Assembly: GCA_026396115.1 (NCBI GenBank)
Contig: JAPLXL010000005.1
Span: 66,967-130,966, forward strand
Direction: 5' to 3'
Origin: Candidatus Nealsonbacteria bacterium
GTDB taxonomy: Bacteria > Patescibacteriota > Minisyncoccia > Minisyncoccales > RBG-13-42-11
Length of the DNA stretch: 64,000 bases
Below the pieces are notes generated by a model, which saw only the letters and a list, made by a program, of their open reading frames with translations, had not been told where the DNA came from and searched no databases. The number at the start of each line of letters is the position of its first letter. The stretch's first letter is position 1. The position numbers and the translations under genes were made by a program. Of the stretch, positions 1-64,000 are shown one piece after another.

Positions 1-1122
1 TTCTAAAACATTTCCATAGACAATCTCTGACTGATTACAAAGTCTCACATCACCACGAGGGTTGACGGCGGCGAAAGTAAAACCAACTCCACAATCAGCA
101 AACATATTCTCAGTTATCAATCTTTCATCTAGACAAAAAGGGATGGCAGTGCCAAAACCAACAGGAATCCCGAAGTCTCTCTGCCCAGCTATCATTTGGC
201 TTAGAGCGATCCGGAATTGCTCAATTGTCGGCGCTATTTCTTTAGAACGCTTACTACCAATTCCTCCATCTTCAAACCGATCAACGAATACACTCTCCAT
301 CCCTAGTTGTTTGGCTAAACGGATTACCTCGTACATCTGATCAAAATTCCAAGCAGTTAGCACCGGGATACAACGAACATCAAAGCCATTCTCGATATAA
401 TATCTTGTACTAGCTACTGTTTTTTTGAATCCGCCTTTGATTTCGGTGTGCCATTCATGAATCTCTTTTATTCCATGGAATGGAATGCCAATACAAGCCA
501 ACCGTTTAGACAATCCTTTTAGACAAATCAATCCATTGGTAACAATAGTCACTGAGGATCTTTCTGCTAAAAGATTAATATAAGCGTTAAGTTGATTAAC
601 ACCAAGCAGAGATGGTTCGCCTCCGATTAAATAGACGTGGGGAATCCAGGATTCATAAATTGATTGAACAATCCGGTCAATTTTCTCTCTGTTAAAACCT
701 TCACCTCGTTTAGGGTTATAACAGAAAATACATCGGCTATTACAAGCATAAGTAGTCTCAATATGAACGAGGTGAGGAATGCTGGGAATGGTTAATTTGG
801 TCTTCATATTTTCCCTTCCCCTCTGACTCTTTTTTACCAAATCCAAAATAGTTTCGAAGGAGTCATTAGATGCAGAACGATTTCGTTTAATTGTTCCGCA
901 TTTCAGGCATCGGTGAGTAAGAATATATTCGCCTTGTTCTACCTCTACTCCTATTGGCTCCATCAATCCAAAACATTTGTTTTGTCTATCACCGGGGTTA
1001 ATATCAACATGCTTGCCGTATAAACAGGAAGGGCAGTGATTAGTATAGCCATTTCCGATTACCTTTTTTCCGCAATTCTCGCAGATAAAATTCTCTCGAC
1101 AACGACTGAATCTCTTTGCCAT
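1..1122 (-). CDS. RNHCP-domain / radical SAM (SPASM-like C-terminus) fusion ORF, C-terminus beyond window edge
   Basis: Absent from the ORF track because it runs off the window. My reverse translation starts at ATG 1122-1120, with AGGAGG upstream. It reads MAKRFSRCRENFICENCGKKVIGNGYTNHCPSCLYGKHVD (RNHCP motif). It continues in frame with no stop into MKTKLTIPSIPHLVHIETTYACNSRCIFCYNP (CxxxCxxC) and later NPRGDVRLCN. Confidence 0.7.
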   Translation of the reverse strand, partial: MAKRFSRCRENFICENCGKKVIGNGYTNHCPSCLYGKHVDINPGDRQNKCFGLMEPIGVEVEQGEYILTHRCLKCGTIKRNRSASNDSFETILDLVKKSQRGRENMKTKLTIPSIPHLVHIETTYACNSRCIFCYNPKRGEGFNREKIDRIVQSIYESWIPHVYLIGGEPSLLGVNQLNAYINLLAERSSVTIVTNGLICLKGLSKRLACIGIPFHGIKEIHEWHTEIKGGFKKTVASTRYYIENGFDVRCIPVLTAWNFDQMYEVIRLAKQLGMESVFVDRFEDGGIGSKRSKEIAPTIEQFRIALSQMIAGQRDFGIPVGFGTAIPFCLDERLITENMFADCGVGFTFAAVNPRGDVRLCNQSEIVYGNVLE

Positions 1123-1445
1123 TTGAGAGGCCTCCTTTCTTAAATTTTTAATGTACTTCTTTACCTAAATTTATTATCAGTAAATTTTAAGATTTTGTCA
1201 ACTTTTTGTAAAATATTTTCCAACAAAATTTTCCGGTGGAAAGTGGATTTTAGGCGGGCGGGGTGAAGCCCCACCTGCCCTCATCTCTTTTTTAGATTTC
1301 TTTTCTTGAATCTATATATTAAATTTGGTAAAATAATAGTGAAGGTTTGAGAAGATTTAATTCGTACAGCCACCAATATTTTTTTATCAGATCTTTAAAA
1401 AGGAATGTTCAAATTTCCAAGATTAACATAAGGAGGTGAAAGGAT

Positions 1446-1565
1446 ATGACTTTTAGTGGAATGATATGGAAAGCTGTTGCTTGGCTATTGATAGTAATAG
1501 TTGTATGTGGACTTGTTTTATATTTTACAAAAAACAAGAAGGAGGTAGGAAAGGAGAAGAAGTAG
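1446..1565 (+). CDS. small hydrophobic peptide (39 aa), hypothetical
   Basis: ATG lies after AAGGAGGTGA. MTFSGMIWKAVAWLLIVIVVCGLVLYFTKNKKEVGKEKK is one TM helix plus a Lys-rich tail. Below the ORF-track size cutoff. Confidence 0.35.
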   Translation: MTFSGMIWKAVAWLLIVIVVCGLVLYFTKNKKEVGKEKK

Positions 1566-1600
1566 TATGAAAAATATTGGAGTTATTGTCGGAAATATAA

Positions 1601-1637
1601 AAATAGGTCGGGGAAAATCTCGACCTATTTATTTTGG
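1601..1637. terminator. bidirectional rho-independent terminator
   Basis: AAATAGGTCG-gggaaaatct-CGACCTATTT forms a 10-bp stem. It is flanked by an A-run upstream and a T-run downstream. It lies downstream of the minus-strand sigma gene and the plus-strand mini-ORF. Confidence 0.5.
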
Positions 1638-1712
1638 TTTATATTATTCAGTAAAAGAGAACCACATCCAGAAAAAAAGAAGGCACTATTATTGTTTATT
1701 AAATAACAGCGC

Positions 1713-2576
1713 CTATTCTAATAATTCTCTTAGTTGCTGATTCTGGTTCAATTTTGTTAATGCCTTTTTTTGAATCTGGCGAGTTCTTTCCCTGGTTATA
1801 GAAAAAACTTTTCCTGCCTCTTGCAAAGTATGGCAGATTCCATCCTCCAATCCAAACCTCATGACCAAAATCTTATTTTCTCTCGGACTTAAACAAGATG
1901 ATAAAATTTCTTTTAGTTTTTCCTTTAAGTTTTCTTCTTCTGCTCTTAATAAAGGAGAATCCGCCTTTTCATCCTCTATAAAATAAATTAAAGTATCTTT
2001 TTCTTCATCTCCCGAAAGCGGGCTATCTAAAGAAATGGCATCATTCTTAATTTCTTTCAGCAGATTAACTTTTGTTATCTCAATTTTCAGCTCCTCTGCA
2101 ATTTCTTGAAGTGAGGGAGGACGTCTTAATTCTTGATAAAGTTTTGCTTCTGCTTTTTTGTATCTGACAACCATTCTTACTTTAGAAGCAGGAATGCGAA
2201 TAATTCTTGACTCATTTTCAAGGGTTCTCATTATGGCTTGGTTTATCCACCAAAGAGCATAAGTGGAAAATTTATATCCTTTTCTCAACTTAAATCTATT
2301 CACCGCTTTCATTAACCCGATGCTTCCTATTTGGCAAAGGTCGTTAAATTCTAAACCAAAGATCGAATGTGATTTTTTTATTTTCAGAGCCCAAAAACGC
2401 ACCAATCTTGTGTTTTTCTCTATAATTTTTCCCCATACTTCTTTATTTTCAGGATTTTTTTCCAATTCCTGGAATAATTCCTTCTCTTCTCGAGGAGAAA
2501 GGGCATAGGGCAAATAATCACTGTTCCAAAATCCAGAACTTACTTTTTGTAAAAGATCATTTAACATTTGATTCAC
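1713..2576 (-). CDS. RNA polymerase sigma factor, sigma-70 family (regions 2-4)
   Basis: 287 aa. Motifs: FSTYALWWINQAIMR (region 2), RIIRIPASKV (region 3), LSPRENKILVMRFGL...TLQEAGKVFSITRERTRQIQKKAL (region 4 HTH). GGAGGTG RBS. Confidence 0.85.
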   Translation of the reverse strand: MNQMLNDLLQKVSSGFWNSDYLPYALSPREEKELFQELEKNPENKEVWGKIIEKNTRLVRFWALKIKKSHSIFGLEFNDLCQIGSIGLMKAVNRFKLRKGYKFSTYALWWINQAIMRTLENESRIIRIPASKVRMVVRYKKAEAKLYQELRRPPSLQEIAEELKIEITKVNLLKEIKNDAISLDSPLSGDEEKDTLIYFIEDEKADSPLLRAEEENLKEKLKEILSSCLSPRENKILVMRFGLEDGICHTLQEAGKVFSITRERTRQIQKKALTKLNQNQQLRELLE

Positions 2577-2720
2577 CTCCTTTTTTAATTTAAATCAAAC
2601 GTCTTAAATTCCTTAAGATATAACATTGTTGTAGAAAATTGTAAAGTCCTTACTATTCCGCTATTATAATATTATAAAAAGGTTGAATTAATTAAATTTA
2701 TTTAAGAGGATTATTTAAAA

Positions 2721-2759
2721 AATCGCCAAGAAGGCGATTTTTTGTCTACGTGGTAGAAT
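2721..2759 (+). promoter_or_regulatory. junction repeat type A: hairpin + T-run + TGGTAGAAT (extended -10-like)
   Basis: aaTCGCCaagaaGGCGAttttttg...TGGTAGAAT. TAGAAT ends 6 nt before ATG 2766. Confidence 0.55.
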
Positions 2760-2765
2760 GGAGAT

Positions 2766-3494
2766 ATGCAAAATCCTATTTGTATTTCAACTGGCTGCGT
2801 ATATGAATTATCCGATGATAGGAACGATTTGATTGAAAAAATACGACAGTTTTCTCCGATAGGGATTATGGGAATTGAACTTTCTTTTGCTTATCCAGAA
2901 TACTTATTAAATTTTGACATAGATAATAACAATTTAGAGTACCTACAAGGATTAGAGTTTAATTCTATCCATGCTCCTAGGGAAAATATAACTTACGGCG
3001 AAAACAAAACAAGCAAAGAGGTTTTACAGAAAGTATCAGAATTATATAAACAAATAAATGCCAGAAATGTTGTCTTTCATGAAGAACAGATTGAGGACTA
3101 TAATTCAATAATAAGCAACAACTTTGTTTCATCAATAGAAAACGACGATTGGAGAAAACCAAGACACAATGTAGAGGATATTAAAAGTATTCTTGATAAA
3201 AATAAAAAATTAAAGTTCACCCTTGATTTTGCTCACGCTCTTTCAGTTTCCTCTTCAGACATAGCTGAATATATTAATTATTTTAAAGATAAGCTAATTG
3301 AAATTCATCTTTCTGTAATTGATAAAGATTTGGAAAAACACGATTTTTTACATAAATACGACAGCTCAGAGATAAGAAATTTACTTCAACCATTAAAGAC
3401 TGCTTTTGTTCCTGTAATTTTAGAAGCTGCCGTTTCTAACTTGGAAGAAATGAAATTTATTAAAAAGGAAATAGAGTATATAAAAAATTTGTAA
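2766..3494 (+). CDS. xylose isomerase-like TIM-barrel (sugar phosphate isomerase/epimerase family) protein
   Basis: 242 aa. Spaced IHAP / VVFHEE / LDFAHA / EIHLS strand-end motifs are typical of AP-endonuclease-2/xylose isomerase-like barrels. Weak call. Confidence 0.45.
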   Translation: MQNPICISTGCVYELSDDRNDLIEKIRQFSPIGIMGIELSFAYPEYLLNFDIDNNNLEYLQGLEFNSIHAPRENITYGENKTSKEVLQKVSELYKQINARNVVFHEEQIEDYNSIISNNFVSSIENDDWRKPRHNVEDIKSILDKNKKLKFTLDFAHALSVSSSDIAEYINYFKDKLIEIHLSVIDKDLEKHDFLHKYDSSEIRNLLQPLKTAFVPVILEAAVSNLEEMKFIKKEIEYIKNL

Positions 3495-3497
3495 AAT

Positions 3498-4094
3498 ATG
3501 AAAAAGACAAAAATAATTTTAGCTACAACATCTCCTTATCGTAAAGAAACATTTGGATATTTAGGTATCCCTTTTGAGGTAGAAGGAAGCAATACAGATG
3601 AATCTCAGGCAGAAAGAAATGACCCCGAAGAGTTAGTGAAGAACCTTTCTAAATTAAAGGCTGAGGCGGTTGCTAAAAACCATTCCGATGCTATCGTAAT
3701 CGGAATGGATTCTGTTACTTATTTTAACGATAAAATTCTTGAGAAACCAAAATCAAGAGAAGAAGATTTCCAAAGATTAAAAGAGCTTTCTGGAAATAAC
3801 CATCAATTCTACACAGGAGTTTATATAGTGAATACAGCTACAAATAAAGCGATTTCAAGAGTGGTTAAAACAGAGGTCTTTATGAGGAATCTTTCAGAAA
3901 AAGAGATTAACAAATATCTTGATGAAGACCCTCATTTTAACACCTATGCTTTAGGTTATGACCCCGTAAGGCACATTAGCTCGTCATTTGTCCAAAGAAT
4001 AGAAGGAAGTTATTATAATCTTTTAGGAGGTATTCCTTTGGAAACAATAGTTGAAATGTTAGGAGAAATAGGATATAAAGAAGAACAATTTTAA
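3498..4094 (+). CDS. maf: Maf-like nucleoside triphosphate pyrophosphatase
   Basis: 198 aa. Motifs: ILATTSPYRKETFGYLGIPF, VIGMDSV, YTGVYIV, GSYYNLLGGIPLE. Confidence 0.8.
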   Translation: MKKTKIILATTSPYRKETFGYLGIPFEVEGSNTDESQAERNDPEELVKNLSKLKAEAVAKNHSDAIVIGMDSVTYFNDKILEKPKSREEDFQRLKELSGNNHQFYTGVYIVNTATNKAISRVVKTEVFMRNLSEKEINKYLDEDPHFNTYALGYDPVRHISSSFVQRIEGSYYNLLGGIPLETIVEMLGEIGYKEEQF

Positions 4095-4106
4095 ATTAAC
4101 TCAATT

Positions 4107-4553
4107 ATGAAAATAACTATTTGTGGAAGTATCGCATTCCAAGATGAAGTGCTTTCTGTAAAAGAAAAATTAGAAAAATTAGGGCATGAGGTAAAGGTGT
4201 GGCCCCTTAAATTAGAAGATGGAAAAGGGCAATTGATTTCGGCCAAAGAATACTACAAGATACGGAAGATAGCAGCCGATGATGAGAAATGGGTTTGGGA
4301 TAGGAAAGCCGAAGCCGTCCTTAAGCATTTCGATAAAGTTTCCTGGTCGGATGCTATTTTAGTTGCGAATTACGATAAAAATAATGTTAATGGTTATATT
4401 GGGGGCAACACTTTAATGGAGATAGGTCTCGCTTTTTTCTTAAAAAAGAAAATCTATCTTTTAAATGAGATTCCAGAACTACCATATAAAGAAGAAATTT
4501 TAGGAGTAAGGCCTATTGTTCTTGGAGGTGATTTAAGTAAAATTACCAACTAA
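4107..4553 (+). CDS. nucleoside 2-deoxyribosyltransferase-like protein
   Basis: 148 aa. The MKITICGSIAF N-terminus and the GYIGGNTLMEIGLAF segment resemble the NDT/Rcl flavodoxin-like fold. Confidence 0.4.
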   Translation: MKITICGSIAFQDEVLSVKEKLEKLGHEVKVWPLKLEDGKGQLISAKEYYKIRKIAADDEKWVWDRKAEAVLKHFDKVSWSDAILVANYDKNNVNGYIGGNTLMEIGLAFFLKKKIYLLNEIPELPYKEEILGVRPIVLGGDLSKITN

Positions 4554-4623
4554 ACAGATTCTGACGTCGTTCACCATACGGAGCTAACGAAATATCGCCA
4601 AGAAGGCGGTTTTTTGGTAGAAT
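4553..4623 (+). repeat. junction repeat B+A (GATTCTGAC...GGAGCTAACG + hairpin + TGGTAGAAT)
   Basis: aacaGATTCTGACgtcgttcaccataCGGAGCTAacgaaataTCGCCaagaaGGCGGttttttGGTAGAAT. Starts at the stop codon of the upstream gene. Confidence 0.6.
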
Positions 4624-4680
4624 GAATCAACAAGGTTGAATAATATATTAAAAGTTTATTTGAATAAAAAATGAAGTAAT

Positions 4681-4935
4681 ATGGAAAAAGAAAAAATCAA
4701 AAAAGAAGAATTTAAAGTTTCTGGTGAAGACGTCGTTAAAAAAGTAAAGGAATTGATAAAAGAAGGAAATATCAGAAGAATTATCATCAAAAATGAGGAA
4801 AATAAGACTTTAGTTGAATTTCCCCTTACGATAGGTTTGGTTGGCGCTGCCCTATTGCCAGTCTGGGCGGCGATTGGTGCTATCGCAGCTTTAGTAGCTA
4901 ATTGTACAATCGTGGTCGAAAAAAGAGAAGGTTAA
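4681..4935 (+). CDS. DUF4342-like small protein with C-terminal hydrophobic helix
   Basis: 84 aa. FKVSGEDVVKKVKELIKEGNIRRIIIKNEENKTLVEFPLT followed by GLVGAALLPVWAAIGAIAALV. Confidence 0.5.
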   Translation: MEKEKIKKEEFKVSGEDVVKKVKELIKEGNIRRIIIKNEENKTLVEFPLTIGLVGAALLPVWAAIGAIAALVANCTIVVEKREG

Positions 4936-4940
4936 TTTCC

Positions 4941-4985
4941 AAAACAGGTTCTGACGTCGTCTGTTTCCCGGACATTTCACGTTCA
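4941..4985 (+). repeat. junction repeat type B
   Basis: aaaacaGGTTCTGACgtcgtctgtttcccgg, immediately after the stop of 4681..4935. Confidence 0.5.
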
Positions 4986-4988
4986 CTA

Positions 4989-5016
4989 TTGACTTTTTCT
5001 TTTCGAATAGTATACT
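4989..5016 (+). promoter_or_regulatory. sigma-70-type promoter for mgsA
   Basis: TTGACT, 16-nt spacer, TATACT. Confidence 0.5.
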
Positions 5017-5086
5017 CTTTATAGCTCTTTAAAATACTTAATTTTAGAGCGTGAGGTTTTTCTCAAAATTTAACAAAGGAGAATAA

Positions 5087-5467
5087 ATGATGCAAAAGAA
5101 AATTACAATAGCCTTGGTTTCTCATGATAAAAGAAAACTGAATTTGGTCGAATGGGTGAACAAAAATCGGAAAGAATTACAACAATTCGAACTTATTGGG
5201 ACTAGTGGTACGGCTAAAAAAATTAGCAAAATTACAGGATTAAAGGTGGAAGAGTTGGGACACGGACCAACTGGCGGGGATATAACGATTGCCTACAATA
5301 TTTTAGTTGGAAAGATAAATGTTCTGATCTTTTTTGTTGACACAGAGACAGCACATGGGCATGAACATTACATTCAATCCCTGATAAGAATAAGCATCAC
5401 TCAAAAAATACCCATTGCTTTGAACGATATCACCGCAGATTGCGTACTCCAATATTTATTGAAATAA
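5087..5467 (+). CDS. mgsA: methylglyoxal synthase
   Basis: 126 aa. Motifs: IALVSHDKRK, LIGTSGTAK, GPTGGDITIA, LIFFVDTETAHGHEH, IPIALN. AAGGAG RBS. Confidence 0.8.
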   Translation: MMQKKITIALVSHDKRKLNLVEWVNKNRKELQQFELIGTSGTAKKISKITGLKVEELGHGPTGGDITIAYNILVGKINVLIFFVDTETAHGHEHYIQSLIRISITQKIPIALNDITADCVLQYLLK

Positions 5468-5479
5468 TCATCACACATA

Positions 5480-5511
5480 TCAGGCCTGATATAGCTCAGG
5501 CCTGATTTTTA
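5480..5511 (+). terminator. rho-independent terminator
   Basis: TCAGGCCTGA-tatagc-TCAGGCCTGA followed by TTTTT. Confidence 0.6.
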
Positions 5512-5536
5512 AACTTTATAGAAGCATTAAATTTGA

Positions 5537-5565
5537 TTGACAAATTTAAAATAGAAGTATATAAT
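5537..5565 (+). promoter_or_regulatory. sigma-70-type promoter (repeated unit, copy 1)
   Basis: TTGACA-aatttaaaatagaagta-TATAAT. Nearly identical 30-nt block at 8394-8422. Confidence 0.6.
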
Positions 5566-5603
5566 AAATAATCTTAAAAATAAAAGAAAGGAGAGGAGTA
5601 AAA

Positions 5604-6128
5604 ATGAGTAAGTTCTTTAACATTTTCTTCAAGATGTTTCTTATAGCTGTGATAATATATTGTTTATACTCAATAATTATCGTCGTTGCCTCTTGGAATT
5701 ACAAGCCAGAAGATCAAATAATTAATAATCCTATTTTATCAGGGATAGAAACAGTTATCCTGGGTTCTGAAAAAGAATTACCATCCGAAAGTTCATTTGG
5801 AAAAGCTAAGGTATTTATAACTTTTAGGGAAGATGTATTGAAAGTATGGTTGTTTAATCCAAAAGTTTCAAAATGCTTTCTTTGCCAAGAGATAGAAGTC
5901 AGACCGAGTGGATATTTATCACGTGAAAAATCATGGCTATTATTTGTCGCACCACTTGATTTTTACATCAAAAGTGTTTCTTTAAAAGAAAATCTTTTAG
6001 AGATTAAATTAGGTATTTCAAAGGGCTTTGACAAATTTCAATTGGTACTTCTTGTATGCATGGCAGGGCTAATGGCTGTTTTATTAAAATCTTTAACTAA
6101 GAAACAAAATAAAAAGGTGCTGAGCTAA
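5604..6128 (+). CDS. hypothetical membrane protein
   Basis: 174 aa. N- and C-terminal hydrophobic helices. AGGAGAGGAG RBS. Confidence 0.5.
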   Translation: MSKFFNIFFKMFLIAVIIYCLYSIIIVVASWNYKPEDQIINNPILSGIETVILGSEKELPSESSFGKAKVFITFREDVLKVWLFNPKVSKCFLCQEIEVRPSGYLSREKSWLLFVAPLDFYIKSVSLKENLLEIKLGISKGFDKFQLVLLVCMAGLMAVLLKSLTKKQNKKVLS

Positions 6129-6170
6129 CGGCGCCTTTTTGATTAGTTAAAAAATGATAAATTGGTAAAA

Positions 6171-6201
6171 AATAGCCAAGCAGGCGGTTTTATGGTAGAA
6201 T
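6171..6201 (+). promoter_or_regulatory. junction repeat type A
   Basis: aatAGCCaagcaGGCGGttttaTGGTAGAAT. TAGAAT ends 7 nt before ATG 6209. Confidence 0.5.
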
Positions 6202-6208
6202 GAACTAT

Positions 6209-7336
6209 ATGATAAAAGAATTTAAAAAAGGAATATCTCTTCCTATAATAATCGTTATTTTAGCTCTCGTATTAATAGGCGGGGTGCTTATTTATTATTT
6301 TTTAATCAAAAATCCTGAATCCCCATCCTCGGGAGAAGAAACACTTATCAAAGTCGCCAGCCCGCAATCCAATCAGGAAATACAGAGCCCTTTTATAGTA
6401 AAAGGCGAAGCCAGAGGATATTGGTTTTTTGAGGCTACTTTTCCCACAAAACTGCTTGATGAAAATGGAAATATTATTAAGCAGACTATCGCCCAAGCCC
6501 AGGGAGAATGGATGACAGAGGATTTTGTCCCGTTTGAAGCCTTATTAACTTTTTCGGTTCCCAAAAATCAGAAAGGAACTCTCATTTTGGAAAAAGATAA
6601 TCCCTCGGGACTCCCCGAAAACGACGACGAAGTTAAAATTCCCATTCGTTTAAGCGCGACAGAAATACAAACTAATTTTTCCGAAACAGGAAATCTTGTA
6701 AAAGATAATCCCGGATTAAATCCCGGCGTTTGGTATTTGGTTTATGAAAAACCTGGGACTCCTGCTTTGAATGCCGAAATTAAATTTAACGAAGACAGTC
6801 TTTGTCAAATTGTCGCAGTTTCTCAATCTTGCCAGCAAACAGTACTTGAAGGAGGGGATAGAGTTGAGGTTACGGGTTGGGAAATAAACGGCATCTTGAT
6901 TGTTAAAAATATGGTGATACAAAAGACTTCCGAACAACTAAGGACGGTAAAATTGTATTACTATAATCCTAATTTGGATAAAGACAGCACTGGAAATATT
7001 CTTTGCAGCAGAAACGGCTTGGTAGCGGTGGAACGTGAAATTCCAATAACAAATACCCCTATCCAGGAAACAATAAGACTTCTTATTTCAGGAAATCTTA
7101 CCAGCGCAGAAAAGGCACAGGGCATTACTACCGAATATCCTTTACAAGAACTTAATCTAACGGCTGCATCATTAAATAGCGGCGTTTTGACGCTTACATT
7201 TGACGATTCCTACAACAAAACCGGCGGTGGTTCATGCCGGGTTGGTATTCTCTGGTTTCAGATTGAGGCTACTGCTAAGCAATTTCCCGAGGTTTCATCA
7301 GTACGCTTTATGCCCGAGGAATTATTCCAGCCATAA
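6209..7336 (+). CDS. secreted Gmad2 Ig-like + GerMN domain protein
   Basis: The track ORF starts at 6200, inside the TAGAAT box, so I prefer ATG 6209. Signal anchor. IKVASPQSNQEIQSPFIVKGEARGYWFFEATF (Gmad2-like). C-terminal KLYYYNPNLD...ETIRLLISG (GerMN-like). Confidence 0.6.
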   Translation: MIKEFKKGISLPIIIVILALVLIGGVLIYYFLIKNPESPSSGEETLIKVASPQSNQEIQSPFIVKGEARGYWFFEATFPTKLLDENGNIIKQTIAQAQGEWMTEDFVPFEALLTFSVPKNQKGTLILEKDNPSGLPENDDEVKIPIRLSATEIQTNFSETGNLVKDNPGLNPGVWYLVYEKPGTPALNAEIKFNEDSLCQIVAVSQSCQQTVLEGGDRVEVTGWEINGILIVKNMVIQKTSEQLRTVKLYYYNPNLDKDSTGNILCSRNGLVAVEREIPITNTPIQETIRLLISGNLTSAEKAQGITTEYPLQELNLTAASLNSGVLTLTFDDSYNKTGGGSCRVGILWFQIEATAKQFPEVSSVRFMPEELFQP

Positions 7337-7384
7337 ATCTACTGATTTTTTAGCAGCATAAAAGTAAATGTGTAGTTTTGACAA

Positions 7385-7416
7385 AAATCGCCAAGAAGGC
7401 GGTTTTTTGATAGAAT
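7385..7416 (+). promoter_or_regulatory. junction repeat type A
   Basis: aaaaTCGCCaagaaGGCGGttttttGATAGAAT. Confidence 0.5.
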
Positions 7417-7446
7417 AATATAAGAATTAAAATTAAACAAAATCAT

Positions 7447-7824
7447 ATGACAAAAATAACATTGTTTTGGTATATATTTTTAATTTTAAGTTTCATAGGT
7501 TTTTATTTAGCATACCTCTACGGGAAAAAAACTACAGAATTTAGGTGGAGTGAATATATAGCAATTATTATTATTCCGATTCTTTTTATTGTCTTCCTTA
7601 TTCTCTACTACGATTTTGCAATTCTAAAGCTGTTTATAGTAAGTGCCAGCATAGGTTTTGCAGCAGAAGGACTTATTGGTTTTGTATATGATAAGGTTCT
7701 CAATAGAAGATTGTGGACATATAATCGTCTAAGTATAAAAGGGTATACAAGTTATCTTAGTATTCCTCTTTGGGGAATTGCCGGGGTAATATTCTGGTTT
7801 ATCACTAAACTTGTTGGATTGTAA
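7447..7824 (+). CDS. multi-pass membrane protein (PF06541-like, putative ABC-transporter type IV family)
   Basis: 125 aa, 4 predicted TM helices. The AEGLIGFVYDKVLNRRLWTY segment resembles that family. Weak call. Confidence 0.45.
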   Translation: MTKITLFWYIFLILSFIGFYLAYLYGKKTTEFRWSEYIAIIIIPILFIVFLILYYDFAILKLFIVSASIGFAAEGLIGFVYDKVLNRRLWTYNRLSIKGYTSYLSIPLWGIAGVIFWFITKLVGL

Positions 7825-7908
7825 AATAGGTTCTAACAGTGTCCGGGAGCCAGGGTAGTAAGAGAATCGCCAATCAGCCTTCCAGCAAAGGCGATTTTTT
7901 GATAGAAT
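7823..7908 (+). repeat. junction repeat B+A
   Basis: aaaataGGTTCTAACagtgtccgggagcc...aaTCGCCaatcagccttccagcaaaGGCGAttttttGATAGAAT. TAGAAT ends 8 nt before ATG 7917. Confidence 0.6.
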
Positions 7909-7916
7909 AAAAATGT

Positions 7917-8393
7917 ATGAAAATTTATTTTGCGGGGTCAATTCGTGCTGGAAGAGTAGACCAAGAATCATATTTTAAAATAATTGAATATCTTAAAAAA
8001 TACGGACAGGTTTTGACCGAGCATGTTGGAGATAAGGATTTAACTGATTCAGGCGAGAAAAATATATCTGAAGGGGAAATTTATGAAAGAGATATGTCTT
8101 GGCTTAAAGAGACCGATGTTTTTATTGCTGAAATTTCAATCCCTTCTCTTGGCGTTGGTTATGAAATAGCAAAAGCTGAAGAATGGGGAAAAAGGATTCT
8201 ATGTCTTTGTAGGAAGCCAGAGGATGGAAAGAAAATATCTGCTATAATTAAAGGAAATAAGAACATAATCTTAAAAGAATACAATGATTTAGATGAGGCG
8301 TTTCAATATATTGATGATTTTTTAAACAAAACAGATTCTAACACCGTCCGTCCCTCGAAGCTAATAGCCCGAGCCTTTGGCTTGGGTTTTTGA
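7917..8393 (+). CDS. 2'-deoxynucleoside 5'-phosphate N-hydrolase (DNPH1/Rcl-like)
   Basis: MKIYFAGSIRAGRVDQESYFKIIEYLKKYGQVLTEHV and SIPSLGVGYEIAKAEEWGKRILCL closely follow the DNPH1 pattern (FCGSIRGGR...GKVLTEHV...PSLGVGYE). The last ~21 codons are encoded by a type B repeat. Confidence 0.75.
   Translation: MKIYFAGSIRAGRVDQESYFKIIEYLKKYGQVLTEHVGDKDLTDSGEKNISEGEIYERDMSWLKETDVFIAEISIPSLGVGYEIAKAEEWGKRILCLCRKPEDGKKISAIIKGNKNIILKEYNDLDEAFQYIDDFLNKTDSNTVRPSKLIARAFGLGF
8326..8392 (+). repeat. junction repeat type B, overlapping the 3' end of the DNPH1-like CDS
   Basis: aaaacaGATTCTAACaccgtccgtccCTCGAAGCTAatagcc... supplies the C-terminal tail KTDSNTVRPSKLIARAFGLGF and the stop. Confidence 0.55.
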
Positions 8394-8422
8394 TTGACAA
8401 ATTTAAAATAGAGGTATATAAC
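8394..8422 (+). promoter_or_regulatory. sigma-70-type promoter (repeated unit, copy 2)
   Basis: TTGACA-aatttaaaatagaggta-TATAAC. Confidence 0.55.
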
Positions 8423-8462
8423 ATAAACATCTCTAAAAAATAAAATAAAGGAGGTAAGTACA

Positions 8463-8873
8463 TTGACAAAGTTTAATAATGATTCAGGTTACTGCTACAT
8501 AATTCTCAGAGTGAAGCCGAATATCATAGAACTCAATGATGACAAAGGAATTTTCGGTATAGTAGAGGAGATTACATCGAGAGCTGTCGGTGCAGAACGA
8601 GCGAACATAGCTAAAATAATTTTGTGGGGTCCAGATATCCTTCATGCTCATAAAGAAACAGAGGAAACTTATATCTGTGTCAAGGGGGAAGGAGAGATTT
8701 TCCTTATTGACCAGATATTTGAATTCATTCCAGGTGTCAGGGTAATAGTCAGACCTGGAATTTTACACGCTGCTAGACCAAAAAACTGTGGAAAGTTGGT
8801 TTTCTTATGTGTATCTTCACCAGCTTTCAATCCTAAGGATGTGTATAATGATCCACGCGGTCGGGCATGGTAA
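8463..8873 (+). CDS. cupin domain protein
   Basis: 136 aa. TTG start 8 nt after AGGAGG. HAHKETEETYICVKGEGEIF...ILHAARP is the two-motif cupin pattern. Confidence 0.55.
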   Translation: MTKFNNDSGYCYIILRVKPNIIELNDDKGIFGIVEEITSRAVGAERANIAKIILWGPDILHAHKETEETYICVKGEGEIFLIDQIFEFIPGVRVIVRPGILHAARPKNCGKLVFLCVSSPAFNPKDVYNDPRGRAW

Positions 8874-8923
8874 GCATGGTAAATCGAAAAGATAGGAAAT
8901 GGAAGCAAAAAAACAATAAAAAA

Positions 8924-8957
8924 GCCGTCTTGAGTTTTGTACTCTTGACGGTTTTTT
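8924..8957 (+). terminator. rho-independent terminator
   Basis: GCCGTCttGAGT-tttgt-ACTCttGACGG followed by TTTTTT. Confidence 0.6.
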
Positions 8958-8972
8958 ATTTAAGGTTTCGTT

Positions 8973-9015
8973 AAATAGGTTCTAACATCGTTCCATAAAC
9001 ACAGCTACGATTTTT
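8973..9015 (+). repeat. junction repeat type B
   Basis: aaataGGTTCTAACatcgttccataaacacAGCTAcgatttttt. Confidence 0.5.
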
Positions 9016-9018
9016 TGG

Positions 9019-9047
9019 TTGACATTTTGCTTATTTTCTGGTAAAAA
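9019..9047 (+). promoter_or_regulatory. sigma-70-type promoter
   Basis: TTGACA, 17-nt spacer ending in TGg, TAAAAA. Confidence 0.4.
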
Positions 9048-9089
9048 ATAGATATGGCTTTTTAAAAATAAAATAGGAGGTGAGGGGCT

Positions 9090-9380
9090 ATGAAAGAAAA
9101 GAGTTTCATGAAAGAATATCCTTTCAGTCTTTGCGAAGATATTTGTTCTTTGTTTCTGGTTATTTTAGTATTTGGAGTTTCGTTGATATCAGTTTGGGCA
9201 CAGAAAACTTCCCTTTTATCAGGAGAAATGAGAGGTGGAGTAATAGCTATAAGTTGGTCTATATTTTTTGGTTTTTTGGTTTATTCCCAATCTAAACTAT
9301 TTAAAAAGGAGGAAAAAAATGAAAGAAAAGATAGAAGAATCAATAAACGAGAAAAAGAAAGAAAAAACCTATACTGCTGA
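9090..9380 (+). CDS. small membrane protein, hypothetical
   Basis: AGGAGGTGAGG RBS. Two hydrophobic helices followed by a Lys/Arg/Glu-rich tail. Confidence 0.4.
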   Translation: MKEKSFMKEYPFSLCEDICSLFLVILVFGVSLISVWAQKTSLLSGEMRGGVIAISWSIFFGFLVYSQSKLFKKEEKNERKDRRINKREKERKNLYC

Positions 9381-9585
9381 TGTGGTTAAAGCCCATATTG
9401 GTATGTATAGTGACATGGTTCATCTGACAGATAATTGGCATATTATAATGTCTTCTGATATTATGAAACGTTTTGAAGATACGATAAAAAGGGTTCGAAA
9501 AGAATTTCTGGACGAATTTAAGGATGAGGGATTTTACCACTATCTAAATAAAATGGAAAATACACTCAAATTTTCCCGAAGATAG
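9319..9585 (+). CDS. hypothetical protein
   Basis: ATG 9319 follows AAGGAGG; the track start 9268 has no RBS. 88 aa. Stop TAG 9583-9585 overlaps the tRNA-like fragment. Confidence 0.45.
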   Translation: MKEKIEESINEKKKEKTYTADVVKAHIGMYSDMVHLTDNWHIIMSSDIMKRFEDTIKRVRKEFLDEFKDEGFYHYLNKMENTLKFSRR

Positions 9586-9649
9586 TAATAGGGGACTACT
9601 TGTTCTCTAAATCCGAGAGACGCTGGTTCAAATCCGGCCGGAGGTGCCA
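9583..9649 (+). pseudogene. 5'-truncated tRNA-like fragment: D arm, anticodon arm (CUA in anticodon position), T arm, 3' acceptor + CCA
   Basis: TAGT-aatagggg-ACTA c TTGTT-cuCUAaa-TCCGA gagac GCTGG-ttcaaat-CCGGC CGGAGGT g CCA. Standard tRNA numbering fits from position 10 to 76. No complementary 5' acceptor strand exists upstream. The anticodon stem has only 3 canonical pairs. Confidence 0.5.
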
Positions 9650-9664
9650 ATTCTATATATAAAT

Positions 9665-9688
9665 AGCGGGCAATTGCTCGCTTTTTTA
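9665..9688 (+). terminator. terminator hairpin (repeated unit)
   Basis: AGCGGGCAATTGCTCGCT + TTTTTT. The same unit occurs at 12016-12039; a related TTGCTCGCTTTTTT occurs at 11465-11478. Confidence 0.55.
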
Positions 9689-9834
9689 TTTGCCAAAAAT
9701 CGATAATTAAAAAATTGATAAAACCCCAAAAAAGAGTTAAATTTAAAGAAGATCAAATGTTAAAAGAAAATCCAAAAAATAGAATAAAGGATTTACCGAA
9801 AATTGAACGACCGCGCGAAAAACTCATCGCATAG
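9688..9834 (+). pseudogene. duplicated radC upstream region + truncated radC 5' end (25 codons)
   Basis: ATG 9757: MLKENPKNRIKDLPKIERPREKLIA*, versus intact RadC MLRENQRKNRIKDLPKIERPRERLIS at 21782. The upstream 70 nt match 18868-18935. Confidence 0.7.
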
Positions 9835-9871
9835 ATTGGCTGGAGAAAAAAAATAAGGTTATAATTTGAAT

Positions 9872-10519
9872 ATGAAATTATTTTTAACATCAGCGGGATT
9901 GCCGCCAGAAACAACCGAAGAGTTTCTAAAATTACTCAACAAAAAACCCGAAGAAACTAAAATCTGTTTTATTACCACCGCCTCCCATCCAGAAGAGAAT
10001 AAGTGGTATGTAGAAAAAGACAGGGAGAGGCTATCGGAGTTAGGTTTTAAAATAACCGAATTTGATTTAAAGAAAGAAAATGAGAACTCTCTAAGAGACA
10101 AATTAAAAAATTTCGATGTCATTTTTGTCGAAGGGGGTAATACTTTCTATCTTTTAAAATATGTTCGAGAGAGCGGTTTTGATGAAGCTTTAAAGTTATT
10201 TTTAGAAAGAGGGGGAATTTATCTTGGGGTAAGCGCAGGCACCATAGTTACTGGGTTGAATATCGAATCCGCTAATTGGAAATATGCAGATAAAAATATA
10301 GTAAATTTAGAAGATTTAACTGGTCTAAAATTAGTTCCGTATGTGTTTTCTGTCCATATCGATGAGTCTAATTTAGATGTTGTTAAAAATATCGCAAATA
10401 AAGTTGATTATCCTGTGATTGCTTTAACCGATAAGCAGGCGCTTTTAATAGATAATGGAATAAAAAAAATCGTTGGAGGAGGAAAAAAATATGTATTTAA
10501 TACGGATACTAAACTATGA
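9872..10519 (+). CDS. peptidase E-like (S51 family) protein
   Basis: MKLFLTSAG, ICFITTAS, VIFVEGGNTFYLL, LGVSAGTIV (nucleophile-Ser context). Confidence 0.7.
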   Translation: MKLFLTSAGLPPETTEEFLKLLNKKPEETKICFITTASHPEENKWYVEKDRERLSELGFKITEFDLKKENENSLRDKLKNFDVIFVEGGNTFYLLKYVRESGFDEALKLFLERGGIYLGVSAGTIVTGLNIESANWKYADKNIVNLEDLTGLKLVPYVFSVHIDESNLDVVKNIANKVDYPVIALTDKQALLIDNGIKKIVGGGKKYVFNTDTKL

Positions 10520-11058
10520 AAAATAATGCAAAATTAATAATAAGCATATTAATCTGCGAGCTTGTTGGAGTTTTGGGCTCAATTTTCACAACGCCGGCGA
10601 TTAAAAGCTGGTATTTTTTTCTAGAAAAGCCCTTCTTTAGTCCGCCAAACTGGGTTTTTGCTCCGGTTTGGACAGTTTTATTTTTATTGATGGGTATCTC
10701 TTTATATCTGGTATGGGCAAAGAATTGGGTCAGCAAAGTTCCGGTCGGTAAGCCGGAATGGAAATCGTGGAATCCCATTTCGGCCAAATTGTGGACCGGT
10801 TCTTGGAAAGAAGAAAATGCAGTTGCGATTTTTGTCCTCCAGTTGGTTTTGAATATTTTGTGGTCGGTAATATTTTTCGGCTTGAAATTGCCAGGGCTGG
10901 CCTTTTTCGAAATTTTAATGCTCTGGTTCGCGATATTATATACAATTATAAATTTTTACCGGATATCCAAATCCGCGAGTTTCTTGCTTTTACCTTATAT
11001 TCTCTGGGTCACCTTCGCCGCAATTTTGAATTTCGCCGTATGGAGATTAAATTTGTAA
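10516..11058 (+). CDS. tspO: TspO/MBR tryptophan-rich sensory protein
   Basis: 180 aa, 5 TM. FFSPPNWVFAPVWTVLFLLMGISLYLVW, LNILWSVIFFG. ATGA overlap with the upstream gene. Confidence 0.85.
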   Translation: MKNNAKLIISILICELVGVLGSIFTTPAIKSWYFFLEKPFFSPPNWVFAPVWTVLFLLMGISLYLVWAKNWVSKVPVGKPEWKSWNPISAKLWTGSWKEENAVAIFVLQLVLNILWSVIFFGLKLPGLAFFEILMLWFAILYTIINFYRISKSASFLLLPYILWVTFAAILNFAVWRLNL

Positions 11059-11222
11059 ATTCTTTGCACGATTATTATTCCACACCAGACCTGCCCTCGT
11101 GTTGTAAAAATTGAGATAAGATTTAACATATCTCAAATAAATCGATAAAGTTGAGATATAATATTCTATATTTCAATATATGCCTAAGAATAACTTAAAC
11201 GAAAGGTTTCGCTTTCTTGCTC

Positions 11223-11251
11223 TTGACAAGCTCTCTTGATTACAGTAATAT
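11223..11251 (+). promoter_or_regulatory. sigma-70-type promoter in an ORF-free region
   Basis: TTGACA, 17-nt spacer, TAATAT. About 25 nt upstream of the tRNA-like element. Confidence 0.4.
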
Positions 11252-11275
11252 GATAACATTGCCCTTTTAAAAATT

Positions 11276-11414
11276 GACCCCTGTGTTGATGAACGTATCG
11301 GATATTAACCTATCACAGCACTGTTTTAATTTGACTGCGAGTTTAAAACAACAAAGATCGCGGTATACCCATATTATACTGCTCCGATAGTCGGTTTGAC
11401 TCCGACCAGGGGTC
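11276..11414 (+). ncRNA. tRNA-like structured RNA candidate (unclassified)
   Basis: An 8-bp terminal helix GACCCCTG/CAGGGGTC closes a ~139-nt segment. Its 3' side carries a T-arm-like GTCGG-tttgact-CCGAC directly abutting the helix. An internal GTATA-cccatat-TATAC hairpin is present. No ORF. Promoter upstream, and AGCGAGCAA...TTGCTCGCTTTTTT downstream. Confidence 0.3.
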
Positions 11415-11579
11415 TCGTCTTATAGATAGCGAGCAAATACAAATATAATCAAAATATAAAGATACCAATTGCTCGCTTTTTTCTTTGCCAAATATTGACA
11501 ATTCTTAGCTATTTGTTATTCTTAATTAGACGCAAGTATGTACTTGCTGAGTTATTTAAAATTTAAGGGGGTGAATATA

Positions 11580-11771
11580 ATGAGAGACATTAAAAAATGT
11601 GTGTTGTTATGTCCTAATACGTTTGAAGTTTTGCAATATGAATTGAAACCTTTACCTTGTAGTTATCCTGAAGAAGAAAAGTGTGGGAGTTATGTAAAAA
11701 TAATCCGAAGAAAAGAAAGAAAAACAGCTATAACTTTTTGTAAATATCAGGAAAAAAATCGGGAGGTATAA
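11580..11771 (+). CDS. small Cys-rich hypothetical protein
   Basis: ATG 11580 follows AAGGGGG. 63 aa with 6 Cys. Confidence 0.35.
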   Translation: MRDIKKCVLLCPNTFEVLQYELKPLPCSYPEEEKCGSYVKIIRRKERKTAITFCKYQEKNREV

Positions 11772-11858
11772 ATATTCCCCTCTTTTTTCTTAACAAGTTT
11801 TTTTGAAAATAGTAATATATAGCATTAATCGTCATTTATTGTTCTTTTTAAAAATTGG

Positions 11859-11995
11859 GCCCCCGTAGCTTAGTTGACTAGAGCACACGTCTTTCAAACG
11901 TCAGTAGGACTAGAAAACTATCCGTCGGTTTAAATCAAGGGGGACTACTCGTTTTCTAAATCCGAGAGACCACTGGTTCAAATCAGTGCGGGGGT
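11859..11995 (+). tRNA. aberrant ~137-nt tRNA-like gene (chimera of two tRNA-like modules)
   Basis: A canonical 5' part reads GCCCCCG ta GCTT-agttgacta-GAGC a cACGT-cuUUCaa-ACGTc plus a GGAcTAG-aaaa-CTATCC arm. A second module is homologous to 9591-9632, with CUA in the anticodon position. This is followed by T arm CACTG-gttcaaat-CAGTG and CGGGGGT, which pairs with the 5' GCCCCCG. Confidence 0.4.
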
Positions 11996-12015
11996 TCAAT
12001 AACTTTTATATAAAT

Positions 12016-12039
12016 AGCGGGCAATTGCTCGCTTTTTTC
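12016..12039 (+). terminator. terminator hairpin (repeated unit)
   Basis: AGCGGGCAATTGCTCGCT + TTTTTT, identical to 9665-9688. Confidence 0.55.
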
Positions 12040-12072
12040 TTTGCCAAAATTGGAATAGAGTAGGGGTTTTAG

Positions 12073-12108
12073 AAAATCGCTAATAAGGTGGTTTTTTACA
12101 TGGATAAT
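12073..12108 (+). promoter_or_regulatory. junction repeat type A variant
   Basis: aaaaTCGCtaataaGGTGGttttttacaTGGATAAT. Confidence 0.4.
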
Positions 12109-12160
12109 GCAACCTTCCTTATTTTTTTGCGTTGTGATAATAATAAATTGTGCAATTTTT

Positions 12161-12718
12161 ATGGATATTTCGGAAGAAAAAAGAAAAATAGGAGAGGCCA
12201 AAAAAAATCCCCAGGCTTTCGGTCAGCTTTATGATGAATTCTATAGGCCGATTTTAAAATACATTCTAAGGAGGACTTCCGATATTGAATTGGCCCAGGA
12301 TTTGACCTCGCAAACATTCTTCAAGGCGTTAAAGGGACTGAAAAAATTCCGCTGGCAGAACATTTCCTTTTCGGCGTGGCTTTATAGGATAGCGACAAAC
12401 GAAGTCAATGATTTTTACCGTAGGAAAAATAGGATTATTCAAATAAGTCTGGAAAAGCTTCCCGAAATTCCGTCTCAGGATTCTGCAGACAGCGATTTAA
12501 AGCTGGCAGAGGCAGAATTGGAAAGCAAAAAAGAATTCAAAATACTCAGTCAGAAAATCCGAAAACTGTCGCTTATTTACCAGACGGTCATAACCCTTCG
12601 TTTTTTTGAGAAGAAAAAAATATCCGAAATATCGCAAATAGTCGGAAAATCCGAAGGAACGATAAAATCCCAGCTCCATCGCGCCCTTGAAACGCTGAAA
12701 AAGGAAATGGAAGGGTAA
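12161..12718 (+). CDS. ECF-type RNA polymerase sigma factor
   Basis: I prefer ATG 12161; the track start 12107 lies inside the promoter-like repeat. FGQLYDEFYRPILKYILRR, AQDLTSQTFFKAL, WLYRIATNEVNDFYR (region 2), ISEISQIVGKSEGTIKSQLHRALETLK (region 4). Confidence 0.8.
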   Translation: MDISEEKRKIGEAKKNPQAFGQLYDEFYRPILKYILRRTSDIELAQDLTSQTFFKALKGLKKFRWQNISFSAWLYRIATNEVNDFYRRKNRIIQISLEKLPEIPSQDSADSDLKLAEAELESKKEFKILSQKIRKLSLIYQTVITLRFFEKKKISEISQIVGKSEGTIKSQLHRALETLKKEMEG

Positions 12719-12768
12719 ATGCAACCTTTTTTAAAATCAGCCGTTGTAGTTGTAATAGGTATAACAAA

Positions 12769-13548
12769 ATGAAAACAGAAGAATTGATTAAAAAATTAGA
12801 AAATACAGATCTTCCCGAAATTGAAATCCAAAGTCACAAGACTTCTTTAAAGATGGCTCTTTTGGACTCGGATTATTTCAAAAAAACGGGCTCTTTTGAA
12901 ATTTTCCGCAGATATTTAGCTTTAACCGTCCCGGCCCTAGCAGTATTGGTAATCCTGGGAGTCGTCGTAATCAGCCCGAAACTGACCGAGGCAAAAGCCT
13001 TGAAGATTGCGAGAAATAATCCGGAAATAAATAGATTAATCGAAGAGAAAAAAATGGTTTTGAGCGACGTCAAGGTAAAGGACGGTAAAGCGTATATTCT
13101 GCTCAATTCGTCAAAAACCGAAAGCACAACTGGAATCAATGTCCAAAAAAATAACAATGCCTCTGAAGATATGGAAGGCGCGATAGTCGAGGTGGATCTT
13201 GATAAAAAAGAGGTTTCGCAGATAAATTCCATCAACAGCGAAGAGGTTGCGCCCTTGAATGATAAAGAAAAAGAATCGGCAGGAGAAATAGCAAATAGCG
13301 AGGAAGTTGTCGGCCAGATAGTGCCCAAGGAAGCGACAATTGAAAAAATTCAGTCGTCTCTGCCGAAAAAAATCCGATTGATAGAAAGAAACAATGTTAT
13401 TGAAGTAACTTCAGAAACAAACGGCGAACAAAAAGCCGAAGTTCATTATATATTGGATGAAAAAAAATGGGTCGTGAAGGTCAACTTAAATGAAAGAAAA
13501 GTGGAAGAAATCGAATACTCTTCCGATAATAACAAAGGTCGAGATTAA
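12769..13548 (+). CDS. single-pass membrane protein, possible anti-sigma factor
   Basis: 259 aa. One TM helix (LALTVPALAVLVILGVVVI) after a ~45-aa cytoplasmic N-terminus. Position directly after the ECF sigma gene. Confidence 0.35.
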   Translation: MKTEELIKKLENTDLPEIEIQSHKTSLKMALLDSDYFKKTGSFEIFRRYLALTVPALAVLVILGVVVISPKLTEAKALKIARNNPEINRLIEEKKMVLSDVKVKDGKAYILLNSSKTESTTGINVQKNNNASEDMEGAIVEVDLDKKEVSQINSINSEEVAPLNDKEKESAGEIANSEEVVGQIVPKEATIEKIQSSLPKKIRLIERNNVIEVTSETNGEQKAEVHYILDEKKWVVKVNLNERKVEEIEYSSDNNKGRD

Positions 13549-13583
13549 ACAAATTTTAAAATAATGAATCAATGAAAATAAAC

Positions 13584-14267
13584 ATGAAAAAATTTTTACT
13601 GGGCTTGGCAATTTTTACGACTTTGGTATCGGTCGTAGTGGTACAAGCCAAAAATAATAACAGCGATGATGAAGATATAAAACCCAATACAGCCAACGTC
13701 TTGAAATCCGACTTGAAGCAGAGGATTCAAATCAACGAAACATCAGCCGGGAACATGGTCTGGCTCACGGGGGCGAAAATAACCGAGATTTCCGGGACAA
13801 CGACTACCAACCTTATAAAAGTAAAGGTATTCGGCCAGGACTATAAGGTTCAGATTGCCACGAGCACCAACGTGGTCAGACAATACTGGGGGAAATCGGC
13901 AATTGATTTATCGGAGTTTTCGGTGGGGGATATTATAAACGTCTACGGGACTCTCGATACGGCCGATTATTTCCTGGTTCACGCGAAAACCGTCCGCAAC
14001 GTTTCGATTCAAAAGCTTCACGCGGTTTTCACTGGAAAAATTCTGAGTATTGCTTCGTCTACGGGTTCCTTTACTATGGAAGCGAAAAGAAACGGAACAA
14101 GCTCGCTTTTGGTTAACACCGATTCGAATACAAAAATCTATCAGGGAAAAAACCTGAAAAGTTTTTCCGATTTGCAGGTCGGTATGAAAGTGATGGTTCG
14201 CGGAATCTGGGATAAAACAATATCAAAGATTCAGGCGCTACTTGTAAGAATGCAGCCAGCCCACTAA
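13584..14267 (+). CDS. secreted hypothetical protein
   Basis: MKKFLLGLAIFTTLVSVVVVQA signal peptide. Two similar beta-rich halves. Confidence 0.45.
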   Translation: MKKFLLGLAIFTTLVSVVVVQAKNNNSDDEDIKPNTANVLKSDLKQRIQINETSAGNMVWLTGAKITEISGTTTTNLIKVKVFGQDYKVQIATSTNVVRQYWGKSAIDLSEFSVGDIINVYGTLDTADYFLVHAKTVRNVSIQKLHAVFTGKILSIASSTGSFTMEAKRNGTSSLLVNTDSNTKIYQGKNLKSFSDLQVGMKVMVRGIWDKTISKIQALLVRMQPAH

Positions 14268-14307
14268 AGTGGAGAATTCCGAGGACTAAACGAAAATTGA
14301 TAGGGAA

Positions 14308-14338
14308 AATCCGTCCCTCTTTACGGGGCGGATTTTTT
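14308..14338 (+). terminator. rho-independent terminator
   Basis: AATCCGTCCC-tctttac-GGGGCGGATT + TTTTT. Confidence 0.65.
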
Positions 14339-14440
14339 GTATAGTGCTGGAAAATAAAAGATTTTTAAATTTTTATTTGAATTTAGGCAAAGATGGAGGC
14401 GTCTCACAATCTATGAATAAGAAGCCAATGTCGCATAATC

Positions 14441-14513
14441 CGTATTGGTTCGAATCCTACCCACCGAGCCAAACAAAAACCACCTTTTTATTGAGGCGGT
14501 TTTTTGGTAGAAT
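14441..14513 (+). repeat. junction repeat B+A (T-loop-like variant)
   Basis: cgtattGGTTCGAATCCtacccaCCGAGCCAaacaaaaACCACCtttttattgaGGCGGTtttttGGTAGAAT. TAGAAT ends 8 nt before ATG 14522. Confidence 0.55.
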
Positions 14514-14521
14514 AAAGAAAG

Positions 14522-15604
14522 ATGTTAATTACGCAAGGTAAAACTAATTGGAAATTTATACTAATTGTAGTTATTCTAGCCGCTATTGTTGGCGGGGGAG
14601 CTTTATGGTTTTCAGCAAAAAAAGAGTTACCTTATCAGCCGCCTGAAATCAAGAAAGTAGACGAAATCGCAAATTGGAAAACTTATAGAAATGAAGAGTA
14701 TGGATTTGAAATAAAATATCCGGAAAGTTGGGAAGTATTAAATAATAATCCTTATGGTGAGATACTGGATTTTTCTTTTCGCGATAAAAAGTATGAGGGA
14801 TCATTTGAATGGCCAGGATTGCGTATTACAGACAAGGACTTAGTAGGCGAGTTTAGTGATACTAAAATTCCCTTAAGGGTTTTTAAGAAAGAAGAGACAG
14901 AAAATGAAGTGATAAAAATCTACTTTGATGAAAGGGAAAGAAGATTATATGCAACTTGTGCTCTTTATCTTGAACCAGCCATAATTGAAACCTGCAATCA
15001 GATGCTTTCTACTTTTAGGTTTTTAGAAGAAGACACAGAGGATGAAACTGCTGACTGGAAGACATACAGGAATGAAGAATATGGGTTTGAAGTGAGATAC
15101 CCAATAGATTGGGAAATGCAAGAGAGAGGGGATGGTGTTAACTATGCTGAGCTTTTTTATCTTGAAAAAGAAGTAGGAGATTCGCAGTTTCAATTCATAG
15201 ACTTAGGAGTAGACGGTGACTGGTATCAGGTAACACGGATGCATTCAGAAATCATAATAGATCCTACAGATGCAAATGATCCAGATTCATGTCTTTCTAA
15301 TTTTGTAAATGTCCAAAGGGGAGAAATTGATTTTGCCGGACGAAAAGCCATTTCTTGGAAGCTTTTAACCGAAGAGGGTAATGTTTGGAGATCACATATT
15401 AAAATTTTAAATCCTCCCAGAGATTGGAAGGAAAATAATTGGATTCTAATCAACTATCTTATTTATGACACAGGGGAAAATTGTAAGATTCCAGTCAGCT
15501 ATTGTTCAAGGTTTGAGGGAAGAGTAAAGGTTTTCTGTAACACAGATAAAAAAGATAGCGAAATCGTTAACCAAATGCTTTCTACTTTTAGGTTTTTAGA
15601 CTAA
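14522..15604 (+). CDS. membrane-anchored protein with internally duplicated domain
   Basis: 360 aa, N-terminal TM. ANWKTYRNEEYGFEIKYPESWEV...CNQMLSTFRFLE is repeated as ADWKTYRNEEYGFEVRYPIDWEM...VNQMLSTFRFLD. Confidence 0.6.
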   Translation: MLITQGKTNWKFILIVVILAAIVGGGALWFSAKKELPYQPPEIKKVDEIANWKTYRNEEYGFEIKYPESWEVLNNNPYGEILDFSFRDKKYEGSFEWPGLRITDKDLVGEFSDTKIPLRVFKKEETENEVIKIYFDERERRLYATCALYLEPAIIETCNQMLSTFRFLEEDTEDETADWKTYRNEEYGFEVRYPIDWEMQERGDGVNYAELFYLEKEVGDSQFQFIDLGVDGDWYQVTRMHSEIIIDPTDANDPDSCLSNFVNVQRGEIDFAGRKAISWKLLTEEGNVWRSHIKILNPPRDWKENNWILINYLIYDTGENCKIPVSYCSRFEGRVKVFCNTDKKDSEIVNQMLSTFRFLD

Positions 15605-15680
15605 AAATAGGCTCTAAATCTACTAATCTTTCCCTAATTCTTCTCCAATCTAAGGTTCTGAATGCGTCCAATAGGGGAAG
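15604..15680 (+). repeat. junction repeat type B (subfamily shared with 16661-16712)
   Basis: ttctccaatctaaGGTTCTGAAtgcgtccaataggggaag, versus ctcttccaatcaatGGTTCTAAAtgagtcctgtagggggag. Confidence 0.5.
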
Positions 15681-15686
15681 CTACTC

Positions 15687-15715
15687 TTGACTTTTAATTT
15701 AAAGGGTGTTATTAT
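15687..15715 (+). promoter_or_regulatory. sigma-70-type promoter
   Basis: TTGACT, 17-nt spacer, TATTAT. Confidence 0.45.
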
Positions 15716-15770
15716 ATAAACAAGCCTGAAATAGGGTTGTTATTTAAAAATGAAATGAGGTGTTTTAAAA

Positions 15771-16127
15771 ATGTCTGAATTAAAGAAGAAAGCTTGGCAA
15801 GAACTCTTGAAGAAAGAACCAACCGATAAAGAATTGATTTATATTATCAAGTATGTGGAATCCCTAAGAGAGGAAGCTGGGCAAAAACTCTTAGAGAGAG
15901 ATCCAAGCAATGAAGGATTGATTTGTATCATGGGGCATGTATGGTCTCTAGCGGAAGAAGCTTGGAAAAAATTCTTAGAGCAAAATCCAACTAATGATGA
16001 TCTGCGTGATATTATTTTGCGTGTATCATCTTTATCATCTTTAAGAGATAGAGCTGGGAAAAAACTCTTGGAACAAAATCCAAGTAATGATGATCTATGT
16101 TTTATTATGCAACATTGTGACTTTTAA
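15771..16127 (+). CDS. alpha-helical repeat protein (four ~29-aa repeats)
   Basis: Repeating LLxxxPxNxxLxxIxxxVxSLxEEAxxK units (HEAT/PBS-lyase-like). Confidence 0.5.
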   Translation: MSELKKKAWQELLKKEPTDKELIYIIKYVESLREEAGQKLLERDPSNEGLICIMGHVWSLAEEAWKKFLEQNPTNDDLRDIILRVSSLSSLRDRAGKKLLEQNPSNDDLCFIMQHCDF

Positions 16128-16195
16128 AGAAGGTGAATGAAAGAGATGAATATTAAAAGGTAATAAAATGAATGAATTTTGGAAAGGAGTTAATA

Positions 16196-16546
16196 ATGAT
16201 AGTAATTAAAGTTTGGTGTCTTCCATCTGATCAGAGCGAAGATGATTTGAATCGTCTTCATCAGGCGATTGTGAAAGCTGCAGTATCTTTTCCCGAACTT
16301 TGTCTTCAAGACGAAAACGATATGACTTGTCTTTTTCCAGCCGATCTTATGAAGTATGGATTGGGAGAAGAAATTATCGTTGAAATTGATGGCTTGCCTG
16401 ATATGCTTTGGAAAAACCGAACAGTTCGTGAGCAACTTGCTCGGTGTGTTGGGGAAAGTGTTTCAGCTCTTTATCCCAGGGCAAAAGTTGAATGCTCTGT
16501 TAGAGAATTCAACCCTTCACAAGGAGTTTGGACTCAGAATAAGTAG
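16196..16546 (+). CDS. hypothetical protein
   Basis: ATG 16196 follows GGAAAGGAG. 116 aa. Confidence 0.45.
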   Translation: MIVIKVWCLPSDQSEDDLNRLHQAIVKAAVSFPELCLQDENDMTCLFPADLMKYGLGEEIIVEIDGLPDMLWKNRTVREQLARCVGESVSALYPRAKVECSVREFNPSQGVWTQNK

Positions 16547-16554
16547 TGAAGAAT

Positions 16555-16595
16555 AAATTCCTCGTAGAGAAGTATTTCTACGAGGAATTTTTATT
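16555..16595 (+). terminator. rho-independent terminator
   Basis: AAATTCCTCGTAGA-gaagtatt-TCTACGAGGAATTT + TTT. Confidence 0.7.
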
Positions 16596-16660
16596 TAATT
16601 TTATATTATAACTACTTTTTTTTGACTAATAAACATTAAATTACTTATTTCTTCCTTTAT

Positions 16661-16745
16661 TCTCTTCCAATCAATGGTTCTAAATGAGTCCTGTAGGGGG
16701 AGTTTGCTTCAAAGAATTGCCAATCAGGCGGTTTTTTGGTAGAAT
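16661..16745 (+). repeat. junction repeat B+A
   Basis: ...caatGGTTCTAAAtgagtcc...gaaTTGCCaatcaGGCGGttttttGGTAGAAT. Confidence 0.55.
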
Positions 16746-16787
16746 GATAATGTACGGATTAAAATAAAAGGTAATTATTTTATCAAC

Positions 16788-17672
16788 ATGAAAGGTTACG
16801 TAACAAATATTGAAAAAAAGACATTGGAAAACGATAATTTCCGCGAGGTTCTCTATACTTCAAAACATAGTCAATTAGTGCTCATGACCCTTAGGCCAAA
16901 AGAAGAAATCGGAATGGAGGTTCATCCAGATAATGACCAATTTTTCCGTTTTGAAAAAGGTCAGGGTAAGTGCATAATTGATGGTAACGAGTATGAGTTA
17001 AGAGATGGAGTGGCAGTAGTTGTTCCAGCAGGCGCTCAGCATAATATAATCAATACCTCTAACACAGATGAGCTAAAGTTATATACTATTTATTCACCAG
17101 CTCATCATAAAGATGGTATTGTCCGACCAACCAAGAAAGAAGCCGAAACAAATGAAGCAGAATTTGATGGTGCTACTAGTGAATATGCTATTACTAGAGA
17201 ATATACTAGTGAATTTAAGTATTGTCCAAGTTGCGGCAGTAAGATCGTCACCGACAATTCTTTTTTCTGCTCGCATTGCGGGCGTAAACTCCCAAAAATG
17301 GAGAATACGGGCGACTTTAATATAGAACAAGCAAGTTTTGATACTAATGAATCATTCCAACCAAAGGGTGGTGGTCAAGTCCAATCTATTCGTGGAAGGC
17401 CGGTTAAAGGGCAAAATTCTCTAGTAGGAGCAATACGAGCCCTACTGTTTATAGCATTTATTATAGGTATAATATTTTTTGTAAGACAATTTTTGGGCGG
17501 AGGCAAAGTCAGAAATTGTATAGCTTCCGTTTTAGGAAATCCTCCAGAATGCAGCGATTGTGATAATGTGTCTAGAAATACCACTATGAATGGTAGATCT
17601 ATAGGCAAGTGTATTCCTACCCATGTAGAAGGGGATATGTGTAATCTTGATTGCGGAGGGACGAAATATTAG
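16788..17672 (+). CDS. cupin - zinc ribbon - TM - Cys-rich C-terminal fusion protein
   Basis: N-terminal cupin (GMEVHPDNDQFFRFEKGQG...VPAGAQHNIIN), then YCPSCGSKIVTDNSFFCSHCGRKL, then TM (ALLFIAFIIGIIFFV), then a Cys-rich tail. Confidence 0.6.
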   Translation: MKGYVTNIEKKTLENDNFREVLYTSKHSQLVLMTLRPKEEIGMEVHPDNDQFFRFEKGQGKCIIDGNEYELRDGVAVVVPAGAQHNIINTSNTDELKLYTIYSPAHHKDGIVRPTKKEAETNEAEFDGATSEYAITREYTSEFKYCPSCGSKIVTDNSFFCSHCGRKLPKMENTGDFNIEQASFDTNESFQPKGGGQVQSIRGRPVKGQNSLVGAIRALLFIAFIIGIIFFVRQFLGGGKVRNCIASVLGNPPECSDCDNVSRNTTMNGRSIGKCIPTHVEGDMCNLDCGGTKY

Positions 17673-17705
17673 GTTTGTATTGCTTGAATTGGAAAATTCT
17701 CAATA

Positions 17706-17782
17706 AACTAAGTTCTAATATTGTACCATCCTCGGAGCCAAACAAAAACCGCCTTTTTATTGAGGCGGTTTTTTGGTAGAAT
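17706..17782 (+). repeat. junction repeat B+A
   Basis: aactaAGTTCTAATattgtaccatCCTCGGAGCCAaacaaaaACCGCCtttttattgaGGCGGTtttttGGTAGAAT. Confidence 0.6.
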
Positions 17783-17793
17783 GAGGTAATAAT

Positions 17794-18192
17794 ATGGAAA
17801 AAAAGATTAACAGATTTGTATATTGGACACCAAGAATTTTGTCAATCATCTTTATACTATTTTTAGCTATGTTCTCTTTAGATGTTTTTGATATGAAATT
17901 AGGTTTCTGGGAAACAGCATTGGGGTTATTTATGCATAATATCCCGGTATTTGTTTTGTCGATTGTTCTGTTAATATCTTGGAAACGCGAGATTGTCGGA
18001 GGAATTGCTTTTAATTTAGCCGGAGTATTATATGTTGTAATAATATTGATGAATATGTTGAGGAATTCATTCGAATGGTATATGGTATCTTGGATCCCAA
18101 TAGTTTCTGGACCAGCATTTCTTATAGGTGTTTTATTTATTATCAATTGGCGCAAAAAACAAAATAATCAAAAGGATGCGTCTACAAAATAG
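17794..18192 (+). CDS. multi-pass membrane protein, hypothetical
   Basis: 132 aa, 4 hydrophobic helices. Confidence 0.5.
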   Translation: MEKKINRFVYWTPRILSIIFILFLAMFSLDVFDMKLGFWETALGLFMHNIPVFVLSIVLLISWKREIVGGIAFNLAGVLYVVIILMNMLRNSFEWYMVSWIPIVSGPAFLIGVLFIINWRKKQNNQKDASTK

Positions 18193-18256
18193 GTTCTAAC
18201 GTCTTCCGTTCCTCGGAGCTACGAAAATCGCCAATCAGGCGGTTTTTTGGTAGAAT
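18187..18256 (+). repeat. junction repeat B+A (best-preserved copy)
   Basis: aaataGGTTCTAACgtcttccgttCCTCGGAGCTAcgaaaaTCGCCaatcaGGCGGttttttGGTAGAAT. Confidence 0.6.
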
Positions 18257-18295
18257 AATAGATAGATGAGTTTATAAATAGTATCTAATTAATTT

Positions 18296-18775
18296 ATGCC
18301 ACGAGTTCTTACCCAAACATTCGGAGTAGTCGGAGCAATATTAGAAAGAAACGGAAAAATACTTTTGGTTAAAGAAGCAAAAGAAATAGCCAAGGGAATG
18401 TGGAGTCATCCTGCTGGTTGGATTGATGTAGGGGAAAATCCCATTGAAGCAGTAAAAAGAGAAGTAAAAGAAGAAACAGGTTTTGATTTTAAACCAACAC
18501 ACATTCTTGGGGTTTACTCTTTGTTTAAGAAAAACCTAAAACAAAAATTTGGTATTACACCGCACCCCATTAAAATTATTTTTATTGGTAAAATATCCGA
18601 CAATAAAACAGGGAAGCTTCATAATGATGTTTCCGAAACTAAATTGTTTACACCGGAAGAAATATATCAGATGGATATAAGTACATTAAGAGACATGGAT
18701 ATAAAAAAGATGGTTAAAGATTATTTTGCGGGTAAATCTTATCCTTTAGATCTTTTAACTCATACAGAAGAATAA
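18296..18775 (+). CDS. NUDIX hydrolase
   Basis: Nudix box: PAGWIDVGENPIEAVKREVKEETG. Confidence 0.8.
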   Translation: MPRVLTQTFGVVGAILERNGKILLVKEAKEIAKGMWSHPAGWIDVGENPIEAVKREVKEETGFDFKPTHILGVYSLFKKNLKQKFGITPHPIKIIFIGKISDNKTGKLHNDVSETKLFTPEEIYQMDISTLRDMDIKKMVKDYFAGKSYPLDLLTHTEE

Positions 18776-18867
18776 ATGGGTGCAGGTATTCCAAAGTTAA
18801 AAACATAGGATACCAAGCCCTATAGCTATCCTTCATTAAAACGAAACCGTCAGGTTTTGCTTTTTAA

Positions 18868-18979
18868 TTTGGCAAAAATCGCCAATTGACAGTTTGATAA
18901 AAACCTAAAAAAGAGTTAAATTGGAAGAAGATCAAATGTCAAAAGAAAATCAAAGAAAAAATAGAATAAAGGATTTACC
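18868..18979 (+). pseudogene. second duplicated radC upstream region + radC 5' stub (~14 codons)
   Basis: tttggcaaaaatcg...ttgataaaaacctaaaaaagagttaaattggaagaagatcaaATGtcaaaagaaaatcaaagaaaaaatagaataaaggatttacc matches 9688-9800 and the first codons of radC at 21782. Confidence 0.65.
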
Positions 18980-19004
18980 CCAAAAGTTTTCCACCTTTTC
19001 GCCC

Positions 19005-19032
19005 TTGACATAGATACTTGATTTGGTATAAA
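19005..19032 (+). promoter_or_regulatory. sigma-70-type promoter with extended -10 for the AbiE operon
   Basis: TTGACA, 16-nt spacer ending in TGg, TATAAA. ATG 19045 is 12 nt downstream. Confidence 0.5.
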
Positions 19033-19044
19033 ATGATACTAAAT

Positions 19045-19638
19045 ATGGAAACTATATCGAAAGACAAAGCGATTAAAATTTTGCATAAAAAGAAAATTTC
19101 TTTTTTTGATATTATCGATGCTAAAAAGATTTTCGGTATTAAAAAAGAAAATACGCTTTATAAACTCTTACAAAGGTTAGAAAAAAGCGATGTTGTGCAA
19201 AGAATCGTCAAGGGTAAATATCTTTTTTCATTTAACGAAGCTAACGATTTTGAATTAGCCAATTTTTTAGTTAACCCCTCTTATATCTCTTTAGAATCCG
19301 CTCTTTCTTTCTATGGAATTTTGCCTCAATTTCCTTACACTATTACTTCTGTTACTCCCTTAAAATCAAAAAAGATAATTTATCAAGACAAAGAATACGA
19401 ATTCAGTCATTTGGAAAGTAAATATTTTTTTGGCTTTGTGAAAAGAGAGAGGTTTTTAATTGCTACACCTGAAAAAGCGCTTTTGGACGAATTCTATTTT
19501 ATGGCGAAAAAATTGAGAAAAATTCATTTTGAAGATTTAGATTTAAAATCAGTCGATAAGAAAAAACTCCAAACTTTAATTAAAAAATATCATTTCCTTC
19601 CTCTCCAAAATTTAATTAAAAAACTGAAATTAATTTAA
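19045..19638 (+). CDS. AbiEi-family type IV antitoxin / transcriptional regulator
   Basis: The track ORF 19018 starts upstream of the -10, so I prefer ATG 19045. N-terminal wHTH-like FFDIIDAKKIFGIKKENTLYKLLQRLEKSDVVQRIVKGKYLF. Paired with AbiEii. Confidence 0.7.
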   Translation: METISKDKAIKILHKKKISFFDIIDAKKIFGIKKENTLYKLLQRLEKSDVVQRIVKGKYLFSFNEANDFELANFLVNPSYISLESALSFYGILPQFPYTITSVTPLKSKKIIYQDKEYEFSHLESKYFFGFVKRERFLIATPEKALLDEFYFMAKKLRKIHFEDLDLKSVDKKKLQTLIKKYHFLPLQNLIKKLKLI

Positions 19639-19654
19639 TTTTTAAATATTAAAT

Positions 19655-20416
19655 ATGTTAGACAAGGAAACAGCCCAAGATTTATCCAAAAAATTAAATA
19701 TCGATTTATTTACAATCTATCGCGAGTATCTTCAACTTTTATTTTTAAAATATTTCTATAATCAAAAAGAAACAGACAAGGTTTATTTTAAAGGCGGAAC
19801 AGCTTTAAGGTTTTTATTCGGGTCCTTTAGATTTTCTGAAGATCTAGATTTTACTACTCTCTTATCAAAAGCAAAAACAAAAACCTTAATAGATAAAACC
19901 CTTCAAGATTTAAGTAAAGAAACGGAGGGCGTAGAGTTTAGAGAAACCGAATCAATTGCTAATTCTTTCTCGGGTAGAATTTTTCAAGAAAATCCAGAAT
20001 TCAATTTTCCTTTAACAATTAGATTAGACTTTTCTTTCAGAGAAAAACCCCTTCTTCCTGACACCTCTTTTATTGAGGCAATTTTTCCTATCGGACCTTA
20101 TCCTCAAGTTTCTCATTTTAAAATAGAGGAGTTGATGGCAGAAAAAGTAAGAGCAATCTTAACGAGAACCAGAGGTAGGGATTTTTTTGACCTTTATTTT
20201 ATGCTTTCGAAAAAAATCCTCATCGATTGGGAATTAGTAAATAAAAAAATGGCTTTGTATAAAAAGAAAGCAAATCTTAAGCAGCTAATTGAGATTATTG
20301 AAAAATTTCCCCAATCGGAAATAAAAGAAGATTTAACAAAATTTCTCCCAACTACTCATCGAAATTTAGTGACAAAAATAAAAGATTTAACCTTAGAAAA
20401 ATTAAAAAATTTATGA
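19655..20416 (+). CDS. AbiEii/AbiGii-family nucleotidyltransferase toxin
   Basis: YFKGGTALRFLFGSFRFSEDLDF (NTase G-x-S...D-x-D region), KVRAILTRTRGRDFFDL. Confidence 0.8.
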   Translation: MLDKETAQDLSKKLNIDLFTIYREYLQLLFLKYFYNQKETDKVYFKGGTALRFLFGSFRFSEDLDFTTLLSKAKTKTLIDKTLQDLSKETEGVEFRETESIANSFSGRIFQENPEFNFPLTIRLDFSFREKPLLPDTSFIEAIFPIGPYPQVSHFKIEELMAEKVRAILTRTRGRDFFDLYFMLSKKILIDWELVNKKMALYKKKANLKQLIEIIEKFPQSEIKEDLTKFLPTTHRNLVTKIKDLTLEKLKNL

Positions 20417-20460
20417 AACTCAAAAATCTACCGACTAATAATTAACTATTCAACGAGTAT

Positions 20461-21744
20461 ATGACCCAAAAAACTTTAATAATAATAGTAATAGCAACAA
20501 TTGTTGTAATTGGAGGGGTGTTTCTGTTTACACTCGTCCCAGAAACAACACCAGAGCCAACATCAAAACCAACCCCGGAACCGGTAACAAAACCCGAAGC
20601 TATAGAAGGAGTTACAACTGCCAATAACCAGTTTGCCCTGGATTTCTACACAAAAGCCAAAGACGAAGAAGGAAACAAAGAAGAGAATATTTTCTTTTCC
20701 CCTTATAGTTTATCAATCGCCCTGGCCATGACTTATGAGGGAGCTAAAGGGAAAACAGCAGAAGAAATGGAAGATGTTTTTTACTTTCCAAAAGACAATG
20801 ATTTTCGCCGGAAGGCGTTTTTAAGCCTTCATAGCTGGCTTACAAGGGAAGATACAGAACACGAACTTAATATTGCCAATGCTCTCTGGGCACAAAAAGA
20901 TTTTACTTTCTTGCAGGAATATTTTGATGTTATTACCACCTATTATCGGGGTTTAATTGAAAACCTTGATTTTACAGGAGATCCCGAAGGTTCAAGAATA
21001 ACAATCAACCAATGGGTAGAAGAACAAACCAAAGAAAAGATAAAGGATTTAATTCCTTCAGGAGTGATAAATGCTCTAACCCGATTAATTCTCACCAATG
21101 CCATTTACTTTAAAGGAGAGTGGGTACAGGAATTTAATCAAGAAGAAACAAAAGAAGAGAATTTTTATATTACCTCTGAAGAAACAGTAAAGGTTAATAT
21201 GATGCGGCGCTTAGATGAAGAAGCGGAATTCCCTTATTATGAAACAGAAGACCTTCAAATCCTTGAAATGCCTTATTCGGGTGAAGAAACCTCAATGCTT
21301 GTTTTACTTCCTAAAGAAGACAACTTAGAAAAAGCAGAAAAGCAGTTAACCGGAGAAAATCTTGTTATTTGGCAAGAAAATCTAAAAAAACAACGAGTTA
21401 AAGTGTATTTTCCCAAATTCAAATTAGAAACTAAATACTTTTTAAAACCGATCCTCGGTCAAATGGGAATGCCCACTGCTTTTACCGAAGCAGCTGATTT
21501 TTCCGGCATGACAGGTAAAAAAGATTTAATGATTGCTGAAGTAATCCATCAGGCTTTTGTTGAAGTGGATGAGAAAGGAACTGAAGCAGCAGCTGCAACA
21601 GCTGTGGAAATGGAACTGACTGCTATGCCAGCCGAGCCGGTTATTCCTGTTTTCCGCGCTGACAGACCGTTTATCTTTCTAATTCAAGAAAAAGAAACAG
21701 GCAGTATTCTCTTTATGGGGAGAGTAGTCAATCCTGCTTTGTAA
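20461..21744 (+). CDS. serpin family protease inhibitor, membrane-anchored/secreted
   Basis: 427 aa. NIFFSPYSLSIALAMTYEGAKGKTAEEM, hinge/RCL EVDEKGTEAAAATAVEM, FRADRPFIFLIQE. Confidence 0.9.
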   Translation: MTQKTLIIIVIATIVVIGGVFLFTLVPETTPEPTSKPTPEPVTKPEAIEGVTTANNQFALDFYTKAKDEEGNKEENIFFSPYSLSIALAMTYEGAKGKTAEEMEDVFYFPKDNDFRRKAFLSLHSWLTREDTEHELNIANALWAQKDFTFLQEYFDVITTYYRGLIENLDFTGDPEGSRITINQWVEEQTKEKIKDLIPSGVINALTRLILTNAIYFKGEWVQEFNQEETKEENFYITSEETVKVNMMRRLDEEAEFPYYETEDLQILEMPYSGEETSMLVLLPKEDNLEKAEKQLTGENLVIWQENLKKQRVKVYFPKFKLETKYFLKPILGQMGMPTAFTEAADFSGMTGKKDLMIAEVIHQAFVEVDEKGTEAAAATAVEMELTAMPAEPVIPVFRADRPFIFLIQEKETGSILFMGRVVNPAL

Positions 21745-21747
21745 ATC

Positions 21748-21769
21748 TGATGACGAAGTCCTCTTCGCC
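21748..21769 (+). repeat. half copy of the E element, the only one seen in the accessory zone
   Basis: GATGACGAAGTCCTCTTCGCC, between the serpin stop and the radC ATG. Confidence 0.4.
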
Positions 21770-21781
21770 TTACAAACTCAA

Positions 21782-22477
21782 ATGTTAAGAGAAAATCAAA
21801 GAAAAAATAGAATAAAGGACTTACCTAAAATTGAACGGCCAAGAGAGAGATTGATTTCAAAAGGAGCGGAGAACTTAAAAGACGAAGAGCTTTTGGCTAT
21901 TCTTCTAAGAACTGGTAGAGAAGGCAAAAATGTAATTGAGTTAGCAAAGCAAATTTTGAGAAAATACTCCAAAAAGCGACTTTTTAAAATGAAGTATGAG
22001 GATTTAATAAAAATCAAAGGAATAAATTCCGCTAAAACCTGCACAATTTTAGCTGCTGCTGAATTAGTAAAAAGAGCGCTGAAAGTACAAGATGAAACCT
22101 TGCCAATTATTAAATCAGTTAAAGATGTTGTAGCCCAAGCTGTTTATTTAAGAGATAAAACTCGCGAACATTTAATGACTATTTATCTTAATGCCAGAAA
22201 CGAGATGGTCTGGAAAAAACAATCAACATTTATCGGCACATTAAACGCCAATTTAGTTCACCCGCGAGAAATTTTTGAAGAAGCCCTTAAACATAATGCC
22301 GCCTCTGTAATTTTGGTTCATAACCACCCGTCAGGGGATAGCGAGCCATCAGAAGACGACTTAGAAATCACTAAACGTATTATTGAAGCCGGCAAAATAA
22401 TGGGAATTGACGTTTTAGACCACATCATCATTACCAAAACCAAAGTTTTTAGTTTCAAGGAGAACAAATTGATTTGA
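21782..22477 (+). CDS. radC: RadC-like JAB domain protein
   Basis: 231 aa. LSDEELLAILLRTG-like ELLAILLRTGREGKNV, and JAMM motif VHNHPSGDSEPSEDD. Confidence 0.9.
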   Translation: MLRENQRKNRIKDLPKIERPRERLISKGAENLKDEELLAILLRTGREGKNVIELAKQILRKYSKKRLFKMKYEDLIKIKGINSAKTCTILAAAELVKRALKVQDETLPIIKSVKDVVAQAVYLRDKTREHLMTIYLNARNEMVWKKQSTFIGTLNANLVHPREIFEEALKHNAASVILVHNHPSGDSEPSEDDLEITKRIIEAGKIMGIDVLDHIIITKTKVFSFKENKLI

Positions 22478-22511
22478 AAAAATCTTTAAAATATACTATA
22501 ATATCAATAAT

Positions 22512-23537
22512 ATGGATAAAAAATCTCTTATACAACAAATAGAACAATTAAGGAAATCCCGAGTAATTACTTATTTAACCAGCGATAGACAGGGTCCTGT
22601 TAATGCGAGGGTGGCAATTGATATCATCCCTGTAATAAGTAAACAATTACGGGAGATGGGAAGAGTAGAAAATATTGATTTGTTCTTATATAGTACGGGC
22701 GGGGATACTATGGTGCCGTGGAGGTTGGTTTCTATGGTTCGCGAATATTGCGACAAGTTTTCAGTTCTTGTTCCTTACAAAGCACACAGCGCTGCTACTA
22801 TGATAGCGCTTGGAGCCGACGAAATTGTGATGAGCGACCTTTCAGAACTTTCGCCGATTGACCCTTCAACTGCTAATGTTTTCAATCCGCAGGATCCGCA
22901 AAACCCGCAAAACCGCATTCCGATTTCAGTTGAAGACGTGATGGCTTATTTTGATTTGGCAAAAAATAAATTTGGTATTAAAAATGACGAGGAGCTTGCA
23001 AAAATATTCAATAAATTCGTAGAATCAAATCCACAAATTCATCCGTTGGCGCTGGGCAACGTTAATCGTACTTATAATTTAATTCGAATTCTTGCCAAGC
23101 GACTCCTAAAAAGCCACAAAACCACCATTAAAGAAGAAGAAATTGAAAAGATTGTTGATTACTTCACGGAAAAATTATATTCGCACCAGTACTTCATCGG
23201 ACGAAAAGAGGCAAAAGAAGATTTGGGGTTGGTGACTGTCATAAATGCCAACGAAACTTTATCAAAAGCAATAACAGATTTATACGAGGAATACGCGAAA
23301 GAAATGGAACTTGGTAAAATATGGAATCCGGAAAATGAATTAAGCAAAGAACAGGAGTTAATAAAAAATTACAAAATAGCCTTTATGGATAGTAGTGTTT
23401 TAAATAATTATTTTGAATTAGGAATAGAATTTAAAAGGCAAATGCAGCCGAATATTGTGTTTCCCGGACAACCGCAACAGGTTCAAATTTCTACACTACC
23501 AATAATTTTTAGAGTAATTAATCAGGGTTGGAAATAA
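22512..23537 (+). CDS. SDH-family Clp-fold serine protease
   Basis: 341 aa. IDLFLYSTGGDTMVPWRLVSMVREY, AHSAATMIALGADEIVMSDLSELSPIDP (ClpP/SppA-like Ser context). Confidence 0.65.
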   Translation: MDKKSLIQQIEQLRKSRVITYLTSDRQGPVNARVAIDIIPVISKQLREMGRVENIDLFLYSTGGDTMVPWRLVSMVREYCDKFSVLVPYKAHSAATMIALGADEIVMSDLSELSPIDPSTANVFNPQDPQNPQNRIPISVEDVMAYFDLAKNKFGIKNDEELAKIFNKFVESNPQIHPLALGNVNRTYNLIRILAKRLLKSHKTTIKEEEIEKIVDYFTEKLYSHQYFIGRKEAKEDLGLVTVINANETLSKAITDLYEEYAKEMELGKIWNPENELSKEQELIKNYKIAFMDSSVLNNYFELGIEFKRQMQPNIVFPGQPQQVQISTLPIIFRVINQGWK

Positions 23538-23557
23538 GATTAAATTTTTTAAAAACT

Positions 23558-23929
23558 ATGATTAAACTATTATTTGTGCATATTTGTGAGAATGCTTTTA
23601 TAAGCGAGGGGAGCAAAAATCTTAATATAATTGGAATTTTTGAGAATATAGGTGCTAGAAATTTCCCGGCTGTTCATCCTAAATTTTCAGTAGTTACTGG
23701 AATCCAAGGTGATGCCGGAAGCTACGATCAAACTTTGGTAATTATAAATCAACAGACCGGACAAGAGATTAGTCGTGTTGTTGGGAAGTCAAATATTCTA
23801 ACGCCCAATGCTAAAGCCATTTTTATTGGTAATTTTTTAATGATTGCTTTTCCGATGGCAGGTAAATATGTAGTAAATATTTTAATTAATAATAATAAAA
23901 TTGGCGATATAGAATTTAATGTTGGATAA
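23558..23929 (+). CDS. small beta-rich hypothetical protein
   Basis: 123 aa from ATG 23558. No motif I can name. Confidence 0.5.
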   Translation: MIKLLFVHICENAFISEGSKNLNIIGIFENIGARNFPAVHPKFSVVTGIQGDAGSYDQTLVIINQQTGQEISRVVGKSNILTPNAKAIFIGNFLMIAFPMAGKYVVNILINNNKIGDIEFNVG

Positions 23930-24386
23930 TATGGAGAAAACTAACATTATGAGTCAGACACTCGCCGATATTCCCTCAATGCACTCTACGTCGTCACCCC
24001 CTACACCAATCCCGTCACCCTCGCCCTCAACAGGATCGGAATCGAAAGGGCGAAGCTATACCATCCCACCAGGAGCATTTAGTTCTCTAACCGAAAAGGT
24101 AGGTTATCTCCAGTGGTTTATGTTTGGCGTAGTAATCATTGTTGGTTTAGGATTTGTTATAAATTTATTTGATATCTATAATTATAGATATAGTTATTTT
24201 AAGGATAAGGTTGATGATTTAGAGAAACAAAATGTGGTTTTAGAGAATAAAATAAAAAACGATATGACGACGAAGTCAGAAAAAGAAAGTCTAGAAAGAA
24301 TGATAAATAATCAACAGATTATGATAGAGGATTTAAAAAATTGTCTAAAAAACAAAAAATATTGGCAATACGAACAGTGTTTTTAA
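23919..24386 (+). CDS. single-pass membrane protein with Pro/Ser-rich N-terminus and coiled coil
   Basis: SSPPTPIPSPSPSTGSES, then TM WFMFGVVIIVGLGFVINLF, then heptad-like C-terminus. Overlaps the upstream stop. Confidence 0.5.
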   Translation: MLDNMEKTNIMSQTLADIPSMHSTSSPPTPIPSPSPSTGSESKGRSYTIPPGAFSSLTEKVGYLQWFMFGVVIIVGLGFVINLFDIYNYRYSYFKDKVDDLEKQNVVLENKIKNDMTTKSEKESLERMINNQQIMIEDLKNCLKNKKYWQYEQCF

Positions 24387-24395
24387 ATAATATCC

Positions 24396-26045
24396 ATGCC
24401 CATACTTAATTGGATTGGGAAAGAGAAAATTGTAAATCACGATAAAGAAGTGCCGTTTCGGCTCCTGAGGAAGAATAAAAAATACTCGCTCGGGAAGAGC
24501 GAGAATTTAATTATTGAAGGAGATAATTTGGAGGCATTAAAAGCATTAATGCCTTTTTATTATGGAAAAATTAAATGCATATATATTGATCCTCCATATA
24601 ATACCGGCAAAGAGAAGTGGGTTTACAATGATAAAGTTAATGCGCCAAAAATAAAAGAATGGCTTGATAGAGTAGTTGGACCAGAAGGAGAAGATTTATG
24701 TCGTCATGATAAATGGCTCTGTATGATGTATCCAAGATTAAAATTATTAAAAGATTTATTGAGCAATGATGGAGTAATTTTTGTAAGTATTGATGATAAT
24801 GAATTAACCAATCTAAAAACAGTCATGGATGATATTTTTGGAGTTAAGAATATAGTAGCCAATATTATTGTGCAAAGTAATCCAAGGGGAAAGCAACAGA
24901 TGAAAATCGCGGTGACACACGAATATCTATTAGTATATGCGAAAGATATAACCAAAGTAAAATTAAAAGACGCTGAATTGACGGAAAAGCAAATAAAAGA
25001 ATATAACAAAGTAGATGATAATGGAAGAAGATACAGAGAAATCGGCTTAAGAAAAAGGGGTGCGGCGGCTAGAAGGGTTGATGTCCCAAATTTATTTTAT
25101 CCAATTTATATTAATCCAAAAACAGACGCTGTCTCTTTAACACAAAGTAAATATTTTACTAAAAAATCCATACCCTTGTTAAGTAATAATGAAGAGGGTA
25201 GGTGGCGGTGGAGTAAAAAGAAATTTGGAAATAATAAAGATAAGTTAATTGGTAGAATAGTAAATGGTAACAAATGGGACGTTTTTGAAATGGATTATTT
25301 GTTAAAAGAAGATGAACAAAAATTAACAAAATATAAATCTGTATGGGTAGATAAAGAATTAAATTATGAAAAAGCCAAGGATCTTCTTAAACAGATATTT
25401 AATGGCAGGTCACCATTTGATTATCCTAAAACAACCTTTTTATTAAAAAGAATTATACAATTAATTACTAATCAAGAAGATTTAATTCTTGATTCTTTCG
25501 CTGGATCAGGAACTACTGGCCATGCTGTTTTAGATTTTAATAAAGAAGATGGCGGAAATAGGAAATTTATTTTAGTGGAGTTAGAAAAAAATATTGCAAA
25601 AAAAATTACTGCAGAACGAATAAAGAGAGTTATTCGAGGATATTTCTATAAAAAAAATAGGGGAGAAAAGATAAGAGTTAAAGGACTTGGTGGCGGGTTT
25701 GAATATGTAGAACTTGGTGAGCCACTTTTTAATGAAAACGGAATGATAAACGAAAAGGTTAGTTATGGCGATATGGCAAGATATATATTTTTTACAGAAA
25801 CCCATACAAACTTAGAAAGTAGAAACATTAAAGAAAATTATTTAGGAAGATACGGAGATTATCATTATTTCCTTCTTTTCGATGGAATTAAAAACAATAT
25901 ACTAAACAGGAAATTTCTAAAAGAAATTAAAAAGAAAGACGGCAAGAAGATTGTTTACGCAGATAAATGTTTATTAGACGAAGATATACTAGAGAAACAC
26001 CAAATTATTTTTAAACAGATACCGTACGAAGTGAAAATTTATTAA
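24396..26045 (+). CDS. mod: Type III restriction-modification methyltransferase (Mod)
   Basis: LNWIGKE N-terminus, IEGDNLEALKAL, IYIDPPYNTG (motif IV) before FAGSGTTGHAV (motif I), which is the beta-class order. Confidence 0.9.
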   Translation: MPILNWIGKEKIVNHDKEVPFRLLRKNKKYSLGKSENLIIEGDNLEALKALMPFYYGKIKCIYIDPPYNTGKEKWVYNDKVNAPKIKEWLDRVVGPEGEDLCRHDKWLCMMYPRLKLLKDLLSNDGVIFVSIDDNELTNLKTVMDDIFGVKNIVANIIVQSNPRGKQQMKIAVTHEYLLVYAKDITKVKLKDAELTEKQIKEYNKVDDNGRRYREIGLRKRGAAARRVDVPNLFYPIYINPKTDAVSLTQSKYFTKKSIPLLSNNEEGRWRWSKKKFGNNKDKLIGRIVNGNKWDVFEMDYLLKEDEQKLTKYKSVWVDKELNYEKAKDLLKQIFNGRSPFDYPKTTFLLKRIIQLITNQEDLILDSFAGSGTTGHAVLDFNKEDGGNRKFILVELEKNIAKKITAERIKRVIRGYFYKKNRGEKIRVKGLGGGFEYVELGEPLFNENGMINEKVSYGDMARYIFFTETHTNLESRNIKENYLGRYGDYHYFLLFDGIKNNILNRKFLKEIKKKDGKKIVYADKCLLDEDILEKHQIIFKQIPYEVKIY

Positions 26046-26047
26046 AC

Positions 26048-26464
26048 ATGGAATCAGCAAGAGAAAAGTTAATAAAGTTAATAGTAGCAGGCCAAAAGTC
26101 TGAGGAAAATAAGAAGTTCGGTGAATTTATTGTACAGACAAATAAAGTACAATTTTATTTATCCATACTTGTAGTACTGCAATCCTTTTTTCCCGATAAA
26201 AAGTATCGTGAATATGTTGAAGGAGCAGAATTCGGTTCCGTAATTAATTTATTTTGTGCTTGTGGAAAAAATGAAGAAGGTACAGTTAAATTTATTAAAA
26301 GACTGAGAAAATATAAAAAACAGAGAAACAGGTTGGCTCATAAGATGTTTTCTGCTGAAAAATTAACCAAAAAGGAATGTGAGCAAGCAATCATTGAGGG
26401 AGAGAAAATATTAAAAGACCTTTCTGTTTTTATTAAAGAAAAATTACCAGGAATTGAGATTTAA
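26048..26464 (+). CDS. small alpha-helical HEPN-like protein embedded between mod and res
   Basis: 138 aa. KKQRNRLAHKMF contains an Rx4H motif near the C-terminal third, as in minimal HEPN domains. 2-nt and 14-nt gaps to its neighbours. Confidence 0.45.
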   Translation: MESAREKLIKLIVAGQKSEENKKFGEFIVQTNKVQFYLSILVVLQSFFPDKKYREYVEGAEFGSVINLFCACGKNEEGTVKFIKRLRKYKKQRNRLAHKMFSAEKLTKKECEQAIIEGEKILKDLSVFIKEKLPGIEI

Positions 26465-26478
26465 AATTGTTGTAATAT

Positions 26479-28770
26479 ATGGAGCTTAAAAAATATCAGC
26501 AAAAAACACTAGATGAATTGCAGGAATATATTTTAGAGATGAGAAAATACGACACCGAAAAGGCGGCGGGTTTTGCGTTTATGATAAAAACAGATAAGCC
26601 ATATAATTGGTTGCCGGAGATTGGAAATAGCCCTTTTGTCTGTATCAAAGTTCCAACTGCGGGCGGCAAAACACTGATTGCCGTTTATGCGGTTGGATTA
26701 ATCTTGAAAGAATTTCTTTCGGAAAAAAATGATAGGGGATTGGTGATGTGGTTCGTGCCTTCGGATGCGATAAAAACACAAACCATTAATAACTTACGCA
26801 ATAAAAATCATCCATATAGGGAAGTCTTAGATAAAAGATTTAATAACGCAGTAAAAGTTTTTGACTTATCAGAAGCAAAATCTATTAAAAAGGATGACCT
26901 AATAGATAACCTTTGTATTATTATTTCTACTTTAAGCGCTTTCAGGCGGACCAATAAAGAATGGTTAAAAGTTTATCAAGATAATGGCAGTTTAATGGAG
27001 CATTTTGAGGGATTAAATAGTGATGATTTTGAATTTTTAGATAAAGACAAATCGGGAGAAATTAAATATTCTCTTTCAAATGTTATTAAATTGCATAACC
27101 CGTTAGTTATTGCTGATGAGGGTCATAGGGTTCAAACGCCTCTTTCATACGAGATGCTAAAAGATATTAACCCATCTTTTGTTTTAGAGTTTACTGCAAC
27201 ACCGAAAGGACAGAGTAACGTACTTGTGAATATTTTGGCCCGCGAATTAAAGAATGAAAAAATGATAAAAATGCCAATCTATTTGGCTAATAAAATGCCG
27301 TGGCAAGAAACGATTTATGAGGGAATTGAAAAAAGAAATAACTTGGAAAAAATTACTAAGAAAAACAAAGAAGTTTATATAAGACCGATTATGCTGATAC
27401 AAGCAGAGCAAGAAAAGGAAAATCGTAATAAAATTTATGTGGAAAAGATTCGCCAGTTTTTAATTAGTGAGGTAAAAATTCCAACAGAAGAGATCGCAGT
27501 TCAAACTAGCAAAACAAAAGAACTCCCAGTCTTAGAGATTCTTTCGAACAAAAGTTGTCCAATTAGGTATATTATTACTGTAAATGCTCTTCGCGAAGGA
27601 TGGGATTGCCCTTTTGCTTATATTTTAGTATCTGTTTCTAATTTAGGAGCTAGAATTGCAGTTGAACAGACAATAGGTAGAATTATGAGACTTCCATATG
27701 CGAAAGAACAAAATAATGCAGCTTTAAATTCTGCATATATTTTTGCCTCTACAAGAAACTTTAGCCAGACCTCAGAGATGGTGATTAAGGGATTACAAGA
27801 GAACGGTTACGAAGATGTCGTGCCCATAAAAAGTGGGGTTTCTATTATTAAGAATGAATTTCAAAAGAAGGTAAGCGATAAGAATATTATTGTCCCATAT
27901 ACCAATATTAAAGAAGGTTCTATTTTTAGGAAATTAGATTATGCGGGGGATTTAATAGGAAACGAATCTGTTTTAGAAACTAAGAATGTAGATATTGATT
28001 TTCAGATAATTGATGATAGCCAAATTATAAAAATTGATATTGGACAAGATGATCAACTTATGCGGGAAACCGTAGGAAAATTAGGCTTAATATATCATTA
28101 CAAAGATTTTACTAAAGATGATTTATTGTTATGGTTCCAAAGGAAAATACAGAGGAGTTTCATTTCAATGGAAGAAATGAAAAATTATTTAGAGAAAATT
28201 ATAGAAAGTTTGCTTGGAAAATATAAATTAAACCAATTAAGTGTTCATCGGTACAAAATCAAAGAAGTTATAGAAAAACAAATTAACCAAATCATTGATA
28301 GTGTAACTACCCAAAAGTTTAACAAATTAGCAGAGAAAGGATTAATTATTACTAAAGGAGAAGGTTTTGTGTTTTCCGATAAAATTGAATTATTAAGTCT
28401 CTGCTCTGACAATTTTAAAAAACATTTATATGAAAAAGCTGGGAAAATGAATAAAGAAGAATTAGATTTAGCTTATAGAATTGATGGTCTTTCAAATATA
28501 TTTTGGTGGTTTCGAAATCCTGAAAATAATGGGTTTCATATTCAAGGATGGTTAAAGAACAAATTTTATCCTGATTTTATTGTAAAAACAAAAAAATCAA
28601 ATTATTTCATATTAGAGTATAAAGGAGAACATTTAATGGGTTCAGAAGAGACCGATTACAAGAAAGCCATTGGTAAAAATTGGGAAAGATTGAGTAATGG
28701 TAAATATTGTTTTGAGTTAGTTGATAAAAAGAATATAGATAAGATTATAGATAAAATTTCTAAATTATAG
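26479..28770 (+). CDS. res: Type III restriction endonuclease (Res), helicase + PD-(D/E)xK
   Basis: Walker A KVPTAGGKTLIA, DEAH-like VIADEGHR, motif VI TIGRIMRL, C-terminal YPDFIV...ILEYKG. Confidence 0.9.
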   Translation: MELKKYQQKTLDELQEYILEMRKYDTEKAAGFAFMIKTDKPYNWLPEIGNSPFVCIKVPTAGGKTLIAVYAVGLILKEFLSEKNDRGLVMWFVPSDAIKTQTINNLRNKNHPYREVLDKRFNNAVKVFDLSEAKSIKKDDLIDNLCIIISTLSAFRRTNKEWLKVYQDNGSLMEHFEGLNSDDFEFLDKDKSGEIKYSLSNVIKLHNPLVIADEGHRVQTPLSYEMLKDINPSFVLEFTATPKGQSNVLVNILARELKNEKMIKMPIYLANKMPWQETIYEGIEKRNNLEKITKKNKEVYIRPIMLIQAEQEKENRNKIYVEKIRQFLISEVKIPTEEIAVQTSKTKELPVLEILSNKSCPIRYIITVNALREGWDCPFAYILVSVSNLGARIAVEQTIGRIMRLPYAKEQNNAALNSAYIFASTRNFSQTSEMVIKGLQENGYEDVVPIKSGVSIIKNEFQKKVSDKNIIVPYTNIKEGSIFRKLDYAGDLIGNESVLETKNVDIDFQIIDDSQIIKIDIGQDDQLMRETVGKLGLIYHYKDFTKDDLLLWFQRKIQRSFISMEEMKNYLEKIIESLLGKYKLNQLSVHRYKIKEVIEKQINQIIDSVTTQKFNKLAEKGLIITKGEGFVFSDKIELLSLCSDNFKKHLYEKAGKMNKEELDLAYRIDGLSNIFWWFRNPENNGFHIQGWLKNKFYPDFIVKTKKSNYFILEYKGEHLMGSEETDYKKAIGKNWERLSNGKYCFELVDKKNIDKIIDKISKL

Positions 28771-28772
28771 TT

Positions 28773-28806
28773 AAAAAGTCGAAAAATTAATTAAGAAATA
28801 AAAAAG
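28773..28806 (+). repeat. junction repeat type D (variant)
   Basis: aaaaagtcgaaaAATTAATTAAGAAATAAAAAA. Confidence 0.4.
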
Positions 28807-28838
28807 GTTGCTAAAATTTAAATTATATTTTAAAAATT

Positions 28839-29159
28839 ATGGCATTAATTAAATGTCCAGAATGTGGACACGAAGTCTCTGATGAGGCTTTATCTTGTCC
28901 AAACTGTGGTCATCCTCTAAAATCAATAAATCAGATTACACAACAATCACCTGTTACAATTGAGCAAACTGCGAAAAAATGGAAAGTGGTCAAGCTTGTA
29001 TCAGCTATATTTATGATTATCGGGCTCTTCCTTTTTCTTAGGGGCTTGTCAGCGGGAGGATTCGAAAATGCTAAAACCGGTCTAGGCTTTTTTATTGCTT
29101 TTGTGTCATTTATAGGTCTTTTAGTTGGTAAATTCGGGGCGTGGTGGACTAATAGATAA
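28839..29159 (+). CDS. zinc-ribbon membrane protein
   Basis: CPECGHEVSDEALSCPNCGH followed by two TM helices. Confidence 0.6.
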   Translation: MALIKCPECGHEVSDEALSCPNCGHPLKSINQITQQSPVTIEQTAKKWKVVKLVSAIFMIIGLFLFLRGLSAGGFENAKTGLGFFIAFVSFIGLLVGKFGAWWTNR

Positions 29160-29192
29160 TTTTTTACTTGATCAAATATTAACTGTTGCTGA

Positions 29193-29297
29193 TCTTTGGA
29201 GATCAGACCTCGTAATAAATACGAAAAACAAATCGACCAAATGGTTTATAAACTCTACGGCCTCACTCCGGAGGAGATAAAGATTATTGAAGAATAG
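29193..29297 (+). pseudogene. C-terminal remnant of a Type IIG/Eco57I-like R-M (or PglX-like) methyltransferase
   Basis: The open frame after stop 29190-29192 reads SLEIRPRNKYEKQIDQMVYKLYGLTPEEIKIIEE*. This is the characteristic LVYxLYGLTxEEIxIIE tail of that family. No upstream body is present. Confidence 0.55.
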
Positions 29298-29301
29298 AAT
29301 A

Positions 29302-30066
29302 ATGATGATTATAAAATGGGAGAAAATTAAATCTTTGCTTTTATTAAAATCGAATTGGTTTTTTATTATTTTTTTATTAACTTCTGCGGTTTTTATATTA
29401 TGGTTATTTTATATTTTTGGACACCAAATTTTTATAGAGACAATAAATGAATTCTTTCCTTGGGACGGCTGGAATACCGTATCTGCAATCGCTCTAATTA
29501 TTACAGCTATTGCGATTGGATGTCAGGCTTATTATACAAGAAAATATATGGAATTTGCGGTGACACCAAAGGTTTTTTTTACTATTCGGTCTATTGCGAG
29601 ATTAGAGTTAGAAGAAAAGTTTAAAGAGATCATCAATTTCTCCGAAAGAGAAAAATTAATTAAAGAAGAGTTAAATAAAAAATCTATAGATGAAAAACTG
29701 CAAGCTTATTTTTTTGTTAAAAATAACTCAAAATTTCCAGTTCTGTTTAGAGTGAAAATAGATTATAAAGACGAAGGACGAATAATAAAACACGTTAATC
29801 ATTATTGGGGAAACCCATTACATATTTATCCTGGTCTTATGCGGTATCCAGGTGTTATTGTTTTAAAAGACGTAATAGGCCCTGATAAAGATTATAAAGG
29901 AAAAACAATTATTGCTCATATTATGTATACTTATAGTCCAAGATTTGCACCAAGAATAAACTATGGAACATTTTCGGAACCATGGTGTTTTGATTTAGAA
30001 GAATTTAGATGGAGTGGACCAGAGGGTATTAAAGAAGAAAATCTAAACATCTTTAAAAGAGAGTAG
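29302..30066 (+). CDS. membrane protein (2 TM) with C-terminal soluble domain, hypothetical
   Basis: The track start is TTG 29287; I prefer ATG 29302. No recognisable motif. Confidence 0.5.
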   Translation: MMIIKWEKIKSLLLLKSNWFFIIFLLTSAVFILWLFYIFGHQIFIETINEFFPWDGWNTVSAIALIITAIAIGCQAYYTRKYMEFAVTPKVFFTIRSIARLELEEKFKEIINFSEREKLIKEELNKKSIDEKLQAYFFVKNNSKFPVLFRVKIDYKDEGRIIKHVNHYWGNPLHIYPGLMRYPGVIVLKDVIGPDKDYKGKTIIAHIMYTYSPRFAPRINYGTFSEPWCFDLEEFRWSGPEGIKEENLNIFKRE

Positions 30067-30107
30067 CTATATCTTGATTTTTTATTCATTACTAAAACAA
30101 GCCAAAC

Positions 30108-30140
30108 AAAAAGTCGAAGAATTAATTGAGAAATAAAATT
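30108..30140 (+). repeat. junction repeat type D
   Basis: aaaaagtcgaagAATTAATTGAGAAATAAAATT, immediately followed by ATG 30141 (15-codon uORF). Confidence 0.55.
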
Positions 30141-30180
30141 ATGGAAGAAGAAAGAAAACAAATCTGTAAAAATATGCCCT

Positions 30181-31260
30181 ATGTCTGATCCAGAAATACC
30201 TAAAATTGTATATTTATTTGGTGCAGGGGCAACTCATGCTGAAAAATTGCTTGAATGCAAAATAAAAGGAACTGGATTCAATGAACTCGGAGAATTAGAA
30301 AGGGGTGGTCTACTTGCCAGTGATATATCCAAGAGAGTGATTGATAAATTATTCCACGATAAGCCAGAAATTGCTAACGATTATGGCATTACCAAATTAT
30401 CCATTGATGATCCTAGACTAATCGAAAATGCAGATATCGAATTATTAATTTCGTTAGTTGAGACCTTAAAAACTGATAAATCTGAAAATGATGTTAAATT
30501 CTTAAAAGATTTTTTTAAAAAGGAGATTTCCGAAAACCTTTTAGTGGATGGAAATAATATTATTCCGAGATTATATAGTTCACTGCTTGAACTTCATGGG
30601 TTAATAGGGCACGAAGAACAGCTTATTGGATTTTTAACTTTGAACTACGATTCACTTTTTGAAAAATCATTTGAATTAATTAATAAAATACGATTTAATT
30701 ATGGATTGGCTATTGGAAATCCACCGATAAGTTGTAAACCAGAAGATTCTTATTTACTGAAATTGCATGGATCTTTCGATTGGTATCTCGATCTAGATAA
30801 TAATAAAATTATCATATCGACAAAGCAATCCGAGGAGCCACTATGGATTCCCCCGAGATTAAATAAAGAATATCTTGATTACCCATACAATTTAATTCAT
30901 GGAAAAGCATACGAATTATTAGGTCAATGTGATATTCTAAGGGTAGTAGGGTGTTCGTTAAATCAAAATGATATTAGATTGATTTCGTTATTATTCAAGA
31001 CCCAGAGGTTGAAACGATTAAAACCATATTTGATAGAAATTATTTCTCCTCCGGAAGCATGCCTTGATATTATTAAGAGATTAGGTCTTATTTTATCTTT
31101 TGACGAATCTTTCTATGATAAAGGATGGAATAAGTTTGGGATCGATGCTGATAATTCTTTTTTAGACTGGCTTTATTATAGGGCTATGAATATACGAGAA
31201 AAAATATCATTAGAAGAAACAATATATTTAAAAGATGTAGAAAAATGGATAAACTTATAA
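30181..31260 (+). CDS. SIR2-like (SIR2_2 family) protein, putative NAD+ hydrolase effector
   Basis: KIVYLFGAGATHAE, FLTLNYDSLFE, LLKLHGSFDW, LRVVGCSLNQND. These match the Gly loop plus the N/D and H catalytic positions of defence SIR2 proteins. Confidence 0.7.
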   Translation: MSDPEIPKIVYLFGAGATHAEKLLECKIKGTGFNELGELERGGLLASDISKRVIDKLFHDKPEIANDYGITKLSIDDPRLIENADIELLISLVETLKTDKSENDVKFLKDFFKKEISENLLVDGNNIIPRLYSSLLELHGLIGHEEQLIGFLTLNYDSLFEKSFELINKIRFNYGLAIGNPPISCKPEDSYLLKLHGSFDWYLDLDNNKIIISTKQSEEPLWIPPRLNKEYLDYPYNLIHGKAYELLGQCDILRVVGCSLNQNDIRLISLLFKTQRLKRLKPYLIEIISPPEACLDIIKRLGLILSFDESFYDKGWNKFGIDADNSFLDWLYYRAMNIREKISLEETIYLKDVEKWINL

Positions 31261-32303
31261 AATTTAGCAAAAAAAGAGAAGTCGAATCTTGGAAAGTTGT
31301 AGATTTGATATCAAAAATAGAATCCGGAGAGCTTGATTTAGATACCGAATACCAAAGAGACATAATATGGTCAAAGTCTAAAAAAGCATTGCTGATAGAT
31401 TCAATATTAAAGGATATTGATATACCAAAAATTTATTTAGCATATTTTTTAAAAGAAAAAAAATATGAATGTATCGATGGAAAACAAAGAATCGCGTCAG
31501 TTTTAGATTTTTATAATAATGTTTTACAAACAACATCAGGAGAACGTTTTAAGGAGTTGCCAGATAAAAATATTTTTTTAAATTATCAGTTTTCTGTAAG
31601 TATTATTCGAGAACCTACACCTCAAGATATTTCTGAATTATTCTATAGATTAAACATAGGAGTCCCATTAAATGGGGGGGAATTAATTCATGCGATGAGA
31701 GGAGACATGATAGATTTTATATTTACTACAATCGGGGAAAAGGGACCGTTTATTGGTAAAGTAGGCATGAAACAATATAGGTTTTCAAGAGAAATTGCCC
31801 TAGCACAAATCATTATAAACTCAATTTTTTTTAGAGGAACGGGTGATTTTGTTAGAGCTAGATATGAAGACCTTTATAAATTTTTGAGCAAAGAAGAAAA
31901 TATAAAATTTGATTCAGTCGTTATAAAAAAAGTTAAAAAAATTGAATCAATCTTGCTTGAACTTGAAAGAATTTTTGGAAAAGACATTACTAGACTTAAC
32001 AGAAAATCAGCCATAGTATCTGCATATTTATTTTGCGAAGAAATGATAGAAAAAAAGAGCATAAAAGATTTAGAAAAATTCCCACAATTCTATTTACAAT
32101 TATTGGATGAGATAAAACAACAGGCGAATTTAATAAAAAAATATCGTACGCCTACAAAAAAAATACTCCTTGAAAGATTTCAAAAAAATCTTCAACAGGC
32201 TTCTGTTGAAGGATATTCAATAAAACGAAGACAAGAATTTTTAGAGGAAGCGTTTACCTATTATCTAAAAAACGGTAAAATAATAGGAGATAATATTACT
32301 TAA
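31245..32303 (+). CDS. DUF262 (ParB-like NTPase, GmrSD N-terminal type) protein
   Basis: LDTEYQRDIIWSKSKKALLIDSILKDIDIPKIYL, YECIDGKQRIASVLDF, LFYRLNIGVPLNGGELI. No HNH/DUF1524 half. 16-nt overlap with the SIR2 gene. Confidence 0.75.
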   Translation: MDKLIKFSKKREVESWKVVDLISKIESGELDLDTEYQRDIIWSKSKKALLIDSILKDIDIPKIYLAYFLKEKKYECIDGKQRIASVLDFYNNVLQTTSGERFKELPDKNIFLNYQFSVSIIREPTPQDISELFYRLNIGVPLNGGELIHAMRGDMIDFIFTTIGEKGPFIGKVGMKQYRFSREIALAQIIINSIFFRGTGDFVRARYEDLYKFLSKEENIKFDSVVIKKVKKIESILLELERIFGKDITRLNRKSAIVSAYLFCEEMIEKKSIKDLEKFPQFYLQLLDEIKQQANLIKKYRTPTKKILLERFQKNLQQASVEGYSIKRRQEFLEEAFTYYLKNGKIIGDNIT

Positions 32304-33538
32304 TTATTCCGCCATATTAAAACACTTTCTCTCGAAGGATTTCTTTTAAACCGTTGCATTTGCTGGGCGCTATTTCCCCTATATCTTGCAGTGAATATGG
32401 CATCGGTTGATAAACCCACTTGCTCTCCTATATCTGCTAATATTTTATCAACTGGGACATTGATACCTCCAAACCTGACATTACTTACAACAAGGGCGAT
32501 TTTCCCATTCTTCTTTAGGCAGTTTTTCATTCGAAGCAACGAAAGATACATATCTTCGAAATATCCTTCAATCATCTTTGGAACTTGTGAATTATTTAGT
32601 CCAGCCTTTCTAATTTTATTAATTAACGCATCAATAATTCTTGGCTTTTTATAGCCGTTTGCTTCAAATTGCTTTTTTGCCTCAACGTGAGATCTAAGAG
32701 TGTTATATCTAATCTTTTTTAGTTCATCATGATTTTTAATAAAGCCCACAATTAATTCGAGCCCGTATATTCTTGTATAGTCATGTCTATTTGGATATGG
32801 CGGAGAAGTAATGATCGCATCGAATTTTCTTTTTGTCTTCAATACTCTCGAGTCTGATATTTTAGCACCTACCTTTACGTCTGGAAATTTGAAATCATTT
32901 ATAAATTTCCCAACGTCATTAATCATCGCCTCAATCTTTAATAAAAATTGCCTAGTTACCTCACCATTAATAATTGTTTTTTTCTTAATCCGGAGAAAGC
33001 CGCCCGATTTTGAAGTGTTACTTACCGATTCTAAGATACTTAGCAATCCTAACATATAAAAATCTCTTACCTTAGGATTCCTAATTGTATCAATCTTGGA
33101 TTTTAGGCAAAGTAATTCTTTTTTTGTATTAGGACTAAAAGCTTCCCGTATGATTTTGATATCAGGTAAATCAATGTTTTTTCGTGATAAAAATCCCTTT
33201 TTGTAAAATCTTCCAAGATATCGCCTTAAAATTATAGGTTGATAGTTTCTTGTTTTGACATTAGATAAGAAAACAGAAAAAGGAAGTATGTCAAAACCTT
33301 CGGAATAAATGCCCATCTCCTTACATGCAAGAAGGGTCGTGCCGCCGCCACAGAAGGGATCCAAAACCCATGAATTTCTGCCAAGATTAAATTCGTCAAT
33401 CAACTTTTTTACCAATTCTCCGGAGTAGCTATGTTTAAAAGCATACCAGTTGTATCTTGGTTTATTACGGTCACTAAAAGGGGATATAAGTGGACCATAT
33501 TCATTTGTTTTTACAACAAGAGGAACGGTAGTAGGCAT
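32300..33538 (-). CDS. DNA methyltransferase (N6-adenine / N4-cytosine type)
   Basis: VLDPFCGGGTTLLA (motif I) precedes AIITSPPYPNRHDY (motif IV). I prefer ATG 33538 over the track TTG 33613. 4-nt tail-to-tail overlap with the DUF262 gene. Confidence 0.75.
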   Translation of the reverse strand: MPTTVPLVVKTNEYGPLISPFSDRNKPRYNWYAFKHSYSGELVKKLIDEFNLGRNSWVLDPFCGGGTTLLACKEMGIYSEGFDILPFSVFLSNVKTRNYQPIILRRYLGRFYKKGFLSRKNIDLPDIKIIREAFSPNTKKELLCLKSKIDTIRNPKVRDFYMLGLLSILESVSNTSKSGGFLRIKKKTIINGEVTRQFLLKIEAMINDVGKFINDFKFPDVKVGAKISDSRVLKTKRKFDAIITSPPYPNRHDYTRIYGLELIVGFIKNHDELKKIRYNTLRSHVEAKKQFEANGYKKPRIIDALINKIRKAGLNNSQVPKMIEGYFEDMYLSLLRMKNCLKKNGKIALVVSNVRFGGINVPVDKILADIGEQVGLSTDAIFTARYRGNSAQQMQRFKRNPSRESVLIWRNN

Positions 33539-33684
33539 ATTGCTTTCGTAGCGAGAAAATCTTATTATATTATAACAAATTGTGCAGTTTATGGTAAGAT
33601 AAACGTCGGACAAGGTATATTGTACAACTTTCTATAAATAGATACAAAATAAAAAAGTTGAGTTTATGAGAATGAGGCAAAAAA

Positions 33685-33708
33685 TACCAAATTTAGCCAG
33701 AAGTTGAG
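33685..33708 (+). repeat. junction repeat type C
   Basis: taccAAATTTAGCCAGAAGTTGAG. Confidence 0.45.
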
Positions 33709-33734
33709 AAAATTCACTGAAATTTTTATTAAAA

Positions 33735-34484
33735 ATGATCTTTTTAAAAAATCTACAAAGATATAAAAATGTAATTCATGGAGTATTGGAGAGAAAAGAC
33801 GGTTCAGTCAATCCATTTTCTAATCCTAGGACCGAGGAGAATATTTTAAGGGCTTTAAAGAAGTTGGGATATAAAAATGCTGAGGTTGATAATTTAATTT
33901 TTGCCGATCAAGTTCACGGCAAGAATATTTATTTTTGTCCTCCGGGTGTTGGAGGTTATATCAAACTGCAAACTGACGGATTGATAACCAAGACCTCGGG
34001 TCAAATTTTGGTAATTAAGAGTGCTGATTGTTTACCAATTTTAATTTATGATCCGAAACAAGGGAAAGTGGGAGCAATTCATGCCGGGAGAGAAGGTATC
34101 ACGAAGGGAATTATTGAAATGACTATCAAGGCCTTTGATTCTCAACCATCCTCTTTGATTGTAGGAATTGATCCTCATATTAGAAAGTGCTGTTATTACT
34201 TAAAAAAGGAAAATGAAAATTTAACCCAGGAGTCTGAGCTGAAAAAGTATATTCAAAAGAGGAATGGGAAGTTCTATGTTGATTTAACTCAGGTTGTGAT
34301 TGATAAACTTTCAAAATTTGGGGTTAAAAAAGAGAATATTGAGGATTGCGGTATTTGTACTTTTTGCCAGACCGAGAGATTTTATTCGGCCCGCAAAAGA
34401 GAAAAGCAGCCAGAGATTTATCAAAAAGAAGAAGAACGATTTCCTTGTTTTGGAAGTTTTATTGGATTATTGCCAGAGAATTAA
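33735..34484 (+). CDS. pgeF: YfiH/PgeF (DUF152, laccase-domain) purine nucleoside enzyme / peptidoglycan editing factor
   Basis: FADQVHGKN, VIKSADCLPILIYDP, GAIHAGREG, and C-terminal CGICTFC. Confidence 0.8.
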   Translation: MIFLKNLQRYKNVIHGVLERKDGSVNPFSNPRTEENILRALKKLGYKNAEVDNLIFADQVHGKNIYFCPPGVGGYIKLQTDGLITKTSGQILVIKSADCLPILIYDPKQGKVGAIHAGREGITKGIIEMTIKAFDSQPSSLIVGIDPHIRKCCYYLKKENENLTQESELKKYIQKRNGKFYVDLTQVVIDKLSKFGVKKENIEDCGICTFCQTERFYSARKREKQPEIYQKEEERFPCFGSFIGLLPEN

Positions 34485-34520
34485 AGCAGATGCACAGAAC
34501 AAAATTAAAGAACGGTAAAT

Positions 34521-34546
34521 AATCAAAATTTAGGCCGAAGTTGAGG
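34521..34546 (+). repeat. junction repeat type C
   Basis: AATCAAAATTTAGGCCGAAGTTGAGG. Confidence 0.55.
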
Positions 34547-34610
34547 AAATTTACTAAAATTATGGGAAATTTGCCAAATTTTAACACAAATAAATCACAG
34601 ACAAGAAGGC

Positions 34611-34695
34611 TTGACAAGGGTTTTGGATTTGGTATACTTAAAATAGTTAATCCCACCGCTTTCTCGGTTCGCCGGGACAGCGGTTTTTATTTTTA
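34611..34695 (+). ncRNA. orphan promoter-terminator unit (possible ~50-nt sRNA)
   Basis: TTGACA, 16 nt ending in TGg, TATACT. About 15 nt later comes ACCGCT-tt-CTCGG-ttcg-CCGGG-aca-AGCGGT + TTTTTATTTTT. No ORF. Confidence 0.3.
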
Positions 34696-34823
34696 TGAAA
34701 AAAACATTATGTAGGGATTCCTAAGGGCCAATCGTACGGTCTTTCAAGTGTTGCCGACGATGTTAGATTATTAAGGTCGAAAGAAATAGAACAATTTTTA
34801 CCCGCATCGCTTATATAAAATTG

Positions 34824-34910
34824 AGAGAAAATGGGGTCAACTCTATTTTTAACAAAAAGTCGGAGAATTAATTGAGCCCATCCGACAAGCTCAAGGTAAA
34901 AAATAAAATT
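34824..34910 (+). repeat. junction repeat type D (long form with mini-ORF, plus a 24-nt insertion)
   Basis: aaaATGGGGTCAACTCTATTTTTAACAAAAAGTCGGAGAATTAATTGAg encodes MGSTLFLTKSRRIN*. The same block occurs at 37426-37487. Confidence 0.55.
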
Positions 34911-35315
34911 ATGGAAAGAGAACAAGTCGGTATTATATTTAGGAATAGTAAAGGAGAAATCCTTCTGCAACACAGAGATGAAAAGGCTCCAAGATACCCA
35001 AATTGTTGGGGATTTTTTGGAGGAAGAATAGAAGAAGGAGAAAATCAAGAATTAGCATTAAAAAGAGAGGTAGAGGAAGAATTAAAAATAAAAATAGAAT
35101 CTTATTATTTTTTTAAAAAGTATGACCTGAGGGATGGACAAGGCGATATTCGGGAATATTTTTATATTGCTCCTTTAAATACGGTTATCGAAGATTTAAA
35201 AAAGAATTTAAGTGAGGGAAACGACTTAAAATATTTTTCACTGGGGAAAATAAAGGAATTAAATACCCCAGATTACGAAAAACCTGTTTTTGATGATTTA
35301 TCTAATATCGCTTAA
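34911..35315 (+). CDS. NUDIX hydrolase
   Basis: ATG 34911 follows the type D repeat. Nudix box GFFGGRIEEGENQELALKREVEEELKI. Confidence 0.8.
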   Translation: MEREQVGIIFRNSKGEILLQHRDEKAPRYPNCWGFFGGRIEEGENQELALKREVEEELKIKIESYYFFKKYDLRDGQGDIREYFYIAPLNTVIEDLKKNLSEGNDLKYFSLGKIKELNTPDYEKPVFDDLSNIA

Positions 35316-35341
35316 TTCAAAATTTAGCCCGAAGTTGAAGG
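35314..35341 (+). repeat. junction repeat type C
   Basis: AATTCAAAATTTAGCCCGAAGTTGAAGG, starting at the stop codon. Confidence 0.55.
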
Positions 35342-35412
35342 AAAATTATGAAAAATTTTTAAAAGAAAATAAAATATTTGAAATCAAGGAAATCAAAAAG
35401 TAAAATAAAAAA

Positions 35413-35685
35413 ATGAAAAATCAATTTGAAAAAATTAAAAAAGAGGCGGAAGAGATTAAAAGAGAAGCTAAACAGAGGATAATCGGATATATTGTGGCGG
35501 CTTTTGGTTTGGTGGCCGGTTTGGCTTGGAACGAGGCAATTAAGTCCTTAATAGAATATCTTTTCCCCTTAAGCCGCAATACTCTTTTGTTAAAATTCGT
35601 TTATGCCGCCTTAATAACCTTGGTCTTGGTCTTTATCTCAATTTATTTGGTGAAATTATTTAAAGATTATGAAAAAGAAAAATAA
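35413..35685 (+). CDS. small membrane protein (DUF5654-like)
   Basis: 90 aa. IVAAFGLVAGLAWNEAIKSLIEYLFP plus a second TM. Confidence 0.5.
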   Translation: MKNQFEKIKKEAEEIKREAKQRIIGYIVAAFGLVAGLAWNEAIKSLIEYLFPLSRNTLLLKFVYAALITLVLVFISIYLVKLFKDYEKEK

Positions 35686-35908
35686 ACTAACCTGTAAAAC
35701 GGGGTCAAAGAAAAATATCATCAATAAAGAAGTTTTCGATAGAGAAATTGCTCTTTGTGAAATGTTGGCGAAAAAACACAAAGGAAAATGCGGCTGGGGC
35801 AAATGTAAGGATTGTGGGGTTATTCCATTTTTATATAAATTACACAATGGAGAATTATTAGAAGACCCCATTAAAATAAAGAAAATTAAAAATAAGATTT
35901 TAAAATAA
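35669..35908 (+). CDS. hypothetical Cys-containing small protein
   Basis: 79 aa. KGKCGWGKCKDCGVIPFLYK. Overlaps the upstream gene by 17 nt. Confidence 0.45.
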   Translation: MKKKNKLTCKTGSKKNIINKEVFDREIALCEMLAKKHKGKCGWGKCKDCGVIPFLYKLHNGELLEDPIKIKKIKNKILK

Positions 35909-35912
35909 ATAA

Positions 35913-36485
35913 ATGGAGGAGATTGAGGTTAAATTTTTGAATATTGACCCCGTTTTAATAGAAAAGAAACTGTTTGAATTGGGAGCCAAGAAAATTTTTG
36001 AAAAATTATACAGAAGAAGGGTTTTTGATTACCCCGATTACAGATTGGATAAATCTGGAGCTTGGTTAAGGCTTCGTGACGAAGGAGAAGAAATAACCCT
36101 TACCTTCAAACAAAGACTGGGCATGAAAAAAGGCGGAAATGGCAACGATATAAGCACGGAGGAAACCGGCATTCGGGTTAATGATTTTGATGCTACCGTC
36201 AATCTGCTATTAAAATTGGGCTTTGTGGAAAAGCATTATGTAGAGAACAAAAGAATAAGATATATGCTGGACGATATCGAATTTGATATAGATTTTTATC
36301 CAAAACTCGAACCGTTTATTGAAATCGAAGCTCCTTCATGGAAGAAAATTGATGAGGCGATTAAATTGCTGAACTTTGACCCAAAAGATAAAAAAATATT
36401 TTCCGCAACCCAAATTTATGCTCAAATGGGCATAATCGTCGACGATTACAAAGAAATAACTTTCGAAAGAATAATAAAGAAGTAA
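35913..36485 (+). CDS. CYTH-domain protein (class IV adenylate cyclase / triphosphate tunnel metalloenzyme)
   Basis: EIEVKFL N-terminal ExExK motif, LRLRDEGEEITLTFKQ. Confidence 0.75.
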   Translation: MEEIEVKFLNIDPVLIEKKLFELGAKKIFEKLYRRRVFDYPDYRLDKSGAWLRLRDEGEEITLTFKQRLGMKKGGNGNDISTEETGIRVNDFDATVNLLLKLGFVEKHYVENKRIRYMLDDIEFDIDFYPKLEPFIEIEAPSWKKIDEAIKLLNFDPKDKKIFSATQIYAQMGIIVDDYKEITFERIIKK

Positions 36486-36540
36486 TCAAAATTTAGGTCG
36501 AAGTTGAAAAGTCGCCAAGAAGGCAGTTTTTTGGTAGAAT
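36484..36540 (+). repeat. composite junction repeat C+A
   Basis: AATCAAAATTTAGGTCGAAGTTGAAAAGTCGCCaagaaGGCAGttttttGGTAGAAT. TAGAAT ends 6 nt before ATG 36547. Confidence 0.6.
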
Positions 36541-36546
36541 AAAAAC

Positions 36547-37386
36547 ATGAAAGAAAAAATTAAGCTAGTTTTTAAGACTATCTTTTTAATCGCCATAGTT
36601 TCGACGATAGCGATGTATTGGTATGACCAGTATAATTATTATTTTGGCGAATATTACGAATATACACTTGATTGTCCCTTAGGGAGCAATGTCGCCCTCA
36701 TAAAAATACAGGGAGAAATAGTTACTTACGGGACAGAATTAGTTGATTCAGAAAGCTCAGAGACAGTATCTGAAGATATAACATCGTCGGAAACAGTAGT
36801 TGAATATATAAATCAGATAGAAGGAGACGACTACATGGAGGCAATAATTGTAGAAATAGATTCGTATGGAGGCTCACCAGTAGCCTCTGAGGAGATAATG
36901 AATGCTTTAAAAAGAACTACAAAGCCAACTGTTGCGGTAATAAGAGAAGGTGGGGTTTCCGGGGCTTATCTTATAGCTTCGGGGGCTGATATAATATTTG
37001 CCAGTGAAATGTCAGACATAGGGGGAATCGGAATCACAATGTCTTATCTAGATTACTCTCAACAAAACAAACAAGAGGGCATAATCTATCAACAATTATC
37101 CTTGGGTAAGTTTAAGGATACGGGAGATCCGGATAAAAATTTAACGACTGAAGAAAAAGAGCTTCTTATGAGAGATATAAAGATACTACACGAAGCTTTT
37201 GTAAGAAGAGTGGCTGAAAACAGGGGATTAGATATTGAAAAAGTTGAAAAGTTAGCAGATGGCTCCACGATGTTGGGAATAGCCGCCAAGGAAAACGGGC
37301 TTATTGATGAAATAGGGGATATAAACGACGCAAAAAATTGGCTAAGAGAACAGTTTACGATAGAGCCGGAAATCTGTGTTTATTAA
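36547..37386 (+). CDS. sppA: signal peptide peptidase SppA (36K type, S49)
   Basis: N-terminal TM. IVEIDSYGGSPVASEEI, GVSGAYLIASGADIIFA, LSLGKFKDTGDP. Confidence 0.8.
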   Translation: MKEKIKLVFKTIFLIAIVSTIAMYWYDQYNYYFGEYYEYTLDCPLGSNVALIKIQGEIVTYGTELVDSESSETVSEDITSSETVVEYINQIEGDDYMEAIIVEIDSYGGSPVASEEIMNALKRTTKPTVAVIREGGVSGAYLIASGADIIFASEMSDIGGIGITMSYLDYSQQNKQEGIIYQQLSLGKFKDTGDPDKNLTTEEKELLMRDIKILHEAFVRRVAENRGLDIEKVEKLADGSTMLGIAAKENGLIDEIGDINDAKNWLREQFTIEPEICVY

Positions 37387-37425
37387 AATATAAAACAAAC
37401 TAAGCCGATGAAAGAAAAACAGGCA

Positions 37426-37487
37426 TAAAAAATGGGGTCAACTCTATTTTTAGTAAAAAGTCGGAGAATTAATTGAGAAATAAAAAT
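37426..37487 (+). repeat. junction repeat type D (long form with mini-ORF)
   Basis: aaaaATGGGGTCAACTCTATTTTTAGTAAAAAGTCGGAGAATTAATTGAGAAATAAAAAT encodes MGSTLFLVKSRRIN*. Confidence 0.55.
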
Positions 37488-37841
37488 ATGTCTAAAATGA
37501 CTATAAAAGAAGCTCAAGAAATTGTTGATAAGTGGATTAACACAACCGGGGTGCGATATTTTTCTGAACTCACAAATTTAGCTCAATTGGTTGAGGAAGT
37601 AGGTGAGGTTGCTCGAGTTATATCCAGAACTTATGGTGATCAGAGTTTTAAGAAATCAGAAGAGGGCAAAAAATTAGCTGATGAATTGGCGGATGTGCTT
37701 TTTGTACTTATATGTCTTGCCAACCAAACAGGTGTTGATTTAACAGAAGCACTTCAGAGGAATATTGAGAAAAAGACAAAAAGAGACAAGAATCGGCATC
37801 AAAATAATCCAAAATTAAAAAATCAAAACGTCAAAAATTAA
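37488..37841 (+). CDS. MazG-like nucleotide pyrophosphohydrolase
   Basis: LVEEVGEVARVI, ELADVLFVLICLANQTGVDL. The stop TAA lies inside the next type D repeat. Confidence 0.8.
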   Translation: MSKMTIKEAQEIVDKWINTTGVRYFSELTNLAQLVEEVGEVARVISRTYGDQSFKKSEEGKKLADELADVLFVLICLANQTGVDLTEALQRNIEKKTKRDKNRHQNNPKLKNQNVKN

Positions 37842-37859
37842 TTGAGAAATAATAAAAAT
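37826..37859 (+). repeat. junction repeat type D
   Basis: aaaacgtcaaaAATTAATTGAGAAATAATAAAAAT. Confidence 0.5.
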
Positions 37860-38447
37860 ATGGCAGAAGTTAAAGTTTTAATTGAAGGTTATACAACAGC
37901 CGATTCAGTATCCTCAAGCGGAGAAGAAAAAACATGCCCAACAATTACATTGGTGAGAGACGGAGATATTATTATGGTTGTTGACCCAGGAGTATTAGAA
38001 AATCAAAAAATGTTGGTTGATAAATTAAAAAAAGAAGGCCTAACAATAGATGATGTGAATGTTGTTTGTATAACCCATTCTCACATTGATCATTATAGGA
38101 ATATAGGCATGTTCCCTGAAGCAAAGACATTAGAATATTTTGGTTTATGGGACAGAAACACAGTGGAGGACTGGAAAGAACAATTTACAGAAAACATCCG
38201 GATTATAAAAACGCCGGGTCATAATTATGATTCAATAACTCTTCTTGTTAAAACAGATAATGGTATTGTCGCTATATGTGGAGATGTTTTTTGGAAAGAA
38301 GATTTCCCCAAAGACGATCCTTATGCTTCGGATAAAGAAAAGTTAGAAGAGAGCCGTAAGAAAGTTTTAGAAATGGCAGATTATATAATTCCTGGTCACG
38401 GAAAGATGTTTAAAGTTAAAAATAATCAAAATTTAGACCGAAGCTAA
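37860..38447 (+). CDS. MBL-fold metallo-hydrolase
   Basis: ATG 37860; the track TTG 37842 lies in the repeat. ITHSHIDHYRN, PGHNYDS, GDVFW, PGHG. The last 8 codons are encoded by a type C repeat. Confidence 0.8.
   Translation: MAEVKVLIEGYTTADSVSSSGEEKTCPTITLVRDGDIIMVVDPGVLENQKMLVDKLKKEGLTIDDVNVVCITHSHIDHYRNIGMFPEAKTLEYFGLWDRNTVEDWKEQFTENIRIIKTPGHNYDSITLLVKTDNGIVAICGDVFWKEDFPKDDPYASDKEKLEESRKKVLEMADYIIPGHGKMFKVKNNQNLDRS
38424..38445 (+). repeat. junction repeat type C overlapping a CDS 3' end
   Basis: AATCAAAATTTAGACCGAAGCT encodes NQNLDRS*. Confidence 0.5.
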
Positions 38448-38451
38448 ATTT

Positions 38452-38470
38452 GTTTAGGCTGAGCCTAAAC
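38452..38470 (+). other. 8-bp perfect hairpin
   Basis: GTTTAGGC-tga-GCCTAAAC. No T-run follows. Confidence 0.4.
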
Positions 38471-38520
38471 TTGGAGCCCATTTCAAAGGATAGTCGATTG
38501 AGAGGATTAGTTTCTTTAGA

Positions 38521-38571
38521 TTTGCATAGTTTTGCATACTATTTGCATAGTTTTGATTTTTTTGGTATGAT
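38521..38571 (+). promoter_or_regulatory. three TTTGCATA(G/C) direct repeats overlapping a promoter (candidate operator)
   Basis: Repeats at 38521, 38531 and 38542 (10- and 11-nt spacing). The third provides TTGCAT as the -35. 17-nt spacer ending in TGg, then TATGAT. ATG 38578 is 6 nt downstream. Confidence 0.5.
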
Positions 38572-38577
38572 TATTTT

Positions 38578-39297
38578 ATGGATAAGGAACTTTTAACCAT
38601 TGGCGAAGCCGCTGAATTTCTAGGTGTTTCTATCGATACATTGAGACGCTGGGATAAAAGCGGTAAGTTAGTTGCGACTCGAAAAGAGGGAGGAACGCAC
38701 CGGTATTATTTGAAAGGGGATCTGGCGCTTTTTTCTAGCGACTTATTGAAATTGGCAAAGGATTGGGCTTTTTCCGGAGGAGATATACCTCCAGAGTTTT
38801 ATTGCTCAAATAGCGCGATTTTCCAGGCAAGATTGTTGAGAATGCAGGATGTGCTTATAGCTTCTAAGAAAGCTGATAAGATTTTTTCTCTTATTGTCGC
38901 AGTGACCGGTGAGATCGGTAATAATTCTTATGATCATAATCTTGGTAATTGGCCTGACATGGCTGGAGTATTTTTTGGTTATGATATTAATAAAGGCACC
39001 ATTGTCTTAGCGGATCGGGGATTGGGTATTCTTGGAACATTAAGAAGGGTAAGACCTTCGCTTGCTAATCATCAAGACGCTCTTTTAGTTGCCTTCACAG
39101 AAATGATTTCTGGCCGAGCGCCTGAGAATCGTGGAAATGGTTTAAAGTTTGTTCGTAAGATTATTTCGGAGAACCCCATTGATCTGTTCTTCCAGAGCGG
39201 CGATGCTGAATTAAAAATGAAAGGCAATAATCCAAAGTTGGATATAGGGAAATCCAAGACCAATATTATAGGATGCTTTGCAATTATTAACTTTTAA
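38578..39297 (+). CDS. MerR/excisionase-type HTH fused to GHKL (HATPase_c-like) ATPase domain
   Basis: LLTIGEAAEFLGVSIDTLRRWDKSGKL, then GEIGNNSYDHN (N box-like), DRGLGI and NRGNGLKFV (G boxes). Confidence 0.6.
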   Translation: MDKELLTIGEAAEFLGVSIDTLRRWDKSGKLVATRKEGGTHRYYLKGDLALFSSDLLKLAKDWAFSGGDIPPEFYCSNSAIFQARLLRMQDVLIASKKADKIFSLIVAVTGEIGNNSYDHNLGNWPDMAGVFFGYDINKGTIVLADRGLGILGTLRRVRPSLANHQDALLVAFTEMISGRAPENRGNGLKFVRKIISENPIDLFFQSGDAELKMKGNNPKLDIGKSKTNIIGCFAIINF

Positions 39298-39307
39298 TCT
39301 CAAAAGT

Positions 39308-39577
39308 ATGATTATTGAACTAAAAAAATTTGGGAATACTCTCATATCAAGGCAGGCCGGACGAGAAGCATTTGCCGCATTTCAGCCGACCTTGCGCGAT
39401 GTTAATCCGGCAGAAAAGCTTGAGATAGATTTTGAAGGTGTTTTAACGTTTTCTCCCTCATGGGCGGATGAGTTTCTTACCCCGCTTATAAAAGAATTTG
39501 GCGATCGAGTTATTCTGCGTACTACCGATAATCCTTCTGTAAAGGCAACGTTGGAGATCTTGGAAAAAAGGAATTAA
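39308..39577 (+). CDS. DUF4325 (STAS-like) protein
   Basis: 89 aa. SRQAGREAF...LEIDFEGVLTFSPSWADEFL is typical of the STAS-like DUF4325 partner of GHKL ATPases. The stop lies inside a type D repeat. Confidence 0.6.
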   Translation: MIIELKKFGNTLISRQAGREAFAAFQPTLRDVNPAEKLEIDFEGVLTFSPSWADEFLTPLIKEFGDRVILRTTDNPSVKATLEILEKRN

Positions 39578-39615
39578 TTGAGAAATAAAATTAACTAATC
39601 AATTTTAGCCAAAGC
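39564..39615 (+). repeat. junction repeats D then C (degenerate)
   Basis: aaaaaaggAATTAATTGAGAAATAAAATTaactAATCAATTTTAGCCAAAGC. Confidence 0.45.
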
Positions 39616-39642
39616 ATTTAAAGGAGAAATATAAAACAAGCT

Positions 39643-40395
39643 ATGTTTAAAGCTAAAACAGATAAAATTTTCAAATTATCACAAGAGCATGCCGAAGTTG
39701 TAAAAGAATTAGAAGGAACTTTCGGCAAAAGAACGAATATCTATATTGATTTTGCAAATGTTATCCGTTGGCAGGAAAAACTCAATTGGCATATTGATTT
39801 AAAAAGATTAAAACAATTTTTCGATTCTTTTGATACAATAAATTTAGTTAAATTTTATAGCGGTACATTAGTTGGAAATATAGCATCTGAGAAATTTATA
39901 GAAGAGATAAGAAGTATGAAATACGATGTTCACACAAAACCAGTAAAAATAATGAAATTATCAATTGATGTTTCCAGTATTCCTGCAAATTCACCCGCAC
40001 TGCTTGAAAATTTTATAAGAAAACCGTTATTAAAAGAATTTAATCTTGAGACAATAGAATATTTGAATAAAAAACTTAAAGAATTAAACGATAAAGGCAT
40101 CAAATTTATTCAAGATAAAAAGTGCAATTTTGATGTAGAAATCGGGAGAGATATGCTTATTGACTATGAGAGAAACGACATTGATAATTTTATTTTATGG
40201 AGTGGTGATAGTGATTTTGCGGATCCAGTAAGTCAGCTTTTAAAAGACGGAAAGAAGGTTGTCATTTTCGGCACTGCAAGGAGAATTTCGCCAGAACTTT
40301 CAAATACTGGCGCTCAAATATTTGAAATTAAAAAGATAAAAGAATTTATTTGTTGGCCCAGAGAAAGCCAAAAGGACCCATTGCTGGGCCCTTAA
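39643..40395 (+). CDS. NYN-domain (LabA/PIN-like) putative ribonuclease
   Basis: IYIDFANV, ILWSGDSDFADPVSQLLKDGKKVVIFG. Confidence 0.7.
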   Translation: MFKAKTDKIFKLSQEHAEVVKELEGTFGKRTNIYIDFANVIRWQEKLNWHIDLKRLKQFFDSFDTINLVKFYSGTLVGNIASEKFIEEIRSMKYDVHTKPVKIMKLSIDVSSIPANSPALLENFIRKPLLKEFNLETIEYLNKKLKELNDKGIKFIQDKKCNFDVEIGRDMLIDYERNDIDNFILWSGDSDFADPVSQLLKDGKKVVIFGTARRISPELSNTGAQIFEIKKIKEFICWPRESQKDPLLGP

Positions 40396-40495
40396 GCTTT
40401 AGATTTTTGGTTAATTTTCGTTAACCAATTTTAATATATCAAAATGAATAATGTCTGTCAATAGTGACACATTGTGGATAATTTTCAATTTAAAT

Positions 40496-40511
40496 AATCA
40501 AAATTTAGCCC
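40496..40511 (+). repeat. junction repeat type C (truncated)
   Basis: AATCAAAATTTAGCCC. Confidence 0.4.
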
Positions 40512-40627
40512 ATATTAAAGAAAAAAATTAAGAACGCAAACCGCCCATCGCTGGGCAATTTTTATTTTCGCCCGAGAGTTTTTCCCGGGTTTTTGTTTTG
40601 CGGGCGATAAAGCTATAATAAAATAAT

Positions 40628-42073
40628 ATGAATTCTCTCAAAGATCATCGTACCAATTGGATACACATTTTAATTTGGGTGGTTTTAGTCTCGATCGTTG
40701 GCGGAGGAATTTTAGTTTATACGATGAAGGGACCAGAAAAAGAAGTTAAAGAAAAAAAACCGCCAAGCATTGGTGAATTAGAAAAAGAAGTTTTAGCTAC
40801 CAGCTACAAAAAAGAATATACATATGTGGGTAAACCGGAAGGAATGGTAAAGTTAGTGATAAAGAACAATTTAAATAAAAGCATTTGTTTTGAATCTTGT
40901 AATACTTATTATCCTCTCCAGAAAAAAGATACACGCTGGAAAAATGTTTATGAAAAAGCTTGTGAGATAAACCCTGTTAAAGAATGTATCAGCCCAAATG
41001 AAACTAAAATATTCGAATACGTTACTATTTGGAAAGAAAAGGGAATTTTCAAGTTCGCAGTTCCTGTTTGTGTTGATTGCGAGAACTTGATGAATTCGAG
41101 TTTCCGAGAAGATGGAATAATCTACTCCAACGAATTCACGGTTACAAAATTAAATGTTACAGAAGAAACGAATCTATCGTTAAAGGTTGAAATAGACCAG
41201 AATGACATCTCTTCCTACAGAGATTTTATCGAAAACAACAAGCAATATCAGAAACCAATATCAATGACTGAATTGCGGCGTCAAATTGAGAATGCCAGGG
41301 CCTATCTCGAAACTAATCCTTCGGGCAAGATTACTGATGATTTGAGAGAAAAAATTATTGAGGAATTAAACATAGGCTTTCTATTAGACGGACTTACCGA
41401 GAGAGAATTAGCAGTAACTACCGTTGCTTCGCAAGAGTATGAAGAATATATTGAAAAAGAATTGTTATTTGAAGACCCGCAAGTTGGAACTTTTTCTGCT
41501 CTACTTTTGATTCCTAAAGAGAATAAATCATATCCGGCAATTGTGGGCTTACATGGTCATGGCGATAATAACTATATTTTCAGAGACAAGTATCTTGGTA
41601 AAGAATTGGCAAAAGAAGGATTTGTAGTAATCATGCTTTCATTCAGGGCTATGTTTTGCGATGAAATAGAAAACAATATCAGCGAAGAATTGCTTTCGAA
41701 TAACTTTAGTTTAATGGGGCTGAGAGTTTATGAGACACTACTTCTGATAAAATATCTGAAATACAATGATTTTGTTGATGAGTCCAGGATAGGTATTATG
41801 GGCCATTCCGGCGGCAGTGATACGGCAAATTTAGTTTCAAGAATAAGCCCTGATATCAAGGCAGGAATTTATGATTTTGACACAGATATGCTTAATGTTT
41901 GTGGTGAGAGAGGAATTCATTGCGAAACAAACCCGGGTCTGGGCTATTATAATCCTCAAATAAATGACCGTTCTACATTAGGGTTTCCCTTTCGCATGTT
42001 TGAGTATGGTTATCCTGGCGAAAATGATAAACAGGAAGTAATAGAATTCTTTAAAGAAAAACTAGGGGAATGA
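40628..42073 (+). CDS. membrane-anchored alpha/beta hydrolase (dienelactone hydrolase/esterase-like C-terminus)
   Basis: N-terminal TM. C-terminal HGHGDN and nucleophile elbow GIMGHSGGSD. Confidence 0.55.
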   Translation: MNSLKDHRTNWIHILIWVVLVSIVGGGILVYTMKGPEKEVKEKKPPSIGELEKEVLATSYKKEYTYVGKPEGMVKLVIKNNLNKSICFESCNTYYPLQKKDTRWKNVYEKACEINPVKECISPNETKIFEYVTIWKEKGIFKFAVPVCVDCENLMNSSFREDGIIYSNEFTVTKLNVTEETNLSLKVEIDQNDISSYRDFIENNKQYQKPISMTELRRQIENARAYLETNPSGKITDDLREKIIEELNIGFLLDGLTERELAVTTVASQEYEEYIEKELLFEDPQVGTFSALLLIPKENKSYPAIVGLHGHGDNNYIFRDKYLGKELAKEGFVVIMLSFRAMFCDEIENNISEELLSNNFSLMGLRVYETLLLIKYLKYNDFVDESRIGIMGHSGGSDTANLVSRISPDIKAGIYDFDTDMLNVCGERGIHCETNPGLGYYNPQINDRSTLGFPFRMFEYGYPGENDKQEVIEFFKEKLGE

Positions 42074-42077
42074 AAAT

Positions 42078-42620
42078 ATGAAAACTAAAATTTTTGGAGG
42101 TAAGAAAATTACAATAAAGAAACTTTCAAAAAAAGATTTAAGAAATGCTAAAGAGTTTCAGGATTTTATTAATTCTTTGATTGAAGAAAAAGCTCAGATT
42201 TTACTTAATAAAAAATTATCGTTAAAAGAAGAAAAAGAATGGTTAAAAAGACGATTAGGACAAATTAAAAACCAAAAAACAGTTTTTCTATTGGCAGAAT
42301 GCGACAATAAGATCATTGGAACTACCGGCATTGATTTGGGCAGGGGGCGAGAAAACCACGTGGGAAACTTTGGAATCACCATCAGAAACGGTTATCGAGG
42401 AATTGGCTTGGGAAAGCATTTAATGAAAGAAATACTTAAATTGGCCAAAAAAGAATTACAGCCCAAACCAAAAATCATTAGATTAAGCGTTTTCTCCACT
42501 AATAAGCCGGCTATCGGGCTTTACAAAAAATACGGCTTCAAAAAAGCAGCCAGAATCCCAAAGCAACTCCAAGATAAAGGAAAACTATTAGATGAAATAA
42601 TAATGCTTTTAGAATTATGA
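42078..42620 (+). CDS. GNAT family N-acetyltransferase
   Basis: IRNGYRGIGLGKHLM (motif A), YKKYGFK. Confidence 0.8.
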   Translation: MKTKIFGGKKITIKKLSKKDLRNAKEFQDFINSLIEEKAQILLNKKLSLKEEKEWLKRRLGQIKNQKTVFLLAECDNKIIGTTGIDLGRGRENHVGNFGITIRNGYRGIGLGKHLMKEILKLAKKELQPKPKIIRLSVFSTNKPAIGLYKKYGFKKAARIPKQLQDKGKLLDEIIMLLEL

Positions 42621-42672
42621 AAAGAGAAATTGATGTATTAGTAAGGGCAATTATTGAAATAATCTGAAAACA

Positions 42673-43638
42673 ATGAAAACTAAAGAAATAAAAACCCGCG
42701 AATTAAACGCTGGAAAATTTATAAAAGAAAAAATAGAAGAAATATCAAAAACAGTAGGAAGTAATTCTGCCATTACTGCTTTGTCTGGCGGCGTAGACTC
42801 TTCGACCGCTACTCTGTTGGGGCACAAAGCATTGGGCGAGAAGCTCAAAGTAGTTTTCATTGACAATGGTTTAATGCGAGAGAATGAACCGCAAAAAGTG
42901 GCTTCAATGTTCGAAGAATTAGGGATTCTTGTTGAGATAATCGATGCCAAAAAACAATTCTTCAATGCCTTGAAAGGCGTTACTGATCCGGAACAAAAAC
43001 GAGAAGTTGTTACCCGAACTTTTTATAAAAAGATTTTTGCTAAATTAGTTAGAGAAAGTGGAGCAAAATGTCTTTTACAAGGAACCATTTTAACCGATAT
43101 AGAGGAAACCATTGCTGGCATCAAAAGACAGCATAATGTCTTTGAACAATTGGGTATTGATCCTGAAAAAGCATTTGGATACAAAATTATAGAACCGTTA
43201 AGACAGCTTCGCAAAGATGGTGTAAGAAAGATTGCCAAGGTTTTGGGTCTGCCAAAATCAATATATGAGAGAATGCCTTTCCCCGGGCCAGCTCTGGCCG
43301 CCAGAATAATTGGAGAAGTGACCCCCGAGAGAATAAAAATAATAAGAAAGGCAACTGCCATCGTGGAAGAAGAATTAAAAGAAACTGGTGCCTTCCAATA
43401 CTTGGCAATTTTACACCATGACCGAGTCACCGGAATAAGAAATAGGAAAAGAGATTTTGGACTCCAAATTGAAATCAGATGTTGGGAAAGTGTTGACGCG
43501 AGAACGGCAGCGCCAACCAGGTTGCCCTACGATATCTTAGAAACGTTGGCAAAAAGAATGACAAATGAAGTCCCCGGTGTGGTAAGTGTAACTTATAATA
43601 TAACATCAAAACCGCCTTCAACCATGGAAGCTATTTAA
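42673..43638 (+). CDS. guaA: GMP synthase ATP-pyrophosphatase subunit (subunit B, stand-alone)
   Basis: PP-loop ALSGGVDSS. C-terminal dimerisation region FPGPALAARIIGEV, ITSKPPSTMEA. No GATase domain in the ORF. Confidence 0.85.
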   Translation: MKTKEIKTRELNAGKFIKEKIEEISKTVGSNSAITALSGGVDSSTATLLGHKALGEKLKVVFIDNGLMRENEPQKVASMFEELGILVEIIDAKKQFFNALKGVTDPEQKREVVTRTFYKKIFAKLVRESGAKCLLQGTILTDIEETIAGIKRQHNVFEQLGIDPEKAFGYKIIEPLRQLRKDGVRKIAKVLGLPKSIYERMPFPGPALAARIIGEVTPERIKIIRKATAIVEEELKETGAFQYLAILHHDRVTGIRNRKRDFGLQIEIRCWESVDARTAAPTRLPYDILETLAKRMTNEVPGVVSVTYNITSKPPSTMEAI

Positions 43639-43642
43639 CCTT

Positions 43643-43670
43643 AAATCGAAGAATTAATTGAGAAAAAATT
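43643..43670 (+). repeat. junction repeat type D
   Basis: aaatcgaagAATTAATTGAGAAAAAATT followed by ATG 43671. Confidence 0.5.
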
Positions 43671-44183
43671 ATGGATATAAAAGAAGTTATTCAAAAAAGA
43701 TATAGTTGCCGGAGCTATAAAGATACTCCGGTGTCGGAGGAGAAATTAAAAAGTATTCTTGAGGCAGCCCAGCTTGCTCCTTCAGCTTCAAATCGTCAGC
43801 CATATAAATTTATTATTGTCAAAGATAAAGGAAAAAGAGAAAAATTAGCTGAAGCAGCTGGTCAAAGTTTTATTGCTGAAGCGCCAATTGTCATTGCCGG
43901 TGTTTCTTTAGAACCAGAAAGAATAATGAGTTGCGAAGTTCCAACTTATGCAGTTGATATAGCAATTGCAATGGAACATATAGCTCTTCAAGCTTGCGCA
44001 GAGGGTCTTGGAAGCTGTTGGATAGGAGCTTTTTCACAACAAGAAGCAAAAAAGATTCTCGGAGTTCCGGAAGAATATAAAGTAGTTGCTTTAATGCCTA
44101 TTGGTTATTCTGCAGATTTTCAAGGGTTAAAAGAGAAAAAGGATTTAGAAGAGCTCGCCGATTATGAAAAGTTTAAAATTTGA
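43671..44183 (+). CDS. nitroreductase family protein
   Basis: RYSCRSY, LAPSASNRQPYKFIIV, SCWIGAF. Confidence 0.8.
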   Translation: MDIKEVIQKRYSCRSYKDTPVSEEKLKSILEAAQLAPSASNRQPYKFIIVKDKGKREKLAEAAGQSFIAEAPIVIAGVSLEPERIMSCEVPTYAVDIAIAMEHIALQACAEGLGSCWIGAFSQQEAKKILGVPEEYKVVALMPIGYSADFQGLKEKKDLEELADYEKFKI

Positions 44184-44713
44184 CACTGGATAAGGAAATG
44201 AAACCGTTTTCCAAAAACATTATATTTTTAGACACAGAATTCTCAAGCTTAGACCCTTATAGAGGAGAAATACTTTCTATAGGTTTAGTGAAATTAGATG
44301 GTAAGGAATTGTATATAGAATTAAAGCATAACGGTGAAGTTGATGAGTGGGTAGAAAAAAATATTATTCCTAGTCTTAAAAAGCCCAAAGTGAGCAGAGA
44401 AGAAGCTGTAGAGAGAATTAAAGAATTCATTGGTGATACAGAGCCATATATGGTTGGATACGTTAATCAGTTTGATGCAATTTATTGGCATAAATTATTC
44501 GGTATTGAAAACAATCCTTGCCATTGGATACCCATTGATTTTGCCTCTATATTGTTCGCTTCAGGAATAAATCCTGAAAGGTATAATTGTGAAAATAAAA
44601 ATAATTTTTACAAAGAAATAGGCATTGACCATAGCAAATACAGAAAACACCATGCCTTAGATGATGCTAAACTTTTAAGAGAAGTTTATTTGAGATTTGT
44701 TGAGGATAAATAA
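44180..44713 (+). CDS. DEDDh 3'-5' exonuclease (DnaQ/RNase T-like)
   Basis: IIFLDTEFSS (Exo I), GYVNQFDAIYW (Exo II), HHALDDAKLL (Exo III). Confidence 0.7.
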   Translation: MTLDKEMKPFSKNIIFLDTEFSSLDPYRGEILSIGLVKLDGKELYIELKHNGEVDEWVEKNIIPSLKKPKVSREEAVERIKEFIGDTEPYMVGYVNQFDAIYWHKLFGIENNPCHWIPIDFASILFASGINPERYNCENKNNFYKEIGIDHSKYRKHHALDDAKLLREVYLRFVEDK

Positions 44714-44743
44714 TCTGGGGACTGTCCCAGGGAAAAAAAGTAA

Positions 44744-44898
44744 TATCGCTAGGAAATTTTTATTTGATTTTTCATAGACAGGTGACATAGTATAGATAGC
44801 TCTTTTAAAAATTTTAAATTTAGTAGAGAAGGGAGAGGAAAGAACTATGAAGAAAATTGCTGATTATTGTGAATTGTTAAAGCCTAAAGAAAAGGAGG
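44744..44898 (+). repeat. duplicated promoter/leader block, copy 1
   Basis: atcgctaggaaattttt...tagctcttttaaaaattttaaatttagtagagaagggagaggaaagaactATGaagaaaattgctgattattgtgaattgttaaagcctaaagaaaaggagg. The last ~100 nt are near-identical to 46322-46422. Confidence 0.6.
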
Positions 44899-44906
44899 GA
44901 GTCCCA

Positions 44907-45095
44907 ATGACTAAAAAAGAAATTCCTTTGACGCTCTTTACAAAGGAACAAAAAATGAGAATTTGGCAGGTAATTCACGCTAATACGCAAGAAGGTGACC
45001 GTCGTCCTTCTGAAGTTGTTGCTGATGCGCCATATAATGGTAACGAAGAAAAATATTTGCGCGAAATGGCGCAATGGCACAAAGTAGCTCTTTAG
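44907..45095 (+). CDS. hypothetical small protein
   Basis: ATG 44907 follows AAAGGAGGG. The track start 44847 lies in the duplicated leader, whose ATG is ATA in copy 2. Confidence 0.45.
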   Translation: MTKKEIPLTLFTKEQKMRIWQVIHANTQEGDRRPSEVVADAPYNGNEEKYLREMAQWHKVAL

Positions 45096-45184
45096 TACAA
45101 TTTTGGTCCCGGCGAGATTTCTAGCTAAAAGTTTCCAGCTAAAAGTCTTGTCGGGCTTTTTATTTTATGAGCGGGATATCAGAT

Positions 45185-45212
45185 GGGCAATCGGACGGTT
45201 TTTTGATAGAAT
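45185..45212 (+). promoter_or_regulatory. junction repeat type A (degenerate)
   Basis: gggcaaTCGGacGGttttttGATAGAAT. TAGAAT ends 8 nt before ATG 45221. Confidence 0.4.
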
Positions 45213-45220
45213 AAATAATT

Positions 45221-46021
45221 ATGACAAAAAATAAAAATATAACTTGGTCGTATAATAACTATGCAGAAAAATGGGCGAAGAGAATGCGCGAAGGAGGAGA
45301 TAGCGCTCATAGATATTTAGAGAAACCCGCTATGTACGGCAAACTCCCCAATTTAAAAAATAAATCAGTCCTTTGCATAGGATGCGGCACAGGGGAAGAA
45401 TGTAATTATATTAAATCTTTAGGAGTTAAAAAAATAGCAGGGATTGATATTTCAAAGAGATTAATTGGTTATGCCAAAAAGAATTATCCTGATATAGAAT
45501 TTCACACTATGGACATGGAAAAGCTTAATTTTCCAAAATCAAGTTTTGATTTTGTTTATTCCAGCTTAGGGCTCCATTATCTTAAGAATTGGACAAAGGT
45601 GTTAAGAAATGTATCTAAAGTATTGAAGAAAAATGGAACCTTTTTATTTTCTACTCATCATCCAATGAGGTGGGGAGCAGAAAAAAAGAGAGCCGGGATA
45701 ACAAAAAAGAGATCCAAAGATAAAAGATGGGTTTTAATGGGGTATGTTAAATATAATGATGAGAAAAAATATAAAGTTTACGGAGATTATCTTAATGCAA
45801 GAAAAGTTAAAGACATATGGTTTGATGAATTTAAAATTAGTTATTATCATAAACCATTATCGTTAATCATAAAGGAAATTCTTAACTCTGGCTTTAAAAT
45901 TGTTGATTTTATTGAACCAAAGCCTATTAATTCTGCAAAAAATAAGGATAGAAGATTTTGGGAGATTCATCGGAAAATTCCCTTGTTTATAATTTTTGAA
46001 TTGAAAAAAGATAAAAAATAA
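45221..46021 (+). CDS. class I SAM-dependent methyltransferase
   Basis: VLCIGCGTGEE (motif I), FDFVYSSLGLHY, LKKNGTFLFS. Confidence 0.8.
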   Translation: MTKNKNITWSYNNYAEKWAKRMREGGDSAHRYLEKPAMYGKLPNLKNKSVLCIGCGTGEECNYIKSLGVKKIAGIDISKRLIGYAKKNYPDIEFHTMDMEKLNFPKSSFDFVYSSLGLHYLKNWTKVLRNVSKVLKKNGTFLFSTHHPMRWGAEKKRAGITKKRSKDKRWVLMGYVKYNDEKKYKVYGDYLNARKVKDIWFDEFKISYYHKPLSLIIKEILNSGFKIVDFIEPKPINSAKNKDRRFWEIHRKIPLFIIFELKKDKK

Positions 46022-46024
46022 ACT

Positions 46025-46171
46025 ATGGCAGAATTAAAAATTCTTCCTTATTATCAAAAATTCTTAAAAGACTTTAAAAAAGAAAAGAGTAAAATCTCCA
46101 AAGTCATTAAAAATATTGAAATCCATCATATCGGAAGCACAGCTGTTCCCGGCTTAGGCGGTAAGGGATAA
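46025..46171 (+). pseudogene. truncated GrpB-family gene (48 codons)
   Basis: MAELKILPYYQKFLKDFKKEKSKISKVIKNIEIHHIGSTAVPGLGGKG*. The HIGSTAVPGL motif is present, but the protein stops ~120 aa short of normal length. Confidence 0.55.
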
Positions 46172-46237
46172 CAAAATGACAAAAGAATTGCTCAGGGAGA
46201 TTATTGTTAAACGAAGAAGATTGTTTAGTAAATAAAG

Positions 46238-46422
46238 CCTATCGTTAGGAAATTTTTTTTCAATTGACGATAAGAATTAAATATTATATACTAAAAATAC
46301 TCTAATAAAAGGTATTTTTAACTAGCTCTTTTAAAAATTTTAAATTTAGTAGAGAAAGGGGAGGAAAGAACTATAAAGAAAATTGCTGATTATTGTGAAT
46401 TGTTAGAGCCTAAAGAAAAGGA
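46238..46422 (+). repeat. duplicated promoter/leader block, copy 2
   Basis: atcgttaggaaattttt, TTGACG-17-TATACT, then the ~100-nt leader with ATG->ATA and AAA->GAG changes. Confidence 0.6.
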
Positions 46423-46489
46423 GGTCTGAAAATGAAAATAGCAAAAAATAGTTCTTTTAATTGAGAAAAATTGAAAGGAGGATTTAAAA

Positions 46490-46777
46490 ATGCTGGTAAG
46501 ATTGAATAAGGTTAAGATAGGAGACAAGTTTATGTTTTCTAGTGATGTAGAAAAAAAGCTGAGAATCCATGGGACTTTTAGAGCTTCCGTTCCGTACACC
46601 AATGACAAAATTCTGATTAGGAAAGAGTCGTCGAAAAAAGGTTATTTGCTTGAATACTTTAAAACAGGTACTTTACTGAAAGATGTCAAAACAGGACAAG
46701 TGTGGAAGTTTCCAAATGAGGTATTAGGCATTGTTAATCAAATATTGTTGTTGAATAATGAGAGACTAGTTGGTTGA
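46490..46777 (+). CDS. hypothetical protein
   Basis: 95 aa. GAAAGGAGG RBS. Confidence 0.5.
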   Translation: MLVRLNKVKIGDKFMFSSDVEKKLRIHGTFRASVPYTNDKILIRKESSKKGYLLEYFKTGTLLKDVKTGQVWKFPNEVLGIVNQILLLNNERLVG

Positions 46778-46792
46778 AAGGAGATAAAAAAA

Positions 46793-47116
46793 ATGAAAAT
46801 CCAAAAGATTTTTGCTGCCATCCGAAAGATTTTCGATACTGTTACATACATTACTGTATATCGTATTGTTTCTTTCCTGGGGATAATATTGATGCTTGGT
46901 ATAATTATCAACTCGATCTATTTTAAACACGATGCAACTAAACTTTTTGTTATTTTTTTATCGGCCTTGGACTTATTCGTCATTGTTTCTTTGCTCTTTG
47001 TTGTAAATTCGTTTACCCGAGCCGCAGTGAAGGGTGAAGAAGAGGATTTATCCTCTTTGACTAAGCAACAAGACGAAAAAATAACAGTTTCTCAAAAAGA
47101 GGGGCTCACTAAATAA
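46793..47116 (+). CDS. hypothetical membrane protein
   Basis: 107 aa, two TM helices. GAAAGGAG RBS. Confidence 0.5.
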   Translation: MKIQKIFAAIRKIFDTVTYITVYRIVSFLGIILMLGIIINSIYFKHDATKLFVIFLSALDLFVIVSLLFVVNSFTRAAVKGEEEDLSSLTKQQDEKITVSQKEGLTK

Positions 47117-47173
47117 AGCCCTCTTTTATTTTAAGCGATTGAATTTTGCCGGATTTATTGATAGATTTAAAAT

Positions 47174-48499
47174 ATGGAAAACCAAAACAAAGATCAACCT
47201 CTGGCAGACAGAATAAGACCTTATTCTCTTGATGACTTTTTTGGTCAGGAAGAAATAGTGGGAGAAAAGAAGTTGTTAAGGCAAGCCATAGAATCTGACA
47301 GATTGCCCTCAATGATTTTTTGGGGGCCCCCGGGAAGCGGAAAAACTACTTTGGCTTTTATTATTGCCAAACAAACCAAATCAGAATTTTATCAAACGAG
47401 CGCTGTTTCCTGCGGCTTGAAAGAATTAAAACAAGTAATAGACGAGGCGAAAAACAATGCCAAACTCGGCAAAAAAACAATATTTTTTTTAGACGAAATT
47501 CATCGTTGGAACAAAAGACAGCAAGATTCCCTTTTGCCGTTCGTAGAAAAAGGATTAATTCTTCTTATTGGCGCCACGACAGAAAATCCAAGTTTTGAAG
47601 TGATAAGCCCTTTGCTTTCAAGGTGCCAAGTTTTTGTTTTCAAACCACTTAACAGAAAACATATTTCGAAAATAATCAACAAAGCCCTAAAAAACAAAGA
47701 GAAGGGATTCGGCAACCTAAATATTAAGATTGAAAAAAACATTATTGATATCATAGCTCAAATGAGCAACGGAGACGCCAGAAAAGCTCTTAATGTTATA
47801 GAATACGCTGTCTTAACCTCACCCAACTTTGAATATTTTCAACTATCAAAATCCAAAAAGAACCAGGGCAAAGAGACTTCGTCTCTTCTTCCCCCTCGCT
47901 CCGCTCGGGAGGGCGGAGAAAATGAAATAAAAATCACGGCTGATATTGTAAAAGAATCCTTTCAAAAATCTTACTTGCTTTATGATAAAGGAGGGGAAGA
48001 GCATTATAATATTATTTCCGCCCTTCATAAATCAATAAGAGGATCTGACGCCGATGCTGCTCTTTATTGGTTAGCCAGGATGATTGAAGCAGGAGAAGAT
48101 CCTTTATATATTGCCAGAAGAATTATCCGTTTTGCCTCAGAAGACATAGGTCTGGCTAATTCGCGCGCCTTAGAGCAAGCAGTGGCTGTTTATCAAACAT
48201 GTCATTTTATTGGAGTGCCGGAATGCAATCTGGCATTGGCTCAAGCAGTGGTTTATATGGCAAAATGTAAAAAATCAAATGAGCTCTATGTTGCTTATGA
48301 AAAAGCTGCTCGCGATGTTAAAGAATACGGAAATTTGCCGATTCCTCTGCATCTGCGTAACGCTCCCACTCAATTAATGAAAGATTTAGGATATGGTGAA
48401 GATTACAAATACAGCCCAAATTTTAATTACAAGGAAAAACAGGAATATTTTCCCGAAAAATTAAAGAGAAGGAAATATTTCAAAAACCATAAAGATTAA
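47174..48499 (+). CDS. rarA: replication-associated recombination protein A (AAA+ ATPase)
   Basis: LADRIRPYSLDDFFGQEEI, Walker A GPPGSGKTT, FFLDEIHRWNK, GATTENPSFE, SIRGSDADAALYWLARMIEAGEDP. Confidence 0.9.
   Translation: MENQNKDQPLADRIRPYSLDDFFGQEEIVGEKKLLRQAIESDRLPSMIFWGPPGSGKTTLAFIIAKQTKSEFYQTSAVSCGLKELKQVIDEAKNNAKLGKKTIFFLDEIHRWNKRQQDSLLPFVEKGLILLIGATTENPSFEVISPLLSRCQVFVFKPLNRKHISKIINKALKNKEKGFGNLNIKIEKNIIDIIAQMSNGDARKALNVIEYAVLTSPNFEYFQLSKSKKNQGKETSSLLPPRSAREGGENEIKITADIVKESFQKSYLLYDKGGEEHYNIISALHKSIRGSDADAALYWLARMIEAGEDPLYIARRIIRFASEDIGLANSRALEQAVAVYQTCHFIGVPECNLALAQAVVYMAKCKKSNELYVAYEKAARDVKEYGNLPIPLHLRNAPTQLMKDLGYGEDYKYSPNFNYKEKQEYFPEKLKRRKYFKNHKD
47867..47918 (-). repeat. double-hairpin palindromic element (E) copy inside rarA CDS
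   Basis: GGCAAAGAGACttcGTCTCTTCTTCCCCCTCGCTCCGCTCGGGAGGGCGGAG encodes GKETSSLLPPRSAREGGE between conserved RarA blocks. Confidence 0.65.
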
Positions 48500-48527
48500 A
48501 GCGCTATCAATTGAAAAATTTGAAGAA

Positions 48528-48950
48528 TTGGTAAACGAAGGAATTAAAGCTATCCCTAAGGGGTTTTTGGAAAAATTAGATAATGTAGAGATTATTGTTG
48601 AAGAAACACCTACCCCGGAACAATTAAGAAAACTAAAAATCAGAAAAGGTTCTTTTCTTTTTGGTTTATATGAAGGCGTTCCTCAAACAAAAAGGTGGCG
48701 CTACGGACAGGTTTTACCGGACAAAATAACAATTTTTAAAAATCCAATTGAAAGAGTAGCTCGTTTTAAAGAGTCGGCAAGGGCGAAGAGAACAAGTTCT
48801 CTTCTTCACCTTCGTCCCGCTTCGCGAGACTCGGTAATCAAAGAAATTGTTAAAAATACGGTCTGGCACGAAATTGCTCATCATTTTGGCATGGATGAAA
48901 AAAGAGTAAGACAAGCCGAATCTCACCGAATTGAAAAAATTAATTTGTAA
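48528..48950 (+). CDS. zincin-like metallopeptidase family protein (DUF1025-like)
   Basis: NVEIIVEETP, FGLYEGVP, TVWHEIAHHFGMDE (HExxH). The start is uncertain: the frame stays open upstream to 48489 without an ATG. Confidence 0.65.
   Translation: MVNEGIKAIPKGFLEKLDNVEIIVEETPTPEQLRKLKIRKGSFLFGLYEGVPQTKRWRYGQVLPDKITIFKNPIERVARFKESARAKRTSSLLHLRPASRDSVIKEIVKNTVWHEIAHHFGMDEKRVRQAESHRIEKINL
48781..48834 (-). repeat. E element copy inside the metallopeptidase CDS
   Basis: GGGCGAAGAGAACaagTTCTCTTCTTCACCTTCGTCCCGCTTCGCGAGACTCGG encodes RAKRTSSLLHLRPASRDS. Confidence 0.65.
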
Positions 48951-48952
48951 AA

Positions 48953-49004
48953 GTCGAAGAGAGCTTCACTCTCTTCTTCACCTTCGCTTCCTTCGGAAAC
49001 TCGG
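48953..49004 (-). repeat. E element copy, intergenic, ending 3 nt before ATG 49008
   Basis: GTCGAAGAGAGCttcaCTCTCTTCTTCACCTTCGCTTCCttcGGAAACTCGG. Confidence 0.7.
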
Positions 49005-49007
49005 TAT

Positions 49008-49862
49008 ATGAAAAAACCTTTAATTTTGGGTTTAATTTTAATAATCCTGGCCGGAGGAATTTGGTTTTTCTGGCCCTTTTTTCAATTAGAACTTTTAGAA
49101 GTTAAAATCGCTCTACCAAAAATTGTAAAATTGGCAGAAAAAGAAATTTCTCTCCCACCGCCTCTTCAAGCAGTAGAAAAAGAAAAACCCGAGGTAATTT
49201 TAACTCAACAAGGTGTAATTGAATGGACAAATATCCAGAGAAAAAAATACGGTCTTTCCGCATTTGAAGAAAATTCAAAGTTAAACGCCATGGCTCAGGC
49301 TAAAGTTGAAGATATGTTCCAAAATCAATATTTTTCCCATTATTCTCTTTTGGGTGAAGGGGTAGGGGATTTGGCAAAAGATTTTGATTACGAATTTCTT
49401 GCTATTGGCGAAAATTTAGCTATGGGTAATTTTGAAAGCGATGAAAATTTAGTTGAGGCCTGGATGGCAAGTCCCGGTCACCGAGAAAATATTCTAAGTC
49501 AAAGCTATCGGGAAATCGGGGTAGCTATTCAAAAGGGCATATTTAACGGAAATTCAGTTTGGCTGGCAGTCCAGCACTTTGGACTTCCGCTTTCAGCCTG
49601 CCCTCAGCCAAGCGAAATAATTAGATTGGAAATTGAAAAAAATCAGCAGGAACTTGAAGAACTTCAAGGATTATTACCGGAAGCTCTGAGCGAGCTGCAA
49701 GCAATGAGACCAAAACGGACAAGTTTTTATCAGCAAAAATTAGAAGAATACAATAATTTAGTGGAGAAATATAATAATCTTTTAGCAGAAAATAAAACGC
49801 TTATTGATCAATATAATGCAGAAATTCAACAATTTAATCAGTGTATTGTTGAGTTAAGATAA
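49008..49862 (+). CDS. CAP/SCP domain protein with C-terminal coiled coil
   Basis: N-terminal TM. YFSHYS, GENLAMG, VEAWMASPGHRENIL, YREIGVA. Confidence 0.75.
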   Translation: MKKPLILGLILIILAGGIWFFWPFFQLELLEVKIALPKIVKLAEKEISLPPPLQAVEKEKPEVILTQQGVIEWTNIQRKKYGLSAFEENSKLNAMAQAKVEDMFQNQYFSHYSLLGEGVGDLAKDFDYEFLAIGENLAMGNFESDENLVEAWMASPGHRENILSQSYREIGVAIQKGIFNGNSVWLAVQHFGLPLSACPQPSEIIRLEIEKNQQELEELQGLLPEALSELQAMRPKRTSFYQQKLEEYNNLVEKYNNLLAENKTLIDQYNAEIQQFNQCIVELR

Positions 49863-49914
49863 ACCAGTTATTTACTATTTTTACTCGGCTTTTATCATCT
49901 TTTCGGCCTACTTT

Positions 49915-49947
49915 AAAACCCGAGGGAAGACATCCCGCGGGTTTTTA
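49915..49947. terminator. bidirectional terminator between convergent genes
   Basis: AACCCG-a-GGGA-agaca-TCCC-g-CGGGTT, flanked by AAAA and TTTTT. Confidence 0.6.
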
Positions 49948-49952
49948 CTCAA

Positions 49953-50000
49953 CCATCGAGCGTCAGTAAAGAGGGGAGAAGAACTAACGTTCTTCAACCC
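49953..50000 (+). repeat. E element copy overlapping the 3' end of efp
   Basis: CCATCGAGCGTCAGTAAAGAGGGGAGAAGAACtaacGTTCTTCAACCC. The efp stop and last codons (VEER*) lie in its second hairpin. Confidence 0.55.
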
Positions 50001-50553
50001 TTCTTACATATTCGCCTTTTTCGGTATTTACCTCAATAATATCTCCTTCTTTAATAAAGAGAGGAACATTGATATTGTCTCCTGTTTCCAGCTTTACTGT
50101 TTTTGTGCCGCCTTGGGCTCTGTCACCCTTAACACCCGGAGGCGCTTCAATGACTTTCAATTGAACCTTAATTGGTAGAGAAATATTAATTATCTTACTT
50201 TGAAATTGAACTCCCTCAATAATTTCATTCGGCTTTAAAAAAATAACACTCTCTCCTATGGTTTCTTTCGGTAATTCAAAACGAGCCGAAGAATTATTCT
50301 CTTTAGAAAAGAAAAACTTATCTCGGTGGAAATAGAGAAATTTTACTTTTATTTTTTCAATTTCTGCTATTTCAAACTCTTCGCCGGGATGGAAAGTTTT
50401 GGAAATAACATTGCCGGTAATTAAGTTTTTAATTTTTGTCTGAACAATAGAACTGCCCCTTCCTTTAAAAACAAAAGATGAATCTAAAACCTCGTAGGGC
50501 TGGTCGTCCAAAATAAGTCTTATCCCTTTTTTCAAATCATTGTGCGACAACAT
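49984..50553 (-). CDS. efp: elongation factor P
   Basis: 189 aa. NDLKKGIRLILDDQPYEVLDSSFVFKGRGSSIVQTKIKNLITG, PPGVKGDRAQGGTKTVKLETG. Confidence 0.9.
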   Translation of the reverse strand: MLSHNDLKKGIRLILDDQPYEVLDSSFVFKGRGSSIVQTKIKNLITGNVISKTFHPGEEFEIAEIEKIKVKFLYFHRDKFFFSKENNSSARFELPKETIGESVIFLKPNEIIEGVQFQSKIINISLPIKVQLKVIEAPPGVKGDRAQGGTKTVKLETGDNINVPLFIKEGDIIEVNTEKGEYVRRVEER

Positions 50554-50603
50554 ATTGTTAATTGTTATTATTCAACTTACGATGTTGAATATGGGATGGT
50601 AAT

Positions 50604-51650
50604 TCACTTCAGTATTGCGCCTATAAAATCCAAGTGACCTCTTATAAAATCTTCGGCTATCATTTCTTTTTTACCTTCCATTTGTAATTTTTCAATAAGC
50701 AAAAAATCTTTTTTACACTGGATGCCAATTTCATTTTGAGGAACGACTAATACCTTACCAATAGGGTATTTAATTTTATCCGGTGACTTAAAAACCCTGG
50801 CTTTTAAAACTTTAATTTTTATTAATTTGCCTTTATTTTCCCAAATTATATAACTGCCCGGCCAAGGATAAAAAGTCCTAATTTCTCTTTCTAATAGTTC
50901 TACCGGTTTTTTCCAATCTATTTTTCCGTCTTTTTTGAATAAAATTTTCGTGAAAGTTACCTGAGCATCATCTTGTTCTTTAGGTTTTATCAGCCCTTTA
51001 ACCCATTTGGGAATAGTTTCTAATAGTAGGTAAGCGCCCAATTGAGCTAATTTATTATGAAGGGTCTCTGCGGTTTCTTGTTCTTTAATTTCTAAGCTTT
51101 TTTGAGAGATGATCGGACCATGATCAATTTTTTCATCCATTAAAATTATTGTCACCCCGGATTTTTTTTCGCCATTTAAAATAGTAAATTGAATTGGTGA
51201 AGGTCCGCGATATTTTGGCAATAATGAAGGATGAATGTTCAAAAAACCAAATTTGGGAATATCTAATATATCTTTCGGGATTATCTGACCATAGGCTGCC
51301 AGAATTCCTAAATCTGGTTTTAAATTTTTAATTTTTAATTTTAAATGGGCGAAGAAGGCTTGCCTTCTTCTTCCCCCTTCGCTATCGCTCGGGAGAGCGA
51401 AGACGGCTTTGCCGTCTTCTTTCGCCTCGCTCCGCTGCCGCGGAACTCGGCTTTCAATTCTTTCTGGCTGTTCAACCGGAATACCATATTTCCGGGCAAC
51501 CACTTTGACCGGTGGGGGAGTTAAAATTTGTTTCCTGCCTACGGGTTTATCGGGCGAGCTAATAACCAAAACGGGCGGGTAGCCGCCTTTGATTAATTCT
51601 TCCAAGATAATAGCGCCAAACTCCGGCGTTCCTATAAAAATTATTTTCAT
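50604..51650 (-). CDS. fmt: methionyl-tRNA formyltransferase with ~37-aa insertion
   Basis: MKIIFIGTPEFG, NIHPSLLPKYRGPSPIQ. ATG at 51650 (ATGA overlap with the upstream gene). The ESRVPRQRSEAKEDGKAVFALPSDSEGGRRRQAFFAH segment is absent from the Fmt sequences I know. Confidence 0.9.
   Translation of the reverse strand: MKIIFIGTPEFGAIILEELIKGGYPPVLVISSPDKPVGRKQILTPPPVKVVARKYGIPVEQPERIESRVPRQRSEAKEDGKAVFALPSDSEGGRRRQAFFAHLKLKIKNLKPDLGILAAYGQIIPKDILDIPKFGFLNIHPSLLPKYRGPSPIQFTILNGEKKSGVTIILMDEKIDHGPIISQKSLEIKEQETAETLHNKLAQLGAYLLLETIPKWVKGLIKPKEQDDAQVTFTKILFKKDGKIDWKKPVELLEREIRTFYPWPGSYIIWENKGKLIKIKVLKARVFKSPDKIKYPIGKVLVVPQNEIGIQCKKDFLLIEKLQMEGKKEMIAEDFIRGHLDFIGAILK
51347..51395 (-). repeat. E element copy a inside fmt CDS
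   Basis: GGGCGAAGAAGGCttgCCTTCTTCTTCCCCCTTCGCTATCGCTCGGGAG. Confidence 0.65.
51397..51450 (-). repeat. E element copy b inside fmt CDS (tandem with copy a)
   Basis: GCGAAGACGGCtttGCCGTCTTCTTTCGCCTCGCTCCGCTGCCGCGGAACTCGG. Confidence 0.6.
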
Positions 51651-52324
51651 TTGACTATTCTCCATTCTATTTCTTCTTTCTTGCCAGCGAATTCAAGCCA
51701 ATTTCCGCCCTCATCAATAACATACCATTTTCTTTTGGTTTCTGACCAGACCATTAGATTACCCAGAAAATAAGGTTTTTTAACAATTTCTTTTGGTTTT
51801 AATTTGTCCAACTCCAGCCATTTTTTAAATACGGTTTCAATGGCATAATCCAAACCGCGGGAATTTGCCCATTCAGCCACTTTATCAATAGCTTTTTTGG
51901 CTCTTTCAACAGAACCGGCTAATTCCACCAACTCTTTTGCCGGCCGAGTGAATCTCGAATAAACTATCTTTCTTTTTTTGGCATTTCTTTTAAGTTCCGT
52001 CAAAGATACTCCTTTCGTTTCAAAATAATGCGTTATCACCTGTTGGATAGCTGTTTCTTTTTTTAATTCCTCAAAATACTTAATTTTACCTTTATCTAAA
52101 TATTCTTTAACTTTTTCTGATATACTTTTACCAATACCCGAAATTTCTTTAATGCCCGCAAGACCTTTTTCTTTATAAAGCAGAGAAACATCTTTATCTA
52201 AGTTTTCCAAAGATTGCGCCGCTTTCCGGTAGGCGGACGGCTTAAAGATTATCCCTTTTATTTCAAGAAGTTCCGCAATTTCATAAAATATCTTTGCAAT
52301 TTTTTTATTATTCATATTTTTCAA
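51647..52324 (-). CDS. helix-hairpin-helix protein (PolX N-terminal-like) with unknown C-terminal domain
   Basis: IAKIFYEIAELLEIKGIIFKPSAYRKAAQSLENL...IKEISGIGKSISEKVKEYL resembles the 8-kDa/HhH part of family X polymerases. No polymerase core. Confidence 0.5.
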   Translation of the reverse strand: MKNMNNKKIAKIFYEIAELLEIKGIIFKPSAYRKAAQSLENLDKDVSLLYKEKGLAGIKEISGIGKSISEKVKEYLDKGKIKYFEELKKETAIQQVITHYFETKGVSLTELKRNAKKRKIVYSRFTRPAKELVELAGSVERAKKAIDKVAEWANSRGLDYAIETVFKKWLELDKLKPKEIVKKPYFLGNLMVWSETKRKWYVIDEGGNWLEFAGKKEEIEWRIVK

Positions 52325-52868
52325 CTGTAAATTTATAAATTATAATTTTTTCTTTTCCGGGATTAATTCCTCCTTTCTGACAAGCAATGGAAATTTGTTG
52401 TTCTATGGTATCAACTTCTTCTAAATCCGGCAGCAAAAGCCCTGATTTAAAGGGAACTCGGTCGTCAAACACCACATCCTCATCGGGATAGGCAAAAGGG
52501 GCTGTTTTTACAATTATACCAAATTTTTTAGGATTCAAGGTTTCCATATCTTTGACTGGTTCGGGATAACTTAAAACATAAACTGTATAAGAAAGGTAGG
52601 GGAGTTCTTCTTCTTTAATTGGCGAAAAACGATAATCTTCAGTAGCGGCAGCCACTGCATTATGAATGATTTCCTCGGCTATATTTATTTTGGTCGGCAA
52701 ATAAGTCCCAATACAGCCCTTCAACTTACCATCTTTTTCAATAGTAACAAAGGTTCCGGATTTTCTCCCGAGAAACTCTTCCGGTAAATCTTTTGGTACT
52801 TCAATAATTTTTCCATCTTTTATGTAATTTTCCACCGCCTTTTTGGCAAGTAAAACGTAAGGGTTCAT
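52308..52868 (-). CDS. AMMECR1 domain protein (AmmeMemoRadiSam system protein A-like)
   Basis: 186 aa. SGTFVTIEKDGKLKGCIGT, DYRFSPI. Confidence 0.8.
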   Translation of the reverse strand: MNPYVLLAKKAVENYIKDGKIIEVPKDLPEEFLGRKSGTFVTIEKDGKLKGCIGTYLPTKINIAEEIIHNAVAAATEDYRFSPIKEEELPYLSYTVYVLSYPEPVKDMETLNPKKFGIIVKTAPFAYPDEDVVFDDRVPFKSGLLLPDLEEVDTIEQQISIACQKGGINPGKEKIIIYKFTVEKYE

Positions 52869-52874
52869 AAAATT

Positions 52875-53249
52875 TTACAATCTATTTTTTTTCAAGTCTT
52901 CGTTAATTTGTATTATCTGTTGTTTAATTCTTTCGGCTTCGTTTTCTACTGTTTCGCCTTCATATTCGCCGGCGTGAGCCGGAGCGCCTTTGTAAATTGG
53001 CCGTTTTTGATCCAAGTGCAAATTAAAAATTAAATTTTCATTTTCCCGAGCGTCAGCGAAGGGGGAAGAAGAAAGTTTACTTTCTTCGCCCTCAATTTTC
53101 AAATAAATATGAAATCTCGGATAACCTTTTGGAGGCCGAGTAAAGATGAACTCTTTCTTTTCTTTATCTTCTTTCTGGAAATGATATCCAATTTTTCTCA
53201 TCAAGCTATAAAGATTTTCGTTAAAAGGCCCCTTTAAGCCAAATTTCAT
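52875..53249 (-). CDS. hypothetical protein carrying an E element
   Basis: 124 aa. No recognisable motif. The EGEESKLSSSPFADARE segment is encoded by the repeat. Confidence 0.45.
   Translation of the reverse strand: MKFGLKGPFNENLYSLMRKIGYHFQKEDKEKKEFIFTRPPKGYPRFHIYLKIEGEESKLSSSPFADARENENLIFNLHLDQKRPIYKGAPAHAGEYEGETVENEAERIKQQIIQINEDLKKNRL
53045..53091 (+). repeat. E element copy inside hypothetical CDS
   Basis: CCCGAGCGTCAGCGAAGGGGGAAGAAGAAAGtttaCTTTCTTCGCCC. Confidence 0.6.
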
Positions 53250-53290
53250 ATTATTTTAATTTCTACTAATTTTGGTTCTCTGTCCATTAA

Positions 53291-54655
53291 TTAAAGAACT
53301 GGTAAATATTCTTTTATTTCATAGGGGCTGACTTCCTTTTCATATCTTTTGCCAACTGATTTTTTATATCTTTGCCATTCAATTTCTTTATTTTGAATTA
53401 TTTTTTGAAATATATGAGGAGTCAATGTCTCTTTTATCAATTTGCTCTTTTTAAAAAGATTTAGTGCTTCATTTAAATTTTTTGATAGGGTTTTAATTTT
53501 CTTTTTTTTCATTTCAGTTTTTGTCATTTCATAAATATCTTTTTCCTCGGGTGGAGAAATTTTTAAATTTTCCTTTATTCCTTGAATTCCAGCTGCTTGA
53601 ATTGTGGCCAAAACCAAATAAATATTGCAGGCGGGATCAGACGATCTAAATTCAATTCTGGTGGCAACTTCGGCTTTGGCTAAATGGGCTTCCGGAACTC
53701 TAATGTAAGCTGATCTATTTTTTCTTCCCCAGGCCAAATAAACTGGAGCTTCATAGCCTGGAATCAATCTTTTATAAGAATTTATCCATTGGTTTGGAAT
53801 TAATTGAATTTCTTTCCCGTATTTAATCAAACCCATTAAATATTTTTTTGCTAAATCAGAAAGGGAATCTTTTTTATTTCTAAAAAATAAATTTTTATTC
53901 CCATACCATAATGACAAATGCAAATGCATACCAGAACCATTAACATAAGTAACTGGTTTTGGCATAAAAGAGGCAAAAAGCCCCAATTTTTGGGAAACTC
54001 TTTTTATGACATATTTTGCCAAAATTATTGAATCAGCAATGGTCAGGGCATCCCCATATTGAAGATCAATTTCATGTTGACTAGGAGCAACCTCGTGGTG
54101 ATCACATTCACAGAAAATACCCATTTCTTTTAAATAAAATTGGCTTACCTTTCTAATTTCTCCCCATTTTCCACCATAAAAATAACCACCGTGATCTAAC
54201 AAAATGGGCTCTTTTTCACTTCCAAAAATAAAAAATTCTAATTCTGGACCGGTAAGAAGTCTCCCAAATTTTTTATTTTTCTCTAAAGTTTTCTTTAGAA
54301 TATAGCGAGAATCTCCGGCAAAGTGTTCTCCTTTGGGATTAAAGATGTCGCCAAATACTACTGCCTCTTTCCAAATCACTCCTTGAACATCATAATCCCA
54401 GGGCAAAACTCTAAAAGTCTCTGGATCAGGAACAATAATTAAATCCGATTCCTCAATTCTGGCAAATCCCTCGACTGAACTCCCATCAAAGCCTTTTCCT
54501 ATTCCAAAAGCTGATTTCATTTCTTCCGAAGGAATGGTAAAACTCATTCCTCTCCCCAAAACATCGGAGAAAATTATCCTGACAAATCTAACCAATTTAT
54601 TTTTCTTTAAAAAATCCAAAACCTCTTTTTCACTTTTAAAATTAAAATTTTTCAT
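53291..54655 (-). CDS. glnA: glutamine synthetase (type I)
   Basis: 454 aa. FDGSSVEGFARIEESDLIIVPD, GPELEFFIF, HHEVAPSQHEIDL, NGSGMHLHLSL, RIEFRSSDPACN. Confidence 0.9.
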   Translation of the reverse strand: MKNFNFKSEKEVLDFLKKNKLVRFVRIIFSDVLGRGMSFTIPSEEMKSAFGIGKGFDGSSVEGFARIEESDLIIVPDPETFRVLPWDYDVQGVIWKEAVVFGDIFNPKGEHFAGDSRYILKKTLEKNKKFGRLLTGPELEFFIFGSEKEPILLDHGGYFYGGKWGEIRKVSQFYLKEMGIFCECDHHEVAPSQHEIDLQYGDALTIADSIILAKYVIKRVSQKLGLFASFMPKPVTYVNGSGMHLHLSLWYGNKNLFFRNKKDSLSDLAKKYLMGLIKYGKEIQLIPNQWINSYKRLIPGYEAPVYLAWGRKNRSAYIRVPEAHLAKAEVATRIEFRSSDPACNIYLVLATIQAAGIQGIKENLKISPPEEKDIYEMTKTEMKKKKIKTLSKNLNEALNLFKKSKLIKETLTPHIFQKIIQNKEIEWQRYKKSVGKRYEKEVSPYEIKEYLPVL

Positions 54656-54659
54656 ATTT

Positions 54660-55280
54660 TTACTTTAGTTTAAAGTTTACCACTAAATAGCCGACGCCAA
54701 AGGGACCTTCATAAGATAAAATTTCGGGTTTATAATTTATTCCCGATTCTTCAAGAATCCCTAAAAGAAAACAAAAAGATCGCAAACCGCATTCGCCGGC
54801 CTCAAGATATTTATTATCTAATTTCAAAATGTTTTCGACGTCTTTATTTTTTAAAGATTCGATTAATTCTTTATCAAATTTTGGACCCTCAAGATGAAAG
54901 CCATAGGGACCGTCTTCTTTTAAACAATGCGACAGATCGCCGGAAGCAATAACAGCAATTTTGGATTTTTGATTTTGGATTTTGGATTTATAAACTTTTT
55001 TCCCATCTTCAAAATAAAATTTTGGCTCTTCTAGCCCCATTAAATAAGTTTTTATTTCTCCCTTAAATCCTTGTGCAAGAAAGTGCAAGGGAACGTTAAA
55101 ACCCCAATCGGGATGAGGAGCAGAAATGATGATTGAATCCGGATTTGATTCTTTTAATTTATTACCCAAACTATTTAAACTTTCAATAGTTTTCTTTACT
55201 TGTTTTCTGTCTTTTTCAGAACCAACTGAAGGTAAAATTATTGGCGGGTGTGGGGATATACAAGCAAAAATAATTGGCAT
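54660..55280 (-). CDS. class III extradiol dioxygenase subunit B-like (LigB/Memo superfamily) protein
   Basis: 206 aa. ACISPHPPIILP, IIISAPH, ASGDLSH. Sits next to the radical SAM partner, so it may be the Memo-like member of the triad. Confidence 0.5.
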   Translation of the reverse strand: MPIIFACISPHPPIILPSVGSEKDRKQVKKTIESLNSLGNKLKESNPDSIIISAPHPDWGFNVPLHFLAQGFKGEIKTYLMGLEEPKFYFEDGKKVYKSKIQNQKSKIAVIASGDLSHCLKEDGPYGFHLEGPKFDKELIESLKNKDVENILKLDNKYLEAGECGLRSFCFLLGILEESGINYKPEILSYEGPFGVGYLVVNFKLK

Positions 55281-55299
55281 ATTATTTTAAGGCGATGAG

Positions 55300-56343
55300 C
55301 TAAAGCTCATCTTGACGCTTCGCTAATGCTTGCGTTATTAAATTTAAATTTTCTCCGCATTTTGAGCATTTGCCTTGTTTATCATAGCGGGAAATAACAT
55401 AACCCGTTCTATCAATTACCAAGGCATTACATTTCGGGCAGAAAGTGTCTTCTGAAGGAAGACCGGGAACGTTCCCAGTATAGACGTATTTTAAACCTGT
55501 TTCTTTTCCAATTCTATAAGCCATTTCCAGAGTCTCAACCGAGGTCTCCGGTAAGTGCTGTAATTTCCAAGAAATGGCTCCGGAAAACTGGCTGATATGC
55601 CAGGGAGTTTCAGTCCCCAATTCTTCCTTAATAAATTTAGCAATATCTCTAAACATTTCTTTCGAATCTGAAAGAGTAGGAATTACTAAAGTTGTTATTT
55701 CCGTCCAAACTCCGTATTTTTTCATTAATTTGGCGGTATCTAAAACCGGTCTAAGCCGCGCTCCGCAAACCTTTTTATAAAATTCTTCGGAAAAACTTTT
55801 TATATCGATATTAATGGCATCGAGATAGGGGATTACTAATTTGGCTGATTCTTTTGACATAAATCCATTGGAAACAAAATTATTCTTTAAACCTGCTTTT
55901 TTGGCTAACTTCATTGTGTCCAGGGCATACTCCAAAAAGATAACTGGTTCCGTGTAAGTGTAAGAAATGCTCGGTAATTTATTTTTTAAAGCAATTTTAA
56001 CAATCTCTTTTGGCGATAAATCCTCGCCCGGAATTTCTTTTGTCACTTTGAAACCTTGAGAAATGTCACTGTTTTGGCAGTTAGCGCATTTCAAATTGCA
56101 ACCAACCGTAGCAATTGATAATGAATAAGTTCCCGGTAAAAAATGGAAAAACGGCTTTTTTTCGATTGGGTCAATATGTATAGCAACAGTTTTGCCATAA
56201 ACTAATGAATAAAGTTTACCATCAATGTTTTCTCTCACGCCACAAATTCCACGTTTACCCGGCGAAATAACGCAGTAATGAGCACAATTTAAACACTGAA
56301 TTTTCTTATCTTTTAATTTTTTGTATAAATAAGCCTCTTTCAT
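55300..56343 (-). CDS. AmmeMemoRadiSam-system radical SAM enzyme (PflA-like)
   Basis: N-terminal CLNCAHYC, core GCNLKCANCQN, C-terminal CPKC...CSKCG. Confidence 0.8.
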   Translation of the reverse strand: MKEAYLYKKLKDKKIQCLNCAHYCVISPGKRGICGVRENIDGKLYSLVYGKTVAIHIDPIEKKPFFHFLPGTYSLSIATVGCNLKCANCQNSDISQGFKVTKEIPGEDLSPKEIVKIALKNKLPSISYTYTEPVIFLEYALDTMKLAKKAGLKNNFVSNGFMSKESAKLVIPYLDAINIDIKSFSEEFYKKVCGARLRPVLDTAKLMKKYGVWTEITTLVIPTLSDSKEMFRDIAKFIKEELGTETPWHISQFSGAISWKLQHLPETSVETLEMAYRIGKETGLKYVYTGNVPGLPSEDTFCPKCNALVIDRTGYVISRYDKQGKCSKCGENLNLITQALAKRQDEL

Positions 56344-56384
56344 GATTCTTTAATTGTAGACCTTTTTATGATAAAATTCAATCG

Positions 56385-56954
56385 ATGAGACACAGAGTAT
56401 TTGTTGCCATAAATTTACCAGAAAATATAAAAAATAAGCTGGCTGAATACCAAGAAAAAATGCCCGATCTGCCGGTTAGATGGACAAAAAAGGAGAATTT
56501 ACATATCACCTTGATGTTTTTAGGCTATTTAATTGATGAAGAACTTTTTGAAGTCTGTAATATTACAAAAGAAATAGCTTCAAAAAATCAATCTTTTTCT
56601 ATAAATTTAAAAAAGATTATTTATGGCCCCCCCAAGAAAATTCCGCCCCGGCTGGTCTGGGTAGAAGGCGAAAAGTCAGAAGAATTGGGAAAATTACAAA
56701 AAGATTTAGAAAATTCTTTTTTGACTTCGCCGGTTAAAGGGTTGGAATCGGAGAGCCGACCTTATACTTCTCATATTAGCTTAGGAAGAATTAAAACCTG
56801 GGAGTTCAAACAGATTGAGCCCGAAGAAAGACCGGAAATTAACGAAGACATTAATTCAAGTTTTGAAGTGAATTCGATTGAAGTAATGGAAAGTCAATTA
56901 AAAAGAACTGGTCCCTATTATACAATTTTAGAATCATGCCCGCTCAAAAGTTAA
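56385..56954 (+). CDS. thpR: RNA 2',3'-cyclic phosphodiesterase (2H family, LigT/ThpR)
   Basis: Two HxT/S motifs: LHITLMFLG and SHISLGR. Confidence 0.8.
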   Translation: MRHRVFVAINLPENIKNKLAEYQEKMPDLPVRWTKKENLHITLMFLGYLIDEELFEVCNITKEIASKNQSFSINLKKIIYGPPKKIPPRLVWVEGEKSEELGKLQKDLENSFLTSPVKGLESESRPYTSHISLGRIKTWEFKQIEPEERPEINEDINSSFEVNSIEVMESQLKRTGPYYTILESCPLKS

Positions 56955-58294
56955 AAATACACTTTATTGGTATTGGCGGAATTGGGGTTTCCGCCTTAGC
57001 TCAGTATTATCTATCCAAAGGCCATAAAGTCAGCGGCTCGGATTTAGTTTCTTCCGAAATCACCGAAGCCCTAAAAGAAAAAGGAGTTAAGCTCTTTATT
57101 GGCAGGCATAAAGCTGAAAATTTACCAAAAAGAGTAGATATGGTAATTTACAGTCCGGCCGTATCAACAGATAACCCCGAATTAAAAGAAGCTAAAAAAA
57201 AAGAAACTAAATATTTAAGTTATCCTGAAGCTCTTGGAGAATTAACCAAGAAATATTTTACAATTGCGGTTTCCGGCACTCATGGAAAAAGTACGACCAC
57301 GGCGATGATTGGACTTTTATTGGTTAAGGCCGGTTTGGATCCAACGGTAATTATTGGAACAAAACTAAAAGAATTCGGTGACACTAACTGCCGGGTAGGG
57401 AAGTCAAGGTATTTAGTCATTGAAGCTGATGAATATATGGCTTCTTTTTTAAACTATTGGCCTAAAATTATCGTTTTGCCTTCAATTGAAAAAGACCATC
57501 TTGATTATTATAAAAATCTAAATAATATTCTTAAATCATTCAAAGAATATATTTTCCATCTGCCGAAAGACGGGACTTTGGTCAAAAATAATGACGACAA
57601 AAATATCAGAAAAATAATATACACAGGTAACACCTGTGTCTATTCGCTGAAACAGCCAGAAGCTAAAAAATTAAAGAAAATTTTAAAAATACCGGGAGAA
57701 CATAACATTTCTAATGCTTTGGCAGCTTTAACTGTTGCCAGAATTTTAAAAATTCCGGATAGAATTTCTTTCAAAGCCCTGTCGGAATATAAGGGTTCCT
57801 GGCGGCGTTTCGAAGAAAAAAAGATAAAAATAAGGCGCAACGAGAACAGTTCTCGTTGCGTTAATTTAATATCGGATTACGGACATCATCCTACTGAAAT
57901 AAAGGTAACCCTTAAAGCGGCGCGGGAAAAATATCCAGAAAAGAAAATCTGGTGCGTTTACCAGCCCCACCAATATCAAAGAACATATTATTTATTTGCT
58001 GATTTTGTAAAAGCTTTCAAACAAGCCCTTAGACCAACTCAAGGCAAACCCCAGATGGACAAAATAATAATCACAGATATTTATGACGTGGCTGGCAGGG
58101 AAGAGAAAAATATAAAAAAGAAGGTTAGTTCACAAAAATTGGTAAAAGCGGTTAAAAAAAACAAGGTAATTTATCTGCCGAAAGAGAAAATATTAGATTA
58201 TCTTAAAAAAAACCTGTCTAATTTTGATATTTTAATAATTATGGGGGCCGGAGACATTTATACCATTGCTAACTACTTGACAGAAAAACACTAA
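56936..58294 (+). CDS. murC: UDP-N-acetylmuramate--L-alanine ligase
   Basis: IHFIGIGGIGVSALA, VSGTHGKSTTTAM, DYGHHPTEI. Confidence 0.9.
   Translation: MPAQKLKIHFIGIGGIGVSALAQYYLSKGHKVSGSDLVSSEITEALKEKGVKLFIGRHKAENLPKRVDMVIYSPAVSTDNPELKEAKKKETKYLSYPEALGELTKKYFTIAVSGTHGKSTTTAMIGLLLVKAGLDPTVIIGTKLKEFGDTNCRVGKSRYLVIEADEYMASFLNYWPKIIVLPSIEKDHLDYYKNLNNILKSFKEYIFHLPKDGTLVKNNDDKNIRKIIYTGNTCVYSLKQPEAKKLKKILKIPGEHNISNALAALTVARILKIPDRISFKALSEYKGSWRRFEEKKIKIRRNENSSRCVNLISDYGHHPTEIKVTLKAAREKYPEKKIWCVYQPHQYQRTYYLFADFVKAFKQALRPTQGKPQMDKIIITDIYDVAGREEKNIKKKVSSQKLVKAVKKNKVIYLPKEKILDYLKKNLSNFDILIIMGAGDIYTIANYLTEKH
57836..57860. repeat. 12-bp perfect inverted repeat inside murC
   Basis: CGCAACGAGAAC-a-GTTCTCGTTGCG encodes RNENSSRC. 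It resembles the second hairpin of the E element. Confidence 0.5.
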
Positions 58295-58338
58295 TAAAAG
58301 AAAATGGAAGTAGAACTCCGATCAAGGTCGAATCATTT

Positions 58339-58391
58339 ACCGAGCTTCCGAAGGAAGCGAAGGTGAAGAAGAGGATGAAGTCCTCTTCGAC
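58339..58391 (+). repeat. E element copy, intergenic (near-consensus)
   Basis: ACCGAGCTTCCgaaGGAAGCGAAGGTGAAGAAGAGGAtgaagTCCTCTTCGAC. Confidence 0.7.
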
Positions 58392-58425
58392 TTAAATTTT
58401 TCATTTTTAACTTTTAATTTTTAAT

Positions 58426-58566
58426 ATGACGACATTATTTTGGATAATTGTGGCAATTCTGGCGATTGGAATTATCTGGTATGCAACGACAAAAAATAAA
58501 AAGGGAAAATCGTTGCCAAAAAAACCAGAAGGACCAACACCACCACCCGAAACACCGACAATGTAA
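58426..58566 (+). CDS. small hydrophobic peptide (46 aa), hypothetical
   Basis: MTTLFWIIVAILAIGIIWYATTKNKKGKSLPKKPEGPTPPPETPTM. Below the track cutoff. No clear RBS. Confidence 0.3.
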   Translation: MTTLFWIIVAILAIGIIWYATTKNKKGKSLPKKPEGPTPPPETPTM

Positions 58567-58672
58567 ACTAAGACCCGGGTGACAATGAAGGGAAAATAAA
58601 AGAAAATAAAATTAGAAAAACAAAGGTCGGAAAGAAGATTGAAAAAAGATTGTTAATCAATAAACTTTGCTT

Positions 58673-58747
58673 ATGACGTGGCTTTATATAATTTTGGCCG
58701 TGGTGGTTATCGGAGTAGTAATTTATCTGGTAACCAAAAAAAAGTAG
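58673..58747 (+). CDS. small hydrophobic peptide (24 aa), hypothetical
   Basis: MTWLYIILAVVVIGVVIYLVTKKK, followed by a terminator. Confidence 0.25.
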   Translation: MTWLYIILAVVVIGVVIYLVTKKK

Positions 58748-58772
58748 GAAACAGGAATGTAGTACCAAAAAT

Positions 58773-58802
58773 CCCGCTGCGTTTGGCACGGCGGGTTTTT
58801 TG
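58773..58802 (+). terminator. rho-independent terminator
   Basis: CCCGCTG-cgtttggca-CGGCGGG + TTTTTT. Confidence 0.6.
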
Positions 58803-58896
58803 GGAATCAATTAATAATCTCTTAACTAAAAAACCATCTCTTCAGGGCATGGTTTTTTATTGGAGAATATAGTATAATAAAAAATAACCTCGCACA

Positions 58897-58941
58897 CCCG
58901 AATCGCAATGAAGGGCGAAGAAGAGATTTATCTCTTCGACC
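58897..58941 (+). repeat. E element copy (partial) just upstream of aspS
   Basis: CCCGAATCGCAATGAAGGGCGAAGAAGAGAtttaTCTCTTCGACC. It creates the spurious N-terminal extension MKGEEEIYLFDHW in the track ORF. Confidence 0.55.
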
Positions 58942-58964
58942 ACTGGGACACAAGCAATAAAATT

Positions 58965-60344
58965 ATGCAAAGAGTATTAAATATAGAAACGATCAAATAT
59001 ATTAATAAAAATGTTAAAGTTTGCGGTTGGGTTAATTCACGTCGGGACCACGGCGGAATAGTTTTTTTAGATTTAAGAGACAGGTCGGGAATTCTACAGA
59101 TAGTCGTCACTCCCACCGCCGAGTTGGCAAAAGATATAAAAAATGAATATGTTTTAGAAATTGAAGGAAAAATCCAGAAAAGACCGATTAAAATGTTCAA
59201 TCCCGAACTGGAAACAGGAGAGATAGAATTGAAAGCCGAAAATATCAATATCTTAGCTAAGGCTGAAACGCTTCCTTTTGATTTAAAAGATTTAAATGTG
59301 AGCTTGCCCGTTCTTTTAGATTACAGGCCAATAACCTTACGGAATAAAAAAATTCAAGCAATTTTCAAAATTGAAGAAGAGGCGATTAATAGTTTCAGGA
59401 AAACAATGAAAGATTTGGGATTTGCCGAATTCCAAGCGCCGACAATCGTGCCGGTTGCCACCGAAGGCGGAGCAGAAGTTTTCCATATTGATTACTTTAA
59501 TGGAGATGCTTATTTAGCCCAAAGCCCCCAATTATATAAGCAAATCTTAGTTGGCGTTTTTGAAAGAATTTTTACTATAACGCGCGCTTATCGGGCCGAA
59601 CCCAGCGTGACCACCCGCCATCTGACAGAATATATCAGTTTGGATGCAGAAATGGGCTTTATCAATTCTTGGCAAGATTTAATGGATTTTTGCGAAACCG
59701 TAATCAGAAACATCTTTTTGGATTTAGGAAAAAGCTGCCAAAAAGAGTTAAAATTATTTTCAGCCACTCTTCCCAAATTAGGCGAGAAAATTCCAAGATT
59801 AAAAATGAAAGAAGCTCAAGAAATTATTTTCAAAAGAACCCAAAGGGATAATAGGGAATCTCCGGATTTGGAACCGGAAGACGAAAAAGAAATCTATGAA
59901 TTTGCCAAAGAAAAATACGGCTCAGAATTAATCTTCATCTCTCACTATCCAACTAAAAAAAGGCCTTTTTACACTTTCCCTGACCCAAAAGATCCCGAAT
60001 ACACTTTAAGCTTTGATCTTTTGTGCCGTGGATTGGAAATAGTCACCGGCGGCCAGAGAATTAATGATTATGAAAAATTGGTGAAAAATATAAAAAAACG
60101 GAAAATGAAGATTAAAGATTTTAAGTTTTATTTGCAGGCATTTAAATACGGCATGCCGCCTGAGGGTGGTTTTTGTTTGGGAGCCGAAAGAATAGTTAAG
60201 CAAATTCTGGATTTGGAAAATGTTCGGGAAGCCAGTTTATTCCCGCGGGATATGGCGAGAATCGACCAAAGATTATCTGTTTCTAAAAAAAGAAACCCCC
60301 GAAGAAAAACAAGTTCTCTATCGGGTAATAAGTTGAAAAAATGA
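58965..60344 (+). CDS. aspS: aspartate--tRNA ligase (short, no GAD insertion; possibly non-discriminating)
   Basis: VCGWVNSRRDHGGIVFLDLRDRSGILQIV, FRAEPSVTTRHLTEY (motif 2), GMPPEGGFCLGAERIV (motif 3). I prefer ATG 58965. Confidence 0.75.
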   Translation: MQRVLNIETIKYINKNVKVCGWVNSRRDHGGIVFLDLRDRSGILQIVVTPTAELAKDIKNEYVLEIEGKIQKRPIKMFNPELETGEIELKAENINILAKAETLPFDLKDLNVSLPVLLDYRPITLRNKKIQAIFKIEEEAINSFRKTMKDLGFAEFQAPTIVPVATEGGAEVFHIDYFNGDAYLAQSPQLYKQILVGVFERIFTITRAYRAEPSVTTRHLTEYISLDAEMGFINSWQDLMDFCETVIRNIFLDLGKSCQKELKLFSATLPKLGEKIPRLKMKEAQEIIFKRTQRDNRESPDLEPEDEKEIYEFAKEKYGSELIFISHYPTKKRPFYTFPDPKDPEYTLSFDLLCRGLEIVTGGQRINDYEKLVKNIKKRKMKIKDFKFYLQAFKYGMPPEGGFCLGAERIVKQILDLENVREASLFPRDMARIDQRLSVSKKRNPRRKTSSLSGNKLKK

Positions 60345-61408
60345 ATTCAAGAAGCGAGTTTCCATTAAAGTCCTCTTCGCCCACCGAGCTTCCGCAGGAA
60401 GCGAAGGTGAAGAAGAGAGCGAAGCTCTCTTCGCCCATAAAAATTTTTCTTATTGTTTTTATATTAAGCTTGCCTATTTTCTGGGAGATTAATATTTTGG
60501 AAGGAAAGTTGAAAAGTTTTTTTTATTGGCGAGAAATTGCGGAAAATCCTCAATTTTTGGCTGCTCAGGCAAATCAATTAATTCTTGAACAAAAATTAAG
60601 AAATTTAGAGCCCTTCAGGAATAAAAATATTCCTGATTTGGAAATTGAAGCCAAATCAGCAATTTCGGTTCTGAACGATAATAAAGTTAAAGAAAAAGTG
60701 CTTTTTGAAAAAGAAAATAATCAAAAACTGCCAATAGCCAGTTTAACCAAACTGATGACCGCCTGGGTTGTCTTGGAATATTATGATCTTTCAAAAGAAA
60801 TCACAATTTCTAAATTGGCAGCTAATCAATATGGGGATATTAGAGGGCTGGAAGATGGAAGAACTTTTCCGGTAAAATATTTTCTTTATCCTTTATTGAT
60901 GGAATCAAGCAATGGGGCTGCTTTCGCTTTGGCTAATGATTATGAAGAAATGTCAGAAAGAAATTTTGTGGAATTAATGAACCAAGAAGCAAAAAAAATT
61001 GGGCTTGACGATACTTTTTTTAACAATCCCAGCGGCCTTGACCCGGAAGATTCAAAAACAGAAATGAATTATTCAACGGCCAATGATTTGGTAAAGCTTG
61101 CTAAAAAATTATTAGAAAAACAATTAATTTGGGATATACTTTCCATCCCCAGATATTCTGAGTACGGACCGGAATTAATTAACACCAACAGGTTTTTAAT
61201 TGACGATCCTGCAGATTGGCAAGAAAAAATAATTGGCGGAAAAACGGGTTATACGGACAAAGCCGGAGGATGCTTGCTTTTGGTTATAAAAGCGCCAAGA
61301 TCCCAGGGTTTTTTAATTAGTATAATTTTGGGGGCAGACGGAAAAGAAAACAGATTTGAAGAAATGAGAAAGCTAATTGACTGGCTTAACCAAGCCTATA
61401 AATGGTAA
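60341..61408 (+). CDS. D-alanyl-D-alanine carboxypeptidase (S11)
   Basis: IASLTKLMT (SxxK), ESSNGAA (SxN), GKTGYT (KTG). The N-terminus before the TM is repeat-encoded. Confidence 0.8.
   Translation: MNSRSEFPLKSSSPTELPQEAKVKKRAKLSSPIKIFLIVFILSLPIFWEINILEGKLKSFFYWREIAENPQFLAAQANQLILEQKLRNLEPFRNKNIPDLEIEAKSAISVLNDNKVKEKVLFEKENNQKLPIASLTKLMTAWVVLEYYDLSKEITISKLAANQYGDIRGLEDGRTFPVKYFLYPLLMESSNGAAFALANDYEEMSERNFVELMNQEAKKIGLDDTFFNNPSGLDPEDSKTEMNYSTANDLVKLAKKLLEKQLIWDILSIPRYSEYGPELINTNRFLIDDPADWQEKIIGGKTGYTDKAGGCLLLVIKAPRSQGFLISIILGADGKENRFEEMRKLIDWLNQAYKW
60383..60436 (+). repeat. E element copy inside the dac CDS N-terminus (preceded by a half copy at 60351-60382)
   Basis: ACCGAGCTTCCgcaGGAAGCGAAGGTGAAGAAGAGAGcgaaGCTCTCTTCGCCC encodes TELPQEAKVKKRAKLSSP. 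Confidence 0.7.
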
Positions 61409-61412
61409 TATT

Positions 61413-62558
61413 ATGTACTTGCCTGAAGCAGCCATAGATGTTATTAAAATTTTTACTTTGGGAACAGTTAGTTTTATTATTGCTTTTTTGCTAACGCCCT
61501 TTTTAACTTATTTTTCGTATAAATATAAACTCTGGCGCAAAGAAGTAAGGCAAAAAGCAATTGACGGCGGAGAGGTAACCGTTTTTCAAAAATTTCACAA
61601 AGAAGGAGAAATAAATGTTCCAAGAATGGGCGGAATTTTAATTTGGGGAACGATCTTGATAACAATTTTTTTGTTTTGGGGAATTTCGCAAATAACTGAT
61701 ATTTGGTGGTTGGATAAGTTGAATTTTTTAAGCAGAAGTCAAACATGGCTTCCTCTTTTTGCTTTAATCGCAGCTTCTTTATTAGGCCTAACCGACGATG
61801 TCTTGCAGGTTTTTGGCTCGCCTTCATACCATAACGAAAAAAAAGTGCCAAAGGCTTTAAAATTAATAAAATCATTTTTCGTTTGGTGTGGGGGTAAAGG
61901 AAAATATATTGGCGGCGGATTAAGCTTAAAACGGAGAATTCTTTTGATGGGTTTAATAGGTCTTATTGGAGGTTGGTGGTTTTTTGCCAAACTTGGCTGG
62001 TCTACCTTGCATGTGCCCGGGGCGGGAGATTTTGAAATTGGCACTTGGTATATTCCTTTATTTGTTGTTGTTATGATAGCCACCTATTCAGGCGGGGTAA
62101 TTGACGGTTTGGATGGGTTAGCAGGCGGTTCTTTTGCTGCTATTTTTGCCGCTTTCGCCGGAATTGCTTTGTTTTTGGGCCAAATTGATATTGCCGCTTT
62201 CTGCACAGCAATCTTAGGAGCATTGCTGGCCTTTTTATGGTTTAATATTCCGCCTGCCAGATTCTATATGGGAGAGAGTGGAATAATGGGACTCTGTGCC
62301 GCTTTAACCGTGATTGCTTTTTTAACTGATTCTGTTTTAGTTTTGCCAATTATTGGATTTTTATTAGTAATTGAGTCGGGCTCCGTAATCCTGCAGCTTC
62401 TTTCAAAAAAGTTTAGACATAAAAAAATCTTTTTATCTGCTCCAATTCACCAGCACTTTGAAGCCAGTGGCTGGCCCCATTATAAAGTAACAATGCGATT
62501 TTGGATTATCGGGGCAGTGATGGCAATTGTTGGAATTACCATTAGATTATTCGGCTAA
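61413..62558 (+). CDS. mraY: phospho-N-acetylmuramoyl-pentapeptide transferase
   Basis: GLTDDVLQV, DGLDGLAGG, GESGIMGLC, multi-pass membrane protein. I prefer ATG 61413. Confidence 0.85.
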   Translation: MYLPEAAIDVIKIFTLGTVSFIIAFLLTPFLTYFSYKYKLWRKEVRQKAIDGGEVTVFQKFHKEGEINVPRMGGILIWGTILITIFLFWGISQITDIWWLDKLNFLSRSQTWLPLFALIAASLLGLTDDVLQVFGSPSYHNEKKVPKALKLIKSFFVWCGGKGKYIGGGLSLKRRILLMGLIGLIGGWWFFAKLGWSTLHVPGAGDFEIGTWYIPLFVVVMIATYSGGVIDGLDGLAGGSFAAIFAAFAGIALFLGQIDIAAFCTAILGALLAFLWFNIPPARFYMGESGIMGLCAALTVIAFLTDSVLVLPIIGFLLVIESGSVILQLLSKKFRHKKIFLSAPIHQHFEASGWPHYKVTMRFWIIGAVMAIVGITIRLFG

Positions 62559-62580
62559 AAAATCCTCTAAAAATATCTCA

Positions 62581-62647
62581 GTCGAAAGAGAATTTCATTC
62601 GTCGAGTCAAAGACGAGACGAAAGAAGAAAAACTTTTCTTCGCACTC
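62581..62647. repeat. degenerate E-related repeat, intergenic
   Basis: GTCGAAAGAGaatttcattCGTCgagtcaaaGACGagaCGAAAGAAGAAAAacTTTTCTTCGCAC. Confidence 0.4.
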
Positions 62648-62705
62648 TTTTTTATCCCATTAGAAATATTTATTTATAATGGGGTTTGTGCTATTCTGAA
62701 AGCAG

Positions 62706-62761
62706 GTCGAAGATAGCTTCGCACTCTTCTTTATCTTCGCTTTCGCTGTGCGAAAGCTCGG
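62706..62761 (-). repeat. E element copy ending 3 nt before the murD ATG
   Basis: GTCGAAGATAGCttcgcaCTCTTCTTTATCTTCGCTTTCGCtgtGCGAAAGCTCGG. Confidence 0.6.
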
Positions 62762-62764
62762 AGA

Positions 62765-64000
62765 ATGAAATTAAAAGAATTAAAGAGCAAAAGAATCCTG
62801 ATTTTGGGTTTTGGCCGGGAGGGAAGGAATACTTTTAGGTTTTTAAGGAAACTCTTTCCAAAAAAAGTTTTAGGAATAGCGGATAAAAATGAAAAAGTTG
62901 ACCAAAGTTGCTTAGCTACCGAGCTTCCATTTATGGAAGCGAAGGTGGAGAAGAAGGAATCTTCTTCGACTAAGCTAAGCAACCGAAAGATCAAGTTTTA
63001 TAAGCTTCATTTGGGAGAAAATTACCTTAAGGTTCTGAATGATTACGATGTGATAATCAAATCACCGGGCATCCCTTTCAAAATTATTCCGAGATCGGAA
63101 CTACGAAAATTGACTTCACAGACAGAGATTTTTTTTGATAATTACCAAGGCCAAATTATTGGAATTACGGGAACTAAAGGGAAAGGCACTACAGCTGCAA
63201 TGATTTATGAAATTTTGAAAGTAGAAGGCATCAAAGCACATTTAATCGGCAATATTGGTAAACCCGTATTAAATCTTTTACCGAGACCCACGAAGTGGGG
63301 CGAAGGGGGAGATGAAGCAAGGCTTCAGCGACCATTTTCGGCGAGACCAGATGTTTATGTTTATGAATTGTCCAGTCATCAACTTTACGATCTTAAAAAA
63401 TCTCCCCACATCGCCGTTTTTTTAAACCTTTTTGCGGACCATTTAGATTATTATCGAAATTTTAAAGAATACGCAGACGCCAAAGCCAATATTACCATTC
63501 ATCAAAAAAAAGATGATTATTTGGTCTATAATGCTCAAGATAAAATTGTTAAAGAAATTGCTAAAAAATCAAAAGCTAAAAAAGTTCCAATCAAAGGAGA
63601 GTATTACGAATTGAATAAAGTTGCAGCCAGGGCCGTCGGCAGACTTTTCAAAATTTCTTCAAAAATTATTGAAAAAGCTATTAAAGAATTTAAACATCTT
63701 CCTCATAGATTGGAATTGGTAGGAACATTTGAAAGAATTACTTTTTATAATGACGCCTCGGCAACCATACCCGAAGCAACTATGGCAGCTATGGAAACTT
63801 TAGGAAATAAAGTAGAAACAATTATCCTGGGTGGTTCTGACAAGAATATTGATTTTAAGAATTTAGCCAAAAAAGTTTTAGAAAGTAAAATAAAAACTGT
63901 AATTTTATTTCCTATAACTGGAAAACGAATCTGGAAAGATATTGTGCGACAAAAAAGAAAGGAAACGAACAGAAAGGGTAGGGTACTGAATCATTTTTTT
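62765..64000 (+). CDS. murD: UDP-N-acetylmuramoylalanine--D-glutamate ligase, 3' end beyond window
   Basis: Not in the track (no stop in window). My translation: MKLKELKSKRILILGFGREGRN, IIKSPGIP, GITGTKGKGTTAAM, YELSSHQL, HRLELVG. Two repeat-encoded insertions. Confidence 0.85.
   Translation, partial: MKLKELKSKRILILGFGREGRNTFRFLRKLFPKKVLGIADKNEKVDQSCLATELPFMEAKVEKKESSSTKLSNRKIKFYKLHLGENYLKVLNDYDVIIKSPGIPFKIIPRSELRKLTSQTEIFFDNYQGQIIGITGTKGKGTTAAMIYEILKVEGIKAHLIGNIGKPVLNLLPRPTKWGEGGDEARLQRPFSARPDVYVYELSSHQLYDLKKSPHIAVFLNLFADHLDYYRNFKEYADAKANITIHQKKDDYLVYNAQDKIVKEIAKKSKAKKVPIKGEYYELNKVAARAVGRLFKISSKIIEKAIKEFKHLPHRLELVGTFERITFYNDASATIPEATMAAMETLGNKVETIILGGSDKNIDFKNLAKKVLESKIKTVILFPITGKRIWKDIVRQKRKETNRKGRVLNHFF
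62918..62970 (+). repeat. E element copy inside murD CDS (with extra 8-bp outer stem at 62910-62980)
   Basis: GCTTAGCT-ACCGAGCTTCCatttatGGAAGCGAAGGTGGAGAAGAAGGAatCTTCTTCGAC-t-AAGCTAAGC encodes LATELPFMEAKVEKKESSSTKLS. Confidence 0.7.
63280..63333 (+). repeat. E element copy inside murD CDS
   Basis: ACCGAGACCCACgaaGTGGGGCGAAGGGGGAGATGAAGCaaGGCTTCAGCGACC encodes PRPTKWGEGGDEARLQRP, between GNIGKPVLNLL and DVYVYELSSHQL. Confidence 0.65.

Follow-up and report, generated by a model that had tools for sequence, protein, structure and literature searches.

The gene junctions of the window, the whole 64,000-nt stretch of Candidatus Nealsonbacteria DNA analyzed here, carry a repeat that is composed of two separable sequence modules and is not a single element of ~70 nt; both modules are present throughout the genomes of Parcubacteria/Patescibacteria, tiny bacteria known from uncultivated members. 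The repeat copies are genuine and their abundance is far above chance. We favor, with a probability of roughly 55%, the explanation that the gene units form arrays for which tRNA-Asn-like boxes are the anchors, that every unit brings a terminator and a leaderless promoter of its own, and that the junction combines two independent Parcubacteria-wide modules.

A probable terminator-promoter module and a tRNA-Asn-like box

The right module has a short hairpin followed by a T-run that is fused to TGnTAGAAT, an arrangement that we read as an intrinsic terminator with an extended -10 promoter immediately behind it. The window contains five exact copies of the 19-mer GGCGGTTTTTTGGTAGAAT and a script search allowing ≤3 mismatches found ten sites from 4605 to 18256, while TGGTAGAAT at ≤1 mismatch gave 29 window matches vs. 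17.7 expected, a number reached in 0 of 100 shuffles. The recurrence described by the sequence-only reading is thereby confirmed. Hairpin, T-run and TG(G/A)TAGAAT are found, like all features described here on the + strand, at 2718-2759 (hairpin ATCGCCAAGAAGGCGAT, T-run, a longer spacer and TGGTAGAAT, ending 6 nt before the ATG at 2766), 4594-4623 (terminator hairpin, T-run and TGGTAGAAT), 6172-6201 (ATG 6209), 7387-7416 (TGATAGAAT), 7866-7908 (enlarged hairpin loop, ATG 7917), 14480-14513 (hairpin variant B, AAAAACCACC...GGCGGTTTTTT, ATG 14522), 16716-16745 (TTGCCA-N17-TAGAAT with TG), 17753-17782 (hairpin variant B, ATG 17794) and 18227-18256. Outside the region flagged by the earlier reading, the module is found at 36511-36540 (with a different junction box upstream, of the D5 family, and ATG 36547) and at 45183-45212 (ATG 45221). 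A variant hairpin and T-run at 12072-12098 lacks TAGAAT.

The seven start codons at 2766, 6209, 7917, 14522, 17794, 36547 and 45221 do lie 6-11 nt past TAGAAT, as had been claimed. In a scan of 596 Gb the 19-mer was present in at least 119 loci, nearly all of them in Patescibacteria MAGs, where by our own estimate ~9 occurrences of the degenerate 19-mer are expected by chance. An ATG opening an ORF of ≥40 codons was found 5-10 nt after TAGAAT in 62 of 130 sites in other genomes (48%), with a peak distance of 6-8 nt, as compared to 5.3% of random positions, which implies leaderless mRNAs and agrees with the proposed role of the extended -10. The position of the hairpin 5' arm moves with loop length, so the structure is conserved rather than a fixed -35 box. 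In predicted folds the hairpin and T-run form a terminator that is lengthened by A/U pairing with the upstream A-tract, in line with the internal terminator proposed earlier. In other genomes the right module also lies directly 3' of genuine tRNA-Asn, tRNA-Gln and tRNA-Asp genes. The sequence-only reading had set its cassette array against a generic terminator/promoter used genome-wide, and the right half, a lineage-wide signal that also follows tRNA genes, corresponds to the latter.

The left module is a 34-nt box, ACAGGTTCTAACATCGTCC-N7-GGAGC(C/T)A. We collected 58 distinct boxes, which share a conserved 19-mer, a variable heptamer and GGAGC, and which align with real tRNA-Asn 3' ends (e.g. 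GTAGGTTCGAGTCCTACCGCCGGAGC) apart from a 5-nt insertion in the T-loop. Judged from this alignment, the origin of the box is the tRNA-Asn 3' end, T-arm through CCA end, which makes specific the earlier suggestion of a tRNA T-loop/acceptor origin. It would span the T-stem 5' strand, the T-loop with its insertion, a TCC-N7-GGA segment, the discriminator G and a CCA-like end. Boxes are oriented as the genes and lie just past stop codons; a same-strand ORF ends ≤100 nt upstream of 66 of 91 boxes, as compared to 8 with the strand flipped.

A box model built from the boxes of other genomes only gave 106 matches in the fetched loci. In the window it gave nine (E ≤ 0.006), which are confined to the + strand and to positions 4554 to 18221. 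These boxes are located at 4554-4587 (type 1, E 2.1e-05, directly after the TAA stop of ORF 4107-4553), 4944-4972, 7826-7850 (3' part shortened, match from 7827, E 0.0046), 8331-8364, 8975-9008 (match from 8976), 15651-15684 (type 2, match from 15653, with an upstream strand CTTCTCC that can pair with GGGGAAG), 16673-16706 (type 2, match from 16676), 17708-17741 (type 3, the best match, from 17710, E 2.4e-06) and 18189-18222 (type 1, match from 18190, E 5.1e-06, overlapping the TAG stop of ORF 17794-18192). Nine of the ten left-box copies counted earlier are thus accounted for, but the model missed the tenth (15610) as well as the tRNA-like variant at 14441, both of them weaker copies; the latter (14441-14472, GGTTCGAATCCTACCCACCGAGCCA) is a fragment from a tRNA 3' end and has the normal tRNA length, with no complete tRNA at the site. 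Four boxes (4944, 8331, 8976 and 15653) are followed by ordinary TTGACA-N17-TATAAT promoters and Shine-Dalgarno leaders, among them TTGACT-N16-TATACT at 4989-5016, TTGACA at 9019 and TTGACT at 15687.

The two halves are independent, since a right half lies within 110 nt of only 34 of 91 boxes and a box within 90 nt upstream of only 34 of 196 right halves. In the window they adjoin at only six junctions (4554-4623, 7826-7908, 14441-14513, 16673-16745, 17708-17782 and 18189-18256), so that "nearly every gene" being followed by the composite was an overstatement, and four right halves in the region (2718, 6172, 7387 and 12072) have no box. These six composites, and the match at 6 of 7 positions between GGTAGAA and GTTAGAA (the reverse complement of TTCTAAC), are what speaks for a Correia/MITE-type miniature element of ~70 nt with TTCTAAC/TAGAAT terminal inverted repeats, an internal terminator and an outward promoter. 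Such elements are likewise short intergenic repeats able to supply terminators and promoters, but the junctions show no terminal inverted repeats, attC structure, uniform unit or target-site duplication, and their halves are separable. The right "repeat" is simply the -10 and varies as one (TAAAAT, TAGGAT, TAAGAT, TAAATT) without any corresponding variation of the box, the left half is accounted for by the tRNA T-loop, and the right half follows real tRNA genes lineage-wide. Predicted folds of the six junctions, taken up to the T-run and thus omitting TAGAAT, gave box and hairpin as separate structures and no long palindrome. The miniature element is already contradicted, and we give it hardly any credence.

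Loss of synteny and exchange of units

The relative L076 is 98% identical to the window from 6188 to 8363 and unrelated on both flanks, and the identity breaks at the right module at 6172-6201 on one side and at the 8331-8364 box on the other. Here the DNPH1-like ORF of L076 ends at a TAA within the box. The frameshifted window ORF reads through it, as the earlier reading had seen, but the 21-codon tail that was credited to the repeat is caused by a 1-nt deletion in a T-run. JGI contig L126 is 99% identical to the window over the cupin unit, from the hairpin at 16716, the 5' boundary, through the type 3 box end at 17741, the 3' boundary, and then continues into the promoter that in the window is found at 15685; the order of units is thus permuted, and the parental boxes at this junction share only ~6-8 nt (AGCTAC). 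The complete genome OY969803 has a duplicated 110-aa gene, and the identity of the copies is lost where the box starts.

The unit ending at the 16673-16706 box contains a 124-aa gene with relatives in 16 loci, where none of the neighbors match any of the 28 window proteins compared (2.7-22.5 kb). Homology of the unit in five genomes, one of them that of the window, extends over the gene with its terminator, a spacer of 90 nt and the type 2 box, and ends at GGGGGAGC. What lies upstream differs: L127 has a genuine tRNA-Asn here, L128 and L131 have a type 1 box, and further genomes have a type 2 box (L129, L138) or another box class (L139). Adjacency was kept in 1 of 50 homologous pairs with a box between them vs. 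36 of 250 without (Fisher p = 0.016), in a small test that mixes paralogues and orthologues. The locus L081 is an array of two-small-gene units with near-identical boxes between them. Breakpoints fall at the box 5' edge (window vs. L076, L081 vs. L102) and at the 3' edge (L126, 124-aa unit), which does not easily fit a single defined crossover point; the box-to-unit junction varies from 6 to 23 nt in length and the hairpin is sometimes absent. On these comparisons, in which MAG and metagenome contigs may be chimeric at repeats, near-identical strains lose synteny at the modules and units change neighbors exactly there, supporting the gene-unit exchange proposed by the sequence-only reading.

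That reading had also reported no integrase and no canonical attC, and likewise no recombinase domain was detected in the window ORFs from 0 to 50 kb by Pfam scan, nor among the 25 most frequent families in 102 ORFs from 27 multi-box loci. A motif search for tyrosine and serine recombinases in ~1,200-1,600 ORFs gave no match, using crude regular expressions that divergent enzymes could escape. Altogether, ~1.2 Mb of box-rich sequence yielded no recombinase, either within the arrays or close to them.

Alternative explanations

One possible, if doubtful, explanation is a dedicated integron-like cassette system, where a recombinase encoded elsewhere recognizes the box (GGTTC...TCC-N7-GGAGC) and circular one- or two-gene cassettes are inserted and excised beside tRNA-Asn or any box. 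It overlaps the best explanation, of which it is a more specific form. The 124-aa unit follows a real tRNA-Asn, a type 1 or a type 2 box, whose mutual similarity is too low for RecA-type recombination, and its homology ends at the identical box nucleotide in five genomes; the few nucleotides common to the parental boxes at the L126 junction point the same way. In our own reading, TCC-N7-GGA, a small dyad whose arms are 7 nt apart, resembles tyrosine-recombinase core sites, and the L081 array of toxin-antitoxin-like pairs resembles chromosomal integron arrays. CALINs are attC clusters without an integrase. Like integron arrays and CALINs, the units here are co-directional with one or two genes each, including toxin-antitoxin-like pairs, a conserved short site ends each unit, one unit recurs in different contexts and, as in CALINs, no integrase is adjacent. 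In contrast to integrons, the site is tRNA-derived with no R''/R' core sites or imperfect palindrome, no IntI homologue was seen, the promoters come with the units where integrons use a common Pc promoter, and the boundaries are less precise than those of integron cassettes. The absence of a recombinase from the box-rich sequence, breakpoints at both box edges, unit boundaries that are less than nucleotide-exact, and the fact that no circular intermediates or empty sites were observed also argue against it.

The breakpoints at either edge would suit homology-driven events, and thereby an unlikely explanation in which the modules have regulatory or RNA functions only (terminator, promoter and a 3' UTR tRNA-mimic affecting processing or stability) and the synteny breaks are coincidental: conserved patches at gene boundaries, where ordinary homologous or illegitimate recombination and selection for intact units place the breakpoints. 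Boxes are polar relative to genes, a box followed by a right module lies between stop codon and terminator hairpin and would be transcribed, GGUUCU-GGAGCC pairing is possible in 90% of copies, the promoter module gives 35-40 nt of perfect identity between genomes, sufficient for RecA, and no recombinase is nearby. However, no helix with covariation was found and 307 of 500 shuffles score as high, and type 1 boxes lack the 5' acceptor strand, which makes a tRNA-like fold impossible. The box-to-promoter spacing varies by ~10 nt or more, against an activator site, L081 has a separate terminator between gene and box, and the box types are too dissimilar for homologous recombination to put the 124-aa unit behind each.

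Finally, the boxes could be decayed attL/attR scars of integrase-carrying islands or prophages that repeatedly integrated in tRNA-Asn and later lost integrases and most genes, which we regard as very unlikely. tRNA-Asn is a classic integration target, and the Yersinia high-pathogenicity island is an example of an asn-tRNA island. Genuine tRNA-Asn heads some of our arrays (L127, L043), and a box adjoins phage genes in viral contig L122, although this contig has 52% GC vs. an AT-rich 110-nt end and is possibly a chimera. Prochlorococcus tycheposons, tRNA-anchored islands with scattered partial tRNA repeats (bioRxiv 10.1101/2020.12.28.424599), also favor scars. Neutral scars should decay independently, whereas the derived box consensus with its 5-nt insertion is common to many genome families; the units are intact and regularly spaced, and the Pfam scan (102 ORFs, 25 most frequent families) and ORF motif search found no integrase fragments. 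As in tRNA-anchored islands, direct tRNA 3'-end repeats bound accessory-gene blocks, a genuine tRNA may stand at the head, older insertions are pushed inward by successive ones and the regions are hypervariable between strains. Unlike in these islands, a unit here holds one gene or a gene pair (0.4-2.5 kb) and brings a terminator and a promoter, neither the arrays nor their surroundings yielded an integrase, and the repeat does not copy the resident tRNA but follows the derived consensus, which many genera share.

Proposed organization of the arrays

Leaderless promoters, where the -10 lies a few nt before the start codon, are best known in Actinobacteria, Deinococcus and archaea. The right module resembles them, as its -10 hexamer ends 6-8 nt before ATG and leaves no space for a Shine-Dalgarno. 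It differs in that the extended -10 continues directly from the T-run of the terminator before it, that at least 19 nt are conserved across genomes, and that classical TTGACA/TATAAT promoters driving Shine-Dalgarno leaders occur in the same genome. A Mycobacterium transcription start site study is listed among the references of PMC12641261.

Taken together, we propose that arrays anchored on tRNA-Asn-like boxes are built from units of terminator/promoter, one or two genes and box. The first module would be an intrinsic terminator, often bidirectional, with a 5-10 bp GC stem between an A-tract and a T-run that passes straight into the extended -10 TGnTAGAAT. From the spacing, transcription would start ~7 nt past the -10. 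About half of the copies have the A of the ATG at this position, and the gene downstream of them would be expressed as a leaderless mRNA. The box would mark the 3' boundary of the unit, and units would sit directly downstream of a genuine tRNA-Asn gene or an existing box, forming co-directional arrays in flexible parts of the genome. Most likely, the boxes are the points of attachment or crossover at which units are inserted and exchanged, either by a site-specific recombinase encoded elsewhere in the genome or by short-homology recombination following DNA uptake.

A predicted terminator and promoter in one module

The window has a GC content of about 34%, and nearly all of its genes between 2.7 and 50 kb lie on the + strand. 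Exact-protein look-ups found identical copies of its proteins solely in short contigs of sample SRR20698646, and those contigs end at the junction repeats. The junction repeat described in the sequence-only reading is real, as its right half (hairpin, T-run and TG(G/A)TAGAAT) was present at 11 places in the window (starts 2718-45183) and as one variant, and its left half, a 34-nt box after stop codons, was recovered at nine places by a model trained on the boxes of other genomes alone, with the window excluded (all on the + strand, 4.5-18.2 kb, E 2e-06 to 6e-03). Weaker copies of the box are a tenth copy at 15610 and a variant of normal tRNA length at 14441. The two halves adjoin at only six junctions in the window; four right halves stand without a box, and four boxes lead into ordinary TTGACA-N17-TATAAT promoters, whose leaders are long and contain strong Shine-Dalgarno sites. 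A defence island occupies 19655-33613 of the window; it encodes an AbiEii toxin, the methylase and the Res helicase of a type III restriction-modification pair, a SIR2-like protein and a GmrSD-like nuclease, with a second methylase on the opposite strand.

When GGCGGTTTTTTGRTAGAAT was scanned against one genome per species it matched at least 119 loci, nearly all of them in MAGs of the Patescibacteria/Parcubacteria (Nealsonbacteria, Paceibacterota, Staskawiczbacteria, Portnoybacteria and Minisyncoccales) and with three complete genomes among them. The few matches in other phyla are about as many as expected by chance or mis-binning. A complementary 5' arm almost always precedes the fixed 3' arm of the hairpin, separated from it by a loop of 4-10 nt, and since the 5' arm shifts with loop length it is not tied to the −35 position, leaving the hairpin as the conserved feature. 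Different stems are used in one architecture (TCGCC/GGCGG, CCGCC/GGCGG and TTCAAGCC/GGCTTGA), the last of them with an unchanged layout in another genome. The GC-rich stem-loop stands directly before the U-run, and in the predicted fold the upstream A-tract pairs with the T-run and lengthens the hairpin, which by this model has the shape of a bidirectional intrinsic terminator. Fold and conserved architecture thus both agree with the proposal that hairpin and T-run form a predicted intrinsic terminator. The module was also found directly 3' of genuine tRNA-Asn, tRNA-Gln and tRNA-Asp genes.

In the promoter part, a TGn lies directly 5' of the −10 and, at 62 of the 130 right-half sites having sufficient downstream sequence (48%), TAGAAT is followed after 5-10 nt by an ATG that begins an ORF of 40 codons or more, with a peak at 6-8 nt, as compared to 5.3% of random positions in the same loci. 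Bacterial RNA polymerase usually initiates about 7 nt past the −10 hexamer, so the start codon coincides with the expected transcription start and these genes should be transcribed as leaderless mRNAs. The seven window genes for which the sequence-only reading listed TAGAAT shortly before the ATG match the spacing pattern of the 130 sites. Leaderless promoters are of a known kind; those described here differ in being fused to a preceding terminator and in being unusually conserved. Judged by its sequence, the right half is a lineage-wide predicted terminator fused to a promoter. In non-leaderless genes a conserved leader motif, AAAGGTCGnAnAATTAAttgAGAAATAA, lies 8-15 nt past many TAGAAT promoters; it was seen shortly 5' of start codons at 28769, 30104, 34850, 37451, 37820 and 43636 in the window and at many other loci.

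A junction box related to tRNA-Asn

Among 58 distinct boxes from the window and from loci fetched from other genomes and metagenomes, the consensus was ACAGGTTCTAACATCGTCC followed by a variable heptamer, GGAGC, then C, T or A, and a final A. Genuine tRNA-Asn(GTT) genes of related genomes terminate in GTAGGTTCGAGTCCTACCGCCGGAGC, and the right module follows them at the same distance as it follows the boxes; the 3' end of E. coli tRNA-Asn is likewise GGAGCCA. When aligned with the tRNA-Asn(GTT) ends, the box therefore corresponds to the tRNA segment that begins with the T-stem's 5' strand and runs up to the CCA end, plus five extra bases inserted after the T-loop (TTCTAA[CATCG]TCC in the box vs. 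TTCGAATCC in the tRNA), an insertion that the 14441 copy does not have. The idea that the box derives from the T-loop/acceptor end of a tRNA is thereby strengthened, and the source can be narrowed to tRNA-Asn.

Three subtypes of the box recur across genomes and all three occur in the window: type 1 (ACAGGTTCTAACATCGTCC), type 2 (CCAATCnAAGGTTCTAAAyGyGTCC, where an upstream CTCTCC strand can pair with GGGGGAG) and type 3 (CCAAGTTCTAATATTGTACCATCC). Across the fetched loci, about 0.93 Mb in total, the model search recovered another 106 boxes. An ORF on the same strand ends no more than 100 nt upstream of 66 of 91 boxes, and no more than 20 nt upstream of 29, vs. 8 boxes with an upstream ORF end in the strand-flipped control. 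No sign was found that the box is a structured RNA: a GGUUCU-GGAGCC helix, the only plausible one, is possible in 90% of the copies, but covariation did not rise above that of shuffled alignments. Type 1 boxes have no 5' acceptor strand, and the type 2 sample is too invariant for covariation of its CTCTCC/GGGGGAG pairing. No Rfam family matched the repeats between 1 and 20 kb, at gathering thresholds and at E ≤ 5, and the sole match there above its family's gathering score was an odd tRNA at 11859; the box thus has neither covariation nor a curated-family match. Nor is it palindromic, as checked for REP/RAYT-type repeats. An activator site was rejected as well, since the spacing from box to −10 varies between 29 and 97 nt.

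Several other elements were observed at the same kind of junction. In the unit of a gene for a 124-aa protein, the gene's terminator and its type 2 box are separated by a spacer of some 90 nt that is conserved in five genomes (window 16546-16706, and loci L129, L133, L135 and L138), which makes the type 2 element at least 60-125 nt long; the spacer may include a weak promoter or encode a small RNA. A minihelix, GGCTAGTGCTCGGTTCGAGCGACCGAG, with a T-loop-like loop is placed after genuine tRNA-Asn and many boxes of related genomes, before the terminator/promoter module (L050 7611-7650, L056, L051, L089 2335-2365 and others). A second junction box without relation to tRNA, CAAAATTTAGGCCGAAGTTGAG, sits at the stop codon in the same position as the tRNA-like box (window 33679, 34516, 35310, 36479, 38419 and 40491; also L032 and L072). 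It thus occurs in other Parcubacteria genomes as well, and the 36479 copy is directly 5' of a hairpin and −10. The odd tRNA (11859-11996; Rfam 31 bits, missed by ARAGORN) has the anticodon loop CUUUCAA and a variable region enlarged by about 67 inserted nt. Its 3' part of about 60 nt is repeated, with another acceptor end, at 9590-9650; a third T-arm-like end lies at 11385-11420, and the terminator repeat D13 (9656, 11451, 12007) follows each of the three. Between these ends are genes for a peptidase S51 and TspO and an ORF of 77 aa, which together look like a repeat-flanked insertion without an integrase.

The sequence-only reading had joined both halves into one miniature element with terminal inverted repeats, comparable to Correia elements. 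This did not hold, as the halves are independent: a right half lies within 110 nt downstream of only 34 of 91 boxes, so that 63% have none, and of 196 right halves just 34 have a box at most 90 nt upstream. The −10 takes several forms in other genomes (TAAAAT, TAGGAT, TAAGAT, TAAATT) with no change in the box, and this excludes a Correia-type element as well as an attC site. Against a MITE or Correia-like element we also count the non-uniform distance from box to −10 and that no compensating changes were found between the halves. The inverted-repeat likeness of TTCTAAC and TAGAAT has a simpler origin, probably as T-loop sequence on one side and a −10 on the other. An attC site has paired inverted cores, R'' (RYYYAAC) and R' (GTTRRRY), and as a whole forms a long imperfect hairpin in which some bases are extrahelical. 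Both TTCTAAC and GTAGAAT agree with such cores at just 6 of 7 positions, with the R' side being the freely varying −10 and missing altogether where a box has no right half. When six junction sequences were folded up to the end of the T-run, with TAGAAT outside the folded sequence, box and terminator hairpin folded separately and about 20 nt of the box stayed unpaired. Core and fold tests, and the recombinase search over 0-50 kb, thus agree with the earlier statement that the window has no canonical attC and no integrase. One ORF, DNPH1-like and of the nucleoside deoxyribosyltransferase family (7917-8393), reads through box and hairpin and past the in-box TAA as a result of one T missing from a T-run, a 1-nt deletion relative to the 98%-identical locus L076; the missing T reflects either a sequencing error or a frameshift of recent origin.

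Exchange of gene units at the modules

Six lines of sequence comparison support that gene units (terminator/promoter, one or two genes and a box) change partners at these modules, as had been suggested from the repeat. L076, a contig of another MAG, is 98% identical to a three-gene block at 6188-8363 and unrelated on both flanks, with the break on the left placed in the T-run/−10 of a right module and the one on the right at the box of 8331-8364. L126, a JGI contig, shares 99% identity with window 16716-17741, a stretch that starts at a hairpin, includes the cupin gene and finishes with a type 3 box; beyond it, L126 continues with the promoter that the window carries at 15685. Units therefore stand in a permuted order, joined directly after GGAGCTAC. 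In the complete genome OY969803 a 110-aa gene is present in two copies of 97% identity, and this identity is lost at ACAGGTTC, where the box begins.

The gene for the 124-aa protein (16172-16546) has relatives in 16 metagenome loci, and no neighbour in these matched any of the 28 window proteins compared (2.7-22.5 kb). Across five genomes the homology covers the gene, its own terminator, the spacer and the type 2 box, and ends at GGGGGAGC. Upstream, what precedes the shared hairpin/promoter of this unit differs between loci: in L127 it is a genuine tRNA-Asn, a few bases away, in L128 and L131 a type 1 box, in L129 and L138 a type 2 box and in L139 a box of another class. Over all fetched loci, the downstream neighbour was conserved in 1 of 50 homologous gene pairs with a box between them vs. 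36 of 250 without (Fisher p = 0.016). Finally, L081 has eight mostly near-identical boxes in 8 kb; small genes lie two by two between them, in a layout that resembles a chromosomal cassette array. Cupin homologues from outside the lineage (L123-L125, 39-44% GC) carry no boxes and are uninformative. The earlier interpretation was partly right: the predicted terminator, extended −10 and leaderless mRNAs, the tRNA origin and the exchange at the repeats hold, and the single-element model fails.

Two further observations concern possible insertions. The scan of viral contigs gave a single box match, in the IMG/VR contig L122 (14695-14819), where an AT-rich end of 110 nt, which bears a terminator and a perfect copy of the box, meets DNA of 52% GC directly after GGAGCC. 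Genes for phage terminase, portal and capsid lie elsewhere on the contig, and no integrase was found beside the box; this end is either an integration junction or an assembly chimera and was given no weight. In the window, the 5' end of radC is present three times, as a 27-codon stub (9757-9835), fused to another ORF (18937-19000) and as the intact gene (21782-22477), with AbiEii toxin and serpin genes between the second and third copies, which suggests insertions into the start of radC.

Candidate mechanisms and likeness to known systems

The closest known systems are tRNA-anchored islands with partial-tRNA repeats, such as the tycheposon islands (bioRxiv 10.1101/2020.12.28.424599), and integron/CALIN arrays. 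As in the former, the repeats flanking the units align with the T-stem-to-CCA part of a tRNA; genuine tRNA-Asn genes lie in related loci (L127 384-456, L043 3616-3691), and none was found in the window. Unlike such islands, the units described here are tiny, carry promoters inside each unit and come without an integrase in what we searched, and the tRNA-derived box consensus is lineage-wide. An integron has the tyrosine recombinase IntI, attI and Pc at the head of its array, all absent from CALINs, and its cassettes are mostly promoterless. The present system differs in having no attC structure, IntI or common promoter, and most units examined carry their own TGnTAGAAT or TTGACA/TATAAT promoter. 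No description of these modules was found in the searchable literature, and nothing specific in that on leaderless promoters, integrons and tRNA-linked islands in CPR bacteria.

Some features of the junctions favour a site-specific enzyme that would act in trans. One and the same unit was found behind boxes too dissimilar for RecA-type recombination, the 3' boundary of the 124-aa unit is exact in five genomes and the L126 junction shares just 6-8 nt. A single crossover point is harder to reconcile with breakpoints at both edges of the box, with a distance from box to unit of 6-23 nt and with units in which the hairpin is missing. Exchange driven by homology following DNA uptake is possible too, as the promoter module offers 35-40 nt of perfect identity. 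Searches for the enzyme itself covered the window ORFs from 0 to 50 kb (Pfam), the 25 most frequent Pfam families listed for 102 ORFs of 27 multi-box loci, about 1,200-1,600 ORFs by crude motif searches for tyrosine and serine recombinases, and the surroundings of tRNA-proximal sites in the loci searched for an integrase, and none of them gave a match.

There is a real chance that a cassette-recombination system not described before lies behind boxes and units. In its full form, a lineage-wide system of Parcubacteria in which the tRNA-Asn-derived box takes the role of attC, we would give this reading roughly one chance in four. Cassettes of one or two genes, each with its own terminator and leaderless promoter, would then be inserted beside tRNA-Asn or any existing box by a site-specific recombinase encoded elsewhere in the genomes of about 0.6 Mb.

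Bacteria of the Candidate Phyla Radiation are abundant, mostly uncultivated and have very small genomes, and to our knowledge almost nothing is known of their promoters, translation initiation and gene gain or loss. The 19-nt terminator/promoter signature predicts transcription starts and leaderless start codons, the 34-nt box flags flexible gene units and the link to tRNA-Asn, as the anchor of the arrays, provides a third signature for annotation. Should no recombinase be involved, the modules would still account for the breaks at the junctions in assemblies of these genomes and for the movement of single genes from one lineage to another. With a dedicated recombinase acting on the boxes, the system would be a new cassette platform of integron-like logic and, if the cassette reading is true, much of the gene flux between strains would come from it, in organisms otherwise regarded as poor in mobile elements.

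Follow-up and report, generated by a model that had tools for sequence, protein, structure and literature searches.

Truncated radC starts record serial insertion upstream of radC in a Nealsonbacteria genome, with radC as a possible homology anchor

Introduction

Hotspots and defence islands flanked by core genes occur in Escherichia coli and other bacteria; many of them carry no mobility gene and are exchanged by recombination in the flanking core genes. Homology-facilitated illegitimate recombination has been described in the naturally transformable Acinetobacter, Streptococcus pneumoniae and Pseudomonas stutzeri. The 3′ ends of tRNA genes are the commonest targets of genomic islands, and bacterial allo-tRNAs are known as long-variable-arm (class II) tRNAs with non-cognate anticodons. 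Nematode nev-tRNAs are another such group (PMC3333845). Transposons of the Tn554 family insert at att554 in staphylococcal radC (10.1101/2020.09.30.320143).

Here, we analyse a radC locus of Candidatus Nealsonbacteria, a CPR bacterium from groundwater with a tiny genome. The window, meaning the whole stretch of DNA analysed, is the 64-kb portion of the genome covered. Two dead radC starts (stub A and stub C) lie upstream of an intact radC, each with a copy of the radC promoter. Serial insertion of cargo blocks upstream of radC is supported, and an att-type duplication of a target site at a tRNA is not. On balance, we lean towards radC being a homology anchor within a defence-island hotspot, where the stubs would be scars of one-sided homologous plus illegitimate recombination.

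Results

Two truncated radC starts lie upstream of the intact gene

The features of the locus are, from left to right:

9581-9650, + strand: copy A, a tRNA-like remnant (3′ module 9591-9650; BLASTN against copy B, E 1e-24; covariance model R1, 46 bits, E 6e-9)
9665-9687, + strand: terminator copy 1, AGCGGGCAATTGCTCGCT and a T run, then the TTTGCCAAAAATCG motif (terminator scan)
9715-9756, + strand: radC promoter copy 1 and 5′ UTR (predicted promoter 9715-9743, TTGATA-N17-TAAATT; promoter scan)
9757-9834, + strand: radC 5′ stub A, 25 codons (MLKENPKNRIKDLPKIERPREKLIA) plus TAG (TBLASTN of RadC, E 7.8e-7)
9872-10519, + strand: peptidase S51 (Pfam, 1.3e-36)
10516-11058, + strand: TspO/MBR (Pfam, 7.2e-47)
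11222-11482, + strand: copy X, a divergent member of the tRNA-like family (predicted promoter, RNA and terminator copy)
11538-11771, + strand: small Cys-rich ORF of 77 aa between X and B, no family match
11790-12038, + strand: copy B, a full-length insert-bearing tRNA gene (Rfam tRNA; R1, 136 bits)
12161-18775, + strand: cargo block between B and copy C (Pfam)
18842-18985, + strand: copy C, comprising a terminator-like hairpin (18842-18859), radC promoter copy 2 and stub C
18894-18922, + strand: radC promoter copy 2 (TTGATA-N17-TAAATT; promoter scan)
18936-~18985, + strand: radC 5′ stub C, ~16 codons (MSKENQRKNRIKDLP...; TBLASTN of RadC, E 0.002)
19018-20416, + strand: AbiEi-like antitoxin and AbiEii toxin (Pfam, AbiEii 4.5e-32)
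20461-21744, + strand: serpin, adjoining radC (Pfam, 4e-125)
21782-22477, + strand: intact radC, 231 aa (similarity to the stubs from 21778, position -4)

The product of the intact gene is a member of RadC/UPF0758, with Pfam matches to UPF0758_N (1.9e-26) and to the RadC JAB domain (4e-42), and the gene starts at 21782, where an earlier note on this DNA had placed it. All elements that the note had described were present where it had put them, among them truncated radC starts at 9757-9834 and from 18936, which both TBLASTN and self-BLASTN recovered. The repeats are far above chance: self-BLASTN of the window aligned 9591-9734 with 11940-12087 (78%, E 1e-24; the tRNA 3′ part and terminator of copies A and B), 9680-9802 with 18859-18984 (85%, E 7e-29), 9753-9827 with 21778-21855 (81%, E 1e-11) and 18932-18984 with 21778-21830 (91%, E 2e-10). 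Homology to radC stops at ~+75 in stub A, just short of the promoter (-35 box, 9836) of the following gene, and at +44 to +51 in stub C. Stub A is near-identical in a relative, L042 (51/52), and stub C has in common with the intact gene a 53-nt repeat (91% overall) with a 30-nt identical core.

The ~70-nt repeat described upstream of each truncated copy corresponds to the predicted promoter and precedes the two stubs only (the region of promoter copy 1 is 85% identical to 18859-18938). It is absent at the intact radC, which comes after the serpin gene with no promoter copy of its own and resembles the stub copies only from 4 nt before its ATG. In two relatives, L002 and L063, this same predicted promoter sits upstream of the intact gene. 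Whether the stubs are closer to another radC than to the resident one is equivocal: many foreign radC alleles encode an N-terminus identical to the stub C peptide, which departs from the resident RadC at 2 of 15 residues, and at the DNA level the difference between the foreign and the resident match is small.

Relatives carry an uninterrupted site and independent stubs

The comparison genomes, numbered with an L, are all metagenome contigs, in which some chimeric assembly at repeats is possible. The uninterrupted tRNA-radC arrangement sought among them was found in L063, which has a tRNA-like gene, terminator, radC promoter and intact radC in this order, 86% identical to window 9675-9828, and so provides the predicted empty site. 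Other relatives are polymorphic for the presence of the insertions. L038 is without window ~9712-19000, including the whole 12161-18775 block; in what it retains, namely fragment A, serpin and radC, it is 89-94% identical. L039 and L042 miss 5.6-9.06 kb.

At least eight independent radC 5′ stubs occur in relatives (L002, L008, L029-31, L034, L038 and L066/67), and their cargo differs: a NYN gene in L002, an AbiE-like pair in L008 and a LexA-methyltransferase cassette in L029-31 and L066. The stub of L038 (MKMQDVPKIERPREKL, 4922-4969) is a separate one, between its AbiEii and serpin, with the serpin as its cargo. A mirror image of these 5′ stubs was found in L007: here ~88 nt of the radC 3′ end are duplicated beside a NYN gene, and next comes an HsdR-like gene, the one found directly 3′ of radC in L064. 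The empty site, the relatives lacking blocks and the independent stubs support the proposal of successive insertions upstream of radC, beside a tRNA-like gene.

Two blocks, 9835-18867 and 18980-21781, had been delimited as inserts. The stubs do mark insertions; as single units the blocks do not hold, both being composite. The genes at 12161-18775 encode an ECF sigma factor, a putative anti-sigma protein, a DUF5666 protein, a PsbP-like protein, a TPR protein, a cupin with a zinc ribbon, a DUF7670 protein and a NUDIX protein, and a terminator/promoter module recurs in their intergenic gaps. The NUDIX gene is common to L065-L074, with differing genes upstream of it. At the left end, TspO is 87% identical in DNA to TspO of L034, there 2 kb downstream of a full-length tRNA-like gene. 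In the right-hand block, an identical AbiEii is found on at least 24 contigs (the AbiEi-like partner in the window has no Pfam match), L038 has a different AbiE pair (30-33% amino acid identity) in the same place, and the serpin-radC junction is common to L038, L064 and L069. Defence cassettes of the hotspot include AbiE, serpin, the NYN gene, restriction-modification, SIR2 and GmrSD.

The tRNA-like repeats are best explained as a small gene family

The recurrence at 11859-12039 of a tRNA-like fragment and terminator is evident from self-BLASTN and from the terminator AGCGGGCAATTGCTCGCTTTTTT, which occurs exactly twice in the window, at 9665-9687 and, as copy 2 within copy B, at 12016-12038. 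The "tRNA-like module" is a real repeat; it is the 3′ third of an insert-bearing tRNA gene and not an att scar. This gene is unusual, 138-153 nt long, with an insert of 68-79 nt between the anticodon and T arms, and three members lie in the window: A, which has lost its 5′ part, and the full-length X and B.

Copy B has a predicted promoter (TTAACA-17-TAATAT, 11790-11818) and a tRNA at 11859-11996, whose anticodon loop reads CUUUCAA (UUC) and whose anticodon stem is followed by a 68-nt insert. The Rfam tRNA model (RF00005) gives it 31 bits (gathering score 29) and its L034 homologue 41 bits. ARAGORN, run on the window, did not call copy B, and called tRNA-Glu when the insert was removed in silico. 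Across four homologues, compensatory pairs in the acceptor, D and T arms point to a cloverleaf, and the insert of 68-79 nt takes the gene outside the length and variable region of a normal tRNA. The insert is poorly conserved except for its last ~20 nt and not unusually stable. The orthologues carry UUC, UUA and AGC anticodons, even though the main stop codon is TAA.

Copy X has a predicted promoter (TTGACA-17-TAATAT, 11223-11251), an RNA at 11277-11413 with the acceptor stem ACCCCTG/CAGGGGT and the T arm GTCGG-TTTGACT-CCGAC, and, at 11428-11482, a terminator copy in which the loop is expanded; promoter and terminator align with those of B, L034 and L040. Neither Rfam nor the covariance model R1 matched it. 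Its predicted fold of -40.2 kcal/mol (z -3.1) was equalled by none of 200 shuffles. The RNA at 11277-11413 had escaped the earlier note. In L063 an X-type gene lies immediately upstream of the intact radC. X and B are complete paralogues whose stems differ by compensatory changes.

In copy A, the 3′ module retains the conserved hairpin, the T arm GCTGG/CCGGC, the acceptor 3′ strand CGGAGGT and G-CCA, and is joined straight to the gene's own -10 box (GATAGTAATA, 9581-9590). Aligned with B, L034 and L040, it shows a clean internal deletion. The fusion to its own -10 box identifies copy A as the product of such a deletion rather than an att scar, and L038, L039 and L042, none of which has B nearby, share the truncated form at this locus. 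Copies A and B differ by compensatory changes in the T stem and acceptor strand, with flanks 94% identical, which makes them paralogues and not halves of one att site.

These observations bear on the possibility of classical tRNA-targeted islands, in which integrase-bearing elements would have entered the 3′ end of the tRNA-like gene, leaving modules A and B as attL and attR, and the integrases would since have been lost. The 148-nt direct repeat of tRNA 3′ part and terminator brackets S51-TspO, in line with such an island, and fits the general preference of islands for tRNA 3′ ends. We nevertheless rejected this candidate as very improbable, and the anatomy of the locus already contradicts it. 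The partial copy (fragment A, 9591-9650) precedes the complete X and B on the same strand, the reverse of the order expected from 3′-end integration, and X is a third complete gene. An identical core, as in two halves of one site, is excluded by the compensatory stem differences and by the 94% identity being confined to the flanks, and no integrase was found at an island end among the window ORFs tested. The best explanation of the tRNA-like repeats is a small tandem family of insert-bearing tRNA genes, separate from stub formation.

Stub junctions are scattered and radC is a mosaic

Relative to the radC start, the stub junctions lie at -8, ~0, +44 to +51, +71, +75, +97, +101 and +102, positions that a single crossover site would not yield. 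Together with the 3′ mirror case and the mosaic radC described below, this spread from ~-8 to +102 speaks against the repeats being copies of one att site beside a tRNA. Junctions and cargo both vary among close relatives, as expected of a recombination hotspot anchored in a core gene. The junctions are not random: eight independent events fall into three clusters (~+48 to +51, +71 to +75 and +97 to +102), a possible sign that cleavage or crossing-over favours a particular position. Candidate microhomology at the joins amounts to AAAG at the left boundary of L065 and AATTGA in L034, where the stub is joined directly to a promoter -35 box.

Clustered junctions would suit site-specific integration, in which non-autonomous cassettes with an attP mimicking the radC start would be inserted by a tyrosine or Xer-type recombinase encoded elsewhere, the stubs representing attL. 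Window C, L002 and L029, whose cargos differ, all have stub ends near +50, the L066/67 junction AAAGA/TTTACCCCATAGT resembles the GGATTTACCCCAAAAGT junction of stub C, the 53-nt repeat with its 30-nt core links stub C and the intact gene, and radC is already a known target of the Tn554 family (10.1101/2020.09.30.320143). We regard this explanation as unlikely all the same. Consistent with the earlier note, no ORF tested across the 64-kb window matched a recombinase or transposase family in Pfam, nor were such genes present in the cargo gene lists of relatives, and scans of viral contigs revealed no attP-like copy. The sequences just past the junctions, which would be the arms of the element, are mutually unrelated; the left boundaries of the right-hand copies range from -4 to ~-110; further junctions lie at -8, ~0, +71 to +75 and +97 to +102; and the radC 3′ end is duplicated too (L007). 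Two specific forms also fail to fit. A Tn554-type insertion would bring TnpA, TnpB and TnpC genes and a single fixed site, and neither was found (junctions -8 to +102 plus the 3′ case); an integron would have an IntI integrase with attI beside it and an attC site at the end of every cassette, whereas no integrase was found among the ORFs tested and repeat scans showed no conserved inverted-repeat element at the cassette ends.

The intact radC, a highly conserved gene, is itself a recombination mosaic with internal breakpoints. In sliding comparisons with L063, its identity is 86% over nt 1-100, 99-100% over nt 101-250 and 67-75% beyond. With L064 as the reference it stays at 97-100% and drops, to 86-90%, only over the last 200 nt, where the downstream genes differ between the two. 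This mosaic implies exchange between lineages. The stubs take part in similar exchange: L065 and L069 match the window at 96-97% on both flanks with the stub alleles swapped. Both carry an L063-type allele in the stub, and in L069 the gene after the serpin has the MSKENQRKNR allele; the window has the alleles the other way round. In L065/L069 the stub C junction GGATTTACCCCAAAAGT/TTTCCACC is unchanged, window 18797-18909 is missing and the allele differs. A retained junction with a differing allele indicates that a patch was replaced by recombination. The closest 120 RadC homologues (of 2231 at E<=1e-60) lie mostly on contigs of a few kb, many of ~1 kb, and P0011 and P0012 were read on 18 and 24 contigs, respectively; such short contigs fit assemblies that break at variable flanks.

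Exchange of this kind also weighs on a purely local origin, by which slippage or unequal crossing-over would have duplicated a unit of tRNA-like gene, promoter and radC start in situ, with cargo inserted later and no foreign radC alleles involved. The L034 stub joined to a -35 box at the shared AATTGA would suit this origin, as would the A and B terminators, which are identical here, unlike those of L038 and L034, and suggest concerted evolution. We consider it improbable, since the stub alleles match radC alleles of other genomes at least as well as they match the resident gene, near-identical strains differ in cargo, and the mosaic radC indicates exchange between lineages.

Discussion

In the reading of radC as a homology anchor, incoming DNA from related strains would bring cargo beside its own radC. 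On one side, the incoming and the resident radC would undergo homologous recombination; on the other, an illegitimate or short-homology join would form, often within ~100 nt of the start of the resident gene or, for downstream insertions, within ~90 nt of its end. A join inside the resident radC start would leave the resident promoter and the first 15-35 codons as a dead stub, and the incoming copy would provide the new radC start. Repeated, the process could yield the nested series of promoter-stub A, S51-TspO and following genes, promoter-stub C, AbiE, serpin and radC. Afterwards, stubs, intact radC and modules of tRNA-like gene and terminator may have continued to recombine, both among themselves and with other strains, swapping alleles and cassettes. 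The ancestral tRNA-like gene would have stood just upstream of radC, with copy A as its internal-deletion remnant. We infer that the joins arose by RecA-type plus illegitimate recombination (homology-facilitated illegitimate recombination or a single-crossover variant), with DNA presumably entering by natural uptake. The serpin-radC junction at -4, which lacks the promoter, needs an extra, unexplained event if radC acted as anchor.

In the tRNA-like genes, as in class II, allo-, nev- and intron-bearing tRNAs, additional sequence separates the anticodon arm of a cloverleaf from its T arm, and the anticodon varies freely among orthologues (UUC, UUA and AGC). Class II variable arms are, however, several times shorter than the 68-79 nt found here, and bacterial group I introns lie in the anticodon loop, unlike this extra sequence. 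As in tRNA-linked islands, accessory genes here lie between direct repeats that contain the 3′ part of a tRNA and its terminator, but the order of partial and complete copies is wrong, the promoter fusion reflects an internal deletion, no integrase was found and the copies are diverged paralogues.

As with Tn554, radC is a recurrent insertion hotspot at which truncated radC remnants remain. Tn554 has its own recombinases, uses one defined site in the 3′ region and makes no target duplication of tens of bases, none of which applies here. Homology-facilitated illegitimate recombination has in common with our reading a one-sided homologous anchor, an illegitimate join and no need for a dedicated recombinase, and it can likewise add foreign genes beside a conserved gene. 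It has been demonstrated experimentally in those systems and would be a deduction from sequence in ours, where the junctions cluster more tightly than purely random joins predict. Core-gene hotspots share with this locus variable small defence and toxin-antitoxin cassettes beside one conserved gene, and closely related strains that differ in content. Two features set this locus apart: it lies in the tiny genome of a CPR bacterium, and the ends of the anchor gene are partly duplicated at each event, giving rise to ordered arrays of promoter-bearing stubs.

radC stubs in the window

Almost all genes between 2.7 and 49.9 kb of the window lie on the + strand. The genes around radC were assigned by Pfam, and recombinase or transposase families found no Pfam match among the ORFs tested across the 64-kb window. 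The relatives of its RadC come from Parcubacteria/Paceibacterota MAGs.

Gene content around radC (Pfam)
9.8-21.7 kb: cargo genes (S51 peptidase, TspO, ECF sigma factor, DUF5666, PsbP-like protein, cupin, DUF7670, NUDIX, AbiEii, serpin)
21782-22477: RadC
to 33.6 kb: defence island (SDH-type protease, DUF6941, type III restriction-modification, SIR2_2, GmrSD, second methylase)
beyond 33.6 kb: housekeeping genes

An earlier note had described truncated radC starts together with repeated upstream, tRNA-like and terminator sequences. Self-BLASTN, TBLASTN and the exact recurrence of the terminator hairpin (9665-9687 and 12016-12038) confirmed these observations.

Repeat pairs in the window (self-BLASTN)
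9591-9734 and 11940-12087: 78% identity, E 1e-24
9680-9802 and 18859-18984: 85% identity, E 7e-29
9753-9827 and 21778-21855: 81% identity, E 1e-11
18932-18984 and 21778-21830: 91% identity, E 2e-10

Two dead radC starts, stub A (9757-9834) and stub C (from 18936, about 16 codons), are the only RadC matches by TBLASTN in the window beyond radC itself, and a search of the window for further radC 3' fragments found none. The sequence common to both stub upstreams is a promoter-like site, TTGATA-N17-TAAATT (9715-9743 and 18894-18922). Intact radC has no copy of this promoter; its likeness to the stubs starts at -4, and the serpin gene ahead of it has its stop codon at a distance of 37 nt. At 20376-20460, the AbiEii C-terminus (KIKDL...) was compared with the radC stub of the related contig L038, and the similarity is too weak to claim a third stub. 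The part at 20376-20416, where AbiEii ends in TKIKDLTLEKLKNL, resembles radC codons 10-18 in its DNA and corresponds in position to the clear stub of L038; a decayed third stub may here have become part of the AbiEii ORF.

Gene gain beside radC in related loci

All comparisons were made with metagenome contigs, and the genome itself is represented by 64 kb. One contig, L063, presents an empty site, in which an X-type tRNA-like gene (described below), a terminator, the radC promoter and intact radC follow in unbroken order. Five of the six proteins that L042 shares with the window are 94-100% identical, the sixth (4107-4553) being a 41%-identical allele; this contig continues from the truncated tRNA-like gene, fragment A, through terminator, promoter and a radC start 51/52 identical to stub A to the contig end. 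In L038, fragment A is followed by 430 nt of other sequence, an AbiE pair, a separate radC stub, and a serpin and radC with 94% identity to those of the window, while its AbiE pair differs from the window pair (30-33% amino acid identity). NUDIX, stub C, AbiE, serpin and radC are common to L065-L074 and the window at 96-97%, the genes upstream of NUDIX differ, and L066/67 carry an additional 35-codon stub and new cargo after the serpin. At the other end of the gene, in L007, duplicate copies of the final ~88 nt of radC lie on either side of an NYN gene, and next comes the same HsdR-like gene that adjoins radC in L064.

Other radC stubs in related loci
L002: NYN cargo
L008: AbiE-like cargo
L029-31: LexA-methylase cargo
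L034: stub

The empty site and the varied stubs and cargo support the proposal of serial insertion beside a tRNA-like/radC junction. The same pattern recurs in many related metagenome contigs, and from these sequences gene gain at radC appears to be ongoing.

The NYN gene inserted after radC in L007 (2251-3981) is 81% identical to window ORF 39643-40395, which lies 17 kb downstream of radC; NYN genes also adjoin radC in L002, L003 and L005. Among the contigs L043-L062, mostly 1-4 kb long, two RadC sequences occur, each unchanged, on 18 and 24 contigs respectively. In almost every case a 62-aa HTH_17 (excisionase-like) gene lies ahead of them and overlaps them. Another gene begins 5 nt after them; in all cases in which an annotation was possible, it encodes a type I restriction HsdR.

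Scattered junctions and a mosaic radC

The positions at which stubs pass into cargo, counted on intact radC, differ between loci.

Stub junctions
+44 to +51: window stub C, L002, L029
+71 to +75: L038, window stub A
+97 to +102: L008, L034, L066/67

L032 and L033 retain the promoter only, with no stub. The right-hand copies reach upstream to points between -4 and about -110. The window radC is itself a mosaic: its identity to L063 is 86% at nt 1-100, 99-100% at nt 101-250 and 67-75% thereafter, and against L064 the drop in identity is confined to the final 200 nt, on the side on which the downstream genes differ. Stub C alleles differ between strains that are 96-97% identical on both flanks, and some such strains lack 93 nt of the stub C terminator and promoter with the stub/cargo junction unchanged.

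Taken together, the scattered junctions, the 3' duplication, the mosaic radC and the allele swaps suggest frequent homologous exchange between strains, with crossovers in and around radC. We propose that radC would serve as a homology anchor, one end of an acquired segment being joined by homology and the other illegitimately inside the resident radC. These features speak against the earlier reading of the repeats as att-type target copies. The spread of the junctions and the 3' duplication also weigh on the rival explanation of a site-specific enzyme acting in trans at radC, which finds its best support in the clustering of the junctions and which we consider rather unlikely. In viral contigs searched for a phage attP, three probes (tRNA module, radC 5' core, tRNA 5' half) turned up at most chance A-rich matches that lacked radC.

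The tRNA-like repeats as a gene family

Three tRNA-like members, A, X and B, lie in the window. Rfam identified the full-length member B as a tRNA in which an insert of 68 nt separates the anticodon stem from the T arm; ARAGORN, a standard tRNA finder, misses it. Orthologous loci were reached via homologues of the ORF at 9319-9585. Downstream of this homologue, L034-L037, L040 and L041 carry a promoter (TTGACA...TAGTAAT) and then a complete 150-153-nt tRNA-like gene built like B, and in the cases found the insert-bearing gene always lies downstream of such a homologue.

Insert-bearing tRNA genes
Window: 11859-11996 (B)
L034: 10168-10317
L040: 1212-1364
L041: 570-722

In the four distinct sequences, compensatory changes keep the acceptor, D and T stems, and the insert measures 68, 76 or 79 nt and is variable in sequence except for its last ~20 nt. 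Folded alone, the inserts were no more stable than shuffles, and a structured arm is therefore not claimed. With the insert cut out in silico, ARAGORN reads the window copy as tRNA-Glu(UUC), L034 as tRNA-Stop(UUA) and L040/41 as tRNA-Ala(AGC). Both genomes use TAA as their main stop codon, which makes it unlikely that the UUA form takes part in ordinary decoding.

Fragment A (9591-9650) is a gene of this kind in which the span between the -10 box and the last 31 nt of the insert is deleted, and the same truncated allele follows the ORF 9319 homologue in L038, L039 and L042. X (11277-11413), a divergent third member, is served by a promoter of its own; its 7-bp acceptor stem is perfect, it has a T arm, and its terminator copy is expanded. 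Because A is an internal-deletion form and X a third member, the repeats are a small gene family, represented by three independent full-length sequences and X, and not att scars; a role of the tRNA as insertion target is not supported.

The core of X is non-canonical despite its acceptor stem and T arm, and the X-type gene directly upstream of intact radC in L063 has a CCA end. A split or permuted gene was considered, and the missing 5' half of fragment A was sought in the window, where only copy B was found. For tmRNA or another known RNA family, Rfam at gathering and relaxed thresholds returned tRNA for B and otherwise chance-level matches. With a covariance model of the insert-bearing gene (R1), neither X nor any additional member in 292 kb of related loci was picked up. 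In L004, a 76-nt tRNA-like gene (8982-9057) with an 8-nt anticodon loop, 'tRNA-???' with anticodon gcca in ARAGORN and below the Rfam threshold, precedes a terminator, a radC-type promoter, an HTH/Doc toxin-antitoxin pair and radC. The window also holds an AMMECR1, LigB/Memo-like and radical SAM gene set (52308-56954, - strand), adjoined by a LigT-type 2'-5' RNA ligase (56385-56954) of possible interest given the insert-bearing tRNA genes.

Recurrent intergenic and promoter modules

A two-part module recurs between genes. Its first part is in many cases the motif GGTTCTAAC...GGAGCTA/GGAGCCA, which recalls a degenerate tRNA 3' end, and its second part consists of the hairpin CGCCAAnnAGGCGG, a T run and GGTAGAAT (terminator and extended -10). 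The copies are 65-95% alike. Within 4-19 kb most gene boundaries carry one, and copies fall at presence/absence breakpoints relative to L039 and L042.

Intergenic module copies in the window
4553-4625, 6168-6203, 7383-7420, 8329-8366, 8973-9010, 12075-12109
14440-14520, 15650-15690, 16670-16749, 17706-17789, 18187-18260, 36506-36540

A promoter module forms an 81%-identical direct repeat (5532-5614 and 8389-8473) flanking four of five genes (5604-8393) absent from L039 and L042, each of which has one copy.

Scanning metagenomes with the radC promoter returned mostly promoters ahead of other genes, or truncated copies, so that part of the promoter similarity comes from a promoter type general to these genomes. 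LexA, ATP-cone, TspO and MazG genes, or a gene fragment, are likewise headed by the radC-type promoter (TTGATAAAAnCCnAAAAAnGAGTTAAATT). This promoter could be a regulatory element that these genes share, or a portable one.

radC-type promoters elsewhere
L032: 836-935
L033: 4191-4290
L034: 10878-10946, 12273-12317, 14995-15062

Discussion

CPR genomes are very small, and the gain and shuffling of defence genes in them are poorly understood. The radC locus offers a readable record, in ordered scars, of repeated gene gain beside one conserved gene, with no mobile-element machinery in sight in the window. If the anchor model is true, homologous recombination between strains is by itself able to build up defence islands in CPR bacteria; the model also accounts for the assembly breaks around radC. 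Neither radC stubs nor insert-bearing tRNAs of these bacteria came up in our literature searches. The new aspect is that the proposed hotspot, anchored in a core gene, records its history as promoter-bearing stubs, with an unusual tRNA gene family as a by-product. These genes raise the question of tRNA processing, or of non-decoding tRNA-like RNAs, in CPR bacteria.

We think it improbable that the start of radC, and to a smaller degree its end, serves Nealsonbacteria and related CPR bacteria as a dedicated site of cassette capture, with the tRNA family as functional RNAs. On that reading, an enzyme encoded elsewhere could cut or recombine at preferred positions (~+50, +75 and +101), and promoter-bearing defence cassettes could be stacked at radC. 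The tRNA genes, with their 70-80-nt intervening segment and free-running anticodons, an ochre-suppressor form among them, could be functional RNAs needing an unknown bacterial processing step. An integron likewise stacks cassettes, but the site so proposed differs in having neither attC sites nor a linked integrase.

Under the anchor model, which we prefer, the pattern resembles homology-facilitated illegitimate recombination, a known process. In staphylococci, too, radC is on record as a hotspot, with att554 as the site used by the Tn554 family (10.1101/2020.09.30.320143); unlike the radC locus of the window, this system brings recombinases of its own and a single fixed site.
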